Below are positions 1 through 64,000 of a DNA stretch of 64,000 nt, in pieces. The position numbers and the translations under genes are program-made. Source of the DNA: Heterodontus francisci (lineage: Eukaryota); the NCBI RefSeq assembly GCF_036365525.1, contig NC_090387.1, forward strand, positions 92,545,691 through 92,609,690, in the 5' to 3' direction. A model generated the notes under the pieces. That model searched no databases. It was not told the DNA's origin and saw nothing but the letters and a program-made list of their open reading frames with translations. How positions within the stretch are numbered: position 1 is the first letter of the stretch; the number at the start of each line of letters is the position of its first letter.

Positions 1-269
1 ACATACATGCAGATCTTTAATTTAGTTTTGCCAGATCTGGAATAAACAATTTGATTGTTGAGTCTCACAGATTAAACTCAAAAGTACCCTTGGGCACGTT
101 GTAGAAATCACTTCATTTTCCATTTAAATACTTTTACTGCTATTTCTGTTAATTCGGGTCACTACTTAGCAGTTGTTGCTACTTTTTAATCACTACATAT
201 CCCTTCCTTTTATTGTTGGATCATTCTCGATGTCAATGCTCGTGCTTCAGTGTAAATACTTGATTAAAC

Positions 270-620
270 TACTTTTTAAAACATTCGTTCATGGGATGTG
301 GGCGTCGCTGGCAAGGCCAGCATTTGCTTCCCATCTCTAATTGCCCTTGAGAATATGGTGGTGAGCTGCCTTCTTGAACCGCTGCTGTCCATCTGTGCGG
401 GTACACCCAGTGTGCTGTGAGGGAGTTCCAGGATTCTGATCCAGTGACAGTGAAGGAACGGCGATATATTTTCAGATCAGATGGTGTTTGACTTGGAGGG
501 GAACTTGCAGATGGTGGTGTTCCCATGCGTCTGCTGTCCTTGTTCTTCTAGATGGAAGAACTCGCCAGTTTGGATGGTGCTGTTGAACTCAGTGTGAATA
601 GTTGCTGTACTGCATCTTGT
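270..620 (-). mobile_element. 3' end of an L2/CR1-group LINE (tail shared with DeuSINEs)
   Basis: The minus strand encodes a RSFTVTGSESWNSL-type ORF2 C-terminus and ends in GGGCAATTAG..GCTGGCCTTGCCAGCGACGCCCACATCCCATGAA, the tail also seen at 11620-11680. Confidence 0.7.
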
Positions 621-908
621 ATGTTGTGATTCATTTTCCCTATTCTATTCAATTTATTTTTAATTCGAGAATATTTAACTTTGACAACATTTCAAGACAT
701 AAATTTATCACACATCGTGACTGATATATTCACATATTTTGTGAAGTTGAGTGCTTCAACAGTTTACACTTGAAGCTATATAATTTACAAGCTTAACTTT
801 TCTTAATATCACGTCGTTTTGCTGAACTGGTATCATAATGTGGTCTCATTTATGCTCACTACCCTATTACGACAAGGTTAATCTAATTACTAGTTCAGGT
901 TATGATAT

Positions 909-1847
909 TGTTATGACTGAGGTGGGAGGAGTGCACGGCTTATTCTAGTCTCACTTCTCCACAGGTCACAACATATATTTAAATTTTCCCACTTACTGAT
1001 ACAGTTAATCATATACTCTATTTTCCCCAGAATAAACACACCAACCAGGTTTCTTTAATTATCAGTTTATTACAAAACAAGTTTTAACCAGTAATGAAGT
1101 AAAGCATAAACACACAGATTGAAATATTAAAGTTCCCTTTTTACCTTAGCCCCTCACACTCACACACACACACACACATACCAGTTAACCAGAAAAATAA
1201 AAGGGAATTTTGCTTTAGAGCTCTGTTACAAAAAAAAAGACCAAAAAAAAACTTAGGCTGAATACTTTCTCATCCTTGAAAAAAAAAGATATAAAACAAT
1301 GTCCTATGCTTTGGTTAGACTCAAATGAATACAGATGCTGGGACCTTCCTAGACAGTTCTCTCCGGGTAATGTTGAGGATCAGTTTGGGTAGGCTTTCCA
1401 AGAAATGCAGCAACAGGGGTTTCCGTTCCCACACATTCGATAAGCAGGGTTTCTTCAAATGCAAGAGGAAAGAGGAGACTGACACACTGGACACGCAGGG
1501 TTTCTTTCCAAGAGAGAGAAAGAGATGAGCTGGATCTTTTTTAATAATTCAAAGTGAAACCAAAAACATCCAGAAGTTAAGTTTCCTGACCTCTATAAAT
1601 CTTGACTTGTCACTTCTTTGTAAACATTTTCTCCAAGTCAAAACATCAAGCTCCCTGCTGGTATTTTATCTGAAAACAGGGGCCTTCCAGTAAGGGCTTG
1701 TTTACAAGCCAAGTCCAGGAACCTTCTGGTGATCTCTTTTCAAAAAAGACTAAGTTCAGCATCTCTTCAAGTTTCCAGATGAATCAATGTCCATATTTAA
1801 CGATAAGTCCTTAAAACATATTTTACAGAAGAAGCACTCTCATAACA
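909..1847 (-). mobile_element. Solo LTR (Gypsy-like)
   Basis: Inverted termini TGTTATGA..TCATAACA with a 4-bp TSD ATAT (905-908 and 1848-1851); internal (CA)n. Orientation is tentative. Confidence 0.75.
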
Positions 1848-2485
1848 ATATTCATCTAACTACACATGAGTGCAAATTTACCCACAAAAGTACCAACAAC
1901 ACGAATTACTCTGCTGAAGCCCATTTGGCTTGTATGGACTGATACGGTGAAAAAACTGCTTCCGATGTTGAGAAAATCTAATTTATGCCTTCTACATCAT
2001 CTCTGGAGCCATGCCCGTACGTTATATATCTTAGTATTGTCACACGGGTTAGTGCAAGACACAAGGAGTATTGAGTAAATGACAGTATTTGGTTTTATTC
2101 TGACTAACTGCTATTCTTCCTTCTCCAAAGCAATTCGTTCCAGCTCCATAATAACTTGCGCCCTGACCCGGGAGAGACAAGGCAACATTTGGCCCCGATT
2201 ATGCAAATACTGACTCTAAGGTGTTAAATAGTTGCCTGTTAATTACATTTTCTCCGGTATTGTCTACAATGCCTGGCTTCTCTCTCTTACTGACTGGAAT
2301 GTCATCATCAAACACGCAGAAAATATATAGTACGCCCCACTGCACAGGAATCGGGCATGAACAGGTTTCAGCGGTCGCCCATTATAAACTGAGCAGTGTT
2401 CCGTGAAAACACAGATATAGTGAAATGGAACGTCGTGGTTTATCATTTCAAACAGAATTTGAACCAATTGTACCTCATACATGAA

Positions 2486-2586
2486 ATAAAAACAAGAAAT
2501 GCTGGAATCACTCAGCAGGTCTGGCAGCATCTGTGGAAAGAGAAGCAGAGTTAACGTTTCGGGTCAGTGACCCTTCTTCAGAACTC
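2486..2586 (-). mobile_element. Hammerhead-ribozyme-bearing short element (Penelope-like pLTR type), copy 1
   Basis: 14-bp TSD ACCTCATACATGAA (2472-2485 and 2587-2600). Minus strand begins GAGTT-CTGAAGA-A-GGGTC-ACT-GACCC-GAAAC-GTT-AACTC. Confidence 0.85.
2548..2586 (-). ncRNA. Minimal type I hammerhead ribozyme motif
   Basis: CUGANGA and GAAA core boxes; stem I GAGUU/AACUC; stem II GGGUC/GACCC; palindromic AACGUU in place of stem III. Activity untested. Confidence 0.7.
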
Positions 2587-2974
2587 ACCTCATACATGAA
2601 TGCCGTTTGGAATTCAACTCTCGACTAGCTCCAATGAAGTTTACTGTTTTGGCGCTGCTCAGTACGAATCTCCAGCGACTACACTGAAATAAAGGTTATA
2701 AACTAAACTGAAAGTTGCGTCTTTTCATTTGGACAATGGTCCAACATGCCTCAGTTAAAATAATGCAGTTAAGCACAGCAGATAGTATAACCTGCTGAAG
2801 CAATTAAGAAATCTATTCGAGGCAATCCAGAGTGTAAACACGTGTCTCACAGCTCCCAATGTTGAAAGACAAACTAAAATGTGGTGCAATAAATGAGTGA
2901 AAAAGCGACACTTTCCCCCGATCATTCCAACTGGAGTTAACCCGCATGACACTTACTGATCTGGGAGCGCCCGC

Positions 2975-3043
2975 AGAGAGAAAAACAGATTAAACGTTTC
3001 AGGTCGCTGCCGTATTTCCAGCATTTTCTGTTTCTTATTGCAG
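2975..3043. mobile_element. Degraded, rearranged copy of the hammerhead element
   Basis: gagagaaaaacagattaaacgtttcaggtc joined to the opposite-orientation tail tatttccagcattttctgtttcttatt; CTGATGA box lost. Confidence 0.55.
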
Positions 3044-3278
3044 TTTAAAGAATCCGCAGTCATTTGCTTGTGTTTCCTTACACTTGTCCTGTCACTCTGT
3101 TTGCCACTTTCTGTCCGATTGACCTGGTTTACTTTTCTTTTTTGCTGTCAGTCAATAACCAGACCCGGGATATATATATGTATGTTTTTTACATTTATAT
3201 TTCGAAAACAATTACTTTGAACAACTGTGCGAAATAGCAATTATATTTAACACATATGCTGGGCACAGGATTGATCAG

Positions 3279-3437
3279 TGTGGTCTTTCTTTTTATTTCA
3301 TCTATATTCTGTTGCTCGTGATTCTTCAAACCATACAAGATTCACTGTTATAACCACAGATTACACCTCATCTCTTCTTTCATTGCACGGCTGTTGTAAA
3401 ATTGTGGCATAACACGTCATCGTTTCATGGCTATAAA
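3279..3437 (+). promoter_or_regulatory. Candidate proximal promoter of the Ig receptor gene
   Basis: RUNX-type sites TGTGGTC (3279-3285) and AACCACA (3352-3358) and a TATAAA (3432-3437) just upstream of the leader exon. Motif matches only. Confidence 0.3.
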
Positions 3438-3489
3438 GTCACCAGAGCTACTTGCTTATTGGCAGCAAGTTGTTATTACTTTGTTCAAT

Positions 3490-3544
3490 ATGACTGTGCG
3501 CGCTGTGTTTCGGTGCATGGTGATCTGGGGGATGAGCCCGACAG
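3490..3544 (+). CDS. Exon 1 (leader peptide) of a V-C1-TM-ITIM/ITSM Ig-superfamily receptor
   Basis: ATG at 3490 (A at -3) reads MTVRAVFRCMVIWGMSPT, then a phase-1 donor ACAG|GTATTT at 3545 that matches the phase-1 acceptor of the V exon. An in-frame upstream ATG at 3427 could extend it by 21 aa. Confidence 0.7.
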
Positions 3545-3683
3545 GTATTTTCCGCAATTGCATTTTTTTTTATCCTACTTTGTCTCTATTCCTCCGAAAC
3601 TAGATCTCTCTGACTGTCAGCCATTGCAAGTCTGATCTGATATGTTGGATGTATGATTGCATGTGTTTTTCTCTCCCTGAAAG

Positions 3684-4001
3684 TTTTTGGCAATGCCAAG
3701 TTCCAGGTTTCACAAAGCCCCCAACACAAGATTGTGACGATCGGTGAAAACATTACCTTCACTTGTGCGTTCACTCCTCTGTCAGATAATTCCGAAGTGA
3801 ATGTTTTCTGGTGGAAACTCGGCCAAAGTATATTCCTGCAACCTACCGCAGACAGGAGGAGACAATATTTTATCCGGAAAGGACAGGGCACACTCCAGCT
3901 CCTTGATATTCGTTTGCAGGACGCTGGGGTTTATTACTGCGGAGTCAAACAACAAAGAAACACGGTCACAAACGGAACTGGATCAAGTGTTGTTGTTCAC
4001 G
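3684..4001 (+). CDS. Exon 2: Ig V-set domain with germline-joined J-like G strand
   Basis: Acceptor ctctccctgaaag| and donor CACG|GTAAGC, phase 1-1. Motifs: VSQSP, TFTC (B-strand Cys), VFWWK (Trp), DAGVYYC (F-strand Cys), NGTGSSVVV (GxG J-like motif). Lies within ORF 3653-4033. Confidence 0.95.
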
Positions 4002-5780
4002 GTAAGCGGCCTTGTAGAGGATGGAGTTGTTAAAATTATGTCCAAGATAATTTAAATAACTGAAAATATTAGAAGATGCGGAGAGTGATTTGTGCCGTAT
4101 TTAACTATTTTAAAGCTTTTTGTCACCTGCCTATTAATCTTCAGTATTCACTATAAAAAGCTAAAGGGAGTGTTTTCAGCGCACAAAATGTCATCACAAA
4201 TAGGGAGCGCAATGTATTAATTTCAAAACTATTAATATTACTGAAACTACGTTATAGAGAATGTTAAATGGTTTGCAAATAATGTAATAACGTTCGACTT
4301 GACTTGTATGAATCCGATCTGATCGGCTCTACACATGTTTCCACCGGTATGATTCAGAAAATTGTCATATTTATAATAAAGATTGAACGTTTGATATTTC
4401 GAAAATTGTGGATAAAGCCAAAATGCAATTCTTGAACTGATGCAAGCATTAATGTTTAACACTTACAAGCGTTCATACATCAGAAGGCAATGTCCCAAAA
4501 GCCTGATACAATTTAACGATTCTCAGTCAGCAGTGAATCCCGGGAATGAACCATCGGAACCCCTAATCTCTCAACAAATAGTACTGAGAAATAGGTGTAT
4601 TGGAACTGATACGAACTAAGCATTTCTGCATAAATGCTGCATAAAGACTTTATTATAGTAAAAAAAATGTATTGAATTGCATTTATATAGCTCCTTGCAG
4701 ATACGCAGAGCTTCAGATAACATCGTTACACGCATACATCGGTTAAATCAAAGCAGATTCAAACAATTCGAATCGAACGTTGTTAAAGCTAGATGACAAT
4801 TATTCAGCGTTCTCTATAACTTGGCAAGAGTTTCTCCATAAAGAAATCCGAGCGAAGTGTATTCACTGTTGCTTTTACTTTCCTCACCAGAAGTATCTTC
4901 AAGATCCCTATTGATAATTATATTCCAAAATATTTCAATGACTATTACAGATTTAGGATTAAAACGTTAACGTAAATATTAATTACGGATAAAAGTATCC
5001 ACGTTTCTTCAATGTTGACCTTATAATGAACAAAGAGTTCATGGCATAAGCTTAAAATGGACTTAGTTGTTGACACATAGCACTGTTTGTAACGGAAAGT
5101 TAGTTGGGAGGAGATCATTTGCACAAAAGTGTTTCGTGAGTGAGCATTTAGTTCCTCCGATTTTACAGTGAATATATTCCTGTGCTAAACACATATGCAG
5201 CTCATGCTGTTGTTGTAGCGGAGCTCGTAGCACTTTTCTCTGAGTAATTGTGGGGAGAATTTATGGACTGTTCTTCATAAATTCACGTGTCCAAATATCT
5301 AATGGACTCTGTTGAAACGATATAAAAGGCCGTTTATCTGCTGTTTACGCTGACCTTCCCCGGAAAGTTCGAAGGTGATCAAGGAAACGCCCATGAAAAT
5401 TCCAGATATATTCCAGATTTAACCAATTGACCAGGCCTGCAAGTTTCCTTCGGTATTGGTAGATTACTGCCCTGTTGTACCTCTGTATTTCAGGTCAGAA
5501 TGCAACCAAGTCCTGTTTGTTTTTATTTGTCGAATTAAAATACCCCCAGCATTGTTGGGGAAAAAGCGAGCAGTTCTCACAGTATTTTGACCAACATTCC
5601 ACTGCCAATCTTTATTAATATATACAGATAAATTTGGAATTTGTTGAGATTTCCTATTTGAATCATGGTTGTTGCATTTACCCAAATCACAAAACTGATT
5701 TATCTGAAGATAATTCATTGTATAGAGATGTTATGATGTCTGTAATAGTTGTGAGGAAACGCTCTATAAATGCAGCTGTT

Positions 5781-8180
5781 TCATAGAATCATACAAAGTT
5801 TATGGCACAGAAAGCGGCCACTTGGCCCATCGTGTCTGCGATGGCCAAAAAACGAGTCACCCAGTCTAATCCCACCTTTCAGCATTTGATACGTAGTCCT
5901 GCAGATTATGGCACTTGAGGTGCATATCCAGACTCCTTGTAAATGAGTTCAGGGTCTCTGCCTCTACTATTCTTTCAGGCAGTGAGTTCCAGACCTCGCC
6001 ACCCTCTGGGTGATTTTTTTTCCTAATCTCCCCTCTGATTTTTCTACCAATGGTGTAAATCTGTATCCCCTAGTCACTGACCTCTCTGCTAAGGTAATAG
6101 GCCCCTAACATCCACTCTATCCAGGCCCCTCACAATTTTGTACATTTCAATCAGATCTCTCCTCAGCCTTCTCTGTTCCAAGGAGAACAACCCCAGCCTA
6201 TCCAATCTTTCCTCATAGCTGCATTTTTCCAGTCCTGGCAACATCCTCGTAAATCTCCTCTGTACCCTCTCTAGTGCAATTACATCCTTTCTGTAATGAG
6301 GTGACCAGAACTGCACACAGTACTCAAGTTGTGGCCTAACCAATGATTTATACAGTTCCAGCATAACTTCCCTGCTCTTATATCCTATACCTCGGCTAAT
6401 AAAGGAAAGGATTCCATATGCCTTGCTAACCACCTTATCGACCTGTCCTGCTACCTCGGGATCTATGGACATTCACTCCAAGGTTACTCACTTCCTCAAC
6501 ACCGCTCAGTATTCTTCCATTAATCGTATTTTCCTTTGCCTTGTTTGACCTCCCCAAACGCATCACCTCACACTTCTCCAGGTTGAATTCCATTTGCCAC
6601 TTTTTTGCCCATCTGATCAGTCCATCAATATCTTCCTGCAGTCTACAGCTATCCTCCTCGCTATCTACCACACGGCTAATCTTTGTGTTATCTGCAAACT
6701 TCTTGATCATGCCCCCTACATTTATGTCCAAATTGTTAATATATACCACTAAAAACAGGGAACCCAGTACTAAGCCCTGCAAAACACCATTGGAAACAGC
6801 CTTCCAGTTGCTAAAACACCTGCCAACAAGTATCTTTTGTTTCCTGCCCCTGAGCCAATTTTGTATCCACCTTGTTGCATTTCCTTGGATTCCATGGGCT
6901 TTTATTTTTCTAACCAGTCTGCCATGTGGGACCTTGTCAAAAGACTTGCTAAAATCCATGTAGACTAGAGGCCTGCTTTAGGTCGGGAAAAAGAACTCGA
7001 CCCGAACCCAACTGAACCGCAGCTAACCCGAGCCCGACCCAGCCCGTGTCCCTCTGATTTTGCCCTGAGCCCGACCAGACTCGAACCCGCCACTACTTGG
7101 CCCGACCCGACCATCCATTTACTTCCCTTCCTGACACCAAACCTGCAAGAAGCTGCAGCTCAAGCGTGATGACGTCATAGTGACGTCACTCGCTCATTGT
7201 GCAGACTCAGTTTCGTCCCATACTCCCAGCTCAGATAAGTTTTTCTTATTTTTAATACTTACCAGCAGAGGATGGACCGTGTTTGTCTGGCCTGACCTGA
7301 CCCAGCTGGATATGGACTCGACCCGACCCAACCCGCAGCCCGAAAGCCGGCCCTGGAAGATGGGCCCGACCTGAACCCGACACATGTCATCGGGTCGCAT
7401 CGGGTTTGGGTCGGGTAGCAGGCCTCTAATGTAGACTACATCACGTGCATTACTCTCATCTATCTTCCTTGTCACTTCTTCAAATAATTCAATCAAGTCA
7501 GTCAGACAAGATCTTCCCTTAACAAATCCATGCTGATTATCTTTGATTAACCTGTGCCTTTCTAAGTGACAGTTTTTCCTGTCTCTCAGAATTGATTCCA
7601 ATAATTTACCCACTACCAAAGTTAGACTGACAAGCCTGTAATTATTCAGTCTATCCCTTGCTCCCTTTTTTAAACAGAGGTACAATGATAGCAGTTCTCC
7701 AATCCTCTGGCACCACAGTGAGGACTGCAAAATGATGAACAGACCTTCTGCTATTTCCTCTCTGGCTTCTTTTAACAGCCTTGGGTACATTTCATCTGGC
7801 CCTGGTGATTTATCCACTTTCAAGGATGTTAATCCCATTAATACTTCATCTCTCCCCATGTTTATTACATACAATACTTTACACTTCTCCTTCTTAACTA
7901 CAATATCTGCATCGTCTCCCTCTTTTGTGAAGACAAAGTATTCATTAAGAACAATACAAACATCTTCCACCCCTACACATAGGTTACCTTTTGGTCATTT
8001 ATGGGCTCTATTCTCTCCTTAATTATCCTCTTACTCTTAATGTATTGATAAAACATCTTTGGGTTCATCTTGATTTTGCTTGCCAATATTTTCATGCCCT
8101 CTCTTAGCTTTCCTAATTTCCTTTTTGATTTCACTTTCTACTTTTGAGCCTCCTCTTGGCTTTCTGTAGTATTATGTTCA
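5781..8180 (-). mobile_element. CR1/HER1-type LINE, 5'-truncated, interrupted by a hAT MITE
   Basis: RT fragments MDFSKSFDKVPH, KFADNTKI, LEYCVQFWSPHY and VDKSPGPD in ORFs 6089-6959 and 7194-7970; (TTCTATGA)-type tail near 5781. Confidence 0.92.
6966..7428. mobile_element. Non-autonomous hAT DNA transposon (MITE)
   Basis: 12-bp TIRs TAGAGGCCTGCT/AGCAGGCCTCTA; perfect 8-bp TSD ATGTAGAC (6958-6965 and 7429-7436); dense subterminal CCCGA/TCGGG repeats. Confidence 0.92.
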
Positions 8181-8340
8181 TAATTCTGAGGCATTTATGA
8201 AAGTACAAGATTACTGTCATGTAATCAAAAAAAAATGTAAAGTTAATAAAGACTGAATTAACTTTTGGAAGTAAGATGTAATAATGCTCTAAATTTAAAA
8301 TACTGAACCTATATATGATTTTCCCTGAACACCTGTATAG

Positions 8341-8652
8341 TTCCGCCGTCTACCCCAAGGATTCTTACCAAAACGCCTGATGGAAATTCAAACATTTATC
8401 TTCATCTTGTATGTGAAACGACTGAGTTTTACCCGGAGACTATTACCTTCAGCTGGTACAAAAATACAAGTAACGTTGTAACCGGAATAAAAACCACAAA
8501 GCAATTGGACAATATGGGACTGTATCAAGCTTCCAGTATTCTTCAAGAGTCACAGCCAATTCAAATAGACACTTTTTATATTTGTTTGGTATCTCATAGC
8601 ACCCTCCCGACTCCAAAATTAGCTGTTTATTTGGTGTCTACTTCTAACCCAG
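8341..8652 (+). CDS. Exon 3: Ig C1-set domain
   Basis: Acceptor cctgtatag| and donor CCAG|GTAAGA; 312 nt open, phase 1-1. Reads VPPSTPRI..LVCETTEFYPETITFSWYKN..GLYQASSIL..YICLVSHSTL, with the C1 hallmarks FYP, W and YxCxVxH. Confidence 0.93.
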
Positions 8653-9154
8653 GTAAGAAGACAACGAATAGATCTTTATCCTCAATGTTATTGGGCTGCA
8701 AGTTGAGAAATAAGGCTGAGGCAAAGACTGCCCCTTGTTATTTATGTGGAAATCGGACACTCACGCATGTAAACTCGGAAGGCTGGAACTTTGGTGTCCG
8801 TGGTTCCCTGCTACCACAACCGCCATGGGATAACGGTATCTCACCGTTTGCCTCCTGGTGTGAAGTTACTGTACTTGCCTGGTGTGATACATGTTATAGA
8901 GTTAGGAGTATCTGTAGGTCAGTGTGGCTTGTTAAAGAGAGTAGCAGTGTAAATTTGATGGGAGTGGTATTCGGTGCAAAGGGAGAAGTAAGTGCTGAAT
9001 ATTCTAAACTATGGGGTAACAGAACACAGGCAAATAATCGCACTGGGGGCAATAGAATACATGATGCCTTGACCAACACACAAGAAAAAGCAGCAGGATC
9101 CGAGGACCTTAATATAATTAATTGATTAATTAATTGATATTTAAGAATCTAGAT

Positions 9155-9408
9155 TCTTCTTTCTTTTGGGCCTCCTTATCTCGAGAGACAATGGATACGC
9201 GCCTGGAGGTGGTCAGTGGTTTGTGAAGCAGCGCCTGGAGTGGCTATAAAGGCCAATTCTGGAGTGACAGGCTCTTCCACAGGTGCTGCAGAGAAATTTG
9301 TTTGTTGGGGCTGTTGCACAGTTGGCTCTCCCCTTGCGCCTCTGTCTTTTTTCCTGCCAACTACTAAGTCTCTTCGACTCGCCACAATTTAGCCCTGTCT
9401 TTATGGCT
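9155..9408 (-). mobile_element. RTE-clade LINE 3' fragment
   Basis: C-terminal zinc finger FLCSTCGRACHSRIGLYSHSRRC, GAA-rich tail and a 10-bp TSD GAATCTAGAT (9145-9154 and 9409-9418). Confidence 0.85.
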
Positions 9409-9429
9409 GAATCTAGATATGTTTTGTCA

Positions 9430-11455
9430 AAGAGGCATAACGGCACAGAAGGAGGCCATTTAGCCCCTTGATTCCATGCCGGCTGTCTGGAGAGCAATCA
9501 AATCATTCCCATTCCCCGGCTCTATCCCCGGAGCCCTGTAAGTTTATTTCCCTCAAATGCTCATTCAATTTCCTTTTGAAATCATTCACTGTCTCCGCTT
9601 CCACCACCCTCGAAGGCAGCGAGTTCCACGTCATTACCACTCGCTGTGTAAAAAAAAAGTTCTTCCTCACAAACCCCTGCATCCATTTCCCAAACCCTAG
9701 TCATAGAGTCATAGAGTTATACAGCACAGAAACAGGCCCTTCAGCCCTTTGGCCCATCATGTCTGTGCCGGCCATCAAGCACCTAACTATTCTAATCCCA
9801 TTTTCCAGCACTTGGCTCGTAGCCTTGTATGCTATGGTGTTTCGAGTGCTCATCTAAATACTTCTTAAATGTTGTGAGGGTTCCTGCCTCTACCACCCCT
9901 TCAGGTAATGTGTTCCAGATTCCAGCCACCCACTGGGTGAAAAAATCTTTCCTCAAATCCCCTCTAAACCTCCTGCCCCTTACCTTAAATCTATGCCACC
10001 TGTGCTAAGGGAAAACGTTTCTTCCTATCTACCCTACCTATGTCGCACATAATTTTGTATACCTCAATCATACCCCTCCTCAGCCTTCTCTGCTCTAAGG
10101 AAAACAACTCTAGCCTTTTCATTCTCTCTTCATAGCTGAAATATTCCAGCCCAGGCAACATCCTGGTGAATCTCCTCTACAACCACTCCAGTGAAATCAC
10201 ATTCTTCCTATAGTGTGGTGACCAGAATGGTACACAGTAGCATTGTGGCCTAACTAGCATTTTGTACAGCTCCATCATAACCTCCCTGCTCTTATATTCT
10301 ATGCCTTGGCTAATAAAGACAAGTATCCCATATGCCTTCCTAACCACCTTATCTACCTGTACTGCTGCCTTCAGTGATCTATGGACAAGTACACCAAGGT
10401 CCCTCTGACCCTCTGTACTTCCTAGGGTCCTACCGTCCATTGTATGTTCCTTTGCCTTGTTAATCCTCCCAAAATGCATCATCTCACACTTCTCAGGCTT
10501 AAATTCAATTTTCCACTGCTCTGCCCATCTTACCAGCCCATCTATATCATCCTGTAATCTAAGGCTTTCCTCCTCACTACTTACGGCACCACAATTTTTG
10601 TGTCCTCTGTGAACTTAATGATCATACCTCCTATATTCACGTCTAAATCTTTAATGTACACTACAAACAGCAAGGGTCCCAGCACCAATCCCTGCAGTAC
10701 ACCACTGGTCACAGGCCTCCACTCGCAAAAACAACCCTCGACCATTACCCTCTGCCTCCTGCCACTAAGCCAATTTTGGATCCAATTTGCCAAATTGCCC
10801 TGGATCCCATGGGCTCTTACCTTCTTAACCAATCTCCCATGCAGGACCTTATCAAAAGTCTTACTGAAGTCCATGTAGACTACATCAACTGCTTTACACA
10901 CTATCTACACACCAATCTCCTCCTCTAAAAATTCAATCAATAAGTTAGTTAGACACGATCTCCCCCTGACAAAGCCATGCTGGCTATCCCTGATTAATCC
11001 CTGCCTCTCCAAGTGGAGATTAATCCTGTCTCTCAGAATTTTTTCCAATAGTTTCCCTACCACTGATGTTAGACTCACTGGCCTGTAATGAACCTGGTTA
11101 ATCCCTACCCTTCTTAAATAATGGTACCACATTCACTGTCCTCCAGTCCTCTGGGACTTCTCCTGTGGCCAGAGAGGCTTTGCAAATTTGTGTCAGAGCC
11201 CTTGCAATCTCCGCCCTTGCCTCACATTGCAGCCTGGGATACATCTCATTTAGGCCTGGGGAATTATTCACTTTTAAGCCCACTAAAACCACTAATACCT
11301 CCTCCCTTTCAGTGCTAATTTGTTCAAGTATATCACAATCCCCCTCCCTGATCTCTACACCTACATCATCCTTCTCCATAGTGAACACCGATGAAAAGTA
11401 ATCATTTAAAACCTCACCTACATCCTCAGGCCCCAAACACAGATTGTCACTTTGT
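9430..11455 (-). mobile_element. Two CR1 LINE fragments in tandem (short 3' end about 9430-9690; longer copy about 9700-11455)
   Basis: ORF fragments 10177-11436 ([25 protein letters not shown]); two separate 3' ends. Confidence 0.88.
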
Positions 11456-11517
11456 CATAGAAAAAAAAACACCTTAGGTTCAGTAATGTTAGAGAATTTT
11501 TAGAGAAAAAATTCTGC

Positions 11518-11680
11518 AGGCCTTACCTGGTCTGGCTTACATATGAATCTTGACCCACAGCAATGTGATTGACTCTTAACTGCCCTCTGAAATGGCCCAG
11601 TAAGTGATTCAGTTGTCAAGGGCAATTAGGGATGGGCAACAGATGCTGGCCTTGCCAGCGACAGCCACATTACATGAAAA
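11518..11680 (+). mobile_element. DeuSINE (SacSINE1-like) 3' part
   Basis: CCTTACCTGGTCTGGC..CCCACAGCAATGTG..GACTCTTAACTGCCCTCTGAAATGG followed by the LINE-derived tail. A degraded minus-strand copy lies at about 14400-14670 and a 5' part at about 53370-53552. Confidence 0.65.
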
Positions 11681-11831
11681 CAAATGTGGTTATTAACGAT
11701 AGTGATTAATGTTAAGCTTGACTAATAAGGATTTAATATTCGTGAAAATAAGTATATGTCCTAGTGGTTAAATAATAGTGTTTAAAGATGCGAATAACTT
11801 AACAATAGATACGTCAGAGTTAATAATTAGT

Positions 11832-11933
11832 AACAAAAATAAGAAATGCTGGAAATACTCAGCAGGTCTGGCGGCATCTGTGGAGAGAGAAACAGAGTTA
11901 ACGTTTCAGGTCAGTGACCCTTCAGCAGAACTT
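11832..11933 (-). mobile_element. Hammerhead element copy 2 (intron 3)
   Basis: 13-bp TSD GTTAATAATTAGT (11819-11831 and 11934-11946). Core reads CTGCTGA (A6 mutated)..GGTCACTGACC-TGAAACGTTAACTC. Confidence 0.85.
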
Positions 11934-12621
11934 GTTAATAATTAGTCATATATTTTACATCAGCTGAATTCACCGACCCAACATATCTAAATCTTAATTG
12001 GCCAATTAGTTAAAAAATATCCTACAAATAGCCAACAACTTAATTAATTAATTAAGATAGGACAGTTCAGACAGTATGTTGGTGTTGTAGCATGTGTCCC
12101 AAACTGAGAACTTGCAAAATATGTCTCTGCCTCCAGAGAGTCCGGCACAGAGTCATTGAGCTGGATTCTGAACTAGAGACATTGGGGAAAATAAGGCAGG
12201 AACAGGAATTACTGGGTATTTCTTTCCAGAGTACAGTCACACACAAGAGAAAAACATAGCTGCAGGAAGCGGAGAGCGTGCCTGTCAGTCAGCCGCGTAA
12301 GGGGAACATAAATGAGGTGATAAACAAGGTCTAGAAAATGCTGCTCCTGTACAGCAGATATAAAGTATTCATTACCTGTGAGGAAAAAGTGTAAGACTAT
12401 GGGATGACAGCCAGAATCCTCACCAAGATCGTGAAGCAGGGGGCTGTCAAAGAGAAGGAGGGGAGTGTCCAATGTCTGTAGTTATTGAGAATCTTATAAC
12501 TACGTGGATAGATTATATTCTTTGCTGTCAGGATCGAGAATCCTGAAAGGGGAGCAGTCTACCCAAAACCAGGATAAGGGACACCTCAACTTTCATATAT
12601 ATCAACTAGTGTCTGATATAT

Positions 12622-14220
12622 CAAAGAGCAAAGAACAGTACAGCACAGGAACAGGCCATTCGGCCCTCCAAGCCTGCGCCGATCTTGATGCCTGCCTAAA
12701 CTAAAACCTTCTGCACTTCCGGGGTCCGTATCCCTCTATTCCCTTCCTATTCATGTATTTGTCAAGATGCCTCTTAAACGTCTCGATGGTACCTGCTTCC
12801 ACCACCTACCCCGGCAACAAGTTCCAGGCACTCACCACCCTCTGTGTAAAGAACTTGCCTCCCACATCCCCTCTAAACTTTGCCCCTCTCACCTTAAACC
12901 TATGTCCCCTAGTAACTGACTCTTCCACCCTGGGAAAAAGCTTCTGACTATCCACTCTGTCCATGCCGCTCATAACTTTGTAAACCTCTATCATGTCGCC
13001 CCTCCACCTCCGTCATTCCAGTGAAAACAATCCGAGTTTATCCAACCTCTCCTCATAGCGAATGCCCTCCAGACCAGGCAACATCCTGGTAAACCTCCTC
13101 TGTACCCTCTCCAAAGTCTCCACGTCCTTCTGGTAGTGTGGCGACCAGAATTGCACGCAATATTCTAAGTGTGGCCTAACTAAAGTTCTGTACAGCTGCA
13201 GCAGGACTTGCCAATTTTTATACTCTATGCCCCGACCGATGAAGGCAAGCATGCCGTATGCCTTCTTGACTACCTTATCCACCTGCGTTGCCACTTTCAG
13301 TGACCTGTGGACCTGTGCGCCCAGATCTCTCTGCCTGTCAATACTCCTAAGGGTTCTGCCATTTACTGTATACTTCCCACCTGCATTAGACCTTCCAAAA
13401 TGCATTACCTCACATTTGTCTGAATTAAACTCCATCTGCCATTTCTCCGCCCAAGTCTCCAACCGATCGATATCCTGCTGTATCCTCTGACAATCCTCAT
13501 CACTGTCCGCAACTCCACCAACCTTTGTGTCGTCTGCAAACTTACTAATCAGACCAGCTACATTTTCCTCCAAATCATTTATATATACAACAAACGGCAA
13601 AGGTCCCAGCACTGATCCCTGCGGAACACCACTAGTCACCTCCCTCCATTCAGAAATGCACCCTTCCACTGCTACCCTCTATCTTCTATGACTGAGCCAG
13701 TTCTGTATCCATCTTGCCAGCTCTCCTCTGATCCCATGTGACTTCACCTTTTGTACCAGTCTGCCATGAGGGACCTTGTCAAAGGCTTTACTGAAGTCCA
13801 TATAGATAACATCCACTGCCCTTCCTTCATCAATCATCTTTGTCACTTCCTCAAAAAACTCAATCAAATTAGTGAGGCACGACCTCCCCTTCACAAAACC
13901 TTGCTGCCTCTCGCTAAAGTCCATTTGTTTCCAAATGGGAGTAAATCCTGTCCCGAAGAATCCTCTCTAATAATTTCCCTACCACTGACGTAAGGCTCAC
14001 CGGCTGATAATTTCCTGGATTATCCTTGCTACCCTTCTTAAACAAAGGAACAACATTGGCTATTCTCCAGTCCTCTGGGACCTCACCTGTAGCCAATGAG
14101 GATGCAAAGATTTCTGTTAAGGCCCCAGCAATTTCTTCCCTTGCCTCCCCCAGTATTCTGGGGTAGATCCCATCAGGCCCTGGGGACTTATCTACCTTAA
14201 TGCTTTGCAAGACACCCAAC
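12622..14220 (-). mobile_element. Young CR1 LINE, 5'-truncated
   Basis: Long open RT segments ([18 protein letters not shown]); nearly identical to the copies at 48641-49815 and 53714-55453. Confidence 0.95.
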
Positions 14221-14689
14221 AGTTTTAGTTTAGGCAGGCATCAAGATCGGCGCAGGCTTGGAGGGCCGAATGGCCTGTTCCTTTGCTGTACTGTTCTTTG
14301 CTCTTTGATATATCAGACACTAGTTGATATATATGAAAGTTCCTAAGAAGGTGGTGGCCTAGCAGAAAACTAGTTGATATCTAATGCTGTTTCCATTTTT
14401 AAAATATTTCATGGAAAGCCAGCATTTGTTGCCCACCCCTAATTATCCTTGAACTGAGAGGCTTTCTAGGCCATAAGAGTCAACCACAATACTGTGAAGA
14501 TTTCCTTCGCTAACGGACATTCGTGAATCAGATGGCTTTTTATGACAATAGCTTTTTTTTAATTAATGACATTTCAATCGCATGGTGGGCTGTGAACCCG
14601 CGTCCCGAATGACTATTTACACCTCTGAATTATAAGGGCTGCGACGTTACCATTACACCACCACGGCCCATAACACCACGAAAGGGAAA

Positions 14690-15270
14690 TAGAATAATAC
14701 CTTGAAACAACAGACCAGTCAATGTAACGTCACTCAGAAAATATACTGCAAATAAGTGATAGCAGACGATCTCGAGACAGAAAATATCATCAAATAGTAA
14801 GCATGGATTTCGAAAGGCTAAGATCAGCTTAGTTAATGTGTTATATTATACTTCTTTGAGGTGAAAAAGAGTTGACAAGGGTAATGTAGTAGATGTCATC
14901 CAGTTGGATTTCAGAAGGGTAGATTCATGACGAAGGTTATGGCTTGGTGAGTCAGAGGAAAGTCATTAAATGGATAACAAATTGTCTGAAAGTAGGAAAG
15001 CAGATAGGAGGACTAACGGGCAACTGCTGCGATTGGAAGAAGGGAAAATGCAATGTTACATAAAACATCATTGCTGGAACCACGGCTTTTCATAATTTAT
15101 TAATGATTTGGACTCAGGAGTAAGAAACTCAACATAAAAATTTGCAGATAATACAAAACTGCGGCTACAGCTAACCGTAAGGAAGAATATAACCTAATTC
15201 AAGAAGATATTCGAAAGCTTGCAGACTGGCAGGTAAGTTAAAAATCATCTTTAACATGGATCAATGTGAG
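14690..15270 (+). mobile_element. Old degraded CR1 RT fragment
   Basis: Recognisable remnants gcatggatttcgaaaggc, ttggatttcagaa and aaatttgcagataatacaaaact (KFADNTK) with many stops. Confidence 0.65.
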
Positions 15271-15742
15271 ATGAAGCAGACGCATCACCTAAACTTCATA
15301 AGATGACATCCTATTGGCGTAAAAGATTGAAATTGCGAACTGCCTGCTGTATGTCTGGCTGAGATGGGGACAAGGAATTCAATGACAGGGCTTGCTTGTG
15401 CCAGGCGAAATGCTTTGAGTGGAGATATCCAGCAGCACGGCTTAAACCGCACAAAAGCCAACGAACACACATCCAATTCAGAGAAACTGGCCCTGGTGTA
15501 TTGTGTCCAAAATTCCGAAAGGCAAGCTCAACCAATAAAAAAATGTCCATGTTATGCTTTTAGACTCCATCCAGTTTCTATGCGCCGGAGTGAAATTGCC
15601 ATCATTAAGATAGAGTTTAAATGCATGAGTAAAGTTAATTAAGTTTTGTTTCAGTCGTTACCTGTTAAGTCATTTTGAAGTTATTGTTGTTTCGTAACTC
15701 CTGTAGGGCAAATTCTCCTAGCTACATTCATTAATCTTACAG

Positions 15743-15856
15743 ACATCAATATTAAATTTGAATACTTACTGACTGTTGGGTGTGTGGTCAGCGGATTCTT
15801 ATGTCTAGTGCTGGGGACCATAATTGGAAAAGGATGTCAGTTACGGACCCGTGGAG
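15743..15856 (+). CDS. Exon 4: transmembrane exon
   Basis: Acceptor ttaatcttacag| and donor GGAG|GTAAGG; 114 nt, phase 1-1. Reads DINIKFEYLLTVGCVVSGFLCLVLGTIIGKGCQLRTRG: an uncharged hydrophobic helix followed by basic stop-transfer residues. Confidence 0.88.
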
Positions 15857-16299
15857 GTAAGGAATTGTTCATGATTTATATCTAACAGCCTCAATTAAAC
15901 ATAATATTCATCACCAGAAGGCCGATAAACGCGGAGTTACTGTCAGTGCATGAATTTCAAGCTTTCGTGGGACTGGCAATTAAGTGTGATTATTTGAATA
16001 CAGAAATCTTTTTTTTTACCTGTTAAGCCAAGATAGATCTTCGAGTGGTATACACAACTAAAATGAATGCATATTTAAAATGTAATTTGAATTCTATCGC
16101 GCTATTTTACGGTAACTATCAGTACAGGTACAATTTAGGGTCTGGATTTTTTTAGCTTGCAGTAGTTCAAATGCACGACAGTAATTATGATATCGAACTA
16201 TTCAGCGCCAGTCGACCGTCTGGATACATATGCACTTGCTCTGTCTAAAAAAATTGAAATTCACAGCTAAGTTTTTCCTTTCTCTTTTACGATGTACAG

Positions 16300-16337
16300 A
16301 TACAAAACAAAATGGATCTCATCATTGTGAAGACACG
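16300..16337 (+). CDS. Exon 5: short cytoplasmic exon
   Basis: Polypyrimidine tract tttttcctttctctttt..acag| and donor ACG|GTATGT; 38 nt, phase 1-0, DTKQNGSHHCEDT. Supplies the phase change needed to join exon 4 to exon 6. Confidence 0.8.
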
Positions 16338-16605
16338 GTATGTTCATATATTCCAGCCATTATGTTATTGTGTGTATATGTTCATTCTGACGTAGCATGA
16401 GATTTATGTGTAAAATAAGTCTACTTTAGTCTCAGCATGTTCTTCAAATGCCGGATGTGTTCCAACTGAAAATCAAATGAACGCTGGTCTGCTTATGTGT
16501 ATGAAGTCACAGATTGAGTACCCCACATACGCACTTCACAATGGTTCCATAGCTTTCATTTCAAACACTTTGGCCTATCTATGTAAAATTGCAAGCCTTT
16601 ACTAT

Positions 16606-16884
16606 CACCAGGGGGCATAATTTTAAGGTGATTGGAGGAAGGTTTCGGGGAGATGTCAGAGATGGTTCTTTGCACAGAGAGTGGTGGGTGTGTGGAATGC
16701 GCTGCCAGCGGTGGTAGTAGAAGCAGATACATTAGGGACATTTAAGCAACTCTTGGATAGGTACATGGATGATAGTAGAATGAAGGGTAGGTAGGTAGTT
16801 TGATCTTAGAGTAGGTTAAAGGTTCGGCACAACATCGTGGGCCGAAGGGCCTGTACTGTGCTGTACTGTTCGATGTTCTATATT
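16606..16884 (+). mobile_element. Short CR1 3' end insertion
   Basis: 9-bp TSD CTTTACTAT (16597-16605 and 16885-16893); sequence nearly identical to 38969-39250. Confidence 0.88.
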
Positions 16885-18062
16885 CTTTACTATTCGTGTT
16901 AAATTGTTTTTCTGACTGCGCTTATGTGCATCTTTCAGGAAGCTGATTTCATGGCCCAGATTTTGCAGTCAGTGGTGAAGGAATAGCATTCACAGTTCAT
17001 TAAGCCACAGACGTTTTGGTGGGCTGTTGCGGGGCAATTTATAGTAATTGGAAATTCCATTCAGTGTGCACCTTCTACTGGGGGTCATTGTCATGTGTGA
17101 ACATGGCAAGTAACCCACGTTGAAACTATCAGACTGATGAATCCGTACACCCGCCCGCAGAGCACAAACCAGAACTGTCAGTAAAAAATATTTAATTCAA
17201 ATTAAAATCGTGTGCATCAAGCAAAATCAAGAAAAAGAATAAAGATTAGATAAAGAGGGATAAATAAAACAGACAAAAAGAAAGACTAAAAACATATGCT
17301 TTCAAAGTTTCAAAAGTGATCTCCATTTTGCTGTCAGCGGTGAAGGAACAGCGCTCGCTGCTTACCTCACAGATAACTGTCTATAGATATGTTCCAAAGT
17401 TTTCCACCAACCTGGCTTGTCTTCTACCGTATAGCCCTATACTACCGTATAGTCCGTGAACAGGTCATGCTACAGCCAGGCTCCTCAGCCAATCAAATTA
17501 AAGTATCCTCACTGAGCCCGGCAGAGTCCAAACCAGTAAGGATAAAGCAGGCCATATAAATTAGATTTAAATGTTGTAGAGCAAGTGAAATAAAGATTGT
17601 GAAATACTGATGGGTTTAAGGAGGGCAGCTTACAGAGACAAACAGAAAAAAAGTAAAGAAAAATAAAGATCTTAACTGTAACATTATTGTTTTCCTGAGG
17701 GAATGAGATTCCACGTTAATGAACTTTTTGCTCAGCCCCAGAGATGTTGTTCAGCAGTAATTATCACATATTGCGCCACCAAATGGCCAATCAATCCAGA
17801 GGAGCAGTCAGTTGTGCCAGTCTGTTATTGAAATATGTATTCAAAGGATAGCAGACAATTCTGAGAAGGATGTGCTAAATCACGTGGATCACATCCTAAG
17901 TATTTTGACGAAACCTAGAAATGTGGTTGAAATTTAAGCATTGAAGGTAGCGCATAGAAGAACATAGAAAAAGTGTTAGGGATCCGAATTTGTGGTGGTG
18001 GGGGGTGGGGGGGGGGGGGCGTTAGCCTTAAAATGAGCTCTCGAAGGAAAAGATTATACAGA

Positions 18063-18206
18063 ATAAAAGCAAAATACCGCAGATGCTGGAAATCTGAAAC
18101 ACAAGCAAGAAATGCTGGAAATACTCAGCAGATCTGGCAGCATCTGTGGAGAGAGAAACAGAGTTAACGTTTCGGGTCAGTGGCCCTTCATCAGAAATTT
18201 CTGATG
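18063..18206 (-). mobile_element. Hammerhead element copy 3 (intron 5) with terminal fold-back
   Basis: 14-bp TSD AAAGATTATACAGA (18049-18062 and 18207-18220); intact CTGATGA..GAAACGTT on the minus strand; ends in the hairpin TTCATCAGAAATTTCTGATGAA. Confidence 0.85.
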
Positions 18207-18742
18207 AAAGATTATACAGAGATGTTTGTTTCGGAAAAGTGTGAACACGGTCATTCCGGGAAATGACTTGAAATCAAATTAAATTAAACTGAGAGAGAAG
18301 GAAAGGGGGCGGACAGACGCAAAGCTTCAAAATTAAATGACAGATGTCAGAGCAATTTTCTTCACAAAAGAACTATCAGAGATCTAGATGGAGTGATTGG
18401 AAATAAAAATCTGCAAATGTTTATGAAACAGCTGGATGCTGCAGTAACCTGAGGGATGTTCTGTACTGATCCAATAAGAAAAGCAAAATTACACGCCGGC
18501 ACCTGTGATCAGTAACTTTGAATATGATATACATCGGCCAATAGTTTGGAGTTCTCTGTGTAATTATGGTCATGTAAATCCAATATGGACATTCGTGTTG
18601 GGGTCTGTATAGAGTAGAACATTAGTATCAATGTTACATATCTATGGCGAGAGATACTAAGCCAGCTCCAGGTGTTTGGGATAGTAAAAGGAAGATTCCA
18701 GAACTTCAATCATCTAAGAAGGCCAACTAAACGGGTTAAAGA

Positions 18743-19047
18743 TACAGTGGCACAGTGGTTAGCACCGCAACCTCACAGCTCCAGTGACCCGGGTTCAATT
18801 CTGGGTATCGCTTGCGTGGAGTTTGTAAGTTCTCCCTGTGACCGTGTGGATTTCCGCCGGTTTCCTCCCACAGCCAAAGACTTGCAGGGTGATAGGTAAA
18901 CAGGCCATTATAAATTTCCCCTAGTATAGGTGGGGATGTGATAGGAATGTATGTGGGATCAGTATAAATGAGTGGTTGATGGTCGGCACAGACTCGGTGG
19001 GCTGAAGGGCCTGTTTCAGTGCTGCATCTTTAAATAAATAAAATAAA
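18743..19047 (+). mobile_element. HE1-like tRNA-derived V-SINE
   Basis: A box TGGCACAGTGG, B box GGTTCAATTC, V-domain GTGGAGTTTG..TTTCCTCCCACA, CR1-derived 3' end and (TAAA)n tail. Confidence 0.88.
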
Positions 19048-21142
19048 CATTGTTGGAGTAACGATATGATGGCAGATGAGAAAGGAGCCATTCTCTCAAA
19101 ATACATGGTGCCTCGTCTCATATACTGCTTTGATCTCGGGGGCAGATTGTTGGACTGAAAATCAATGCTTTGTAATGGACATTCGCAACATTTCTCAAAT
19201 TCCGGCGATCTTTCGAAGAAGCTTTGAAAGATAGCGAGGAACCTTCGGAGAATCCCATGGTCAGTGTTGTTCCGGGTTCTCTGCTTCTGCCTTTCCCTAT
19301 CTACAAGCGTGATATGTGGGAAAAATGCGATAGAGTGTCTGGTGACGGGAAACGCCAGCCTCGATAGTCTTATGGAATTAAAGCAAGATCTGTATTGTTG
19401 TAAAGTGCGAGTTCGATGTAGCGAAATGCCTCACCATTTGTCAGAAAATTGAGGTCATGTAACGGGGTGGTTCTGCTGTCCGGTGCAAAACCACTTAAAA
19501 TCAATCCGCAAGAAGACGCCGCAAGTCACAGGTGTTAATGTGGAGCGAACTGTGTGTCAGCGAACTGCAGATGGCACATCGGTCGGAGTTGGAGCGAATC
19601 AGTGGGACTGGAGATGTTACTTGATGGTGGAAGCTCGAGGCGTAAAACTGGGAGAGGACAAAGAAACTCAAGAGGCAGAGAGATGGAAAGCCTTGAGAGA
19701 CAGTGAATGAGGGAAGAAAAGAGGGATCATAGATTCTCAGACAGTCCGATTCTCTAGTTTAATAGAGAGAGCAGAGCAGAAACGGAGAATCTACTGCCTC
19801 TCTGCATAATTAGATCTTCTATAATTCTGCGTTGCCATATAAAATCGATTGTCTAAAATTCTCTACAAAATATCAGATAATTTTGAATTGCAAGATAAAT
19901 TAAAAGGGTTTGAACACTAATGAAGAGTTAAGATTTAACAATTATTTATGCGGGATTACTCGGGTCCCAGCGAAAATATCAGTTTACCATAAAGGAGATT
20001 ATTGTATTCTTAAAGTAAAATTATTGTATGGGAGAATACCGCCAGATGGTAGCTGGATCCACTTAATAACCCGAAGGTAAGTCGGAAATCGTTACAATGA
20101 CAATGAAGGAATAGGTCAGTGTCAGAATACATATATCTCGAAATAGAGAGATTGATACATGGATATTGGTAGTCTTTCTGGTGCTGGGAATATCTATGTT
20201 TATACTTCAGGCAAATCATATTTGAGTTACGCAACCGGATAATAACATCTGCCGTTCTATTTGAGTGCTCGTTAAATGTGAAAAAGGGGGCCTATTAGGT
20301 CCCGAATGTTGCATATTGTGTAGGGTCGCGTCAAAAGATTAAATGGATTCAGTGCAACTTTCAATATCCGTATCACATTGATATCCACAGTTATAATTAG
20401 TGAGATAGCATATAGCTGCAAAACGCTTTAGAACCAAAGAACCATAGAAGAAAATAAAGCACAGGAGGCCATTCAGCCCCTCGTGTCCGTGCCGGCTGAA
20501 AAACTAATTCCACCTTCCAGCACCTGGTCCGTAGCCTGGCAGGTTACAGCAATTCAGGTGCATGTCCAGGTACCTTTTTTTAAAAATGGAGGGTTTCTGC
20601 CTCCTCCACCATTCCTGGCAGTGAATTCCAAACACCCACCACCCTCTGGGAGAAAAAAGATTTTCCTCATGTCCCCTCTAATCCTTCTACCAATCACCTT
20701 AAATCTGTGCCCCCTGGTAATTGACCACTCCAATAGGGGAAACAGGTCCTTCCTGTCTACTCTAACTAGACCCCTCATAATTTTGTACACCTCAATTAAG
20801 ACCCCCCCCCCCCCACTCCGCCCCCCAGCCTCCTCTGTTCTAAGGAAAACAACCCTGGCTGATCCAATCTTTCCTCACCGCTGCAACTTTCAAGCCCTGG
20901 CAATATTCTTGTAAATCTCCTCTGCACTCTCTCCAGAGCAACTATGTCTTTCCTGTAATGTGGTGACCAGAACTGTATGCAGAACTGTGGCTGAACCAGC
21001 GTTTTGTACAGTTCCAGCATTACATCCCTGCTTTTGTATTCTATACCTCGGCCAATAAAGGAAAGCATTCCTTATGCCTTCTTCACCACTTTATCTACCT
21101 GTCCTGCCACCTTCAGGGACATGTGGATATACACTCCAAGGT

Positions 21143-21502
21143 TTAGTTTAGTTTAGTTTAGAGATACAGCACTGAAACAGGCCCTTCGGCCCACCGAGTC
21201 TGTGCCGAACATCAACCACCCATTTAGACTAATCCTACACTAATCCCATATTCCTATCACATCCCCACCTGTCCCTATATATTTCCCTCCCACCTACCTA
21301 TACTAGGGGCAATTTATAATGGCCAATTTACCTATCAACCTGCAAGTCTTTGGCATGTGGGAGGAAACCAGAGTACCCGGAGGAAACCCACGCAGACACA
21401 GGGAGAACTTGCAAACTCCACACAGGCAGTACCCAGAATCGAACCCGGGTCCCTGGAGCTGTGAGGCTGCGGTGCTAACCACTGCGCCACTGTGCCGCCC
21501 CA
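21143..21502 (-). mobile_element. Full-length HE1-like V-SINE inside CR1
   Basis: Minus strand starts GGGGCGGCACAGTGGCGCAGTGG with B box GGTTCGATTC and a (CTAAA)n tail; short TSD AAGGT. Confidence 0.9.
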
Positions 21503-23736
21503 GAAGGTCTCTCACTTCTTCTACTCCTCTCAATATCCTCCCGTTTATTGTGTATTCCATCACTTTATTTGCCTTTCCCAAGTGCATTACCTCACACTTC
21601 TCCGGCTTGAATTCCATTTGCCACTTTTCCGCCCACTCAACCAAACCATTGATATCTTTCTGGAGTCTGCAGCTATCCTCCTCACTATCAACTACACGGC
21701 CAATTTTTGTGTCATCAGCAAATTCCCCAATCATGCCTCCTACATTTAAGTCCAAGTCATTAATATATACCACAAACAGCAAGGGACCCAACACTGAGCC
21801 CTGTGGAATGCCACTGGAAACAGCTTTCCATTCACAAAATCATCCATCGACTACTACCCTTTGTTTCCTGTCACTGAGCCAATTCTGGATCCAACTTTCC
21901 ACATTCCCCTGTATCCCATGGGCTTTCATTTTACTGACCAGTCTGCCATGCAGGACCTTGTCAAATGCCTTACTAAAGTCCATGTAGACCACATCCACTG
22001 CACTACCCTCATCAATCCTCCTTGTCACTTCCTCAAAGAATTCAATTAAGTTAGTAAGACATGACCTTTCCTTAACAAATCCATGCTGACTATCCCTGAT
22101 TAATCCATACCTTTACAAGTGGCAGTTTATCCTGTCCCTCAGAATTGATTCTAATAATTTACCCACCACTGAGGTCAGACTGACTGGCCTATAATTATTT
22201 AGCCTACCCCTCGCACCCTTTTTAAACAATGGTATAACATTCACAGACTTCCAATCCTCTGGCACCTCGCCCATATCCAGTGAGGATTTGAAGATGATCC
22301 TCAGCGCATCTGCTATTTCCTCACTGGTTTCCTTTAACAACCTTGGATGCAATCCATCCAGCCCTGGTGATTTATCCACTTTCAAGGATGTCAGACACTC
22401 TAGTACTTCCTCTCTCATGCTAATCATATCTAATATTTCACAGTCCTCCTCTTTTACTATAATATCTGCTTCATCCCTCTCTTTTGTAAAGACAGAGGCA
22501 AAAAACACGTTAAGAACCCTACCCATATCATTGGCATCCATGTGTAAGTTCCCTTGTACATCTCTGAGAGGCCCTACTCTTTCCTTAGTTATCCTCTTGC
22601 TCTTAATGTACTGATAAAACATCTTTGGGTTTTCCTTGATTTTACCTGCCAATATTTTTTCGTGTCCTCTCTTTGCTTTTTTAATTTCCTTTTTTACTTC
22701 ACCCCTGCACTTTCTATACTCCTCTAGGCTTTCTGAAGTATTAAGTTTTTTGTGATCATCACAAGCTTTATTTTTCTGCTTTAACTTACCCTGAAAGCCT
22801 CTTGATAACCATGGGGCTCTAGATTTGTCTGTACCACCCTTTATCTTTGTGGACATGTGTCTGCACTGTGCCTGTAGAATCTCGCTTTTGAATGCCTCCC
22901 ACTGGTTTGCCACTGATGTTCCTTCCAGTAGCTGTATCCAGTCCACTTTTGCCAGGTTACGTCTCAGTTTTGTAAAATTTGCCTTCTCCCAATTTAGAAC
23001 TTTAACTCCTGTTTCATCTTTGTCCTTTTCCATGATTATGCTAAAACTAATTGTATTATGCTATCTATCTCCAGAATGGTCACCCATTGCTACTTCATCT
23101 ACTTGCCCAGCTTCATTACTGAAGACTAAATCTAGAATTATGCCCCCTCTCATTGGACTTGTTACGTGCTGGCTAAAAAAGTTCTCTTGAGTGCAGTTCA
23201 AGCATTTTGTCCCCTCTGTGCCCTTCACACTGTTTGTTTCCCAGTTGATATTCAGGTAGTTGAAATCTCTGACTATTATTGCCCTATAATTTTTACACTC
23301 AGAAATTTGCCTACATATATGTTCCTCTATCTCCCTCCCACTATTTGGGGGTCTGTAGTACACTCCTAGTAGTGTGGCTGCCCCTCTATTTCTGATTTCC
23401 ACCCATATGGCCTCTTTTGACAATTCATTTAGCATATCATCCCTCCTCACAGCTGTTATTGATTCCTTAACCAATAATGCTACTCCCCCCTTTTTATCCC
23501 CCTCTCTACCCGCCTGAAAAACTCGATATCCACAGATGTTGAGCTGCCATTCTTACCCCACTTTAAGCCAAGTTTCCATTCTAGCAACAATATCATGTTG
23601 CCATGTGTCTATCTGTGCCCTCAGCTCACCGGCTTTGTTCATTATACTCCTTGCATTTAAATAAATACCTTTTAACACTGCCAAATTCCTGTGCTGCACA
23701 CTTTTTAATCTTTGCTTCTTCTGTCTTTCCGAGTCG

Positions 23737-24075
23737 TAGAGAGATACAGCACCGAAACAGGCCCTTCGGCCCAACGAGTCCGTGCCGACCATCAACCACC
23801 CATTTATACTAATCCTACATCAATCCCATTTTTTCCCTCTCACATCCCCACCTTCCCTCAATTCTCCTACCACCTACCTACACTAGGGGCAATATTTTTA
23901 CAATGGCCAATTTACCTATCAACCCGCAAGTCTTTGGCATGTGGGAGGAGACCAGAGCACTTGGAGGAAACCCACGCGGTCACAGGGAAAACTTGCAAAC
24001 TCTGCACAGGTAGTACCCAGAACCAAACCGGGTCACAGGAGCTGTGGTGCTAGCCAATGCGCCACTGTGCCGCCC
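23737..24075 (-). mobile_element. HE1-like V-SINE
   Basis: Same head, V domain and tail as 21143-21502. Confidence 0.88.
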
Positions 24076-24446
24076 TTAATGATCAGGATTGCTAGCCCAT
24101 GTTGATTACTTCCCCCTCCCTAGCCCTGGCCAATTTTTTGCCTTCCGTTCCCTGCCCTGAAATTGTCCTATCTGAAACTGCCCTCAGGTTCCCATCCCCC
24201 TGCCAAGCTAATTTAAACCATCCCCAAAAGCACTGGCAAACCTTCCTGTAGGATATTTGTCCCAGTCCTGTTCAGGTGCAGACCGTCCGGTTTGTGCAGG
24301 TCCCACCTTCCCCAGAATCAGTCCCAATGCCCCAGAAATCTGAAGCCCTCCCTCCTGCACCACCTTTGAAACCAAATCTGGTTTATATAGCAATCTGAAA
24401 ACTGATGAGGAACATGTTTTAACCATATAGCTCTTTACTGTTACAG

Positions 24447-24620
24447 TCCATGGAACGAAGAGATGATAACACATTGGATTACGCTGCCCTAAATGTGAAT
24501 GGTTTAGAGAAAAGAGGAATCCGCAAGGAGAATAAAAAGTGTACGGAATATGCTGCAATCAAACTAGACCGGTACGAAAGAGATGCACAATATGCCTACA
24601 GAGAACCAGTAGTCAAATGA
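24447..24620 (+). CDS. Exon 6: terminal cytoplasmic exon with ITIM and ITSM
   Basis: Acceptor ctctttactgttacag|, phase 0. Reads SMERRDDNTLDYAALNVNGLEKRGIRKENKKCTEYAAIKLDRYERDAQYAYREPVVK*; ITIM LDYAAL at 24474-24491, ITSM TEYAAI at 24543-24560. Confidence 0.88.
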   Translation, partial: SMERRDDNTLDYAALNVNGLEKRGIRKENKKCTEYAAIKLDRYERDAQYAYREPVVK

Positions 24621-25289
24621 TTTCAGATATGGAAGATATGGAGTGTGATTGCTGGTAGATGCTGGAGCCAATTATCTACAGTTCCTGGTGTGGAATGACT
24701 CTAGTGTTACAGCAATATGAAAACAAATACAGCATGGTCCTCATTTTGCGTATCTGATAGTGCTGTATAGTAATTAGAGTAGTCGTTATTTCCTTATCAT
24801 GTACTATTGTCTGGTGATGGAATGTATGGTAATTTTTGCATCATCCATTGGTAACGAGATCATTTACAACCTTGAATGCTTAGGATAGTAAGCATTTCGA
24901 GATATTTGTGTAGCATATTTACACGGAGCACAGTTGTCTCTTTATCCAGTCAACATGAGCAAACTTCGATTTCAGAATTCTTTCCTCGTGTACTTGTAGG
25001 TTGTCATATCTCTCAAGCCAACCAATCTCCTGCTTCTCAGTAAGACTGCCAAGACAATCCTTTGAAACTGGTCTTTGGACCAGCAAAATGCTGGCAAAAA
25101 CAATTTACTTTATATATAAAGTATTACAGTGCTACAAAATATTTACAGCACAGAAACAAGCCAGTTGGTCCAACAGGTCACCCCTGTATTTATGCTCCAC
25201 CTGAATCTCCTCCCACCCTACTTCATCCAACTTCAGCAACATGTCCCTCTAATCGTCTTTCCCTCATGTATCCATATAGCTTCTAAATG

Positions 25290-27095
25290 AATACAGAATA
25301 CTGAATAAGGAGGACGTATTAGATAGGCTGTCTGTACTTAAAGTGGATAAGGTACCAGGACCAGATGAGATGCTTCTGAGGGAAATGAGGATGGAAATCA
25401 CGGAGGCACTGACCATAATTTTTTCAGTCTTCCTGAGACTTGGGGATGGTGGCAGAGGACTGGAGAATTGCAAACATTACATCCTTGTTCAAAAAGAGTG
25501 TAAAGACAAGCCCAGTAACTACAGGCCAATCAGTTTAACTTCAGTAATATAAAAGCAAAATACTGCAGATGCCGGAAATCTGAAATAAAAACAAAAAGTG
25601 CTGAAAAATATTCAACGGGTCTGGCAGCGACCTGAAAGTTCTGATGAAAGGTCATTGACCTGAAACGTTAATTCTGCTTCTCTCTCCACAGATGCTGCCA
25701 GACCTGCTGAGTATTTTCCAGCACATTTTGTTTTTATTTCGGTTTAACTTCGGTGGTGGGGAAACTTCGAAAAAGAATAATTCAGGACAAAATTGTCCTG
25801 TCATATAGACAAACGTGGGTTAACTAAATAAAGCCAGCATGGATTTCTTAAGGGAAAATCATGTTTAACTAACTTGCTGGAGTTTTTTGAGGAGTTAACA
25901 GAGAGGGTTGATGAGGGCAATGCTGTTGATGTGGTGAACATGGACTTTCAAAAGGCATTTGATACAGTGCCACACAACAGACTTGTGAGCAAACTTGTAG
26001 CTCATGGAATAAAAGAGATGGTAGCAACATGGATATGAAATTGGCTGAGTGACAGGAAACAAAGAATAGTGGTTAATGGATGTTTTTCAGGCTGGAGGAA
26101 GGTTTGTAGTGGAGTTCCCCTGGGATCAGTGTTAGGACCCTTGCTTTTCCCGATATAAATGATCTCAACCTTGATGCACAGGGCACAATTTCAAAGCTTG
26201 CGGATGATACGAAACTTTGAAGCATTGTAAATTGTGAGTAGGACAGTGTAGAACTTCAAAAGGACGTAGAGAAGTTGGTGGAATGGGCAGACAGGTGGCA
26301 GATGAAATTCAATGCACAGAAATGTGAAGTGATTCATTTTGGTAGGAAGAACATGGAGAGACAATATAGAATAAAGGGTACAATTCTAAATGGGGTGCAG
26401 GAGCAGAGGGACCGAGGTGTATATGTGCATAAGTCATTGAAGGTGGCAGGACAGGTTCAGAGAGTGGTTAATAAAGCATATAGTATCCTGGGCTTTATTA
26501 ATAGGGGCATAGAGTACAAGAGAAAGGAAGTTATGTTAAAACTATATAAGACACTAGTTTTGGCAGCCACACTTTAGGAACGACATGAGAGCATTGGAGA
26601 CAGTACAGAAAAGATTCACGAGAATGTTTCCAGGGATGAGGAATTTCAGTTATGAAGATAGGTTGTAGAAGTTAGGACTGTTTTCCTTGGAGAAGAGAAG
26701 GCTGAGAGGTGATTTGATAGAGGTATTCAAAACATGAGTGGTCTGGACACAGTAGATAGAGAGAAACAGTTCCCACTCATGAAAGGATCGAGAACGAGAG
26801 GGCACAGATTTAAAGTATTTGGTAAGAGAAGCAAAAGTGACATGAGGAAAAACTTTTTCACACAGCGAGTGGTTAAGGTCTGGAATGCGCTGCCTGAGAA
26901 CGTGGTGGAGGCAGGTTCAATTGAAGCATTCAAAAGGGAATTAGACAGTTATATGAAAAGGAAGAATGTGCAGGGTTATGGGGAGAAGGCAGGGGAATGG
27001 AACTGAGTAAATTGCTCTTTCGGCGAGCTGGTATGGACATGAAGGGCTGAATGGCCTCCATCTGCACTGTAACGATTCTGTGATTCTGTGAATTC
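25290..27095 (+). mobile_element. CR1 LINE, 5'-truncated, interrupted by a hammerhead element
   Basis: DKVPGPD..NYRPISLTS, RT motifs and a (GATTCTGT)n tail at 27074-27090; same subfamily as 59431-61526. Confidence 0.92.
25546..25739 (+). mobile_element. Hammerhead element copy 4, palindromic (two inverted arms)
   Basis: Imperfect 15-bp TSD CAGTTTAACTTCAGT / CGGTTTAACTTCGGT. Plus-strand motif AAGTT-CTGATGA-A-AGGTC-ATT-GACCT-GAAAC-GTT-AATTC at 25636-25674; the left arm is an inverted truncated copy. Confidence 0.85.
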
Positions 27096-27114
27096 TAATT
27101 TTTTTTTAATACTG

Positions 27115-27708
27115 ACTGCAGAAAAAGCAATGATCAGACCGTGCCTTAAAAGAACTGGAGGCTGTAACATCTTAGAGTCTCTGAATCTGGTCCTTTTCAA
27201 GTCCACCAGTACAGAAAACCAACCTCCTAGTGATAAGTCTACAAGCAACTAACTTGGTGACCTGCTGAAAATCCACCTCTTCCAGAGAATCCTGCACCGA
27301 CTTCAATGTGTGACTCTTGGTATTGAATCCACCTAACTATACTTCAGGAGTGAAAACGCCTTCTCCACTGGGCCCACAACACATGCCTTTTCCCCAGGAC
27401 TAGCAAAATCATATGACTTACAAACCATTCTTCTGTTTGCAATTTGTAAAAGTGCACTATCCTTTTCTTTCTCGAGTGTGTGTGTGAGTGGTGAGTGAGT
27501 GACATAGCGTTAAACTTTCAGGGTGAATGTGTAAATAAATATAATCTTTATTTAAACCCATGGAAAGCGTGCTGCTGAATATTCAAATTGGCCACACACT
27601 CAGGGGTTAAGAAACATGTGCATCTTCCTTGTCAAAAAGCACATTGATTGCAGACAGCAAAGGGAAAAGAACTGGGGTTTCAGTTCTCTCTCAGTTCTGT
27701 CTATAACA
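27115..27708 (+). mobile_element. Probable partial LTR
   Basis: AATAAA at about 27534, a GT-rich stretch and a ..TATAACA terminus like the LTR at 909-1847. No 5' end or TSD found. Confidence 0.4.
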
Positions 27709-27709
27709 A

Positions 27710-29450
27710 AAGGCAAAGAGAGTATAAGAGACCAGCAGCCAACATAAAAGCGAATCCAAAAGTCTTCCATAAACACACATAAAGGGTAGTAAAAGGAGGG
27801 GTGGGGCCAATTACAGAACCATAAAAGGGATTTGCACATGGAGACGAAGGGCATGGCTAAGGTACTAAATGGGTACTTTGCATCTATCTTTACCAAGGAA
27901 GAAGATGCTGCCAAAGTCACAGTGAAAGAGGAGGTAGTTGAGACCTTGGATGGGCTAAAACTTGATAAAGAGGAGGTATTAGAAAGGCTGGCTGCACTTA
28001 AAGTTGATAAGTCACCAGGACCAGATTGGATGCATCTGAGGATACTGAGGGAAGTAAGGGTGGAAATTGTGGAGGCACTGGCCATAACCTTCCAATCCTC
28101 CTTAGATACAGGGATGGGTGCCAGAGGACTGGAGAATTGCAAATGTTACACCCTTGTTCAAAAAAGGGTGGAAGGATGATTCCAGCAAGTACAGGTCAGT
28201 CAGTTTAACATCAGTGGTGGGAAAGAATTTAGAAATGATAATTCGGGACAAAATTAACAGTCACCTGGACAAGTGTGGATTAATTAAGGAAAGCTAGCAT
28301 GGATTTGTTAAGGACAAATTGTGTTTAACTAACTTGATTGAGTTTTTTGATGAGGTAACAGAGATGGTTGATGAAGGTAATGCATTTGATGTGGTGTACA
28401 TGGACTTCCAAAAGGCATTTAATGATAAAGTGCTACATAATAGAATTGCCAGAAAAGTTGAAGCTCATGGAATAAAAGGGACAGTGGCAGCATGGATACA
28501 AAGTTGGCTGAGTGACAAGAAACTGAGAGAAGTAGTGAAGAGTTGTTTTCCGGACTGTATACAATGGGGTTCCCCCGGAGTCAGTAGTAGGACCACTGCT
28601 TTTCTCGACATATTTAATGACCTAGGACACAATTTCAAAATTTACAAAACTTGGAAGTATTGTAAACTGTGAGGAGGATAATTTTGGTTGGAAGAGCAAG
28701 GAGAGGCTATAAAATAAAGGGTACAATTTTAAAGGGGGTGCAGGAACTGAGGCATTTGGGGGTATATATGCACAAATCATTGAAGGTGGCAGAGTAGGTT
28801 GAGAAAGTGGCTAAAAAGGCATACGGGATCCCGGGCTTTATAAATAGATGCATAGAGTACAAAAGCAAGGAAGTTATGATGACCTTTTATAAAACACTGG
28901 CTTAGCCTCCACTGGAGTATTGTGTCCAATTCTGGGCACCACACTTTAGAAAGGATGTGAAGGCTCTAGAGAGGTTACAAAAAAGATTTATGAGGATGGT
29001 TCCAAGGATGAGGGACTTCAGTTATGTGGATAGATGGGAAAAGCTGGGGTTGTTCTCGCTAGAGAAGAGAAGGTTGAGAGGAGATTTGATAGAGGTGTTT
29101 AAAATCATGATTGGTCTGGACAGAGTAGATGGAGAGAAATTGTTCCCATTGGCTGATGAGTGCAGAACCAGAGGACACGATTTAAGGTGATAGGCAAAAG
29201 AACAAATGGCAACATGAGGAAAATGTATTTTACTCAGCGAGTGGTTAGGATCTGGAATGCACTGCCTGAGAGTGTGGTGGAGGCAGATTATATTGAGTCT
29301 TTCAAAAGGGAATTGGATAATTATCTGAAGAGAAAACAATGTTAGGGCTATGGGGAAAAGGTACGGGAGTGGGTGTAGGTGAGTTCTCTTGCAGAGAGCT
29401 GACATGGACAGAATGGGCCAAATGGCCTCCTTCTGTACTGTAACCATTTT
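27710..29450 (+). mobile_element. CR1 LINE fragment
   Basis: ORF pieces [18 protein letters not shown] and LRGDLIEVFKIM. Confidence 0.9.
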
Positions 29451-29607
29451 AAAATTCAGTTATATGTAAAAAAAACACAATCTAAAGAGGCGAGAGCGAA
29501 AGTTTGAGAGAGACAGGAAGCCATTGAGCACAAATCTAACAAGTACACACTTAGTGAGATGTGTTCCCTCCCTGAAGGAAAAGAGGGAGATGGGACATTC
29601 CCTCTTT

Positions 29608-30395
29608 TCACCCTCCCTCAGCTGAACAGTTTGTTGACTGCAGGTGAAGTTGCTTCGTTGAGTCTTTGCCCAGATTTGGGTGGTTCTGTCTGTCTGTCTG
29701 CTCGCCCTCTGGGATTGGGCCCTGTCCAGTGTAATATTTATCCAGGCTTCCCAGTGTGGTGTGGAGCAGTACCTGATGGACCAGGAACAGCAGGATCCCA
29801 GTTTGCTGGGATGTGACACATTTCACAGAGCTGCTTTGCTGATTTGAAAAGCTGTCGACTCTGTTTCTTGTCAGGGATATTAGTACAGTTTGAAATAGTT
29901 ACAAACACTGATCCCACCTCCCATTCTGAAACAAGTCAAGCAAGTGATTTACACAGGGCTCAGGGGCAAAAAACACGCCCCAGGGAAGGAAATCGATTGG
30001 AGCCACAGCTCACACCCCTCACCCACACAGGGGCTGGAAGGAGCAAAGAATGGACATGGGACACATTCCTTCCCTCTCCTTCCACCACTTCCTCCTCTCC
30101 TCACACCCTCTTGATCTGCTCAGTCACCCCTCTCCCCTCCACCCTCTCATTCCCTCCCTCCCCCTCCTTTCACATTCTTCACTTACCTTCACTCTTTCCA
30201 GAGCCCACCCTCCTGTCTTCCCATAAATCCCTTTTATGTGTATTATAAGTCTGGAGGTATTGCTCATATTGCTGTCCAGAAACAACTGAGTTCCAGATTT
30301 AAACTGGGGATTAGCCTGCTGGTGACTTTCAGGCATTTTTAAAGCTCGCAGTCTGACCAATAGGGACATCGGAAGAATGAAGACCTGACTTTACG
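29608..30395 (-). pseudogene. Two candidate spliced exons (about 30395/30384-30187 and 29772-29608) encoding a degenerate PLAT/LH2-like domain
   Basis: Strong donor GAAG|GTAAGT (30187), pyrimidine-rich acceptors and a phase 0-0 join giving VFI..NPQFKSG..RLIIH..GGWALERVK|VLLH. An in-frame TAA follows the best acceptor. Similarity judged by eye only. Confidence 0.35.
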
Positions 30396-30616
30396 CTGGG
30401 ACAAAATGGGAGGGAAGGGAAGTGATCAAACTCATTTTGCAGGGAGGGCCTGATGCCACATCCAGGCAGCTGGTGAGGGCCCACATTCAGCAGCACCTTT
30501 CTGAACACAAACTGTGGTGCAGGGTCAGGGGGGGGTGGGGGTGGTGGGGAGTGGGGTGATGCCCATGATGAAGGTTGTTTTTAACTTATCTGTGTAATGC
30601 ACACCTGGTTAAAAGT

Positions 30617-31190
30617 GCCCCGAGGAGGTGAACCAGTGTCCAGGCCCTGAGGAGGTGAACCAGTGTCTAGGCCCCGAGGAGGTGAACCAGTGTCCGGGCC
30701 CTGAGGAGGTGAACCAGTGTCCGGGCCCCGAGGAGGTGAACCAGTGTCCGGGCCCTGAGGAGGTGAACCAGTGTCTAGGCCCCGAGGAGGTGAACCAGTG
30801 TCCGGGCCCCGAGGAGGTGAACCAGTGTCTAGGCCCCGAGGAGGTGAACCAGTGTCCGGGCCCCGAGGAGGTGAACCAGTGTCCGGGCCCCGAGGAGGTG
30901 AACCAGTGTCTAGGCCCTGAGGAGGTGAACCAGTGTCTAGGCCCAGAGGAGGTGAACCAGTGTCCGGGCCCCGAGGAGGTGAACCAGTGTCCAGGCCCTG
31001 AGGAAGTGAGCCAGTGTCCGGGCCCCGAGGAGGTGAACCAGTGTCCAGGCCCCGAGGAGGTGAACCAGTGTCCGGGTCCCGAGGAGGTGAACCAGTGTCT
31101 AGGCCCCGAGGAGGTGAACCAGTGTCTGGGCCCCGAGGAGGTGAACAAGTGTCCGGGCCCCGAGGAGGTGAACCAGTGTCTGGGCCCTGA
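30617..31190. repeat. 27-bp minisatellite, about 21 copies
   Basis: Unit GCCCCGAGGAGGTGAACCAGTGTCCGG repeated head-to-tail with few variants. Confidence 0.97.
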
Positions 31191-31556
31191 CAATGTTAGC
31201 CAGTCACTTGTCCTATTTCAAGAACCTTTTGCAAATGGCTGAGAAATTGGGAGCTTGAGATTCTGGACATTTTTTTCTAGTTTCTAACAGCAGATCCTTA
31301 AATGGGCCACTGGAAAGTGTGCCATGCCTGGCTGCACAGATCTAGTGCTTTCTTCCCCCTGATGTCCCAGGGCTCCCCACAATGGAACTGGCTCCAATCT
31401 GATCCCTGGCCTCGGGTGAGCTGTTTCTGGAGACACGACAGGCCCCAGCAGCATTCGGCTCTACTGTTCAGCTGAGACATCACACACCAGACATATTGGG
31501 AGCTAAGAGCTGACAAACCAGGCAGCTGGGGTCAGGGTGTAGGGGGAGAGTCATGT

Positions 31557-31970
31557 CCCGAAGGGTTTGTTTGATATGGGTAGGGAAGGGTCTGGCCCCG
31601 AGGGGTTTGTTTGATGTGGGTGCGGGAGGGTCTGGCGCCGAGGGGTTTGTTTGATGTGGGTGCGGGAGGGTCAGGCCCCGAGGGGTTTGTTTGATGTGGG
31701 TGGGGGAGGGTCTGGCCCCGAGGGGTTTGTTTGATGTGGGTGGGGGAGGGTCTGGCCCCGAGGGGTTTGTTTGATGTGGGTGCGGGAGGGTCAGGCCCCG
31801 AGGGGTTTGTTTGATGTGGGTGCGGGAGGGTCTGGCCCCGAGGGGTTTGTTTGATGTGGGTGCGGGAGGGTCTGGCCCCGAGGGGTTTGTTTGATGTGGG
31901 TGCGGGAGGGTCAGGCCCCGAGGGGTTTGTTTGATGTGGGTGCGGGAGGGTCTGGCCCCGAGGGGTTTGT
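31557..31970. repeat. 40-bp G-rich minisatellite, about 10 copies
   Basis: Unit CCCCGAGGGGTTTGTTTGATGTGGGTGCGGGAGGGTCTGG. Confidence 0.97.
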
Positions 31971-33287
31971 GGGCAGGTAAGAAGATAAGAAATAGGAGCA
32001 GAAGTAGGCCATTCAGCCCCTTGAGTCTGCTCCACCATCCAATAAGTTCATGGTTGATCTGATTGTGGCCTTAACACCACTTTTATACCTGCCCCCCCAC
32101 CCCCCCCCCCCCCCCCCACCTCATAACCCTTGACTCCCTTGTCAATCAAAAATCTGTCTAACTCAGCTTAGAATATATTCAATGACCAAATCTCCACTGT
32201 TTCTGGGTTGAGAATTCCAAAGATTCTGAGAGAATCCCCCTTAGTTTGAAACTATGCCCCCTAGTTCTAGATTCCCCAATGAGGGGAAACATCCTCTCTG
32301 CATCCACCCTTGTCAATCCCCCTTCAGAATCTTACATGTTTCCATCAGATCACCTCTCAGTCTTCTGAACTCTAATGCGAGTGTAGGCCCAACCTGCTCA
32401 ACCTTTCCTCATAAGATACCCCTTCATCCCAGGAATCAACCAATGAATATTCTCTGAACTGCTTCCAATGCATGTCTATCCCTCCTTAAATAAGGTGACC
32501 AAAGCTGTACACAGTACTCTAGGTGCAGTCTCACTAATGCCCTGTAAAGTTGTCGCAAGACTTCCCTACTTTTATACTCCATCCCCCTTGCAATAAATGC
32601 CAACATTCCATTTGTCTTCTAACAACTTGCTAACCTTTTGTGATTCATGTTCAAGGATACCCAGAACCCTCTATACCACAGCGTTCTGCAGTCTCTCTCC
32701 ACTTCAATCATATTCTGCTTTGCTATCCTTCCTGCCAAAGTGGATAACCTCACATTTTCCCACATTATACTACATCTGCTGAATTTTTGCCCTCTCACTT
32801 AACCTATTTATATCCCTCTGCAGATTATTTGTGTCAATTTACTCTCTCCCCTATCTTTGTATCGTCAGCAAATTTGGCTACAATGCACTCAGTCCCTTCA
32901 TCCAAGTCATTAATATAGATTGTAAATAGTTGAGGTCCCAGCACTGATCCCTGTAGCACTCCACTAGTCATTGTTTACCAACCAAAATGACCCATTTATC
33001 CCAACTCACTGTTTCCTGTTAATTAGCCAATCTTCTATCCACGCTAATATATTACCCCCAAAACCATGAGCTCTTATCTTGTGCAGTAACCTTTCATGTG
33101 GAGCCTTATTGAATGTCTTTTGTAAATCTAAGTACATTACATCTACTGGTTCCCCTACATCCACCCTGATTGTAACTGTTCTGGGATCACTTTAAGAGGC
33201 TGTAAGTGAAGGGTCACCGAAGGAAGTGTTGTCGCATCACACATGACCAGAGAGTTGAGGGTGTAGCCTGACAGAGTAAGATGTGTG

Positions 33288-36200
33288 CATGTCACCCTTT
33301 GGAATTGGAGATCTACCGTGGTTGTTGCTTTCCTGTTGGTTGGGGTTTTAGTGCCTGTCCCAGGAAAGCTTCAAGCACAAATGGGTGCAACCAACACCAG
33401 AACTCAAGGCCTGGGAGTGTGCAACACCATTAGCATGGAGGTGAAAGGTAGCGAAGGAGGTTCACCCATCAACTGTGCCTTCTTCATTCAGAAAATCCTG
33501 ATTAATTGCTGTGGATTCCAAGCTGCAGGTATCTTCTGCCTGCAGGACTTCCCCAGCAGTGGATATTTCGATGTGACATTCAAGAATGTGGCGGGATGCA
33601 TCAAGTTCCTGAAGGTATTCAAGGAAAGGGGAAACCAGGCGCCGCGTCGATCCTCACAGTGGAGCCACTCTTCACGCTGCCATTGCAACGTGACCGTGAC
33701 AATCCACCTCTACAACCCCCATGTTCCTGTCGTGGATGTACTCACCTTCCTTACCAGGTACATTGAGGTGGCCAGGAGCAGTACTGATGTCAAGGACCCA
33801 TTTGGGATTTGGACCAGCAAGCGGCAGGTCAAGGTGACCTTGAAAGTCGTTGCCAATGGAGCCATCATCCATTCTCCCTCCAGCTTCGTTATTGGGGGAA
33901 GTCAAGACTTCTTGGTCTACGCCGGGCAGCTCAGAGTTTGTCATACCTGAGGCAAATCGGGTCATGTGGCAGCGAACTGCAGCACATTCGTCTGCAAGAA
34001 CTGCAAGAAGGAAGGCCATCAGACCAAGGACTGTAAACAGAGTAAGTGCTGCAACCTGTGCAATGGGGCAGACCATCTCTACAAGACCTGCCCCAAACGC
34101 TGCCTCAGTTATGCACAGGCAGAAAAGTCCAAGGAAGGGCTGGAGGGAATGGTGAATGCACCTGGCGCTGCGAAGGAGACCAGTGACCCTCACCCCACCG
34201 AGCCCCTCAGCAAGGACCATCTGTCTAAGAAGGAGAGGAAATGGGAGAAAGCTGCAACAAGTGACCCAACACCTACCCCAAGCCCAGAAACTCCTCCACA
34301 ACACAAAGAATCCATAGAGGAGGAGGCAGCAGAGGGACAAACTGGTCAGTGGCAAGTGGTCAAAAGGAAAACCACAAAGAAGAAGCACCAAAAAAAGGAA
34401 CAGGCCACCACCCAAACCAGTGGCAAGAGGAGGCTACCGTCTGAGACAGACTACGGCAGCTGCTCCTCATCGGACGAGGAAGGACCAAAAGATGGTACAT
34501 GCAAAAGAAGCAACAGAACACAAAGGAGCTGGAAGGGAAAGTCCCCCAGCTCCATGGCACTGTAAGCAGTGATGGGCTCAGCGCACCCGAACCCCAAAGC
34601 ACTGAACCCAGTGAGATGCCCAGCGCACTCCAGCTCCGGGAGACTGACAGCAGCAAAGCATCCAGCGCACTTCAGCTCTGGGAAGCCAGGAGCAGAAATG
34701 TCCTCGAGGAGGAACAGAGGGAAAAGACACCACCAGCAGAGGACAGTCCAAACCTGCTAGACCACCACCCCCCCACCCCGATATCACCCCAGCGGAACAA
34801 AGCCCCCATGAGGACCAAGAGGGGTTTCTGAGCCCAACGTCTGTGCAACAGTTTGCAAACGCTATGGGTATGCAGGAAAAATGCCCAAGGAGTGGGACTA
34901 GTAAGGACACCTGGAGTGGTAAACAACATCCAGCTTTAAATGGGTAAAAAGATTGCTTCCATTAACGTGCGTAGCATTAAATCCACTACATGATGTGTTT
35001 CGACCTTGGATTACCTTGCCAAGGTCAAAGCCAACCTATTGTTTCTGCAGGAGTGTGGAAAACCACACCTCAGCACCTACAGACAATGGTCGCAATGGTG
35101 GTCCCACGGGCCATCGATCTGGTCAGGGGGTAATGATTGCCGTTCCTCCGGCCTGGGTATTCTGCTGCGGGGAGGTAACTTCACCATCTCCGAAGTTAAG
35201 GAGGTGGTGGGTGGTCGCCTCCTCGTAGTAGATGTAATGTACAGCAATGCTCCGCTCCGGTTGATCAACGTGTACGCCCCGGTACAACGCAGCGAGCGGC
35301 TGACCGTCTTCCAGCAGCTCCCACTGCTGCTGCCGACGTCCAGGCCGGTCATCCTAGGCGGTGACTTCAACTGCATCATCGATGCGGCTGGACGATCCGG
35401 CAGTGATGACAGCAAACTGGACGCTACGTCTAGATTCCTAACAGAAACAGTTAAAGATGCCAAACTGCACGATGTCTTCGGCAAACCTACAGGCGGACGC
35501 AGCGTAGATACACCTGGTCAGGAATCCTGCCCGTTCCAGGATTGACTTCCTGTTTGTGTCCTGTGTATTCACCGACATCACGCTGGTGTTCTTCTCCGAC
35601 CACTGCCTCCTACTGATTGATTGCCATTTGCAGGACGACCAGAAGGTTGGCAGGGGGACATGGAAGCTGAATGTTACACTGCTAACCCCAGAGAACATTG
35701 AGGAACTCAAAAGGGATTACAAAGATTGGAGAACCGTGAAACCCCTCTTTGAGTCTCCAGTTCACTGGTGAGAAGTGACCAAGGTGAACATCAAGAGGTT
35801 CTTTATCCTCAAAGGTGTTCAGAGGGCGAGAGAGAGACAGAGGGAAATGTCCCGACTCCAGAAAAAAATGCAGAATCTTCTCCAGCTGCAGTCGATGAGG
35901 GTCGAGGTCAAGGAGGACCTCCAAGTGGTCAAGGAGGATCTCCAAGAGGTGAAGAGCCAGCAGGCCGCGCTCTTTGCCATGGAGGCCTCCAAGATCATCT
36001 TCCGCTTCAGAGTCCGCTCCATTGAGCAGGATGAGACGTGCTCGCGTTACTTCTTCCAAAAGGTACACACAGAGAGCTGTGTGATCAGCAGCCTGAAGGA
36101 AGAGGTTGGCTCAGAAATGTCATTGCAGTCTGACATACTAAGGATCAGCAAATCTTTTTATGCTGGGCTGTACGACGTGAAGCCCACGGATAGCACAACC

Positions 36201-39200
36201 TCCCAGTCCTTCCTGTCACCTATCACGGAGGTCTTAGATGACAGCATGACGGAGAGACTGTTAAAATCCTGGGCGGGAGGTTTGCTAGAGCTCTTCGGGA
36301 GGGTTTAAACTAGTTTGGCAGGGGGATGGGAACCGGAGCTACGGATCAGTGGATGAGGTAGCTGTTGAACAGGCAGATACCGAGTGCAGAGAGTCTGTGA
36401 GGAAGGTTAGACAATTGACACGACAAAGTTGCAGCCAGTATGATGGGTTGAAGTGTGTCCATTTTAACGCAAGAAGTGTCAGGAATAAGGGTGATGAACT
36501 TACAGCATGGATCAGTACTTGGAGCTACGATATTGTGGCCATTACGGAGACGTGGATATCACAGGGGCAGGAATGGATGTTGGATGTTCCGGGATTTAGA
36601 TGTTTCAAAAGGAATAGGGAGGGAGGTAAAAGAGGTGGGGGAGTGGCATTGCTAATCAGGGATAGTATCACAGCTGCAGAAAGGGAGGTCGTTGAGGAGG
36701 GTTTGTCTACTGAGTCATTATGGGTGGAAGTCAGAAACGGGAAAGGAGCAGTCACTTTGTTGGGAGTTTTCTATAGAACCCCCAATAGCAACAGAGATAC
36801 GGAGGAACAGATTGGGAGGCAGATTTTGGAAAGGTGCAGAAGTAACAGGGTTGTTGTCATGGGTGACTTCAACTTCCCTAATATTGATTGGAACCTCCTT
36901 AGTGCAAATAGTTTGGAGGGAGCAGTTTTTGTCAGGTGTGTCCAGGAAGGGTTCCTGACTCAATATGTAGATAGGCCGACTAGAGGGGAGGCTATGTTGG
37001 ATTTGGTGCTTGGCACCAGGTGGCAGATCTCTCGGTGGGAGAGCATTTCGGTGTTTGTGATCACAACTCCTTAACCTTTACTATAGTCATGGAGAGGGAC
37101 AGGAGCAGACGGGATGGGAAAATATTTAATTGGGGGAGGGGGAATTACAATGCTATCAGGCAGGAACTGGGGAGCATAAACTGGGAACAGATGTTCTCAG
37201 GGAAATGCACGACAGAAATGTGGAGGTTGTTTAGGGAGCACTTGCTGCGACTGCTGGATAGGTTTGTCCCGATGAGGCAAGGAAGGGATGGTAGGGTGAA
37301 GGAACCTTGGATGACAAGAGATGTGGAACAGCTAGTCAAGAGGAAGAAGGAAGCTTACTTAAGGTTGAGGAAGCAAGAATCAGACAGGGCTCTAGAGGGT
37401 TACAAGGTAACCAGGAAGGAACTGAAGATTGGACGTAGGAGAGCTAGAAGGGGACATGAAAAAGTCTTGGCGGGTAGGATTAAGGAAAATCCCAAGGCGT
37501 TCTACACTTATTTGAGGAACAAGAGGATGGCCAGAGTAAGGGCAGGGCCGATCAGGGATAGTGGTGGGAACTTGTGCCTGGAGTCGGAGGAGGTAGGGGA
37601 GGTCCTAAATGAATACTTTGCTTCAGTATTCACTAGTGAGAGGAACCTGGTCGTTTGTGAGGACAGCGTGGAACAGGCTGATATGCTCGAACAGCTTGAG
37701 GTTAAGAGGGAGGATGTGCTGGAAATTTTGAATGATATGAGGACAGATAAGTCCCCGGGGCCAGACGGGATATACCCAAGGATATTACGGGAAGCGAGGG
37801 AAGAGATTGCTGCGCCTTTGGCGATGATCTTTGCGTCCTCACTGTCCACTGGAGTAGTACCGGATGATTGGAGGGTGGCAAATGTTATTCCCTTGTTCAA
37901 GAAAGGGATAACCCTGGGAATTATAGACCAGTCAGTCTTACAGGATTTATGATTATTTGGAAAAGCATGGCTTGATTAGAGACAGTCAGCATGGCTTTGT
38001 GAGGGGCAGGTCATGCCTCACAAGCCTTATTGAATTCTTTGAAGATGTGACAAAACACATTGATGAAGGAAGAGCAGTGGATGTGGTGTATATGGATTTT
38101 AGCAAGGTGTTTGATAAGGTTCCCCATGGTAGGCTCATTCAGAAAGTGAGGAGGCATGGGATACAGGGAAAGTTGGCTGTCTGGATACAAAATTGGCTGG
38201 CCCATAGAAGACAGAGGGTGGTAGTAGATGGAAAGTATTCAGCATGGAGCTTGGTGACCAGTGATGTTCCGCAGGGATCTGTTCTGGGACCTCTGCTCTT
38301 TGTGATTTTTATAAATGACTTGGATGAGGAAGTGGAAGGCTGGGTTAGCAAGTTTGCCGATGACACGAAGGTTGCTGGAGTTGTGGATAGTGTGGAAGGC
38401 TGTTGGAGGTTGCAACGGGACATTGACAGGATGAAAAGCTGGACTGAGAAGTGGCAGATGGAGTTCAACCTGGAAAAGTGTGAAGTGATTCATTTTGGAA
38501 GGTCGAATATGAATGCAGAATACAGGCTTAAAGACAGGATTCTTGGTAGTGTGGAGGAACAGAGGGATCTTGGAGTACATGTCCATAGATCGCTCAAAGT
38601 TGCCACCCAAGTTGATAAGGTTGTTAAGAAGGCGTATGGTGTGTTGGCTTTCATGAAAAGGGGGATTGAGTTTAAGAGCCGCGAGGTTATGCTGCAGCTC
38701 CATAAAGCCCTGGTTAGACCACACTTGGAATATTGTGTTCAGTTCTGGTCGCCTCATTATAGGAAGGATGTGGAAGCTTTAGAGAGGGTGCAGAGGAGAT
38801 TTACCAGGATGCTGCCTGGACTGGAGATAAAGAAAGATTGAGGGAGCTAGGGCTTTTCTCATTGGAGTGAAGAAGGATGAGAGGTGACTTGATAGAGGGG
38901 TACAAGATGATGAGAGGCATAGATAGAGTGGATAGCCAGAGACTTTTTCCCAGGGCGGAAAGGGCTATCACCAGGGGGCATAATTTTAAGGTGATTGGAG
39001 GAAGGTTTCGGGGAGATGTCAGAGGTAGTTTCTTTACACAGAGAGTGGTGGGTGCGTGGAATGCGCTGCCAGCGGTAGTAGTAGAAGCAGATACATTAGG
39101 GACATTTAAGCGACTCTTGGATAGGTACATGGATGATAGTAGAATGAAGGGAATGTAGGTAGTTTGATCTTAGAGTAGGTTAAAGGTTTGGCACAACATT

Positions 39201-41000
39201 GTGGGCCAAAGGGCCTGTACTGTGCTGTATTGTTCTGTGTTCTATGTTCTAAACCGCTAACTCTGGATGAGCTGACAAAAGCCGTCAGGTCCTTTGAGAC
39301 GTGTAAAACTCCCGGAGGCGATGGCTTACCGGTTGAGTTGTATTCGGCCCTGTGGGACTGGGTTGGTCCAGACCTACAGGAAGTATACGAGAGTATGCTC
39401 CAGGCCGGCAGCATGTCAGAATCCATGAGGAAAGGCATCATCACCCTCATCTACAAGCGGAAGGGGGAGAGATAAGCATGTTCCAATTTGACTGATGAGC
39501 ATCTGCGACCAGTTCGAACTGGCCTCAGGAGCCAAAGTAAATCACGGCAAGAGCGAGGCCATGTTTTCTGGGACCTGGGCCGATCGATCCTTTCTTCCCT
39601 TCACTGTCAGGTCAGACTACCTGAAAGCTGTGGGGATATGGTTCGGAGAGGCCGGGGTGTGCACCAAGAACTGGAAGAAGTGAGTAGCCATGGTAAACCA
39701 TAATGTGAGCATGTGGGAGCAGCGTTCTCTCTCCATTGCGAGTAAGAACCTGGTCATCAGGTGTGAGGAGTTCACTTTGTTGCTCTATATGGCGCAGGTT
39801 TGGCACATACCCCACTCCTGCGCCGTGGCAGTCACCTGAGCCATCTTCACCTTTATCTGGAGATGAGAAAATCGAATGTGACCGGAGGGACACGAAGTTC
39901 AAACCTCTGGATAAAGGGGGGGGAAAACCGAACCCAACGTCGCCCTCATCCTGAGGACCACCTTTGTGCAAGGCTGCATCAAATTGTGCGTAGAACCCCA
40001 GTACACAAACACCAAGTATCACTACGTGCTGAGGTTCTATCTGTCCCCGGTGTTGTAAAGGATGAGTCTGGCCATGTTGCTGCGGAACATTCCATTCAGT
40101 TGGACCATGCCGTACCACCTATCCTTCGTGGAAAGGTTTGCATAGAAAAACATCAGGCAGTGGTCTGCACGGAATGTCCTCAAGGCCCTACGGGAAAAGG
40201 AGATGGTAGATCCTGTTGGATAGTTCCCCGAGCAGACTGCCAAAGTCATTTGGCAGAATGTTTCATCACTAGAACTTTCAAACAAGCACCAAGATGTAGC
40301 TTGGCTGGTGGTGAGAAGGGCCCTCCCCATCAGATCCTTCTTGCACGCCCAGAGTCTTACCAATTTCGCACGCTGCCCTCGAGGTGGCTGCTGTGGGGAA
40401 GACACGGTTGCCCACCTCCTTCTGGAAAGTGTCTTTGCAAAGCATGTGTGGAAAGAGATGCAGTGTTTTTTGTCGCGGTTTATCCCGAGCAGCTCTAACA
40501 CAGGAGTCTGTGCTCTATGGGTTTTTCCCAGGGATGCACACCGAGATAAACATCAGTAGCTGCTGGAGGACTATCAATTCGGTGAATGGTCTGCCCGAAA
40601 CCTGCTGGTCTTCCAGCACAAAGAGTTGTCCGCAACCGAGTGTTGCAGACTGGCACATTCCAAAGTCCAGGACTACGTGCTGAGGGATGCACTAAAGCTT
40701 GGGGCAGATGCCACAAAGGCTCAATGGGGAAAGACAACTGTATAAGGTCCTCCCCGCATAGTGAACTGAGGGGCTGAAACTGAAATAAAAAACCCCTCAG
40801 ACTGTATGCACCAAAATATATTTTTGCTGTGTAATGCAAATGTTCATTGTATGTAAAGTGGAATGGCAAGGGGGGAAACTCATGTTCTGTATCGAAGGAA
40901 ACTAATTTCCTTTGCACTTTCTGGAATGTTAAATTGGAACAGTTTTGTAATGTATTTTTTACTTATTTTTATGAATAAAGTATTTTTTTTGGAAAATAAA
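33288..41000 (+). mobile_element. L1/Tx1-clade non-LTR retrotransposon, decayed, both ends present
   Basis: ORF1 from about 33381 with three CCHC knuckles (CHT*GKSGHVAANC, CKNCKKEGHQTKDC, CNLCNGADHLYKTC). ORF2 from 34940: APE (SINVRS, FLQE, NVYAP, GGDFN, SDH), KTPGGDGLP and C-terminal CPRGGC..H. AATAAA at 40974, A-tail and TSD ATGTGTG (33281-33287 and 41001-41007). Confidence 0.9.
36261..39250 (+). mobile_element. Young CR1 LINE with almost complete ORF2, inserted in L1 ORF2
   Basis: ORFs 36349-37074 (APE: FNARS, ITETW, GDFN), 37020-37952 and 37957-38841 (RT: KFADDTK), and 38877-39158; (TGTTCTA)n tail. Confidence 0.95.
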
Positions 41001-41215
41001 ATGTGTGTAGATGTGTTCCTGCAGTAGCTGTGTGTATATATGTTCCAGTTTAAGTTCAAATAAAAACCCATGTATCCTTCAGATATTACTGTATTCCTAT
41101 CAATCTTAGCGATAGCTCTCGCTTCAAAGGAACAAATAACATTACAGTTACATCCTCAAAGAACACTAATAAATTTGTCAAACACGATTTTCCTTCCCCA
41201 AATTGAATTGCCCCT

Positions 41216-41670
41216 AGTTTAGTTTAGTTTAGTTTAGAGGTACAGCACTGAAACAGGCCCTACGGCCCACCGAGTCTGTGCCGACCATCAACCACCCATA
41301 TATACTAATCCTACACTAATCCCATATTCCTACCACATCCCCACCTGTCCCTATATTTCCCTACCACCTACCTATACTAGGGGCAATTTATAATGGCCAA
41401 TTTACCTATCAACCTGCAAGTCTTTTTGGCTTGTGGGAGGAAACCGGAGCACCCGGAGAAAATCCACGCAGACACAGGGAGAACTTGCAAACTCCACACA
41501 GGCAGTACCCAGAATGGTAGGTGGTAGGGGAATATAGGGAAGGCGGGGATGTGGTAGGAATATGGGATTAGTGTAGGATTAGTATAAATGGGTGGTTGAT
41601 GGTCAGCACAGACTCAGTGGGCCGAAGGGCCTGTTTCAGTGCTGTATCTCGAAATAAATACATAAATAAA
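41216..41670. mobile_element. Two partial HE1-like SINEs fused back-to-back, tails outward
   Basis: A minus-strand copy (41216-41514, (CTAAA)n tail) is joined directly to a plus-strand 3' half (41515-41670, (TAAA)n tail). Confidence 0.85.
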
Positions 41671-42214
41671 ACCATATTGACTCTGCTAGATTGTATTGTG
41701 ATTTTATATATGTCCTGCTACTACTGCCTTAATAATGGACTCCAGCATTTTCCCAGTGACAGATGTTAGCCTAATTGGCCTATAGCTTCCTGCTTTCTGT
41801 CTCCCTCCTGGGACCTTTCCAGAATCGAGGGAGTTTTGGAAGTTTACAACCAATGCATTCACTATCTCTGCAGCCACTTCTTTTAAGGCCCTAGAATGCA
41901 GGGCCAGGGGACTCGTCAGCCTTTAGACCTATTAGTTCTTCTAATACTTCTTCCCTAGTTATAGTGATTGTTTTAAGTTCCTCCTTTGCTTTTTCCCCTT
42001 GATTTTCTATTATTCATGGGATATTTTTTGTGTCTTCTGTGAAGACAGATGCAAAATACTTGTTAATTGTCGCTGCCATTACCTAGTTTCCCAACATTAA
42101 TTCCCCAGTCTCAGCCTCACAGGGACTAACACTTACTTTAGCTACTCCCTTCCTTTTTATATACTTGTAGAATCTCTTACTGTCTGTTTTTATATTGCTT
42201 GCTAGTTTAGCGTC

Positions 42215-42845
42215 TGTTGGAGAAAAATCCAGATTATGCCCAATTATTCAACAAATTCTCCGGACGCAGACGTTGAGAATAAACACTTTATTCATGATAT
42301 CATGGGGTGCACACCTGACCTAAAGGCGGTCCAGTGCTACTCCACAGAACAAAGGAAATCCACAACGGATATACAGTTACTCAGCCCATCCCGGCTGGAC
42401 ACAATCCAATCAGATTGGTTATTGATGACATACATTACACATAGTACCAATTAAATTACTGATTAGGCATCATGTGGCTACGTGATCAGCTCATGCCAGC
42501 CCTGATCACCAATTGATGAGCTCAGGCCCTATCAATTATCCTGGAGTCTTCCAACTGTCACTTTTAATTGGGCATGCATTCCTGAGGGTTTCGCGCAGTC
42601 TGCAGTTACACAGATAAGAGGGGCCCCCTTTTGGTATCTGTGCCATGCTGTACCAAGCTCCAACTGTGAACTAACTAATCTGTCCCACAATGCCTCAGAT
42701 CAAATACTCCATTTTGTACCAATATGTAGCTATACTTTCAACTTATATATGAAAGAATATATGTATACGTATTCACTAGGATTATATTAATCTACTTACT
42801 CAAATAACAGTTATAGAAGCAAAAGCTCAGCAAACTTCTCCCACA
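42215..42845 (-). mobile_element. Solo LTR (ERV/LTR-retrotransposon)
   Basis: Termini TGTTGGAGAA..TTCTCCCACA; 5-bp TSD GCGTC/GCATC (CpG transition); minus-strand AATAAA near 42290; interrupts CR1. Confidence 0.75.
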
Positions 42846-44989
42846 GCATCATATTCTAATTTCTCCCCTTTTTTAAGTCATCCTTTGCTGATTTCTAAAA
42901 TGTTTCCAATCTTCTGGCCTACCACTAACCTTTGCAGCATTGTATGCCTTTACTTTCAATTTGCTACCATCCTTAACTCCCTTAGTTAGCCACAGATGAT
43001 GCATCCTTCTTGTACAGGATTTCTTTCTCAATTATATATATTTTTGTTGAGAGTTATGAAATATCTCCTTAAATGTCTGACACTGTTTATCTATCATGTT
43101 ACCTTTTAACCTATTTCCCCAGTCCACTATAGCCAACTATGTCTTCATACCTTTGTAGTTGCCTTTATTTAAGTTTAAGACTCATATTTCAGACCGAAAG
43201 TTTTCACCCTCAAATTGAATGCGAAATTCTATCATCTTATGATCACTCTTGCCTAGAGGATCCTTTACTATGCGATTATTAATTAATCCTGTCTCATTGC
43301 ACATTACCAGGTCTAAAATAGCCTGTTCCCAGGTTGGTTTCAAAATATATTGTTCTAAGAAACTGACCCAAATGCACTCTATGAACTCATCCTCAAGGCT
43401 ACCTTTGCCAATTTGATTTGTCAAATTGAAATGACGATTAAAATTGCCCACAATTATTGCAATACCATTCTTACAAGCCCCTGTTATTTCTTGATTTATA
43501 CTCTGTCCTACAGTCTGGCTACTGTTAGATGGCCTAAACGGTGACTTCTTCGCCTTGCTAATTCTTATCTCCACCCAAACTAATTCTACATCTTGATCTT
43601 CCAAGCCAAGCTAATTTCTCACGACTGTACTGATCTCATACTTTATCAACAGAGCTACCCCACATCCTTTTCCTTTCTTCCTATCCTTCCAAAATGTTAA
43701 AGTACCCTTGAATATTCATTTCCCCGCCTTGGTCACCTTGCAACCATGTCTCTGTAATGGCTATCATATCATACCCGTTTATTTTGATTTGTGCTATCAA
43801 TTCATCCATCATGTTACGAATGCTGCTTGCATTCAGATAAAGAGCCTTTAATTCTTTTTACTATTTTCCCTATCCTGACCTTATTTTCCATTGCACTCTT
43901 ATGTTTGTATGCTCTGGCTCTTCCTGTCACACTCTGGTTATCATTACCCGTACTGCTACCCTGCACTATTGCCTTGACCTTTCTCGTTAACTTTCTAAAT
44001 CTTCCCTCACATGAACCCTCCGCCCCACTATTTAGTTTAAACCCTCTCTACAGCTCCAGTTATATGATTTGCCAGGAAACTGGTCCCAGTGCAGTTCAAA
44101 TGCAGCCTGTCCCAATGGAACAGTTCTCCCATTCCCCAGTACTCGTGCCCCATGAACTGAAACTCATTTCACCCACACCAATCTTTGAGCCACACATTCA
44201 ACTCTCTGATCTTATTTACCTCTGTCAATTTGCTCATGGTTCCAGTTGTAATCCAGAGATTATTAGCCCATAGCTGGTCCTACTCCCTGAACAGAACCTC
44301 ATTATTAGTCCTACCTATATCGTTGATACTTATGTGGACCGAAACAACTGGATCCTTCCCCTCCCACTCCAAATTCCTCTCCAGCCCTGAGGAGATGTCC
44401 TTAACCCTGGCACCAGGCAGGCAACACAGCCTTCAGGACTCAAGCTCTCAGCAGCAGAGAATGGTATCTTTCCCCCAAAACAAGAAATGGTTTAAGAAAA
44501 ATGTCAGACTTAATTTCCCCAGTGTCTGATATCAAATCTTAACAATGTGTATCGTTGGGCTATGTGTTCCCCCAATACTTTTAACCAGTGATTATTGTTA
44601 ATAATGAGTAATAAAGGGCGTGAAGTTTAATAATAAGGAGTGCAATATATCAGAAATAAATAGTATGATGGGAGTAATAAAGATAAATGAGTAACAAATG
44701 ATGTCATGTGAATAACAAGCAATACTATTGTCATATGTGCAATGAGGAATGTGATATGAGCAACAAAGATTCTACTGACATCACAGTCTTATTACTCTGA
44801 GTGTGGCCTAGGAATCCCACAGGAACCCTCTCGATCTCCAGCCATACCTTCAGTGGTAGACCGGGAGTCCCAGTTACAGTGGGAACAGCAGTTTATTACA
44901 TTTTTTCCTGGGCGTTTGGCAGTATTTCTCTGAAGCAGAATGCCCATGAATTTTTAGGACCTATTTGTCCATGTGTACCAAGGTTCTGA

Positions 44990-45287
44990 GGATTGCTACA
45001 CATCCCCACCCCATGGATATCAGCGAAAAGCTCAGCCAAAGCCACTTTATGGTCTGAGGCTGTTTCTGAGCTGTGCAACGTGCTGGATTCTAACCGACAG
45101 ATACATTCCACCACAGGCAATGCACTGCCATCGACAGTCAAGGTCAGGTCAGCCTTGTACCTTATGCTTCCAGCTGATTCCAAGCTTCAGCTGCAGCATT
45201 GGCCAATCTGCTGTCCAAAGATGTGTCAAGCTGCTGACTGATGTGGGTGTCAGAGATAGAAATCTCATCACATTCCTTATGGGCTAA
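44990..45287 (+). mobile_element. Degraded PIF/Harbinger transposase fragment
   Basis: Frameshifted EAVSELCNVL..NALPSTVKVRSAL..IGQSAVQRCVKLLTD..ITFLM resembles the N-terminal HTH region of Harbinger/HARBI1 transposases. Confidence 0.55.
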
Positions 45288-45491
45288 TCTTCAAAAACAG
45301 GAGAGGGCACTGCACTTTTTCCACCTCCTCTCTCAGAACCTTATTGGCCTCTTTCCCTTCCCTTCTCCATCCTGGTCCCAACCCTGGGACGGCCCTTCCC
45401 ACCCCCTCCAGCCCTGACCCCAGATTGGCCTCTCCTGCCCTCTCTGGTCCTGACACCCAATTGGCCTCTAATGCTGACTCCGGTCCTGACT

Positions 45492-47195
45492 TAAGAACAT
45501 AAGAAATAGGAGCTGCAGTAGGCCATTAGGCTCCTTGAGCCTGCTCTGCCATTCAATAAAATCATGGCTGATCTGATTGTGGCCTGAACTCCACTTTCCT
45601 GCCTGCTCCCATAATGCTAGGCTCCCTTGTCTATCAAAAATCTGTCTAACTCAGCCTTGAATGTATTCAATGACCCAGCCTCCACCTTTCACTGGGGAAG
45701 AGAATTTCATAAATTAACAACTCTCTGAGAGAAGAAATTTCTCCTCATCTCTGACTTAAATAGGAGACCCCTTATTTTGAAACTGTGTCCCCCAGTTCTA
45801 GATTCACCCATGAGGAGAAACATCCTCTCAGCATCTACCTTGTCAAGCCCGCTCAGAATCTTTTATGTTTCAATAAGATCGCCTCTCAATCTTCTAAACT
45901 CCAATGTGTATCGGCCCAACCTGCTCAACATTTCTTCATAAGACAACACTTCATCCCAAGAGTTAGCCTAGTGAACCTTCTCTGAATTGCTTCCAATGCA
46001 AGTATATCGTTCCTTAAGTTAGGTGACCAAAACTGGACACAGTACTCTGGGTGCAGTCTCACCAATGCCATGTACAGTTTTAGCAAGACTTCCCTAATTT
46101 TATACTCCATCTCTCTTGCAATAAAGGCCAACATTCCATTTGCTTTCCTTATTACTTGCTGTACCTGCATTTTATGTTTTGTGATTCATGTACAAGGACA
46201 CCTGGATCCCTCTGTACCGCAGCATTCTGCAGACTCTCTTCATATAAATAATATTCTTCTTTTCTATTCTTCCTACCAAAGTGGATAATCTCACACTTTT
46301 CCACATTATGCTCCATCTGCCAAATTTTTGCCCACTCATTTAACCTATCTTTATCACTTGGCAGACACTTTGTGTCCTTCTCACGACTTGCTTTCCTACC
46401 TATCATTGTATCGTCCGCAAATCTAGCTACAATACACTTGGTCCCTTCATCCAAGTTAATAATATAGATAGTAAATAGTTGAGGCCCCAGCACTGATCCC
46501 TGTGGCACTCCACTAATTACAATTTGCCAACCTGCAAATGCTCCATTTATCCTGACTCTCTGCTTCCTGTTAGTTAGTCAATCCTCTATCCATCCTAATA
46601 TTACACCCCCAACACCATGAGTTCGTACCTTATGTAGTAATCTTTTATGTTGCATCTTTTGGAAATCCCAAGTATACTACAACTACTGTTTCCCCTTTAC
46701 ATTCTCAAAGAACTCTAATAAATTTGTCAAACATGATTTCCCTTGTTAAAACAATGTTGACTCTGCCTGATTGCAACATACGCAAACGAACATATGAATT
46801 GGGAGTGGGGGTGGGCCACTCGGCCCCTCAGGCCTACTCCACCATTCAATATGATCATGGCTGATCTAATTGTAACCTTGACTCCACATTCACGCCGACC
46901 CCCAATAACCTTTCACCCCCTTAATTATCGAGACCTATCTACCTCTGCCTTAAAGATGTTTGGGGACTCTGCTGCCACTGCCTTTTGAAGAAGAGATTCT
47001 GATGATTCGCAACCCTCTGAGAGAACAGATTTCTCCTCGTCTCTGTCTTAAACAATGACCCCTGGTTCTGGATTCTCCCACAAGAGGAAGCATCCTTTCC
47101 GCATCCATCCTGTCGAGACCCCTCAGGATCTTATATGTTTCAATCAAGTCGCCTCTTACTCTTCTAATTACCAGCAGATACAAGCCTAGCCTGTC
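45492..47195 (-). mobile_element. Two consecutive CR1 fragments (45492-46775 and 46780-47195)
   Basis: ORFs with [13 protein letters not shown] and RGDLIETYKIL; two separate 3' ends. Confidence 0.9.
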
Positions 47196-47375
47196 CAAAA
47201 CTCCACAAAGATGTGGTAGTGTACTGCAGGAGTTGCCACATGTGCCAGATTGAGGGTAAATCCTAACCTACAGTGAAACCTACAACCCTAAGTCGTGTAC
47301 CAGTGTTAGGAGGACCCTCCAGCAGAGGGCTGGTGAACTGTAAGGGAACCCCACCAAGAACAAAAGGGGACAGAC
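47195..47375 (+). mobile_element. Gypsy integrase fragment
   Basis: PKLHKDVVVYCRSCHMCQIEGK..PVLGGPSSRGLVNCKGTPPRTKG matches the integrase zinc-binding CxxC and the start of the core domain. Confidence 0.65.
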
Positions 47376-47529
47376 AGGCACAAGGCTGGCAAAAGCTTAG
47401 ACAGGGAAGGGGAAAAAGTGACCAAGAAGCCAGGTTAAAGGAAGTCCGGGAGGAATCCTGGATGAAAATTCCTACTGTCTGGTCAGCCAACCCAGAATAA
47501 TTTGAGAAGTTAGACCCCACATCCTCAAA

Positions 47530-48640
47530 AAGCTGGGGGCAATGTGAGCTGTGAGGAGGATGCAAAGAGGCTCCAATGTGATTTGGACAAGTTGGGTGAG
47601 TAGGCAAATGCAAGGCAGATGCAGTAAAACGTGGATACATGTGAGGTTATCCACTTTGGTTGTAAAAACAGAAAGGCACATTATTATCTGAATGGTGATA
47701 GATTGGGAAAGGGGGAGGTGCAACGAGACCTGGGTGTCCTTGTACGCAAGTTGCTGAAAGCAAGCATTCAGGTGCAGCAAGCAGTTAGGAAGGCGAATGA
47801 TATGTTGGCCTTCATTGCAAGAGGGTTTGAGTACAGGAGTAGGGATGTCTTACTGCAGTTGTGCAGGGCCTTGGTGGGACCACGTCTGGAGTGTTGTGTG
47901 CAGTTTTGGTCTCCTTGTGTGAGGAAGGATGTTCTTGCCTTGGGGGGAGTGCAAAGAAGATTTGCTGGTCTGATTCCTGGGATGGCAGGATTGACATATG
48001 AGGAGAGATTGGGTCGACTATTGGGTCACCTGTATTCACTGGAGTTTAGAAGAGTGAGAGGGGATCTCATAGAAACCTATGGGATTCTGACAGGACTGGA
48101 CAGGCTGGATGCGGGAAAGATGTTCCCGATGGCTGGGAATTCATAACCAGGGGTCACGGTCTCAGGATACGGGGTATGCCATTTGGTACCGAGATGGGGA
48201 GGGATTTCTTCACTCAGAGGGTGGTGAAGCTGTGGAATTCTCTGCCGCGGAAGGCGGTGGAGGCCAAGTCATTAAATGTATTCAGGAAGGAGATAGATAT
48301 ATTTCTTAATGCCAGGGGGATCAAGGGATATGGGGAGAAAGTGGGAACAGGGTACTGAATTGGATGATCAGCCATGATATTTTTTGAGTGGCGGAGTGGG
48401 CCCGGGGGGCCGGGGGGCCGGGTGGCCTGCTCCTGATCCTATTTTCTATGTTTCTATGTCCAACCTTTCTTCATCAGACAACCCGCCCATTCCAGGTGTT
48501 AGTGTAGTGAACCTTCTCTGAACTGTTTCCAACACATTTACATCCTTCCTTAGATGGAGGGACCGATGCTGTATGTAGTGCTCCAGATGTGGTCTCACCA
48601 GTGCCCTGTATGACTGAAACATAACTTCCCTACTTTTGTA
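47530..48640 (+). mobile_element. CR1 3' part (+, to 48459) and adjacent antisense CR1 fragment (48460-48640), both A-to-G hypermutated
   Basis: ORF 47631-48146 differs from its in-window relatives mostly by A-to-G codon changes. Confidence 0.88.
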
Positions 48641-49815
48641 TTGATGAAGGAAGGGCAGTGGATGTTGTCTATATGGACTTCAGTAAAGCCTTTGACAAGG
48701 TCCCTCATGGCAGACTGGTACAAAAGGTGAAGTCACACGGGATCAGAGGTGAGCTGGCAAGATGGATACAGAACTGGCTCAGTCATAGAAGACAGAGAGT
48801 AGCAGTGGAAGGGTGCTTTTCTAAATGGAGGGATGTGACTAGTGGTGTTCCGCAGGGATCAGTGTTGGGACCTTTGCTCTTTGTAGCATATATAAATGAT
48901 TTGGAGGAAAATGTAGCTGGTCTGATTAGTAAGTTTGCGGACGACACAAAGGTTGGTGGAGTTGCAGATAGTGATGAGGATTGTCAGAGGATACAGCAGG
49001 ATATAGATCGGTTGGCGACTTGGGCGGAGAAATGGCAGATGGAGTTTAATCCGGACAAATGTGAGGTAATGCATTTTGGAAGATCTAATACAGATGGGAA
49101 GTATACAGTAAATGGCAGAACCCTTAGGAGTATTGACAGGCAGAGAGATCTGGGCGTACAGGTCCACAGATCACTGAAAGTGGCAACACATGTGGATAAG
49201 ATAGTCAAGCAGGCATACGGCATGCTTGCCTTCATCGGTCGGGGCATAGAGTATAAAAATTGGCAAGTCATGCTGCAGCTGTACAGAACTTTAGTTAGGC
49301 CACACTTAGAATATTGTGTGCAATTCTGGTCGCCACACTACCAGAAGGACGTGGAGGCTTTGGAGAGGGTACAGAAGAGGTTTACCAGGATGTTGCCTGG
49401 TCTGGAGGGTATTAACTATGAGGAGAGGTTGGATAAACATGGATTGTTTTCACTGGAACGACGGAGGTGGAGGGGCGACATGATAGAGGTTTACAAAGTT
49501 ATGAGCAGCATGAACAGAGTGGATAGTCAGAAGCTTTTTCCCAGGGTGGAAGGGCAAAGTTTAGAGGGGATGTGCGAGGCAAGTTCTTTACACAGAGGGT
49601 GGTGAGTGCCCGGAACCTGCTGCCGGGGGAGGTGGTGGAAGCAGGTTTGATAGCGTCGTTTAAGAGGCATCTTGACAAATACATGAATAGGATGGGAATA
49701 GAGGGATACGGACCCCGGAAGTGCAGAAGGTGTTAGTTTAGGCAGGCATCAAGATCGGCGCAGGCTTGGAGGGCCAAATGGCCTGTTCCTGTGCTGTACT
49801 GTTCTTTGTTCTTTG
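48641..49815 (+). mobile_element. Young CR1 LINE, 5'-truncated
   Basis: 315-aa open RT ORF 48658-49605; (TGTTCTT)n tail. Confidence 0.95.
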
Positions 49816-50129
49816 TTCATACTGTCTCCTTCTACTATTACATTCCTTTTGATTTCCCCACTTGAATGGCCCCCTACACCATGGTGCTGTGATCAGTTTG
49901 CTCTTTCTCCCTGCAGCCCTTGCTCTCGACAACATAGGCTTCAAGAACCTCAAACCTGTTGGACAATTGCAAGGGTTGAGGCTCCCCCTGTGCTACCTTC
50001 TAGATCTGCAAACCTGCCTCAATCATAATCACACCCTCCCGTCACTGAGCACACACCAAATCAGAAATACCTAACCTAAGAGGTGTGACTGCCTCCTGGA
50101 ACAAAGTGTCCAGGTAACTTTCTCCCTCC

Positions 50130-53100
50130 CTATAGATTGGGAAAGGCAGAAGGGTGCATGGCAGGAAGGTAGTGAATTTCCTGAGTGTGTTCAGGATAGC
50201 TTTCTGCAACAATATGTCCTAGACCCAACAAGTGGTCAGGCCCTATTAGATTTAATAATGGGTAATGAGCCCGACATAGTTAACATAAAATCATAACATA
50301 TTAGAACAGTTACAGCAAGAAGGAGGCCATTTGGCCTGTCATTTCCATGCTAGTTCTCTACGAGACCATCTTAGCTACCTTTTCACCACAGTCCTGCAAA
50401 TTCTTTCTCTTCTGATAATTATCCAATTCCCTTTTAAAATTCCTGATTAAATCTGTCTCCATTTCACCCTCAGACAGTGTATTCCAGATCATAATCACAC
50501 ACTGCGTAAAATAAATTTCCTCGTGTTGCCTCTGCTTCTTTTGCCAATCACTTTAAATCAGTATCCTCTGGTTCTCGACTCTTCCACCAATGGAAACAGT
50601 TTCTCCCTATCTACTCTGTCAGACCCCTCATGATTTTGAACACCTCTATCAAATCTCCTCTCAACCGTCTCTTATCTAAGGAGAACAGCCCCAGCTTCTC
50701 CAATCTATCCACATAACTGAAGTCCCTCATCCTTGGAACCATTCTTGTAAATCTTTTCTGCACATTCTCTAAAGCCTTCATATCCTCCCTAAAGTGCGGT
50801 ACCCAGAATTGGACACAATACTCCAGTTGAGGCTGAACAAGTGTTTATAAAGGTTCACCATAATTTCTTCGCTTTTGTACTCTATGCCTTTATTTATAAA
50901 GCCCAGGATCCCGTACGCATATTCACCTTTCTCAACCTGCCCTGCCACCTTCAGTGATTTGTACACATAAAGCCATAGGACCCTCTGCTCCTGCACCCCC
51001 TTTAGAATTGTGTTTTTTAATTTATATTTCTTAATTAATCCACATCTGTCCAAGTGACTGTTAATTTTGCCCCAGATTATCATTTCTAAAAGCTATCCCA
51101 ATACCAGGATTAAACTGACCAGCCTGTAGTTGCTGGGCTTGTCACAGAATCATAAAAAGTTTACGGCACAGAAAGAGCCCACTTCGCCCATCGTGTCTGT
51201 GCCAGTCGAAAAACGATCCACCTATTCTAATCCCACCTTCCAGCATTTGGTCCTTAGACCTGCAGATTACAGCACTTGAGGTGCATATCCAGATGTCTTT
51301 TCAATGAGTTGAGGGTCTCTACCTCAACTATCCTTTCAGGCAGTGAGTTCCAGACCATCACCACCCTTTGGGTGAAAAAGCTTTTTCTCATCTCCCCTCT
51401 ATTCTTTCTACCCATCACTTTAAATCTATGCCCCCTTGTCACTGACCTCTCTGCTAAGGTGAATAGACCCTTCACCTCCACTCTATCCAGGCCCCTCACA
51501 ATTTTGTACATTTCAATCAGATCTACCCTCAGCCTTCTCTGTTCCAAGGAGAACAACCCCAGCCTATCCAATCTTTCCTCATTGCTGCATTTTTCCAGTC
51601 CTAGCAACATCCTCGTAAATCTCCTCTGTACCCTCTCTAGTGCAATTACTTCCTTTCTGTAATGAGGTGACCAGAGGTACTGAAGTTGTGGCCTAACCAA
51701 TGAGTTATGCAGCTCCAGCATAAGCTCCCTGCTCTTATATTCTACAGCTCAGTTAATAAAGGAAAGGATTCCATATGCCTTCTTAACCACCTTATCAACC
51801 TGTCCTGCTACCTTCAGGAATCTGTGGACATTCACTCAAAGGTCCCTCATTTCCTCTACACTTCTCAGTATTTTCCCATTAATCGAGTATTCTTTTGCCT
51901 TGTTTGACCTCCTCAAATGCATCACCTCACACTTCTCCAAGTTGAGTTCCATTTGTCACTTTTCTGCCCAACTTACCAGACCATCAATATCTTCCTGCAG
52001 CCTACAGCTATCCTCCTCGCTATCTACCACATGGCCAATCTTTGTGTCATTTGCAAACTTCTTAATCATGCCCCCTACATTTACATCCAAATCATTAATA
52101 TATACCACGAAGAGCAGGGGACTCAGTACTGAGCCCTGTGGAACGCTACTGGAAACAGCCCTCCAGTCGCAAAAACACCCGTCAACAATTACCCTTTGTT
52201 TCCTGCCACTGAGCCAATTTTGTATCCACCTTGCTGCATTTCCCTGGATCCCATGGGCTATCATTTTTTTTTAACCAGTCTGCCATTGGGACCATGTCCT
52301 TGCACTGTTTTTTAAACAGGAGTGTAACATTTGCAATTCTGCAGTCCACTGGTAGCACCCCTGTATCGAAGGAGGATTGGAAGGTTATGACCGGTGCATC
52401 CACAATTTCCACCTTTACTTCCCTCAATATCCTTGTATAATTAACAGCCTAATGGTGCATGAACATGTATCTAATAGAAATTATATGAGTGAGTGAGTTC
52501 AATGTTGTGTTTGACAGCGAGAAATGCAAAAGGCCACTAAGGTTTTCGATTTAGGTAAGGCTGACTTCAATGGGATGAGACAGGGACTATACGCAGTGAA
52601 TTGTGCAATCTGTTAATGGGTAAAAAGACAGAAGATCTGTGAGACACATTCAAAAAGGAATTTAATGTGATAAGGAACGAGTTTATATCCGTTCTACTTG
52701 CCAAAAAAGAGCCAGGGACATCTGACGAGATGAGGGACAACAAAAAGCCAAAAGAAAAAACATAAAAGAATGTACAAAAAACACAGATCCTGGAAAATGG
52801 AAGAGATACAAAGAATAGCAAAGTTTAACAAAACCAATAGTAAGAGTATAAAAAAGGAGTATAAAAAGAATCTTGCAAGGGATATCAAAATCAACACCAA
52901 AGACTATTACAATTATAAGAGGAAAAAGAAGGTGGTCAGGAACAATGTGGATCACTTTAAAAGTGATAGTTGTATGATTATAAATGAAAATAAGGAGATG
53001 GTGGACATGGTGAATAATTACTTTACGTCAGTACTTACAGTAAAGGAAGATTATAGCATGCTGTATGTTCCAAGGAAACTAATATTAAATCAGAGGTGGA

Positions 53101-53345
53101 GTCACACAATAATTAATATAAGTAAATTAAACGTAATGAAGAAAACAATGGCACTAAAGAGTGACAAATTACCATGACTAGATGGTATTCGTCCCAAGAT
53201 TTGAATTGAAATATATGAGAACATTGCAGATACTTTAGCTATGATCTTCTAACATTCTCTCCATTCAGGAACTGTTCATTTAGCTTGGAAAATTGGACCT
53301 CAGGCCACTATTTAAGAAAGGAGGGCAAGGGAAATCATGGGATGA
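50130..53345. mobile_element. Old + strand CR1 (50130-50285 and 52436-53345) split by a stack of - strand CR1 fragments (50290-52435)
   Basis: APE sequence atagttaaca resumes as attaacagcctaatgg at 52440; the intervening RT ORFs 50778-52427 are on the minus strand. Confidence 0.75.
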
Positions 53346-53713
53346 TCTAAAATGGGAGTAGTATCATTTTGGTTATGTTATGTTACTGGACTAGTAATCC
53401 ACAGGCCTGGACTAATGATGTGGAGACATGAGTTTAAATCCCACCACAGAAGCTGAGGAATTTAAATTCAATTAATTAAGTAAATCTGAATAAAAGAAGC
53501 TAGTCTCAGACATGGTGACAATGAAAAGACTAGATTGTCATAAAAACCCATCGAGCACACTAACAGTGCTGTTGGTATTTATTACTAGTAAAAATGACTG
53601 TGGGTGGATGACAAAACGGGAGTCCATAAATGGGCCCCCTCACTCATTATTCAAACAGCTTCCCAACCCCTAAGAGAGTCATCCTAAGAGATACCTTAGA
53701 GTCGTTGAGACAA

Positions 53714-55453
53714 CAGAACAAGAACAAAGAACAAAGAACAGTACAGCACAGGAACAGGCCATTTAGCCCTCCAAGCCTGTGCCAATCTTGATGCCTGCCT
53801 AAACTAAAACCTTCTGCACTTCCGGGGCCCATATCCCTCTATTCCCATCCTATTCATGTATTTGTCAAGATGCCTCTTAAACGTCTCGATGGTACCTGCT
53901 TCCACCATCTCCCCCGGCAACAAGTTCCAGGCACTCACCACCCTCTGTGTAAAGAACTTGCCTCGCACATCCCCTCTAAACTTTGCCCCTCTCACCTTAA
54001 ACCTATGTCCCCTAGTAACTGACTCTTCCACCCTGGGAAAAAGCTTCTGACTATCCACTCTGTCCATGCCGCTTATAACTTTGTAAACCTCTATCATGTC
54101 GCCCCTCCACCTCTGTCGTTCCAGTGAAAACAATCTGAGTTTTTCCAACCTCTCCTCATAGCTAATGCCCTCCAGACCAGGCAACATCCTGGTAAACCTC
54201 TTCTGCACCCTCTCCAAAGTCTCCACGTCCTTCTGGCAGTGTGGCGACCAGAATTGCACACAATATTCTAAGTGTGGCCTAACTAAAGTTCTGTACAGCT
54301 GCAGCATGACTTGCCAATTTTTATACTCTATGCCCCGACCGATGAAGGCAAGCATGCCGTATGCCTTCTTTACTTATCCACCTGCGTTGCCACTTTCAGT
54401 GACCTGTGGACCTGTACGCCCAGATCTCTCTGCCTGTCAATACTCCTAAGGGTTCTGCCATTTACTGTATACTTCCCACCTGCTTTAGACCTTCCAAAAT
54501 GCATTACCTCACATTTGTCTGGATTAAACTCCATCTGCCATTTCTCCGCCCAAGTCTCCAACCGATCTATATCCTGCTGTATCCTTTGACAATCCTCATC
54601 ACCGTCCGCAACTCCACCAACCTTTGTGTCGTCTGCAAACTTACTACATTTTCCTCCAGATCATTTATATATACTACAAAGAGCAAAGGTCCCAGCACTG
54701 ATCCCTGCGGAACACCACTAGTCACATCCCTCCATTCAGAAAAGCACCCTTCCACTGCTACCCTCTGTCTTCGATGACCGAGCCAGTTCTGTATCCATCT
54801 TGCCAGCTCTCCTCTGATCCCATGGGACTTCACCTTTTGTACCAGTCTGCCATGAGGGACCTTGTCAAAGGCTTTACTGAAGTCCATATAGATAACATCC
54901 ACCGCCCTTCCTTCATCAATCATCTTCACCATTTCCTCAAAAAACTCAATCAAATTAGTGAAACACGACCTCCCCTTCACAAAACCATGCTGCCTCTTGC
55001 TAATAAGTCCATTTGTTTCCAAATGGGAGTAAATCCTGTCCCGAAGAATCCTCTCTAATAATTTCCCTACCACTGATGTAAGGCTCACCAGCCTATAATT
55101 TCCTGGATTATCCTTGCTACCCTTCTTAAACAAAGGAACAACATTGGCTATTCTCCAGTCCTCTGGGACCTCACCTATAGCCAACGAGGATGCAAAGATT
55201 TCTGTTAAGGCCCCAGCAATTTCTTGCCTTGCTTCCCTCAGTATTCTAGGGTAGATCCCATCAGGCCCTGGGGACTTATCTACCTTAATGCTTTGCAAGA
55301 CACCCAACACCTCCTCCTTTTTGATAATGAGATGACTGAGACTATCTACACTCCCTTCCCTAGGCTCATCATCCACCAAGTGGATTCCTTGGTGAATACT
55401 GATGCAAAGTATTCATTTAGTACCTCGCCCATTTCCTCTGGCTCCACACACAG
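53714..55453 (-). mobile_element. Young CR1 LINE, 5'-truncated
   Basis: ORFs 53804-55379 carry RT motifs; nearly identical to 12622-14220. Confidence 0.95.
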
Positions 55454-56174
55454 GGTGTTATTACAGCTGGTACTTTGCCTGCTAACTCACCTATTTGGCC
55501 CAGAAAGAAACTAGCCAGTAGTTGGAGGCGAATCGCTGACTATCAAAAAGGAAATTGTTTAACCCCAGAATGTTCAGCAGTCATCCAAGAGATGCCGACT
55601 GTATTGTCTAAATACTTCTCAAACCTTGGACATTGCAAACAGGCTTTGGATTATCCCTGTTAAGGGGAAAACCAGTATAAATCCACTTCCACTTCTGAGG
55701 ATCAGAGTTATATCTGTTTACTGTAAGGGTTCCATAACATCCCTACCATTTTTCATCGGAGAATGGTTGTCATTTTTAAAAGCTTTTCTGAACCCAAATG
55801 TCGATGATCTGCTACTCACCACATCAACAGAGGACGACCACATACGATTACCGGATGAACTGTTACAGATACAAAGTTGAGCAGGCCTGAAGATCACCCA
55901 AAAAGGCACAGCTTTAGAAATAACAAGTAACTTTCCTTGGAGTTTCAGTTTCAGCGGCAGGACAGACCCCAAACCAGTGCATTGTCAATATCATCCAAAG
56001 GTTGTCATTGCCTGTCTCCAAGGCAACCGTCTGGTATTTTAAAAAACAGAAAATGGGACCAGGCGACAGTGAGACCTGAGAGCTGAGGTCTAAAGACATG
56101 CATTCAAATTAATAGTTTGCACAAGGTACGAACGAGATTCTGGAAGAGGGAATGCAGATTTTCTTTTAGATCAT

Positions 56175-58240
56175 AGATGGGCAGCTGAGACCCACTGCTT
56201 GCAATTTCTTCACCATGTGGGAACTTCAGGACACTTCATGTGTCTTTGGGGCCCACATGTGTAGGATGTGTCTCCAGTTGCTTGAGCTTGAGCTCAGGAT
56301 TTCTAAGCTTGAGGGGCAGCTGGAATCACCGTGGAGCATCATGAAGGCTGAGAGTTTCCTCCGTCAAATGTCCAGAAGGTAGCCACCCCATAGGCAGAGA
56401 GAGTTCAGGATTGTAGATGGGTGACCATCCGGAAGAGGCAGGAAGTGCAGGAGTCTTCGGGGTTTGTGCCACTTTCAAACTAGTACTCAGCTTTAGCGAC
56501 TGCTGGGAGTGATGATACCTTGAAGGAGTGCAATCTAGACCACGACACCAATGGGAAAGGGACTGCAGAGCAGGAAACTGCATTTCTATGTTTTGCTGTC
56601 AATATAAGCGATTCCATACTCAGGGATACAGACAGGCATTTCTGCAACGGTCATCGTGAATTCCTGTATGGTGTGTTGTCTCCCTGGTGCCAGGGTAAAG
56701 GGCATCACAGAGAAGGTGAAGAATATTCCGCAGGGGGAAGAGTGTGAGCCAGAAATTGTGGTCCACATCAGTACCAACGACAGAGAGGGCAGGGGTATTG
56801 AGGTCCTACAGTTAGATTTTCAGGAGCTAGGAAGGAAATTAAAAATTAGGATCTTGAGGGTAGTAATATCTGGATTATCGCAGTGCCACGCGCTAGCCAG
56901 AGTAGAAATAGGAAAGTAAGGAGGATGAGTGTGTGGCTTAAGGCATGGTGCAGGAGGGAGGTCTTCTGATTCTTGGGGCATTAGGGTCAGTTCTGAGCAA
57001 GTGGATTCAAAAGGGATGGGATCCACCTCAATAGGACTGGGACAAATGTCTTCATGGGGAGGTTCACTGGTATGATCGGGGAGTGTTTAAACTAAATTGG
57101 CAGAGGGGTGAGCACCAGCATATAAAAGTAGAAAAGAGGAATGAGGTCCGTAAAGGAGTTATAGTGTTGGATAGTACTAGAGGAGGACGTTGTACCATAT
57201 TAGACAGCAGCAGACTGAGAAGGACTATGAGGAAAACAAAGACAGGTTTACCATGCATGTATGTAAAAGCACAATGTGTGGTGAATGAGATTGGGTGAGC
57301 TACAAGCACAAATAGTCGTGTGGGAATATGATATACTGGCAATAACTAAAATGTGGATTAAAAATGGTGAGGACTGGGTGCTTAATATTCAAGGACACAA
57401 AGTGTTCAGAAAAGATAGGGAAGGAAAAAGTGGAGGTGGGGTGGCAGTACTGATTAGAGAAGACATTACAGTGTGGGAAAGAGAGGATGTCTTTAAGGGG
57501 AGAAAGACAGAATCCATTTGGTTCGAGTTGCGAGGTGAAAAGGGTATGATCATGCAAATGGAGTATTCTATAGGCCTCCAAATAGTGAGAGAGAAATAGA
57601 GAAGCAAATCCACAGGGAAATCAGAGAGATGTGCAAGAATGACAGAGTGGTGCTATTGGGGGACTTTAATTACTCAAATATCGATTGGAACAGTGTTGAA
57701 GTAAAGGGAAAGGAGATGGAGGAATTTCTAAATGTGTTCAGGAGAGGTTCCCTGACCATTGTAATCTCAGTCCAACTAGGAAGAAGGCATTGCTGAAACT
57801 GGTGCTGGAGGATGAGGTGGGCCAAGTGAACCACGTGTCTGTGGGGGAGAACTTGGGTAAGAGTGATCATTGGATCATAAGGTTTAGAATAGTAATGGGG
57901 AAGAGCACGGAACAATCTAAATAACAACTTCTAAATTGGAAGAGAGCTAACTTCAATGGGATGAGATCTAGCCAGGGTAAAATGGAACCAGAGATTGATA
58001 GGAAAAACTGTATTGGAACAATGGGTGATTTTTAAAGAGGAGATGTTTTATGTACAGGCTAGGTACATTCCAACAAGAGGGAAAGTTAGGGGAACTAAAG
58101 CCAGACCTCCTTGGATGACGAGGGAGATAGAGAATATGACAAATCAAAAAAGTGGGTGTATGATGCATGATGCAATTCTCTAAGCAAGAACCAGGCCAAA
58201 TACAATAAGTTGAGAGGGGAGGTGAAGAGGAGAAAAGAGA
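56175..58240 (+). mobile_element. CR1 5' portion: ORF1 (zinc finger, zipper, SGNH esterase) and APE of ORF2
   Basis: MVCCLPGARVKGITEKV..VVHISTND (esterase blocks); YDILAITKMW..FRKDREGKSGGGVAVL (APE). A more degraded ORF1 lies at about 12070-12560. Confidence 0.85.
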
Positions 58241-58244
58241 GAAT

Positions 58245-61200
58245 ATGAGAATATAGGAACATAGAAGCAGGAGTAGGCCATTCAGCCTGTCAAGCCTGTT
58301 CCGCCATTCAATTAGATCATGGCTCATCATCTACCTCAACGCCACTTTCCCGCGCTATCCCCATATCCCTTGATGTCATTAGTATCCAGATATCCATCGA
58401 TTTCTGTCTTGGACATGCTCAATGATTGAGCTTCCACAGCCCTCTGGGGTAAAGAATTCCAAAGATTCACCACCCTCTGAGTAAAGAAATTCCTCCTCAT
58501 CTAAGTTTTAAATGGCCTGCCTCTTATTCTGAGACTATGTCCCCTGGTTCTAGACTCCCAGCCAGAGGAAACATCCTATCCACATCTACTCTGTCATGCC
58601 CTGTAGAATTTTGTAAGTTTCAATGAGATCACCTCTCATTCTTCGAAACTCTCGAGAATACAGGCCCAGTTTCTGAAATCTCTCCTCATAAGACAATCCC
58701 GCCATCCCAGGGATTAGTCTGGTGAACCTCCGTTGCACTCCCTCTGTGGCAATGATATCCTTCCTTAGATAAGGAGACGAAAACTGTACACAATACTCCA
58801 GGTGCGGTCTCACCAAGGCTCTATACAATTGGAGCAAGACATCTTTACTGCTGTACTCAAATCCCCTTACAATGAAGGCCAACATATCATTTGCCTTCTT
58901 AATTGCTTGCTGCACCTGCATACTAACCTTTAGTGAATCATGAACAAGAACACCCAGGTCCATTTCCACATCAACACTTCTCAATCTCTCACCATTTACA
59001 AAATACTCTTCCTGTTTTTTCTACCAAAGTGGACAACTTCACACTTAATCACATTATGTTCCATCTGCCATGTTCTTGCCCATTCACGAAGCTTGTCCAA
59101 GCCTCCTTGAAGCCTCCTTGGATCCTCCTCACAACTTACATTCTCACCTACCTTTTTGTCATCAGTAAATTTGGAAATATTACAATTGGTGCCCAAATCC
59201 ATTTATATACCGATCCTTGCGGTACCCCACTAGTAACAGCCTGCCATCCTGAGAATGGCTAGTTTATTCTTTTGTTTTCTTTTGTATTCTTTTGTATTCT
59301 TATTGTTTTCTGTCTGTTAACCAGTTTGCAATCCATAGCAGTATATTACCCCCAATCCCATGTACTCTAATTATGTTTACTAGCCTCCTGTGTGGGACCT
59401 TAGTAAAAGCCTTCTGAAAATCCAAATACACAGAATCACAGAATCACAAAATTGTTCCAGCGCAGAAGGAGGCCATTCAGCCCATCATGTCCACACTGCC
59501 TCTCTGAAGAAGCAACTCCCTCAGTTCCATTCCCCTGCCTTCTCCCCATAACCCTGCACATTCTTCCTTTTCATATAACTGTCTAATTCCCTTTTGAATG
59601 CTTTAATTGAACCTGCCTCCACCACGTTCTCAGGCAGCACATTCCAGACTTTAACTACTCTCTGTGTGTAAAAAGTTTTTCCTCATGTCACTTTTGCTTC
59701 TCTTACCAAATACCTTAAATCTGTGCCCTCTCGTTCTCGATCCTTTCACGAGTGGGAACAGTTTCTCTCTATTCACTCTGTCCAGACCCCTCATGATTTT
59801 GAATACCTCTATCAAATCACCTCTCAGCCTTCTCTTCTCCAAGGAAAACAGTCCTAACTTCTCCAATCTATCTTCATAACTGAAATTCCTCATTCCTGGA
59901 ACCATTCTCGTGAATCTTTTCTGTACTCTCTCCAATGCCCTCATGTCTTTCCTAACGTGCGGCGCCCAGAATTGGTCTCAATACTGCAGCTGAGACCGAA
60001 CTAGCATCTTACACAAGTTCAACATAACTTACTTGCTCTTATACTCTATGCCCCTATTAATAAAGCCCAGGACACTGTATGCTTTATTAACTGCTCTCTC
60101 AACCTGTCCTGCCACTTTCAATGACTTATGCACATATACACCTCGGTCCCTCTGCTCCTGCATCCCCTTTAGAATTGTACCCTTTATTCTATATTGTCTC
60201 TCCATGTTCTTCCTACCAAAATGAATCACTTCACATTTCTCTGCATTGAATGTCATCTGTCACCTGACTGCCTGTTCCACCAACTTGTCTATATCCTTTT
60301 GAAGTTCTACACTATCCTCCTCACAGTTCACAATGCTTCCAAGTTTTGCATCATCTGCAAACCTTGAAATTGTGCCCTGTACACCAAGGTCCTATGTCAT
60401 TAATATATATCAAAAAAAACAAGGGTCCTAACACTGATCCCTGGGGAACTCCACTACAAACCTTCTTCCAGCCCAAAAAACATCCATTAACCACTACGCT
60501 TTGTTTCCTGTCACTCAGCAAATTTCGTGTCCATGTTGTTACCGTCCCTTTTATTCCATGAGCTACAAGTTTGCTCACAAGTCTGTTGTGTGGCACTGTA
60601 CCAAATGCCTTTTGATAGTCCATGTTCACCACATCAACAGCATTGCCCTCATCAACACTCTCTATTACCTCCTCAAAAAACTCTAGCAAGTTAGTTCAAC
60701 ATGATTTTCCCTTAAGAAATCCATGCTGGCTTTATTTAGTTAACCCACATTTGTCCATGTGACTATTGATTTTGTCCTAAATTATTATTTCTAGAAGTTT
60801 TCCCACCACCGAATTAAACTGACTGGCCTGTATTTTCTGGGCTTATCTTTACACCCTTTTTTGAACAAGGGTGTAACGTTTTCAATTCTCCAGTCCTCTG
60901 GCACCACCCCAGAGTCTAAGGAAGACTGAAAAATTATGGCCAGTGCCTCTGCGATTTCCACCCTCACTTCTCTCAGTATCCTTGGATGCATCTCATCTGG
61001 TCTTGGTGGTTTATCCACTTTAAGTACAGACAGCTTATCTAATATTACTCTCTATCAATTTTAAAACCCTCTGATGTCTGACTTACCTCTTCTTTCAACA
61101 TTGTCTGGGTTGCATCTTCTTCCTTGGTATGCAAAGTATCCATTTAATACCTCAGCTGTGCCCTCTGCTTCCATGTATAAATCCTCTTTCTGATCCCTAA

Positions 61201-64000
61201 TCGGCCCCACGCCTCCTTTTACCACCCTTTTACAATTTAAATGCCTATAGAAAACTTTGAGATTTACTTTAATGCTAGCTGCCAGTCTCTTTTCATGCTC
61301 TCTCTTTGCTTCTCTTATTTGCTTTTTCACTTCCCCTCTGGACCTTCTATATTCAGCCTGGTTCTCAATTGTATTTTCTACCTGGCATCTATCAGAAGCA
61401 CAGTTTTTATTCTTTATCTTAATATCTACCCTCTTTTGTCATCCAGGGAGCTCTGGATTTGTTTGCTCTATTTTTCCCCTTCAAGAGAACATACCTCGAC
61501 TGTGCCCGAACTATCTCCACAACTGTAATCACATCCACTGGTTCTCCTTTATCTATGTTACAAATAACATCCTCAAAAAACGTCAACAGGTTTGTCAAAC
61601 ATGATTTCCCTTTCATAAATCCATGTTGACTCTGCCCAATCATATCATTATTTTCTAAGTGACTCGTTATCACATCCTTTATAATAGATTCTAACATTTT
61701 CCCGACTACTGACGTCAAACTAACAGGTCTGTAGTTCCCTGTTTTCTCTCCCTCCTTTCTTCCATAGTGGGTTTACATTTGTTACTTTTCAGTCTGCAAG
61801 AACCTTCCCAGAATCTATAGAATTTGAAAGATGACCACCAATGCATCCACTATCTCTATAGCCACCTCCTTCAACACTCTGGGATGTAGCTCATCTGGTC
61901 CAGGGGATTTATCAACCTTCAATCCAGTTAATTTTTGAGTATTACCTCTTTATTAATACTAATTTCTTTCAGTTCCTCATTTTCACAAGTCCCTTGGTTC
62001 CCTAGTATTTCTGGGAGATTTTCTGTATCTTCCTCCGTGAAGACAGACACAAAGTAATTGTTTAGTTTCTCCGCCATTTCCCTATTCTCCATTATAAATT
62101 TTCCTGTCTCCATCTGTAACGGACCCACATTTGTCCTTGCTAATCTTTTCTTTTTCCCGTACCTAACGAAGCTTTTACAGTCTGCTTTTATGTTTCTCAC
62201 TAGTATGCATTCATATTCTCTTTTCCCTTTCTTTATCAGTTTCTTGGTCCTCCTTTGCTGGATTCTAAATTGCTCCCAATCCTCAGGTTTACCAGTTTTT
62301 CTGGCAAGCTTATATGCCATTCCTTTGATCTAATGCAATCTTTAACTTCTTTTGTTAGCCAGGGTTGATTCATTTTTCCTCTGAGTTTATATGTCTTAGA
62401 GGAATGTATATTTGTTGTAGACCATGTAATACTTCTTTAAATACTAGTCATTGCCTGTCTACTGTCAAATCTTTTAGTGTATTTCCCAATCCACCATAAC
62501 CAACTTGCCCCTCATGCCCTCATAGCTTCCTTTGTTCGGATTTAAGACCCTAGTTTCAGAATGAACTATATCACTTTCAAACTTAATGTAAAATTCTGTT
62601 GTATTATGGTCACTATTTCCCAAAGGCTCCTTTACAGCAAGGTTATTAATTAGCCCTTTCTCATTACAGAATACTAAATCTAAAATAGCCCAATCCCTAG
62701 CTGGTTCTTCAACGTACTGCTCCAAAAACCCATCTCATACGCACTCTAGGAATTCATCCTCCACAGCATTAGTACTGATTAGGTTTATCCAGTCTATATG
62801 TAAATTGAAGTCGCCCATTATTATTGTATTACCCATGTTACATTCATCTCCAATTTCCTGATTTATACTGTGTCCAACATTACCACTACTGTTTGGTGGC
62901 CTATAAACAACTCCCACTAATGTTTGTTGCCCCTTGCTGTTTCTAAGCTCCACCCAAACTGATTCTACATCTTGATCCTTTGATCTAAGATCCTCTCACA
63001 CTAATGTACTGATCTCGTTGCTCATTAAAAGCACTACCCCACCTCCTTTTCCTTTTTGCCTCTCCTTCCTAAATGAGGAATATCCTTGAAAATTCAGTTC
63101 CCAGTCTTGGTCACCCTGTCACCACAACTGGAATTTCCCCTTGGGTGGAAATCCCTACCCACAGGATGAAAAGTCGGTGGTAAGCCCGCCTCCACCGCGC
63201 CTGGGGAGCCAGGCCGGGATTCTTCGCTCCCCAGGCCTTTAATCGGTCTTTGGCAGGATTTCCACCTCCTTGAGGCAGGAAGACCCGCCTAATGGAGCTG
63301 CCAGCCAATCAGTGGGCCGGCAGCTCTTAATCCCAGCAGTCCCCACTGCTGGGACTACATCCAGCGACCACAAGAAGATGAAGGAGTGCCCCGGAAAAAA
63401 GGTACGTTTTTAGGACCTTGCAAGGGACAATCAGTCAGGCCCTGGCGAGGCAAGGTGGGTGGTTAGGGATGTGTGGGTGTGTTGTGCATTGGGGGCAGTT
63501 GGGGCTTCAAGAGGCAGCCTTCCTTGGGGCACAGCTTCCCCCCAGCCTGCAAGATGGCCACCTGGTTTCACGAGGCAGGCTTTTTGAGGCCTCAGCTACC
63601 CACCAGCCAAGGGTAAAATACCCATGGCGGTGGGCAGAGGCCCTTAAGTGCCAGTTAATTGGCCGCTTAAGGGCCTTGACTGGCCTGGCACAGGCCTGGG
63701 TCGTTTCTCGCCACTTTCTACCCATGTAAAATTGCAGCGGGGCAGGGAAGGAGCCAGAAATGGCCCCCCATCCCCATTACCCTCCCCCTCCACCACCCCC
63801 CCCCAACCTCCCACTCAATTTTACGCCCCTCCCGCTCATTTGAGGTCATAAAATACTGGCCCACGTCTCTGTAATGGCAATTAAATCATCCCCATTTACC
63901 TCTATTTGTGTCTTCAAATCATCTACCTTGTTGCGAATGCTGCATGCATTCAGATAGAGTGAACTTAACATTGTCTTTTCAACATTAGTCCACATTCTGA
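58245..64000 (-). mobile_element. CR1 (58245-59430 plus 61527-64000) hosting a second CR1 (59431-61526) and a MITE
   Basis: Host aaatccaaatacac resumes as cacatccactgg near 61530; RT, linker and APE ORF fragments throughout. Confidence 0.88.
63126..63861. mobile_element. Probable Harbinger-type MITE
   Basis: GC-rich insert interrupting CR1 (ccctgtcaccac|..|cacgtctctgtaatgg); 3-bp TSD CAC; degenerate termini CTGGAATTT / AAAATACTGGCC; internal palindrome GGCCCTTAAG..CTTAAGGGCC. Confidence 0.55.

Follow-up and report, generated by a model that had tools for sequence, protein, structure and literature searches.

Minimal type I hammerhead ribozymes are found in metazoan Penelope-like elements (PLEs), where their role has been described as unclear (PMC8557442). 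In the available text of Cervera and de la Pena (2014; PMC4209133), these hammerheads have a core with an extra nucleotide after position 9 and a G10.1-C11.1 pair, a helix III that consists of a palindromic 15.2-16.2 pair and a helix I of 4-5 bp, and they occur as thousands of dispersed single motifs. The four motifs of the 64-kb window, by which we mean the whole stretch of DNA analysed here, belong to a family that is alike in these features. It differs in that position 4 is often C, and cartilaginous fish are absent from the 56 motifs aligned in that text, where neither the TSDs nor the 5' ends of single motifs are analysed.

Poseidon of Anolis carolinensis (Frangieh et al., 2024; PMC11167929) resembles the present family in having two tail-defining 3' ends downstream of the hammerhead, and in its use of AT-rich targets at which both strands are extended and a shorter template 5' end yields a shorter insert. 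The Poseidon ORF begins at helix II, whereas no conserved ORF start was found in the present family, and Poseidon priming is described as non-homologous, whereas here two of the three short-tail copies have 4 nt common to the target and the continuation of the RNA. No RNA reads ending at the cut site were seen for anole Poseidon (PMC11167929).

The pLTR of Adineta vaga Penelope elements carries a putative TATA and initiator, and these elements share with the family an optional tail (31 bp in Adineta), inverted and solo pLTRs and junction palindromes (Arkhipova et al., 2013; PMC3846280). Their TSDs are 8-10 bp and their copy number very low, in contrast to the 13-16 bp TSDs and 100-190 bp units of the very large family described here. 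Metazoan non-LTR retrozymes (PMC7229834; bioRxiv 10.64898/2026.07.22.740005) are likewise small, non-coding and PLE-related, with a type I hammerhead, monomer copies and long TSDs. However, they are defined by circular RNA and by at least two tandem units with a complete hammerhead in each, whereas the window motifs are single and the tandem tail seen in reads has no second core. The insertion class itself is an already known kind of sequence.

Four hammerhead insertions and a decayed fifth copy

The four insertions reported in the initial annotation were all recovered at the same positions, and are 86-91% identical to one another in pairwise comparison. With positions numbered as in PMC4209133, they have the minimal type I architecture that had been proposed for them, which fits the published PLE consensus; the extra nucleotide after A9 (between 9 and 10.1) and the loopless, palindromic helix III (15.2-16.2) are present in all four. 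The CUGANGA and GAAA core and the NUH site are intact in copies 1, 3 and 4, whereas copy 2 deviates with a C at position 6. A relaxed minimal-hammerhead descriptor matched these four sites and nothing else in the window, and ten of ten shuffled windows gave no match with a helix I of at least 4 and a helix II of at least 5. The motifs stand singly, 7-10 kb apart. Rfam at E ≤ 5 gave no match on any copy and no hammerhead family, with five weak matches elsewhere in the window; this silence amounts to neither detection nor refutation of the motif.

Pair 10.1-11.1 varies between G-C, G-U and A-U among the copies. In reads of X21, a capture library in which a few loci may be over-weighted, the pair shows 27% A and 55% U among the variants listed, figures that are pooled over loci and concern this one pair only; the variants are in phase within a loose-end consensus. 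At core position 4 the reads carry either U or C, with C making up 44% in X21, and C at this position reduces activity in vitro (PMC3088659). An alternative cleavage register at UUA, which had also been considered for this sequence, is unlikely because helix I closes directly on the GUU register and there is published precedent for C-G-U-U, which occurs in 15 of the 56 PLE-type motifs in the available text of PMC4209133. Folding of copy 1 gave -19.5 kcal/mol for a double hammerhead and -30.4 kcal/mol for the best duplex, and thus no preference for the former over a plain duplex. Dimeric cleavage of the predicted ribozyme is plausible by analogy with the literature; according to the available part of a review, Lunse et al. 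reportedly described dimer cleavage.

The initial annotation also assigned a long TSD of its own to each copy. This holds for copies 1-3, in which the repeats are exact (copy 1, 14 bp, 2472-2485/2587-2600; copy 2, 13 bp, 11819-11831/11934-11946; copy 3, 14 bp, 18049-18062/18207-18220), but the repeat around copy 4 (25530-25545/25739-25754) is imperfect, being either an exact repeat of 10 bp or a longer one of 16 bp that includes two mismatches. When 400 random placements in the window were scored for an exact repeat of at least 10 bp, four gave one, all within tandem arrays at 30.6-32.0 kb. The AT content of the TSDs is 64-85%, against 56% for the window. Copy 4 lies in a CR1-type LINE, for which paralogous copies at 28215 and 60807 provide the empty site; in them these flanks meet at gaps of 0 and -1 nt. 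The TSD-flanked insertions of 100-190 bp are real.

Copy 1 (2486-2586, minus strand) comprises a hammerhead and a short tail, with one extra G ahead of the inferred +1 A; its minimal motif (2548-2586, minus strand) has an intact core, helices I and II of 5 bp and a predicted cut at 2553/2552. Copy 2 (11832-11933, minus strand; hammerhead 11895-11933) is also composed of hammerhead and short tail and has AAGTT as its 5' end. The GAGTT...AACTC string that had been quoted as common to the four copies was found in copy 1 only. The body of copy 3, again hammerhead and short tail (18098-18199, minus strand; hammerhead 18161-18199, predicted cut 18166/18165), has one mismatch in helix II and a helix I of only 2 bp; it is accompanied by an optional 35-nt extension, a PLE-type tail (18063-18097, minus strand) that sits between two 3' end classes, and at the 5' end by a snap-back palindrome (18187-18208) that shares 2 nt with the right TSD. 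Rather than a single linear unit, copy 4 is an inverted composite: an antisense, hammerhead-free long-tail arm (25546-25628, minus strand) stands head to head with a sense arm of hammerhead and short tail (25637-25738, plus strand; A-U at 10.1-11.1, predicted cut 25669/25670), and the junction holds a 9-nt piece (25629-25637, plus strand) in which the 3' strand of helix II and the core GAAA occur again. These four are not the full set, as a fifth, decayed copy at about 2945-3075 had been overlooked. It is an inverted composite of antisense tail and hammerhead 3' half, its pieces are 70-90% identical, and no TSD was found around it.

The family in sequencing reads

The family was present in all four runs examined, from two organisms, and accounted for 57,479 of 12.0 million reads in one of them. 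Copy density is roughly one per 40-200 kb (contig depths were excluded as a measure of copy number), and several subfamilies are visible. Read depth in X21 ranges from 0 on the outer flanks to about 44,000 at the peak and declines gradually across the hammerhead motif, in part because subfamilies have diverged from copy 3. The 3' ends fall into two classes separated by 35 nt (18062/18063 and about 18098), and the reads carry both opposite-strand and go-back joints.

Standalone copies start at helix I, at an initiator-like A. Behind 18196, X21 contains 13,671 loose ends with sequence common to copies (agreement 0.67), which the consensus of 828 contigs in X1 matches at 22 of 30 letters as counted by eye; in X22 the agreement is limited to the first four upstream letters. 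The upstream consensus terminates in CAG and includes a branch-point-like pentamer. Copies 1, 2 and 4, the three informative copies, all depart from this sequence at one same base, just before AGTT, and a subfamily loose-end consensus breaks at that base in 743 contigs in X1 and 60 in X6.

A proposed origin in PLE reverse transcription

The initial annotation had linked the insertions to PLEs, and the reads strengthen this link by adding inverted joints and a pair of 3' ends with a spacing of about 35 nt. This spacing agrees with the two start sites of the RT and with the optional tail of 30-40 bp (PMC11167929, PMC8557442), and the opposite-strand joints, like copies 4 and 5, correspond to inverted pLTRs that have palindromes at their junctions (PMC3846280). 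The inverted or partial-tandem arrangement and junction palindrome expected of endonuclease-positive PLE insertion were found in copies 3, 4 and 5 and in the read joints, with TSDs around copies 3 and 4. We consider it reasonably probable that the insertions are dead-end products for which PLE RT copied only the initial 100-136 nt of a PLE RNA.

According to this proposal, the pLTR promoter of the parent would start the RNA at the initiator-like A that precedes the hammerhead core by 4 nt, with helix I running from +1; this putative start site is placed from the ends of the copies and from an initiator consensus. Reasoning from anole Poseidon, we suppose that an RT/GIY-YIG protein would nick both strands of AT-rich DNA, and that reverse transcription would begin internally on the RNA, at position +101 or +136. 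Of these elements, the pair of 3' end classes is observed and the enzyme is assumed. cDNA synthesis on monomeric RNA would run off at +1 to give a tiny promoterless copy, while snap-back would account for the palindromic copy 3, priming from both nicks for the inverted copy 4 and re-initiation for the tandem forms. The hammerhead is predicted to cut after +33, as a dimer or protein-assisted, and a minority of templates would begin at +34. Counting against run-off are the position of the hammerhead well inside the transcript in anole, the use of the same boundary as a splice acceptor in D. virilis, and the activity-lowering C at position 4 in 44% of X21 reads.

As had been noted, no PLE ORF was seen in the window: among 149 frames compared with Pfam there was no GIY-YIG, and the sole RT match was a LINE control. 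This set comprised three LINE controls and 146 frames, all 61 aa or longer, drawn from 315 of at least 45 aa after LINE-homology masking; frames outside the scan were nearly all 61 aa or shorter. Searches with translated elements found no autonomous parent or PLE RT/GIY-YIG protein. Two further element translations led to no long protein, and a HMMER search yielded four matches, one to a repeat protein, which is spurious, and three to short ORFs that lack a Pfam domain, among them a catshark gene model. An anole-like ORF starting in the core was rejected, the frame from the core ATG having a stop in copy 3. Pattern scans gave 0 matches in viral contigs and 0 in metagenome contigs, plasmids and phages had no match to the element, and the single match in prokaryote genomes was a 23-nt chance hit in an actinomycete contig with no flanking similarity.

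The initial annotation favoured non-autonomous elements mobilised in trans. In a self-standing family of this kind, ORF-less masters (promoter, hammerhead and tail) would be transcribed and copied by a PLE protein. Non-autonomous PLE derivatives have been described (PMC8557442), pLTRs on their own can move in trans in Adineta (PMC3846280), and a very high copy number with several subfamilies would be in keeping with such a family, of which the 68-nt tandem class described below may itself be an amplified derivative. However, the short copies have neither upstream sequence nor a tRNA-like head and are therefore unable to renew themselves, the masters would need to be longer than these inserts, and no diagnostic flank is common to the four copies. 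A true non-autonomous family is thus unlikely in our judgement, and run-off from a longer parent fits better because part of the family continues into shared upstream sequence that is absent from the short copies. A tRNA-derived SINE was also rejected (ARAGORN 0 genes, no Rfam match on the copies at E ≤ 5), the head being the hammerhead itself.

The 5' boundary could instead be a 3' splice site, the insertions deriving from a spliced RNA with a tiny first exon or the break falling at the junction, and the CAG and pentamer of the upstream consensus would suit this. The pentamer is, however, about 11 nt from the AG, and branch points usually lie farther away; the copies also retain the AG and have no longer leader in common, and copies 1 and 2 adjoin their TSDs one base beyond the AG. 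Even with the precedent of D. virilis Penelope, in which an intron ends at the 5' end of helix I (available text of PMC4209133), this explanation appears quite improbable. Least probable of all is random 5' truncation of long PLE copies, in which the four would share their start by chance or at a hot spot of stalling, and the hammerhead would be uninvolved. In its favour, published minimal hammerheads are mostly single motifs that have been attributed to truncated PLEs (available text of PMC4209133), insertion in vitro is unchanged by hammerhead mutants (PMC11167929) and depth falls gradually across the motif. Against it, the break base is the same in three of three informative copies, helix I would already be unwound when the RT arrives there, and the depth fall is partly subfamily divergence from copy 3.

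Joints near the predicted cut site

A 68-nt tandem junction was found in 2,314 reads in one run, in contigs in two and not in a fourth. It fuses the end of the short tail to the predicted cut site, to within an uncertainty of 2 nt, and this class restarts 3' of the core, with the tail repeated and no second core. The junction may mark the predicted cut site of the ribozyme, and the class could be a single old amplified event. A more far-reaching reading, which we put forward as speculative and rather doubtful, is that ends of PLE RNA are preserved as fossils in the shark genome: the majority of short copies would mark a capped start at helix I, and the recurrent 68-nt junction would record cleavage of RNA in the germ line by the minimal hammerhead, together with a restart of the RT at its internal site from the run-off cDNA. 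If true, this would be in-genome evidence for in vivo cleavage by a PLE minimal hammerhead, and would directly show the origin of partial tandems (pLTRs). The family provides a test bed for such questions, its clean TSDs and density permitting 5' ends to be counted per locus. A 5' peak at +34 in independent insertions would demonstrate in vivo cleavage; a peak at +1 would locate the promoter and explain the single hammerheads that litter PLE-rich genomes.

Other joints near this site were set aside as cleavage traces. The snap-back joint at 18168-18168 (31 reads) has its centre in the palindrome of helix III, 3 nt off the cut site, the 18096-18166 joint (69 reads) touches position 17 in ambiguous orientation, and the loose end at 18167 in X22 (768 reads) appears to come from a single locus.

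Hammerhead-bearing insertions and their class

The four insertions of the initial annotation, at 2486–2586, 11832–11933 and 18063–18206 on the minus strand (copies 1–3) and at 25546–25739 (copy 4), are all present, with a mutual identity of 86–91%. The long target duplication (TSD) ascribed to each is exact in copies 1–3 (14, 13 and 14 bp), whereas that of copy 4 is 16 bp with two mismatches. Exact repeats of at least 10 bp were seen at 4 of 400 chance placements, every one inside tandem arrays, and empty paralogous sites exist for copy 4. The proposed consensus string holds exactly for copy 1, but copies 2–4 deviate from it; core position 6 of copy 2 is C, a substitution reported in PMC3088659 to lower hammerhead activity.

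The motif runs from helix I (4–5 bp in hammerhead numbering, except 2 bp in copy 3) through the core, a single added A, helix II (5 bp, with a loop of 3 nt), GAAA and a loopless C-G palindrome to U16.1-U17. As claimed, it is a minimal hammerhead with an extra A after A9 and a palindromic helix III, matching the consensus in the accessible text of Cervera and de la Pena (PMC4209133), where C-G-U-U is identical in 15 of 56 aligned motifs; no cartilaginous fish is among those 56. For the copy 1 monomer, folding yields helices I and II, at −10.7 kcal/mol. Its double-hammerhead dimer has a folding energy of −19.5 versus −30.4 for the best duplex, so that folding does not demonstrate an active dimer.

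Copy 3 terminates in a snap-back palindrome, and copy 4 is composite and inverted: its long-tail and short-tail arms lie on opposite strands. A further, decayed composite (copy 5) lies at ~2945–3075. The same inverted junction, of antisense tail with the 3' side of helix II, occurs in copy 4 (25613–25640) and copy 5 (2990–3011), two unrelated loci, and may reflect either repeated switching at one point or descent from a common inverted parent.

The insertions are real and well formed, and of a kind already known. Motif, tail, inversion and TSD are all those of a Penelope-like element (PLE), and in its workings the family resembles an endonuclease-positive PLE's end module. The tandem arrangement that defines retrozymes (small non-coding hammerhead retroelements) in the consulted portion of PMC7229834 was not found within the window; a retrozyme survey took in one chondrichthyan, as far as its available text goes (bioRxiv 10.64898/2026.07.22.740005). 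The window was said to contain no Penelope RT/GIY-YIG ORF, and Pfam searches found none among 149 frames. No PLE protein partner emerged from word-based or HMMER searches run with two translations, and nucleotide scans of five collections, mostly prokaryotic or viral and of little bearing on a shark genome, gave no autonomous one.

Family size and variation in sequencing reads

Family-wide evidence came from reads aligned to copy 3, with runs X1, X21 (a capture library) and X22 from organism A and X6 from organism B; X1 is not independent of the window and may be its source. The family accounts for 57,479 of 11,989,820 reads in X21, 12,775 of 13,967,370 in X22, 68,453 contigs among 26.5 million in X1 and 5,813 of 692,910 sequences in X6, with zero depth over the outer flanks of copy 3. 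Roughly converted, the counts correspond to one copy per 41–47 kb (X21) or 164–197 kb (X22), both libraries being selective.

Among the variants listed for X21, position 7 varies in 9,074 of 17,962 reads, position 4 is U to C in 7,041 of 15,928, 10.1 is G to A in 5,711 of 21,284, 11.1 is C to U in 15,033 of 27,211, and the helix II loop varies in 4,533 of 23,997. The helix III CpG varies in 13–16%, which is likely to be DNA decay. A10.1 and U11.1 co-occur in copy 4 and in one X1/X6 loose-end consensus, so that 10.1–11.1 is one apparent covarying pair. Since these counts cover listed variants in reads of at least 82% identity, invariance of the remaining core positions is not proven.

Ends of the copies and a junction at the predicted cut site

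The largest class of loose ends in X21, behind 18196, has one common upstream sequence (13,671 reads, agreement 0.67), to which the X1 consensus (828 contigs, agreement 0.39) is identical at 22 of 30 letters and that of X22 at four only. Part of the family therefore extends upstream, and the additional sequence is most simply the remainder of the PLE terminal repeat. Copies 1, 2 and 4 diverge from it at an identical base, immediately before AGTT, and a subfamily consensus of X1 and X6 does likewise. At this point the parent has CCAGTT, in agreement with the initiator consensus if +1 is its A, and we infer from this sequence that the boundary may be the RNA start. A 3' splice site, the role of this boundary in D. 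virilis, is the less favoured alternative, as the copies keep the AG and have no common leader. Helix I would then begin at the first nucleotide of the RNA, with the predicted hammerhead cut after +33 and the 3' ends at +101 (short tail) and +136 (long tail).

At the other end, loose reads accumulate at 18062/18063; the equivalent of 18098, or a site close to it, is where copies 1, 2 and 4 stop. The 35-nt difference is the optional PLE tail, given as 30–40 bp in the parts seen of PMC8557442 and PMC3846280. The two ends correspond to the two internal RT start sites 3' of the hammerhead in Poseidon, a PLE of anole, for which the available sections of PMC11167929 also describe AT-rich DNA nicked and extended on both strands. 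The opposite arms of copy 4 would be an expected outcome of priming from both nicks. In two of the three short-tail copies, the initial four target bases equal the RNA continuation past the short-tail end (copy 1, 2482–2485; copy 4, 25739–25742 with left TSD 25530–25533), which suggests microhomology-assisted priming.

The best-supported joint among those listed leads from 18167 back to 18113 with 13 letters between, and is carried by 2,134 X21 reads (2,314 with two adjacent rows, 4% of aligned reads). The 13 letters are tail positions 18100–18112, so that the period is 68 nt and spans position 1.1 to the short-tail end exactly. Owing to two letters in common the breakpoint is ambiguous between +32, +33 and +34; in the +34 register, the usual short-tail end meets the predicted 5' end of cleaved RNA. 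A reverse transcriptase running off a cleaved template and restarting at the internal site would give such a 68-nt tandem. Against this reading stand the few contigs with the joint elsewhere (17 in X1, 2 in X6), its absence from X22 among the joints listed, and possible over-weighting of some loci in X21; one old microhomology switch that spread as a subfamily would also leave an identical pattern. If there was one event, its fall within three registers out of ~100 positions is only suggestive. That the copies record PLE RNA ends, above all through the junction at the predicted cut site, is a tentative and rather unlikely reading, and it is the part that merits pursuit. Our literature searches found no account of this shark family, nor of junctions in genomes where a PLE hammerhead would cut, which does not establish absence from print.

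Genomic surroundings of the copies

The surrounding DNA is vertebrate and LINE-rich, with immunoglobulin-domain exons. LINE reading frames, chiefly CR1-type, match about half of the window (tblastn); a degenerate L1/Tx1-like LINE with a ZCCHC3-like ORF1 and AP endonuclease (33267–36308 and ~39600–40700) is broken by CR1-type sequence. Minisatellites lie at 30617–31187 (27 bp x 21) and 31557–31970 (40 bp x 10). Pfam domains mark a plus-strand V-set exon with a terminal J-like G-x-G motif (3641–4030) and, 4 kb downstream, a plus-strand C1-set exon (8319–8650), which we take to resemble germline-joined V-C1 or NCR3-like immune genes. Upstream of the V exon, at a distance of no more than ~1.1 kb, are copies 1 and 5.

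The hypothetical catshark gene model P0005 includes the translated tail of the hammerhead family, a match that makes a cartilaginous fish the probable host; the model itself is likely a spurious or exonised repeat. The tail (e.g. 18086–18165, minus strand) contains two pyrimidine tracts with a CAG end that resemble splice acceptors, so that sense-strand intronic copies could be exonised.

What the first reader, a model, noticed from the sequence alone, without database searches (positions are those of the whole stretch)
3490..24620. Hidden six-exon, non-rearranging antigen-receptor-like (VJ-C1) inhibitory receptor with a PD-1/SIRP-type ITIM+ITSM tail
Seen: six exons with canonical GT-AG sites and compatible phases (1,1,1,1,0) join into a stop-free 1011-nt CDS (336 aa) spread over 21 kb of TE-filled introns; the ORF track shows only the V exon and part of C1. 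Architecture: leader, V with J-like NGTGS, C1 (FYP, WYKN, YICLVSH), uncharged TM, then LDYAAL..TEYAAI. Known: C1-set domains are largely confined to Ig/TCR/MHC/tapasin/SIRP-type molecules, and single-exon VJ domains occur in NKp30/NCR3, SIRP and CD8-like genes. A germline VJ-C1 receptor is the form proposed for antigen-receptor precursors. Inference: this is a shark checkpoint-like receptor, with one C1 (SIRPalpha has two, PD-1 has none), possibly an uncharacterised family. Orthology cannot be assigned from sequence alone.
Basis: partly seen in the sequence, partly recalled or inferred. Interest (0 to 1): 0.9.

Follow-up and report, generated by a model that had tools for sequence, protein, structure and literature searches.

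The report
Shark SIRP-like V-C1 inhibitory receptor gene
This is a real, spliced horn-shark gene for a surface receptor with one antibody-like variable domain, one constant domain and a tail with two conserved inhibitory tyrosine motifs. Public annotation already predicts it under misleading automatic names, and it belongs to a large, apparently unstudied shark, ray and chimaera family that most resembles SIRP receptors.

Summary
Six GT-AG exons (3490-3544, 3684-4001, 8341-8652, 15743-15856, 16300-16337, 24447-24620) have phases 1,1,1,1,0 and add up to 1011 nt.

- **Domains:** Pfam calls the V exon V-set and the next exon C1-set.
- **Already annotated:** the gene is not hidden. Exons 1-5 and the first 42 codons of exon 6 match RefSeq XP_067906095.1 of Heterodontus francisci exactly ("tapasin-related protein-like isoform X2"). 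One is an alternative exon-4 acceptor at 15707, which adds 12 residues. The other is an internal donor after 24571 leading to a seventh exon at 27122.
- **Expression:** contigs from four runs (two samples, two studies) carry the V-to-C1 splice.
- **Conservation:** the gene has one orthologue per shark species. Both tyrosine motifs and their 23-residue spacing are invariant in seven genera.
- **Family:** it is a large multigene family with ITIM/ITSM members and short-tail members carrying arginine in the membrane span. All 30 or so named members are from sharks, rays or chimaeras.
- **Nearest known proteins:** Ig light chains, SIRP alpha/gamma and UrIg2. SIRP membership is unproven, because this gene has one C1 domain, not two, and synteny could not be checked.

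The scan has already noted genes of this family elsewhere in this genome. Most likely it is a SIRP-like inhibitory receptor that recruits SHP phosphatases.

The parts
3490..3544 (+). Exon 1: start codon and most of the signal peptide (18 codons plus 1 nt, phase 1). The last leader residues are on the V exon, a split leader.
   Evidence: Identical to residues 1-18 of P0151. The first 52 nt of the X1 contig fall in bin 3400-3599 by depth arithmetic.
3684..4001 (+). Exon 2: V-set Ig domain with a built-in J-like G strand (phase 1-1).
   Evidence: Pfam V-set 3.6e-9, Ig_3 5.7e-10. Identical to P0151 residues 20-124. AF2 pLDDT above 90. RNA contigs cover it.
3971..3997 (+). J-like motif NGTGSSVVV, the counterpart of FGxGTxLxV. 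Both glycines are invariant or nearly so in the family. N-G-T is also an N-glycosylation sequon.
   Evidence: Alignment A1 has G116 invariant and G118 at 90% or more.
8341..8652 (+). Exon 3: C1-set Ig domain (phase 1-1).
   Evidence: Pfam C1-set 4.1e-11. PDB hits to Ig CL/CH1, IgM, UrIg2 and IgNAR C1. Spliced to exon 2 in four runs.
15707..15742 (+). Optional 36-nt 5' extension of exon 4 through an alternative acceptor. It adds 12 stalk residues that include an NLT sequon (RefSeq isoform X1).
   Evidence: P0175 sequence and window sequence. Contigs in X1 and X4 continue with G after 8652, as this acceptor predicts. The X2 contig does not.
15743..15856 (+). Exon 4: short stalk, uncharged transmembrane helix and the basic stop-transfer residues.
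   Evidence: AF2 helix 231-264.
16300..16337 (+). Exon 5: 38-nt juxtamembrane exon (phase 1 to 0) that puts the tail exon in frame.
   Evidence: Best 38-nt candidate by splice signals. Identical to P0151 residues 268-279. Orthologues have a 12- or 13-residue segment at the same place.
24447..24620 (+). Exon 6: cytoplasmic tail. RefSeq isoforms leave at an internal donor after 24571.
   Evidence: The read-through ending resembles the Heptranchias and Pristiophorus C-termini.
24474..24491 (+). ITIM, LDYAAL.
   Evidence: The xYAAL core is invariant in 7 shark genera.
24543..24560 (+). ITSM, TEYAAI, with its tyrosine 23 residues after the ITIM tyrosine.
   Evidence: T[EHQ]YAA[IV] and the spacing are invariant in 7 shark genera.
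27122..27149 (+). Alternative exon 7, which gives the C-terminal 8 residues plus TAA of both RefSeq isoforms.
   Evidence: I have no RNA evidence of my own for it.

Best explanation
The window carries a functional, expressed, non-rearranging gene of the horn shark Heterodontus francisci. It encodes a type I membrane receptor with a signal peptide, one V-set domain whose G strand carries a germline J-like motif, one C1-set domain, a short stalk of two alternative lengths, an uncharged transmembrane helix, and a tail of about 70 residues holding an ITIM and an ITSM 23 residues apart.

The most likely mechanism is inferred, not shown. After the V domain binds an unknown ligand, Src-family kinases phosphorylate the two tyrosines. 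The tandem SH2 domains of SHP-1 or SHP-2 dock on the pair and dampen nearby activating signals, as happens for SIRP alpha and PD-1.

The gene is the conserved, one-per-species member of a large chondrichthyan family. That family also has short-tail members with arginine in the membrane span, which are probably activating partners that use an ITAM adaptor. The family therefore behaves like a SIRP-type paired-receptor system.
For: **Gene and splicing**
- RefSeq proteins P0151 and P0175 match the exons exactly.
- The exon 2 to exon 3 splice appears in contigs of four runs from two studies. There is no depth in unique intron sequence, which shows these runs hold RNA.
- Four of the six variants seen in the runs are synonymous.

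**Domains**
- Pfam calls V-set and C1-set.
- The AF2 model has both domains above pLDDT 90 and a TM helix.

**Conservation**
- The orthologue clade has one sequence per shark species, with SH-aLRT support 96 and 99.
- The tail is only 42-54% identical between genera, yet both motifs and their spacing are invariant in seven genera.

**Family**
- Long-tail ITIM/ITSM members and short-tail members with Arg in the TM both occur.
- All named members are chondrichthyan.

**SIRP likeness**
- The family profile aligns in one stretch over SIRP alpha D1-D2 (64.7 bits).
- Its C1 part scores best on SIRP alpha D3 (48.1 bits).
- SIRP alpha, SIRP gamma and UrIg2 are the only hits among the top 60 not named as an antibody or Fab chain, apart from one entry called CT3, whose alignment reads like an antibody chain.
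- The nearest named language-model clusters are SIRP alpha.
- The SIRP alpha / SIRP beta mechanism is taken from PMC12975943.
Against: - No phosphorylation, SHP binding, ligand or cell type has been shown. The function rests on two six-residue motifs and their conservation.
- Only one of the splice junctions was seen directly in RNA. The exon 1-2 junction is supported only by depth arithmetic.
- Junctions 3-4, 4-5 and 5-6, which put the tail in frame, rest on the RefSeq model and on orthologue conservation.
- Ig light chains score slightly higher than SIRP alpha on the V-C1 unit (72.4 and 70.4 against 64.7 bits). Foldseek ranks light chains first.
- The window's V domain alone shows no special likeness to SIRP D1.
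Confidence: 0.7

Rival explanations
1. It is a true member (co-orthologue) of the SIRP family. On this view the chondrichthyan family and the SIRP alpha/beta/gamma genes of bony vertebrates descend from one ancestral gene, and this copy keeps only one C1 domain and one ITIM pair.
For: - The profile aligns contiguously over SIRP alpha D1-D2, and SIRP alpha D3 is the best single C1 match.
- SIRP gamma is also in the top 60.
- The nearest named language-model clusters are SIRP alpha.
- NCBI's commonest automatic name for family members is SIRP alpha-like.
- The family is organised as paired inhibitory and Arg-TM members, like SIRP alpha and SIRP beta (PMC12975943).
- From memory only, the human SIRP alpha tail also pairs an xxYADL motif with a TEYASI motif about 24 residues later.
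Against: - There is one C1 domain, not two.
- The skate member with two C1 domains has near-identical copies, which points to a recent duplication.
- Ig light chains score as high or higher.
- No bony-vertebrate protein came up as a close relative.
- ITIM plus TEYAxI pairs also occur in PD-1 and in Siglecs (from memory), so the tail is not diagnostic.
Confidence: 0.3
2. It is a relic of the antigen-receptor precursor lineage (UrIg or PRARP type). It would work as one chain of a dimer that pairs through its V and C1 domains like an Ig light chain or a TCR chain, with the inhibitory tail a secondary feature.
For: - The V exon is germline-joined with a J-like GxG motif, has a split leader, and is followed by a C1 domain.
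- The best V-C1 profile scores are to lambda and kappa light chains. UrIg2 is the second whole-chain hit.
- Foldseek ranks light chains first.
- Flajnik and colleagues regard such VJ-C1 genes as candidate precursors (PMC12227049; PMC10751288).
Against: - The stalk has no cysteine for an interchain bond, and the TM has no charged residue for adaptor pairing.
- The position of the J-segment Phe/Trp is a conserved Asn within an N-G-T glycosylation sequon. A glycan there would hinder a VL/VH-type interface; this is inference.
- AF2 gives an extended V-C1 arrangement that aligns better with B7 and nectin-type ectodomains than with Fab or TCR chains. Inter-domain geometry is weakly predicted, though.
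- The homodimer prediction gave no verdict.
Confidence: 0.12
3. It is a B7-type ligand (B7-H6 or B7-H3-like) shown to another cell's receptor. The tail tyrosines would then serve reverse signalling or trafficking.
For: - NCBI names some orthologues 'NCR3 ligand 1-like' or 'CD276 homolog'.
- The two-domain structure search puts B7-H6, B7-H3, PD-L2 and butyrophilin among the best matches, at Z 14.6-16.0.
Against: - Those Z values are tied with many unrelated two-Ig proteins such as Rst, Neph1 and NCAM2.
- No B7-family protein is in the top 60 sequence-profile hits.
- The only B7-like database hits are very weak, at E 3e-8 and 3.5e-10.
- The conserved ITIM-ITSM pair and the Arg-TM paralogues are hallmarks of receptors, not of B7 ligands.
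Confidence: 0.05
4. It is a decaying or non-functional copy, and its apparent structure is an annotation artefact.
For: - The introns are large and full of LINE fragments.
Against: - All exons are open with canonical splice sites.
- The transcripts are spliced.
- One-to-one orthologues have conserved motifs across sharks.
- The variants seen are mostly synonymous.
Confidence: 0.02

Closest known systems
SIRP family (SIRP alpha / PTPNS1, SIRP beta, SIRP gamma)
   Same: - A non-rearranging N-terminal V domain with a J-like G strand is followed by C1-set domain(s), a single TM and a tail with tyrosine motifs for SHP-1/SHP-2.
- The family has inhibitory members and short-tail members with a basic TM residue.
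- The profile aligns contiguously over SIRP alpha D1-D2, and D3 is the best single C1 match.
- It is the nearest named language-model cluster.
   Different: - One C1 domain instead of two.
- One ITIM/ITSM pair instead of four tyrosines.
- V domain without DSSP-called C' or C'' strands in the model.
- No close bony-vertebrate relative found.
- CD47 binding and synteny are untested.
Immunoglobulin light chains (lambda, kappa) and TCR chains
   Same: V followed by one C1 domain. These give the highest V-C1 profile scores (72.4 and 70.4 bits) and the top Foldseek hits. The J-like GxG motif is present.
   Different: - V and J are already joined in one germline exon with no RSS.
- It has a TM and an inhibitory tail.
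- There is no interchain cysteine.
- An Asn-glycan sequon sits at the J Phe/Trp position.
UrIg / UrIg2 (non-rearranging shark antigen-receptor-like genes; PMC12227049)
   Same: It is a cartilaginous-fish, germline-joined VJ exon with a split leader, followed by C1-type domains and a TM. UrIg2 (9dmx) is the second-best PDB profile hit, and the window's C1 exon hits it at E 3.4e-10.
   Different: - UrIg2 has a VJ domain plus 9 to 11 C domains and forms disulfide-linked dimers. This gene has one C1 domain and an ITIM/ITSM tail.
- The V-C1 score to UrIg2 (55.5 bits) is lower than to IgL or SIRP alpha.
PD-1 (PDCD1) and other ITIM+ITSM receptors
   Same: The tail logic is the same: an ITIM is followed about 23-25 residues later by a TxYxx[IV] switch motif. 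The PD-1 spacing is from memory.
   Different: PD-1 has a single V domain and no C1 domain. No sequence relationship of the ectodomain was seen.
PRARP genes (Fu et al. 2019, J Immunol, cited in PMC10751288)
   Same: [quoted passage not shown]
   Different: No comparison was possible. The paper is not held and no PRARP sequence was available. From memory, chicken PRARPs have a V domain only.

Membership tests
SIRP family | [quoted passage not shown] | tested here: met
   Pfam V-set 3.6e-9. J-like NGTGSxxxV with conserved glycines. The profile aligns over SIRP alpha D1.
SIRP family | [quoted passage not shown] | tested here: not met
   There is one C1 exon only. No second C1-like exon is found anywhere in the 64-kb window. 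RefSeq isoforms also have one.
SIRP family | Cytoplasmic tyrosine motifs (ITIMs) that recruit SHP-1/SHP-2 | tested here: inconclusive
   The motifs LDYAAL and TEYAAI are present and conserved in 7 genera. Binding cannot be tested with these tools.
SIRP family | Paired activating relatives with a basic TM residue (SIRP beta / DAP12 type) | tested here: met
   Short-tail family members have Arg in or at the TM, for example P0010, P0011, P0013 and P0181. Adaptor binding is untested.
SIRP family | Closer in sequence to SIRP than to other V-C1 families; orthology by tree and synteny | tested here: inconclusive
   SIRP alpha D1-D2 scores 64.7 bits, against 72.4 and 70.4 for Ig light chains and 55.5 for UrIg2. 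No SIRP sequences were available for a tree.
SIRP family | Binds CD47 | not testable with these tools
   No ligand data.
Rearranging antigen receptors (Ig/TCR) | Separate V and J (and D) segments flanked by recombination signal sequences | tested here: not met
   V and the J-like motif are contiguous in exon 2. There is no CACAGTG/CACTGTG heptamer in 3400-4400.
Rearranging antigen receptors (Ig/TCR) | V domain followed by a C1-set domain | tested here: met
UrIg / UrIg2 | VJ exon followed by several C1-type domains (UrIg2 has 9-11) that form an Fc-like dimer | tested here: not met
   There is a single C1 domain. The UrIg2 architecture is taken from PMC12227049. The homodimer prediction gave no verdict.
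CD28 / PD-1 family | Single V domain ectodomain without a C domain | tested here: not met
   A C1-set exon is present and is spliced to V in RNA.
B7 family (B7-H6, B7-H3) | IgV-IgC ectodomain with specific sequence or structure likeness to B7 proteins | tested here: inconclusive
   B7-H6 scores Z 16.0 but ties with unrelated two-Ig proteins. No B7-family protein is in the top 60 sequence-profile hits. Database hits to CD276-like proteins are weak.
PRARP | Sequence and orthology relationship to the published PRARP genes | not tested

The most novel reading that the evidence does not exclude
The conserved one-per-species shark gene and its family may be an early-branching, non-rearranging VJ-C1 lineage that sits between SIRP and the Ig light-chain / UrIg group. 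It would then be a surviving example of the minimal V-C1-TM form proposed for the antigen-receptor precursor, already wired to inhibitory signalling and paired with activating twins. That would make the ancestral signalling mode of pre-RAG receptors testable in living animals.
Probability: 0.12. Interest if true: 0.8.

Novelty: new variant of a known kind. Interest (0 to 1): 0.45.

Why it matters
Non-rearranging V(J)-C1 genes are the candidates for what antibodies and T-cell receptors looked like before the RAG transposon split a V exon. In cartilaginous fish, only UrIg and UrIg2 appear as characterised examples in the papers I could reach.

This gene shows that sharks keep a whole family of minimal V-C1 receptors with SIRP-like inhibitory and putative activating forms. 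One member has been conserved one-to-one across shark orders, with an invariant ITIM-ITSM pair.

Public annotation gives the orthologues at least seven different automatic names: tapasin-related, Ig lambda-like, SIRP alpha-like, SIRP beta-like, CD276, NCR3 ligand-like and uncharacterized. The family is therefore easy to overlook or to misuse in comparative work. A proper phylogeny, a synteny map and a ligand search would clarify the origin of SIRP-type paired receptors and their relation to antigen receptors.

Tried and rejected
- **Fragment search:** searching the C1 exon alone for short homologues found nothing, because the length filter excludes full-length proteins.
- **Family profile search:** the last homologue search, with the family profile, returned only chondrichthyan members and two weak B7-H3-like hits. 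It gave no SIRP or Ig sequences for a tree.
- **Genomic context:** I therefore have no chromosome coordinates, no cluster map and no synteny.
- **Structure search:** VIA-align gave tied Z values of 14-16.6 to many two-Ig proteins, and Foldseek gave only antibody light chains. Neither decides family membership.
- **Homodimer prediction:** the ectodomain run scored 0.22 against a mark of 0.32. The tool's verdict is no answer, so it counts neither for nor against binding.
- **Literature:** I found no paper that names this family. The PRARP, UrIg (2023), B7H6 (2012) and Dornburg and Yoder papers are not held.
- **Other copies and RNAs:** no second family gene is in the window. The other tblastn hits are LINE pieces that are wrongly included in the N-termini of database models P0010 and P0156. 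Rfam found nothing in the window.
- **Skipping exon 5:** splicing exon 4 directly to exon 6 would shift the frame and stop after a few codons, so exon 5 is needed (my own reading).
- **Joined model:** it was never built or searched. Whole-protein analyses used database proteins P0151 and P0175 instead.

Full report

Yes. I read every proposed boundary in the sequence and checked the boundaries by script.

| Exon | Coordinates | Length | Content |
|---|---|---|---|
| 1 | 3490-3544 | 55 nt | ATG, 18 codons plus one base |
| 2 | 3684-4001 | 318 nt | V domain |
| 3 | 8341-8652 | 312 nt | C1 domain |
| 4 | 15743-15856 | 114 nt | stalk and TM |
| 5 | 16300-16337 | 38 nt | juxtamembrane |
| 6 | 24447-24620 | 174 nt | tail, TGA at 24618-24620 |

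All five introns are GT..AG with good polypyrimidine tracts. The four split codons read GTT, GTT, GAC and GAT, so the phases are 1,1,1,1,0. The lengths sum to 1011 nt.

Each exon was translated in its own frame and compared with database proteins.

The only strongly hydrophobic 21-residue stretch between exons 3 and 6 is the proposed transmembrane segment, and it has no charged residue. Pfam calls exon 2 V-set (E 3.6e-9; Ig_3 5.7e-10) and exon 3 C1-set (E 4.1e-11). The mechanical ORF list shows only the V exon and part of C1. The introns hold LINE reverse-transcriptase and endonuclease fragments on the minus strand.

Exon 5 was the weak point, since a 38-nt exon could be found by chance. Fifteen open 38-nt AG..GT candidates exist between exons 4 and 6. 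Among those fifteen, 16300-16337 has the best joint splice-signal score. It lies only 443 nt downstream of exon 4 in non-repeat DNA.

**2. The gene is already predicted in public annotation.**

A HMMER search of the V exon against 1.84 billion representatives, followed by a homologue search, returned P0151. This is RefSeq XP_067906095.1, "tapasin-related protein-like isoform X2" of Heterodontus francisci. It is identical to the window's exons 1-5 and to the first 42 codons of exon 6. The window is therefore horn-shark DNA from a 99.65-Mb chromosome.

Its cluster mate P0175 (XP_067906093.1, isoform X1, 341 aa) uses an alternative exon-4 acceptor at 15707. That adds 12 stalk residues, including an NLT sequon.

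Both RefSeq isoforms leave exon 6 at an internal donor (CG|GT after 24571). They finish in a seventh exon at 27122-27149.

It does resemble the C-termini of the Heptranchias and Pristiophorus orthologues, which end in ...PVVK and ...AYRE, so it may be the older form. All versions keep both tyrosine motifs.

**3. RNA evidence.**

Seven public runs hold the V exon. I laid four of them, from two samples and two studies, on 3400-9399. They are stored as contigs.

- **Splice seen:** every run has a contig that joins 4000/4001 to 8340/8341 (GT..AG, skipping 4339 nt).
- **These runs hold RNA:** depth is confined to the exons, with none in unique intron sequence (4400-5599, 8800-8999). The run records only guess at RNA, so this settles that the runs contain spliced transcripts.
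- **Exon 1 to 2:** the X1 contig has 52 nt in front of the V exon. The depth in bin 3400-3599 (1.38 = 5.3 x 52/200) places those bases in exon 1, which is consistent with the 3544-to-3684 junction.
- **Both exon-4 acceptors:** after exon 3, the X2 contig stops matching at 8652, as expected if exon 4 starts at 15743 with A. The X1 and X4 contigs match one base further, a G, as expected for the 15707 acceptor. Both acceptors seem to be used.
- **Unspliced RNA:** X4 also holds a minor contig running from 3972 into the intron at 4348.
- **Not seen:** junctions 3-4, 4-5, 5-6 and 6-7 lay outside the 6,000 letters allowed in the single call. I did not see them directly.
- **Variants:** of the six variants in the runs, four are synonymous.

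**4. Orthologues and family.**

The homologue searches give one close relative in each of the following:

- Mustelus
- Scyliorhinus (two species)
- Rhincodon
- Stegostoma
- Chiloscyllium
- Hemiscyllium
- Heptranchias
- Pristiophorus

In a maximum-likelihood tree of 70 ectodomains (65 of them distinct), these form one clade that follows shark phylogeny. SH-aLRT support is 96 for the galeomorph set. A branch with support 99 separates the clade from the other 58 sequences.

Identity to the horn-shark protein varies by region:

| Region | Identity |
|---|---|
| V | 60-64% |
| C1 | 64-70% |
| Exon 5 | 23-41% |
| Tail | 42-54% |

Within that variable tail, the core xYAAL, the motif T[EHQ]YAA[IV] and the 23-residue spacing between the two tyrosines are invariant in all seven genera aligned. 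This is the strongest argument that the tail is read in frame and that the motifs are functional.

Beyond the orthologue clade there is a large family.

- **Long-tail members:** tails carry one to three ITIM/ITSM units.
- **Short-tail members:** these have arginine at or inside the membrane span, for example P0010, P0011, P0013 and P0181.
- **Odd members:** a skate member has two near-identical C1 domains.

All of the 30 or so members whose source I could look up are from sharks, rays, skates or the chimaera Callorhinchus. In each species the members share one chromosome or scaffold.

NCBI's automatic names for them are inconsistent: SIRP alpha-like, SIRP beta-like, tapasin-related, Ig lambda-like, NCR3 ligand 1-like, CD276 and uncharacterized.

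The window itself holds only this one family gene.

**5. What is it most like?**

A profile of 47 family members was searched against all PDB sequences. The per-stretch scores were:

| PDB target | Part matched | Bits |
|---|---|---|
| Lambda light chain | V-C1 unit | 72.4 |
| Kappa-type light chain | V-C1 unit | 70.4 |
| SIRP alpha D1-D2 | V-C1 unit, one contiguous alignment | 64.7 |
| UrIg2 | V-C1 unit | 55.5 |
| Fab heavy chain | V-CH1 | about 48 |
| SIRP alpha D3 | single C1 domain (best of any) | 48.1 |

Among the top 60 hits, SIRP alpha, SIRP gamma and UrIg2 are the only ones not named as an antibody or Fab chain, apart from one entry called CT3, whose alignment reads like an antibody chain.

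The window's C1 exon alone hits Ig CL/CH1, IgM, UrIg2 (E 3.4e-10) and IgNAR C1. Its V exon alone has no specific nearest family. A protein-language-model search puts SIRP alpha clusters directly after the family's own clusters and ahead of kappa light chains.

The AlphaFold2 model is confident for both Ig domains and for the TM helix. Structure searches do not discriminate, however. VIA-align gives tied Z values of 14-16.6 for Rst, B7-H6, Neph1, PD-L2, B7-H3 and butyrophilin. Foldseek lists only antibody light chains.

So the protein is a V(J)-C1 chain about equally distant from Ig light chains and SIRP. Its membrane anchor, tail and paired-receptor family organisation match SIRP as described in PMC12975943.

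It fails one defining SIRP feature, the two C1 domains. I therefore call it SIRP-like and do not file it as a SIRP.

**6. How it probably works.**

*Shown:*
- An expressed, conserved type I membrane protein with V, C1 and an uncharged TM.
- A tail with an ITIM and an ITSM at a spacing that is conserved.

*Inferred from established knowledge of ITIM/ITSM receptors (SIRP alpha; PD-1 from memory):*
- Ligand engagement by the V domain leads to phosphorylation of the two tyrosines by Src-family kinases.
- The tandem SH2 domains of SHP-1/SHP-2 bind both phosphotyrosines and dephosphorylate nearby activating complexes.
- The Arg-TM relatives probably signal through an ITAM adaptor and may share ligands, giving a paired system.

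The J-like motif reads N-G-T-G-S. The asparagine takes the place of the J-segment Phe/Trp and is part of a glycosylation sequon conserved across the family. I infer that a glycan there would argue against a VL/VH-type dimer. A homodimer prediction gave no verdict.

**7. Novelty and literature.**

I found no paper that names or studies this family.

The closest literature covers three things. UrIg and UrIg2 have a VJ exon plus many C domains (PMC12227049). VJ-C1 genes in general are discussed as possible precursor relics (PMC10751288). PRARP (Fu et al. 2019) I could not read.

Earlier notes of this scan describe the same kind of gene elsewhere in this genome. Two are on the same chromosome piece. 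Follow-up agents reached the same "SIRP-like, annotated but unnamed family" reading. I treated those notes as leads, and my own searches agree with them.

The finding is a sound gene model of an uncharacterised but already predicted gene. It is a new variant (V plus one C1, one ITIM-ITSM pair) of a known kind of receptor. It is not a hidden or categorically new entity.

**8. Verdict.**

- Observation: confirmed.
- Interpretation: partly supported.
- Best explanation: a SIRP-like inhibitory paired-receptor member, confidence about 0.7.
- Interest: moderate, 0.45. It is useful to comparative immunologists working on the origin of SIRP and antigen receptors. However, it is already in RefSeq, it has been seen repeatedly in this scan, and it has no functional data.

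Noticed in passing
window 9000-9399: RNA contig depth is extremely high here, up to about 6.7e5 summed word depth in one run. The stretch is a repeat inside intron 3, with a minus-strand ORF (9213-9497) that has a Cys/His-rich tail. It is probably a very abundantly transcribed SINE or LINE 3' end. Rfam finds no known RNA family there.
   Followed up: partly
window 30617-31187 and 31557-31970: Two G+C-rich minisatellites lie downstream of the gene: 27 bp x 21 copies at 92% match, and 40 bp x 10.4 copies at 95% match. They explain the GC peak at 30-32 kb.
   Followed up: no
window 3972-4348: Run X4 holds a contig, at depth 21 against about 190 for the spliced form, that runs from the end of the V exon into intron 2. 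This is unspliced pre-mRNA or intron retention.
   Followed up: no
database proteins P0010 (H. francisci) and P0156 (Pristiophorus): The predicted N-termini contain LINE reverse-transcriptase-derived residues that match many repeat copies in this window. These public gene models are probably mis-extended at the 5' end.
   Followed up: partly
database protein P0110 (Amblyraja radiata): This skate family member has V plus two near-identical C1 domains. That points to a recent exon duplication giving a SIRP-like three-domain layout independently.
   Followed up: no
database protein P0122 (Scyliorhinus canicula): This model repeats its stalk, TM and tail block twice almost verbatim. The cause is either a tandem duplication or two neighbouring genes merged in the prediction.
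   Followed up: no
window 8381, 8409, 8570, 8619: Run X3 (coded organism B, another study) differs from the window at four C1-exon positions. Two are synonymous; the other two are V to I and L to V. This indicates another individual or a close relative with a conservatively varying C1 domain.
   Followed up: partly

What the first reader, a model, noticed from the sequence alone, without database searches (positions are those of the whole stretch)
47740..48640. Strand-specific A-to-G hypermutation in genomic CR1 DNA: possible fossil of ADAR hyper-editing
Seen: versus the related copy at 58586-58984, ORF 47631-48146 shows QLY>QLC, VRPH>VGPR, LEY>LEC, SPY>SPC, EG>GG, FTR>FAG, RRM>RRV and TYK>TYG, all involving A-to-G changes. 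The 3' UTR is likewise G-flooded (ggcccggggggccggggggccgggtggcctgctcc). The adjacent ANTISENSE fragment (48460-48640) also shows A-to-G on the same plus strand (ttaaataaggagaccaa becomes ttagatggagggaccga), while the neighbouring young CR1 is unaffected. Known: ADAR hyper-edits long dsRNA formed by inverted repeats, and inosine is copied as G. Inference: an edited inverted-repeat transcript was written back into the genome. Alternatives are a local strand-biased mutational process or an assembly/polishing artefact.
Basis: partly seen in the sequence, partly recalled or inferred. Interest (0 to 1): 0.7.

Follow-up and report, generated by a model that had tools for sequence, protein, structure and literature searches.

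The report
ADAR-edited RNA copied back into genome
A 1.9-kb stretch of shark-type repeat DNA carries a one-strand excess of A-to-G changes across an inverted repeat and lies inside a 5.3-kb block that splits one older element and ends in a retrotransposon tail, likely because an RNA edited by the enzyme ADAR was reverse-transcribed into the germline, which would make it a DNA fossil of RNA editing.

Summary
Plus-strand A>G runs from 46807 to 48612 over a sense CR1 (Q) and both halves of an antisense CR1 (B) that flank it: 50 of 197 A versus 13 of 193 T>C (p=4e-7). Against family contigs of three organisms it is 64-74 A>G versus 11-24 T>C places. A DNA contig matches 46898-47084 exactly, and CA>TG double changes suggest CpG decay after the event, so an artefact is unlikely. 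New here: 44483-49817 is one 5.3-kb block inserted into a CR1 ORF1 whose two halves join codon for codon. The block holds decayed repeats and ends in a younger plus-strand CR1 3' end, the anatomy of a CR1-primed retrocopy of a long transcript. Best reading (0.72): ADAR hyper-edited a fold-back in that transcript and CR1 reverse transcriptase wrote it into the germline. Weak points: the unedited source locus was not found; an equally good pairing partner (c45) is unedited; the 5'-G depletion depends on the reference set; only 5 of 50 sites are covered by a shown exact contig. ADAR marks in proviruses and LINE chimeras are known separately; nine literature searches did not show the combination.

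The parts
44043..44482 (-). Downstream half of a CR1 ORF1 (esterase-like) that forms the left flank of the insertion
   Evidence: tblastn to P0124 residues 158-312 at 44474-44043; the two codons 44480-44475 fill residues 156-157; relatives carry PF13472
44483..45491 (.). 5' part of the inserted block: AT-rich stretch, then decayed sequence that looks Harbinger-like by eye
   Evidence: No other copy in the window; Pfam scan of three frames of 44783-45330 negative; the Harbinger label is recalled; editing not testable
45492..46776 (-). Decayed antisense CR1 (c45), inside the block, not A>G-enriched
   Evidence: A>G 11 of 203, T>C 18 of 239
46777..47198 (-). B1: 3' half and tail of an antisense CR1; plus-strand A>G enriched; left arm of the fold-back
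   Evidence: 13 of 61 vs 7 of 67; 298 base pairs with Q 48041-48459 in the predicted fold; exact DNA contig 46898-47084
47199..47525 (+). Gypsy-type LTR-retrotransposon fragment fused 5' of Q; loop of the fold-back, apparently spared
   Evidence: Integrase_H2C2 E=4.8e-5, 23.8 bits, below the 25.5 cut-off; repeated in organism A; 0 of 7 listed differences there are window-G/family-A, with 249 rows not shown
47526..48459 (+). Q: sense CR1 3' end (RT C-terminus, 3' UTR, tail); A>G enriched in its 3' two thirds
   Evidence: 47832-48459: 30 of 104 A>G vs 5 of 94 T>C; 47526-47831: 8 of 58 vs 3 of 38; change point 47675, range 47665-47836
48460..48642 (-). B2: upstream continuation of B1; plus-strand A>G enriched; can pair with Q 47832-48012
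   Evidence: 7 of 32 vs 1 of 32; family contigs join 47191 to 48457 with 7 nt fitting either side
48640..49817 (+). y48: younger 5'-truncated sense CR1 with microsatellite tail; 3' end of the block; unedited
   Evidence: RVT_1 E=1.8e-23, no stop in 312 codons; 91-92% identical to copies at 12622-13834 and 53722-54920, which continue upstream where y48 stops; 3-nt overlap with B2
49818..50131 (-). Upstream half of the same CR1 ORF1, right flank of the insertion
   Evidence: tblastn to P0124 residues 53-142 and 137-155; 2-nt overlap with the left flank end 44481-44482

Best explanation
The stretch 46777-48640 carries a plus-strand A>G excess across an inverted pair of CR1 fragments and lies in a 5.3-kb block (44483-49817) that splits one CR1 ORF1 and ends in a CR1 3' tail; it is likely a retrocopy of a long plus-strand transcript that ADAR had likely hyper-edited and that CR1 reverse transcriptase likely inserted in the germline. 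Steps: (1, shown as anatomy) a sense CR1 with a Gypsy-type piece sits inside an antisense CR1, making an inverted repeat. (2, inferred) At an unseen source locus this nest was transcribed on the plus strand, Q paired with B1 and B2 at about 74-77% Watson-Crick identity, and ADAR converted roughly a sixth to a fifth of the A to inosine (25% seen, 7-9% background). (3, inferred) CR1 reverse transcriptase primed on the y48 3' tail, either because y48 ended the same read-through RNA (5' transduction) or by switching template at the 3-nt overlap at 48640, and copied inosine as G. (4, shown as anatomy) The product lies in an intact target site with a 2-nt overlap. (5, inferred) New CpGs then decayed in methylated germline DNA. 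The block is most likely non-functional; its value is as a record.
For: Strand and class: 50 of 197 A>G vs 13 of 193 T>C, 7 A>C, 6 T>G; 15 control copies give 218 of 2353 A>G and 138 of 1914 T>C in element sense. The bias follows the plus strand in elements of both orientations, so it is not a CR1-sense property. Family contigs of organisms A, B, D: 74/11, 73/11, 64/12, 74/24 A>G vs T>C places (p 2e-11 to 4e-6 on approximate denominators). Real DNA: one 187-nt contig of run X1, depth 6, 0 differences, covers 5 of the 50 sites. CA>TG 5 of 35 with TG>CA 0 of 36, vs 31 of 916 in controls (p=0.008); 4 of 40 vs 19 of 810 with the six-copy reference (p=0.019). Context with the six-copy reference: after G 6 of 46 changed, after other bases 37 of 108 (p=0.010); before G 19 of 48, the ADAR motif as stated in PMC4365171 and PMC3197674. 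Fold-back: B1 pairs with Q 3' in the predicted fold; y48 pairs with B or c45 at only 59-61% and is unedited. Split target: P0124 residues 53-155 right of the block, 158-312 left, two codons between. The edited strand is the strand of y48, the one that would be the RNA.
Against: The unedited source locus and its RNA were not found (no genome held). c45 lies in the block and pairs with Q as well as B does (75-76% vs 74-77%) yet is unedited. B1-Q and B2-Q pairings cross each other and the predicted fold forms only the first, so two conformers are needed. 5'-G depletion was not significant in two of three reference choices (p=0.45; p=0.12 and 0.010). The edit boundary in Q (47675, range 47665-47836) is not sharply tied to the end of B2's partner region (47832). 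B1's asymmetry disappears with the six-copy reference (13 of 68 vs 13 of 87). A>G is only 50 of 139 differences from the distant majority. Exact DNA support is shown only for B1; the run is typed 'DNA?' and may be the sample the window was assembled from. No shown contig spans the outer junctions, which lay outside the stretch laid.
Confidence: 0.72

Rival explanations
1. A DNA-level or copying-level process made the A>G tract: error-prone second-strand synthesis during retrotransposition (G opposite T when dATP is low), deamination of one DNA strand in an RNA:DNA hybrid, or extreme transcription-linked strand bias.
For: The tract is one nearly contiguous 1.9-kb interval; c45, an equally good RNA partner, is spared; neighbour preference is reference-dependent.
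Against: y48 and c45 belong to the same block and are unedited; the loop (Gypsy piece, Q 47526-47675: 2 of 30) appears spared; runs such as the three adjacent changes at 48081-48083 and the 3' UTR cluster resemble hyper-editing.
Confidence: 0.11
2. The block arrived or was built in place first, and an edited cDNA of its own transcript later overwrote 46777-48640 by homologous recombination.
For: It would explain why only 1.9 of the 5.3 kb is changed and why c45 is spared.
Against: Needs two rare events at one locus; the last called site (48612) lies 28 nt from the y48 junction; decayed repeats cannot be nested later inside a block whose end is a younger CR1 tail at an intact target.
Confidence: 0.08
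3. Assembly or polishing artefact, for example hyper-edited RNA reads used in the consensus.
For: Exact DNA support is shown for only 5 of 50 called sites, from one contig of a run that may be the assembly's own sample.
Against: That contig has 0 differences over 187 nt; four runs of organism A hold 29-30% of the sampled words; CA>TG double changes are not made by reading inosine.
Confidence: 0.04
4. Ordinary divergence of small G-rich CR1 subfamilies, or GC-biased conversion, seen against distant references.
For: Window references are only 58-74% identical; 17 of 58 called sites in the Q-B alignments face a C, which may be shared subfamily G.
Against: Family A at about 97-99.7% of depth at listed sites in organism A; same plus-strand direction in opposite-orientation elements; no T>C, A>C or T>G excess; changes destroy conserved residues.
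Confidence: 0.05

Closest known systems
ADAR-type A-to-G clusters in integrated retroviral proviruses (BLV 3' LTR U3, PMC8025556, passages read; HTLV-2/STLV-3 cited there)
   Same: Clustered one-strand A>G in chromosomal DNA, ascribed to ADAR acting on an RNA that was then reverse-transcribed.
   Different: Those are somatic copies of a virus's own RNA, about 70 nt with 7 or more changes; here the template would be a host transcript of dead repeats, the copier a non-LTR element, the tract 1.9 kb and apparently germline and old.
Hyper-/ultra-edited RNAs from inverted repeats (PMC3197674, PMC4365171; passages read)
   Same: Dense A>G in nearby inverted repeats, G depleted upstream and enriched downstream (partly met here).
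   Different: Those are RNA-only differences from the genome; here the Gs are in the DNA and the unedited template was not seen.
LINE-1 chimeric insertions and 5' transductions (bioRxiv 10.1101/2025.02.02.635956, passages read)
   Same: Foreign RNA sequence fused 5' of a LINE in one insertion, mostly in the same sense.
   Different: L1 with 12-13-nt target duplications and exonic cargo; the text has 0 occurrences of 'editing', 'ADAR' or 'CR1'. Here CR1, a 2-nt overlap, 4.2 kb of unspliced-looking repeat cargo bearing A>G.
APOBEC-edited LTR retrotransposons fixed in vertebrate genomes (PMC4866542, passages read)
   Same: Deaminase hypermutation preserved as a genomic fossil through reverse transcription.
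   Different: G>A from C>U on cDNA of LTR elements; here A>G, on the RNA-sense strand, in non-LTR material.
Retroprocessing of edited mRNAs in plant mitochondria and kinetoplastids (recalled, no call)
   Same: Edited RNA sequence written back into a genome.
   Different: C>U or U-indel editing of organelle genes, replacing the gene; not ADAR, not a nuclear repeat transcript.

Membership tests
ADAR hyper-edited sequence | Dense cluster of A>G (>=12 sites, >=20% of A; PMC3197674) | tested here: met
   50 of 197 A, of which 7-9% is background against distant copies
ADAR hyper-edited sequence | One strand only, no matching T>C | tested here: met
   50 vs 13; 74 vs 11 places in run X1
ADAR hyper-edited sequence | A>G is >90% of all mismatches to the source DNA | not testable with these tools
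   Source not found; against family references it is 50 of 139 and 74 of 189 places, as expected for old copies
ADAR hyper-edited sequence | G depleted 5' and enriched 3' of edited A | tested here: inconclusive
   5' G: p=0.45, 0.12 and 0.010; 3' G highest or joint highest (0.39-0.40), not tested for significance
ADAR hyper-edited sequence | Lies in a long fold-back duplex; unpaired parts spared | tested here: inconclusive
   B1-Q duplex predicted, loop apparently spared, but c45 spared although it could pair
ADAR hyper-edited sequence | Inosine or matching edits in RNA of the source locus; dependence on ADAR | not testable with these tools
   No source locus; no RNA run among the holders (asked for DNA)
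LINE-mediated chimeric insertion / 5' transduction | LINE 3' end and tail at the 3' end of the insert | tested here: met
   y48 tail ends at 49817-49818
LINE-mediated chimeric insertion / 5' transduction | One target site, collinear on both sides | tested here: met
   P0124 155 | 156-157 | 158 in register
LINE-mediated chimeric insertion / 5' transduction | Target-site duplication | tested here: inconclusive
   Only a 2-nt overlap; short or absent duplications for CR1 are recalled, not from a call
LINE-mediated chimeric insertion / 5' transduction | Source locus of the 5' cargo elsewhere; empty site in relatives | not testable with these tools
   No genome held; contigs shown are 114-404 nt
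CR1 non-LTR retrotransposon (Q, B, c45, y48) | CR1-type RT and microsatellite 3' tail | tested here: met
RVT_1 in y48; Q is 60-79% identical to chondrichthyan-labelled and unnamed RT-like proteins; tails seen.
APOBEC-edited retroelement | G>A clusters on the element sense strand | tested here: not met
   G>A 15 of 144, at control level

The most novel reading that the evidence does not exclude
CR1 reverse transcriptase copies long, ADAR-hyper-edited host transcripts into the germline of cartilaginous fishes as a recurrent route, so their repeat-rich genomes hold a datable fossil record of germline A-to-I editing and RNA edits become heritable DNA mutations without any virus.
Probability: 0.4. 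Interest if true: 0.85.

Novelty: new variant of a known kind. Interest (0 to 1): 0.72.

Why it matters
ADAR edits are normally lost with the RNA; heritable copies are documented mainly for retroviral proviruses, and ADAR1 restriction of L1 was reported as editing-independent with no edits found in 2.5 kb of L1 RNA (PMC5224506, passages). A germline, non-viral case shows that inosine-rich duplex RNA can reach and be copied by a LINE enzyme. It gives a simple genome-wide screen (one-strand A>G in inverted repeats inside LINE-tailed blocks) that would measure how often RNA edits flow into DNA, date ADAR activity and preferences in extinct germlines, and test whether CR1, thought to favour its own 3' end (recalled), moves kilobases of host sequence.

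Tried and rejected
Own genome: not held. DNA relatives: metagenome scan gave 80 loci of at most 56% amino-acid identity, from 4 of 64 parts, too distant and not used; viral and prokaryote scans gave none. A long target duplication around y48 alone: none above 8 nt, chance level; B does not resume after y48, which rejected a plain insertion of y48 into B at this locus. Window-wide scan for other tracts: none at p<0.01 besides 48001-48500 among 58 bins; B1 was mostly uncalled in that scan, and its CA>TG count was only 2 of 27 vs 8 of 709. Protein-level test on B2, B1 and controls was weak (4 of 15, 1 of 4; the script failed on its last item, y48). Pfam found nothing for Q's ORF, the ORF1 half or the Harbinger-like stretch. 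Runs with 8-12% word share (organisms B-F) are no evidence of the locus; X5 and X16 served only as family references. No unedited source contig was recognisable among the 32 pieces shown of 226,121. Earlier-findings look-ups by words and by genome gave nothing on this locus. PMC5199112 has no mention of editing. Considered and rejected: APOBEC (wrong class), GC-biased conversion (not symmetric), pairing with antisense RNA from other copies (would not spare the loop; not excluded).

Full report
Setting. The window is dense in CR1-like fragments; best named protein relatives are from Callorhinchus, Chiloscyllium and Hemitrygon, so the host is inferred to be a cartilaginous fish. No whole genome is held.

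Is the A>G excess real? I aligned 18 CR1 3' regions of the window and scored each against the majority of the others. On the plus strand, B1 (46770-47198) has A>G 13 of 61 and T>C 7 of 67; Q 47832-48045 9 of 35 and 1 of 39; Q 48046-48459 21 of 69 and 4 of 55; B2 (48460-48640) 7 of 32 and 1 of 32; together 50 of 197 vs 13 of 193 (Fisher p=4e-7), with A>C 7 and T>G 6. The 15 control copies give 218 of 2353 (9%) A>G and 138 of 1914 (7%) T>C in element sense, none above 14%. Q 47526-47831 was kept out of that total: 8 of 58 vs 3 of 38 (p=0.034 against the rest of Q). The segment limits were chosen after seeing the alignments, so the p values are somewhat optimistic; the unselected test is, where contigs at >=80% likeness were laid on all of 46700-48700: places where the window has G and the family A number 74, 73, 64 and 74 in runs X1, X2 (organism A, one sample), X5 (B) and X16 (D), against 11, 11, 12 and 24 places with window C and family T. 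At listed sites such as 47893, 47917, 47944 and 48081-48083 about 97-99.7% of organism A depth reads A; only 40 of 289 rows were shown. At protein level 8 of 12 departures from conserved residues in 47787-48083 are A>G-only, 0 of 8 upstream (86 proteins). B1 is the weakest part: with a six-copy reference it gives 13 of 68 vs 13 of 87.

Is it in DNA? Run X1 has a 187-nt contig, depth 6, identical to 46898-47084; it covers 5 of the called sites. The run is typed 'DNA?' and may be the assembly's own sample, and no exact contig over Q or B2 was among the 32 pieces shown. Independently, majority CA has become TG in 5 of 35 cases in the tract with TG>CA 0 of 36, against 31 of 916 either way in controls (p=0.008; 4 of 40 vs 19 of 810, p=0.019, second reference). 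CA>CG>TG is what methyl-CpG decay would do after the change entered DNA (established knowledge, inference here). Counts are small.

Anatomy of the tract. B1 and B2 are halves of one antisense CR1: family contigs join 47191 to 48457 with 7 nt fitting both sides (7, 9 and 3 contigs in X1, X2, X16). Between them sits an insert made of a Gypsy-type fragment (47199-47525; Integrase_H2C2 E=4.8e-5, below cut-off) fused to the sense CR1 Q. So a plus-strand RNA holds an inverted repeat: Q 48029-48458 faces B1 and Q 47832-48012 faces B2, at 71% and 66% Watson-Crick now, 77% and 74% if called sites are counted as A. The predicted fold of 46770-48640 has 298 B1-Q pairs and none of the B2-Q mid helix, which crosses it. 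The change point in Q is 47675 (2 of 30 before, 56 of 166 after; range 47665-47836).

Anatomy of the block. y48 (48640-49817) is a younger sense CR1, 91-92% identical to two other window copies that continue upstream where it stops, with a 3-nt overlap to B2. B does not resume after its tail. Instead the right flank is the upstream half of an antisense CR1 ORF1, matching P0124 residues 53-155, and the matching downstream half, residues 158-312, lies at 44474-44043, with exactly two codons (44480-44475) for residues 156-157 and a 2-nt overlap; the last right-flank segment alone is a weak hit (E=1.5) but adjoins a strong one (E=4e-17). Thus 44483-49817 occupies one intact target site. It holds decayed material (an unassigned kilobase, c45, B, Q) and ends in a less decayed CR1 tail (3.2% private changes). 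Step-by-step nesting in place would need y48's 3' end to fall on the old boundary to within 2 nt; copying of a long transcript primed at the y48 tail explains it in one step, and predicts that the RNA was the plus strand, the strand on which A>G is seen. This paragraph's anatomy is shown; the retrocopy is inferred.

ADAR signature. PMC4365171 and PMC3197674 give G depleted 5' and enriched 3' (passages). With observed neighbours 5' T 19 of 43, A 14 of 44, G 11 of 49, C 6 of 45 (G vs rest p=0.45). With majority neighbours and all copies G 10 of 44 vs 33 of 91 (p=0.12); with six nearer copies 6 of 46, equal to the control rate, vs 37 of 108 (p=0.010); 3' G 18 of 46 and 19 of 48. The trend is in ADAR's direction but is not settled.

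What does not fit. c45 is in the block, can pair with Q at 75-76% and is unedited (11 of 203 vs 18 of 239). Possible reasons, all untested: B is nearer; more than one RNA was joined; or only part of the locus was overwritten by a cDNA (rival 2). Whether y48 was part of the same RNA or joined by template switch is open: a boundary in Q at 47832 would favour the first, one at 47675 the second.

Comparison with what is known. A>G clusters ascribed to ADAR occur in BLV proviral LTRs (PMC8025556, passages). L1 forms 5' chimeras and transductions (10.1101/2025.02.02.635956, passages). APOBEC G>A fossils are common in LTR elements (PMC4866542, passages; its one mention of A-to-G was not among the passages shown). 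ADAR1 did not edit L1 RNA in culture (PMC5224506, passages). PMC2873906 was seen as abstract only; PMC5199112 returned no hits. Nine full-text searches of open PMC and bioRxiv (listings and abstract starts only) showed no report of an ADAR-hyper-edited host transcript retrocopied into a germline by a LINE. Subscription papers are not covered and no supplements were opened; those of the genome-wide editing screens could hold A>G cases. An earlier AI note in another genome (e1-8036428) describes A>G hyper-editing in one LTR of an endogenous provirus; it is unchecked and is not support.

Verdict. Observation confirmed and extended; best explanation 0.72; new variant of a known kind; interest 0.72.

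Noticed in passing
window 47192-48459: The insert inside B is itself a fusion of a Gypsy-type fragment and a CR1 3' end within one 5-7-nt duplication, a second apparent CR1 chimera in the same block.
   Followed up: partly
window 44800-45330: Decayed sequence that resembles a Harbinger transposase by eye; Pfam negative.
   Followed up: partly
window 37501-38500: Mild plus-strand A>G excess in another sense CR1 (14 of 78 vs 4 of 61, p=0.07; 11 of 92 vs 6 of 90); may be subfamily divergence.
   Followed up: partly
window 30620-31190 and 31560-31975: Two GC-rich minisatellites, periods about 27 and 40 nt by eye.
   Followed up: no
window 33240-36260: A non-LTR element of another kind (cysteine-knuckle ORF, endonuclease-like ORF; Tx1-like by eye) cut off by a CR1.
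   Followed up: no
window 32091-32119: A run of about 25 C inserted in CR1 copy c32, absent from related copies.
   Followed up: no
window 14212-14310 and 12622-13834: A short CR1 3' end in the opposite orientation about 380 nt from a close young copy, another possible fold-back; no A>G excess in those bins.
   Followed up: partly
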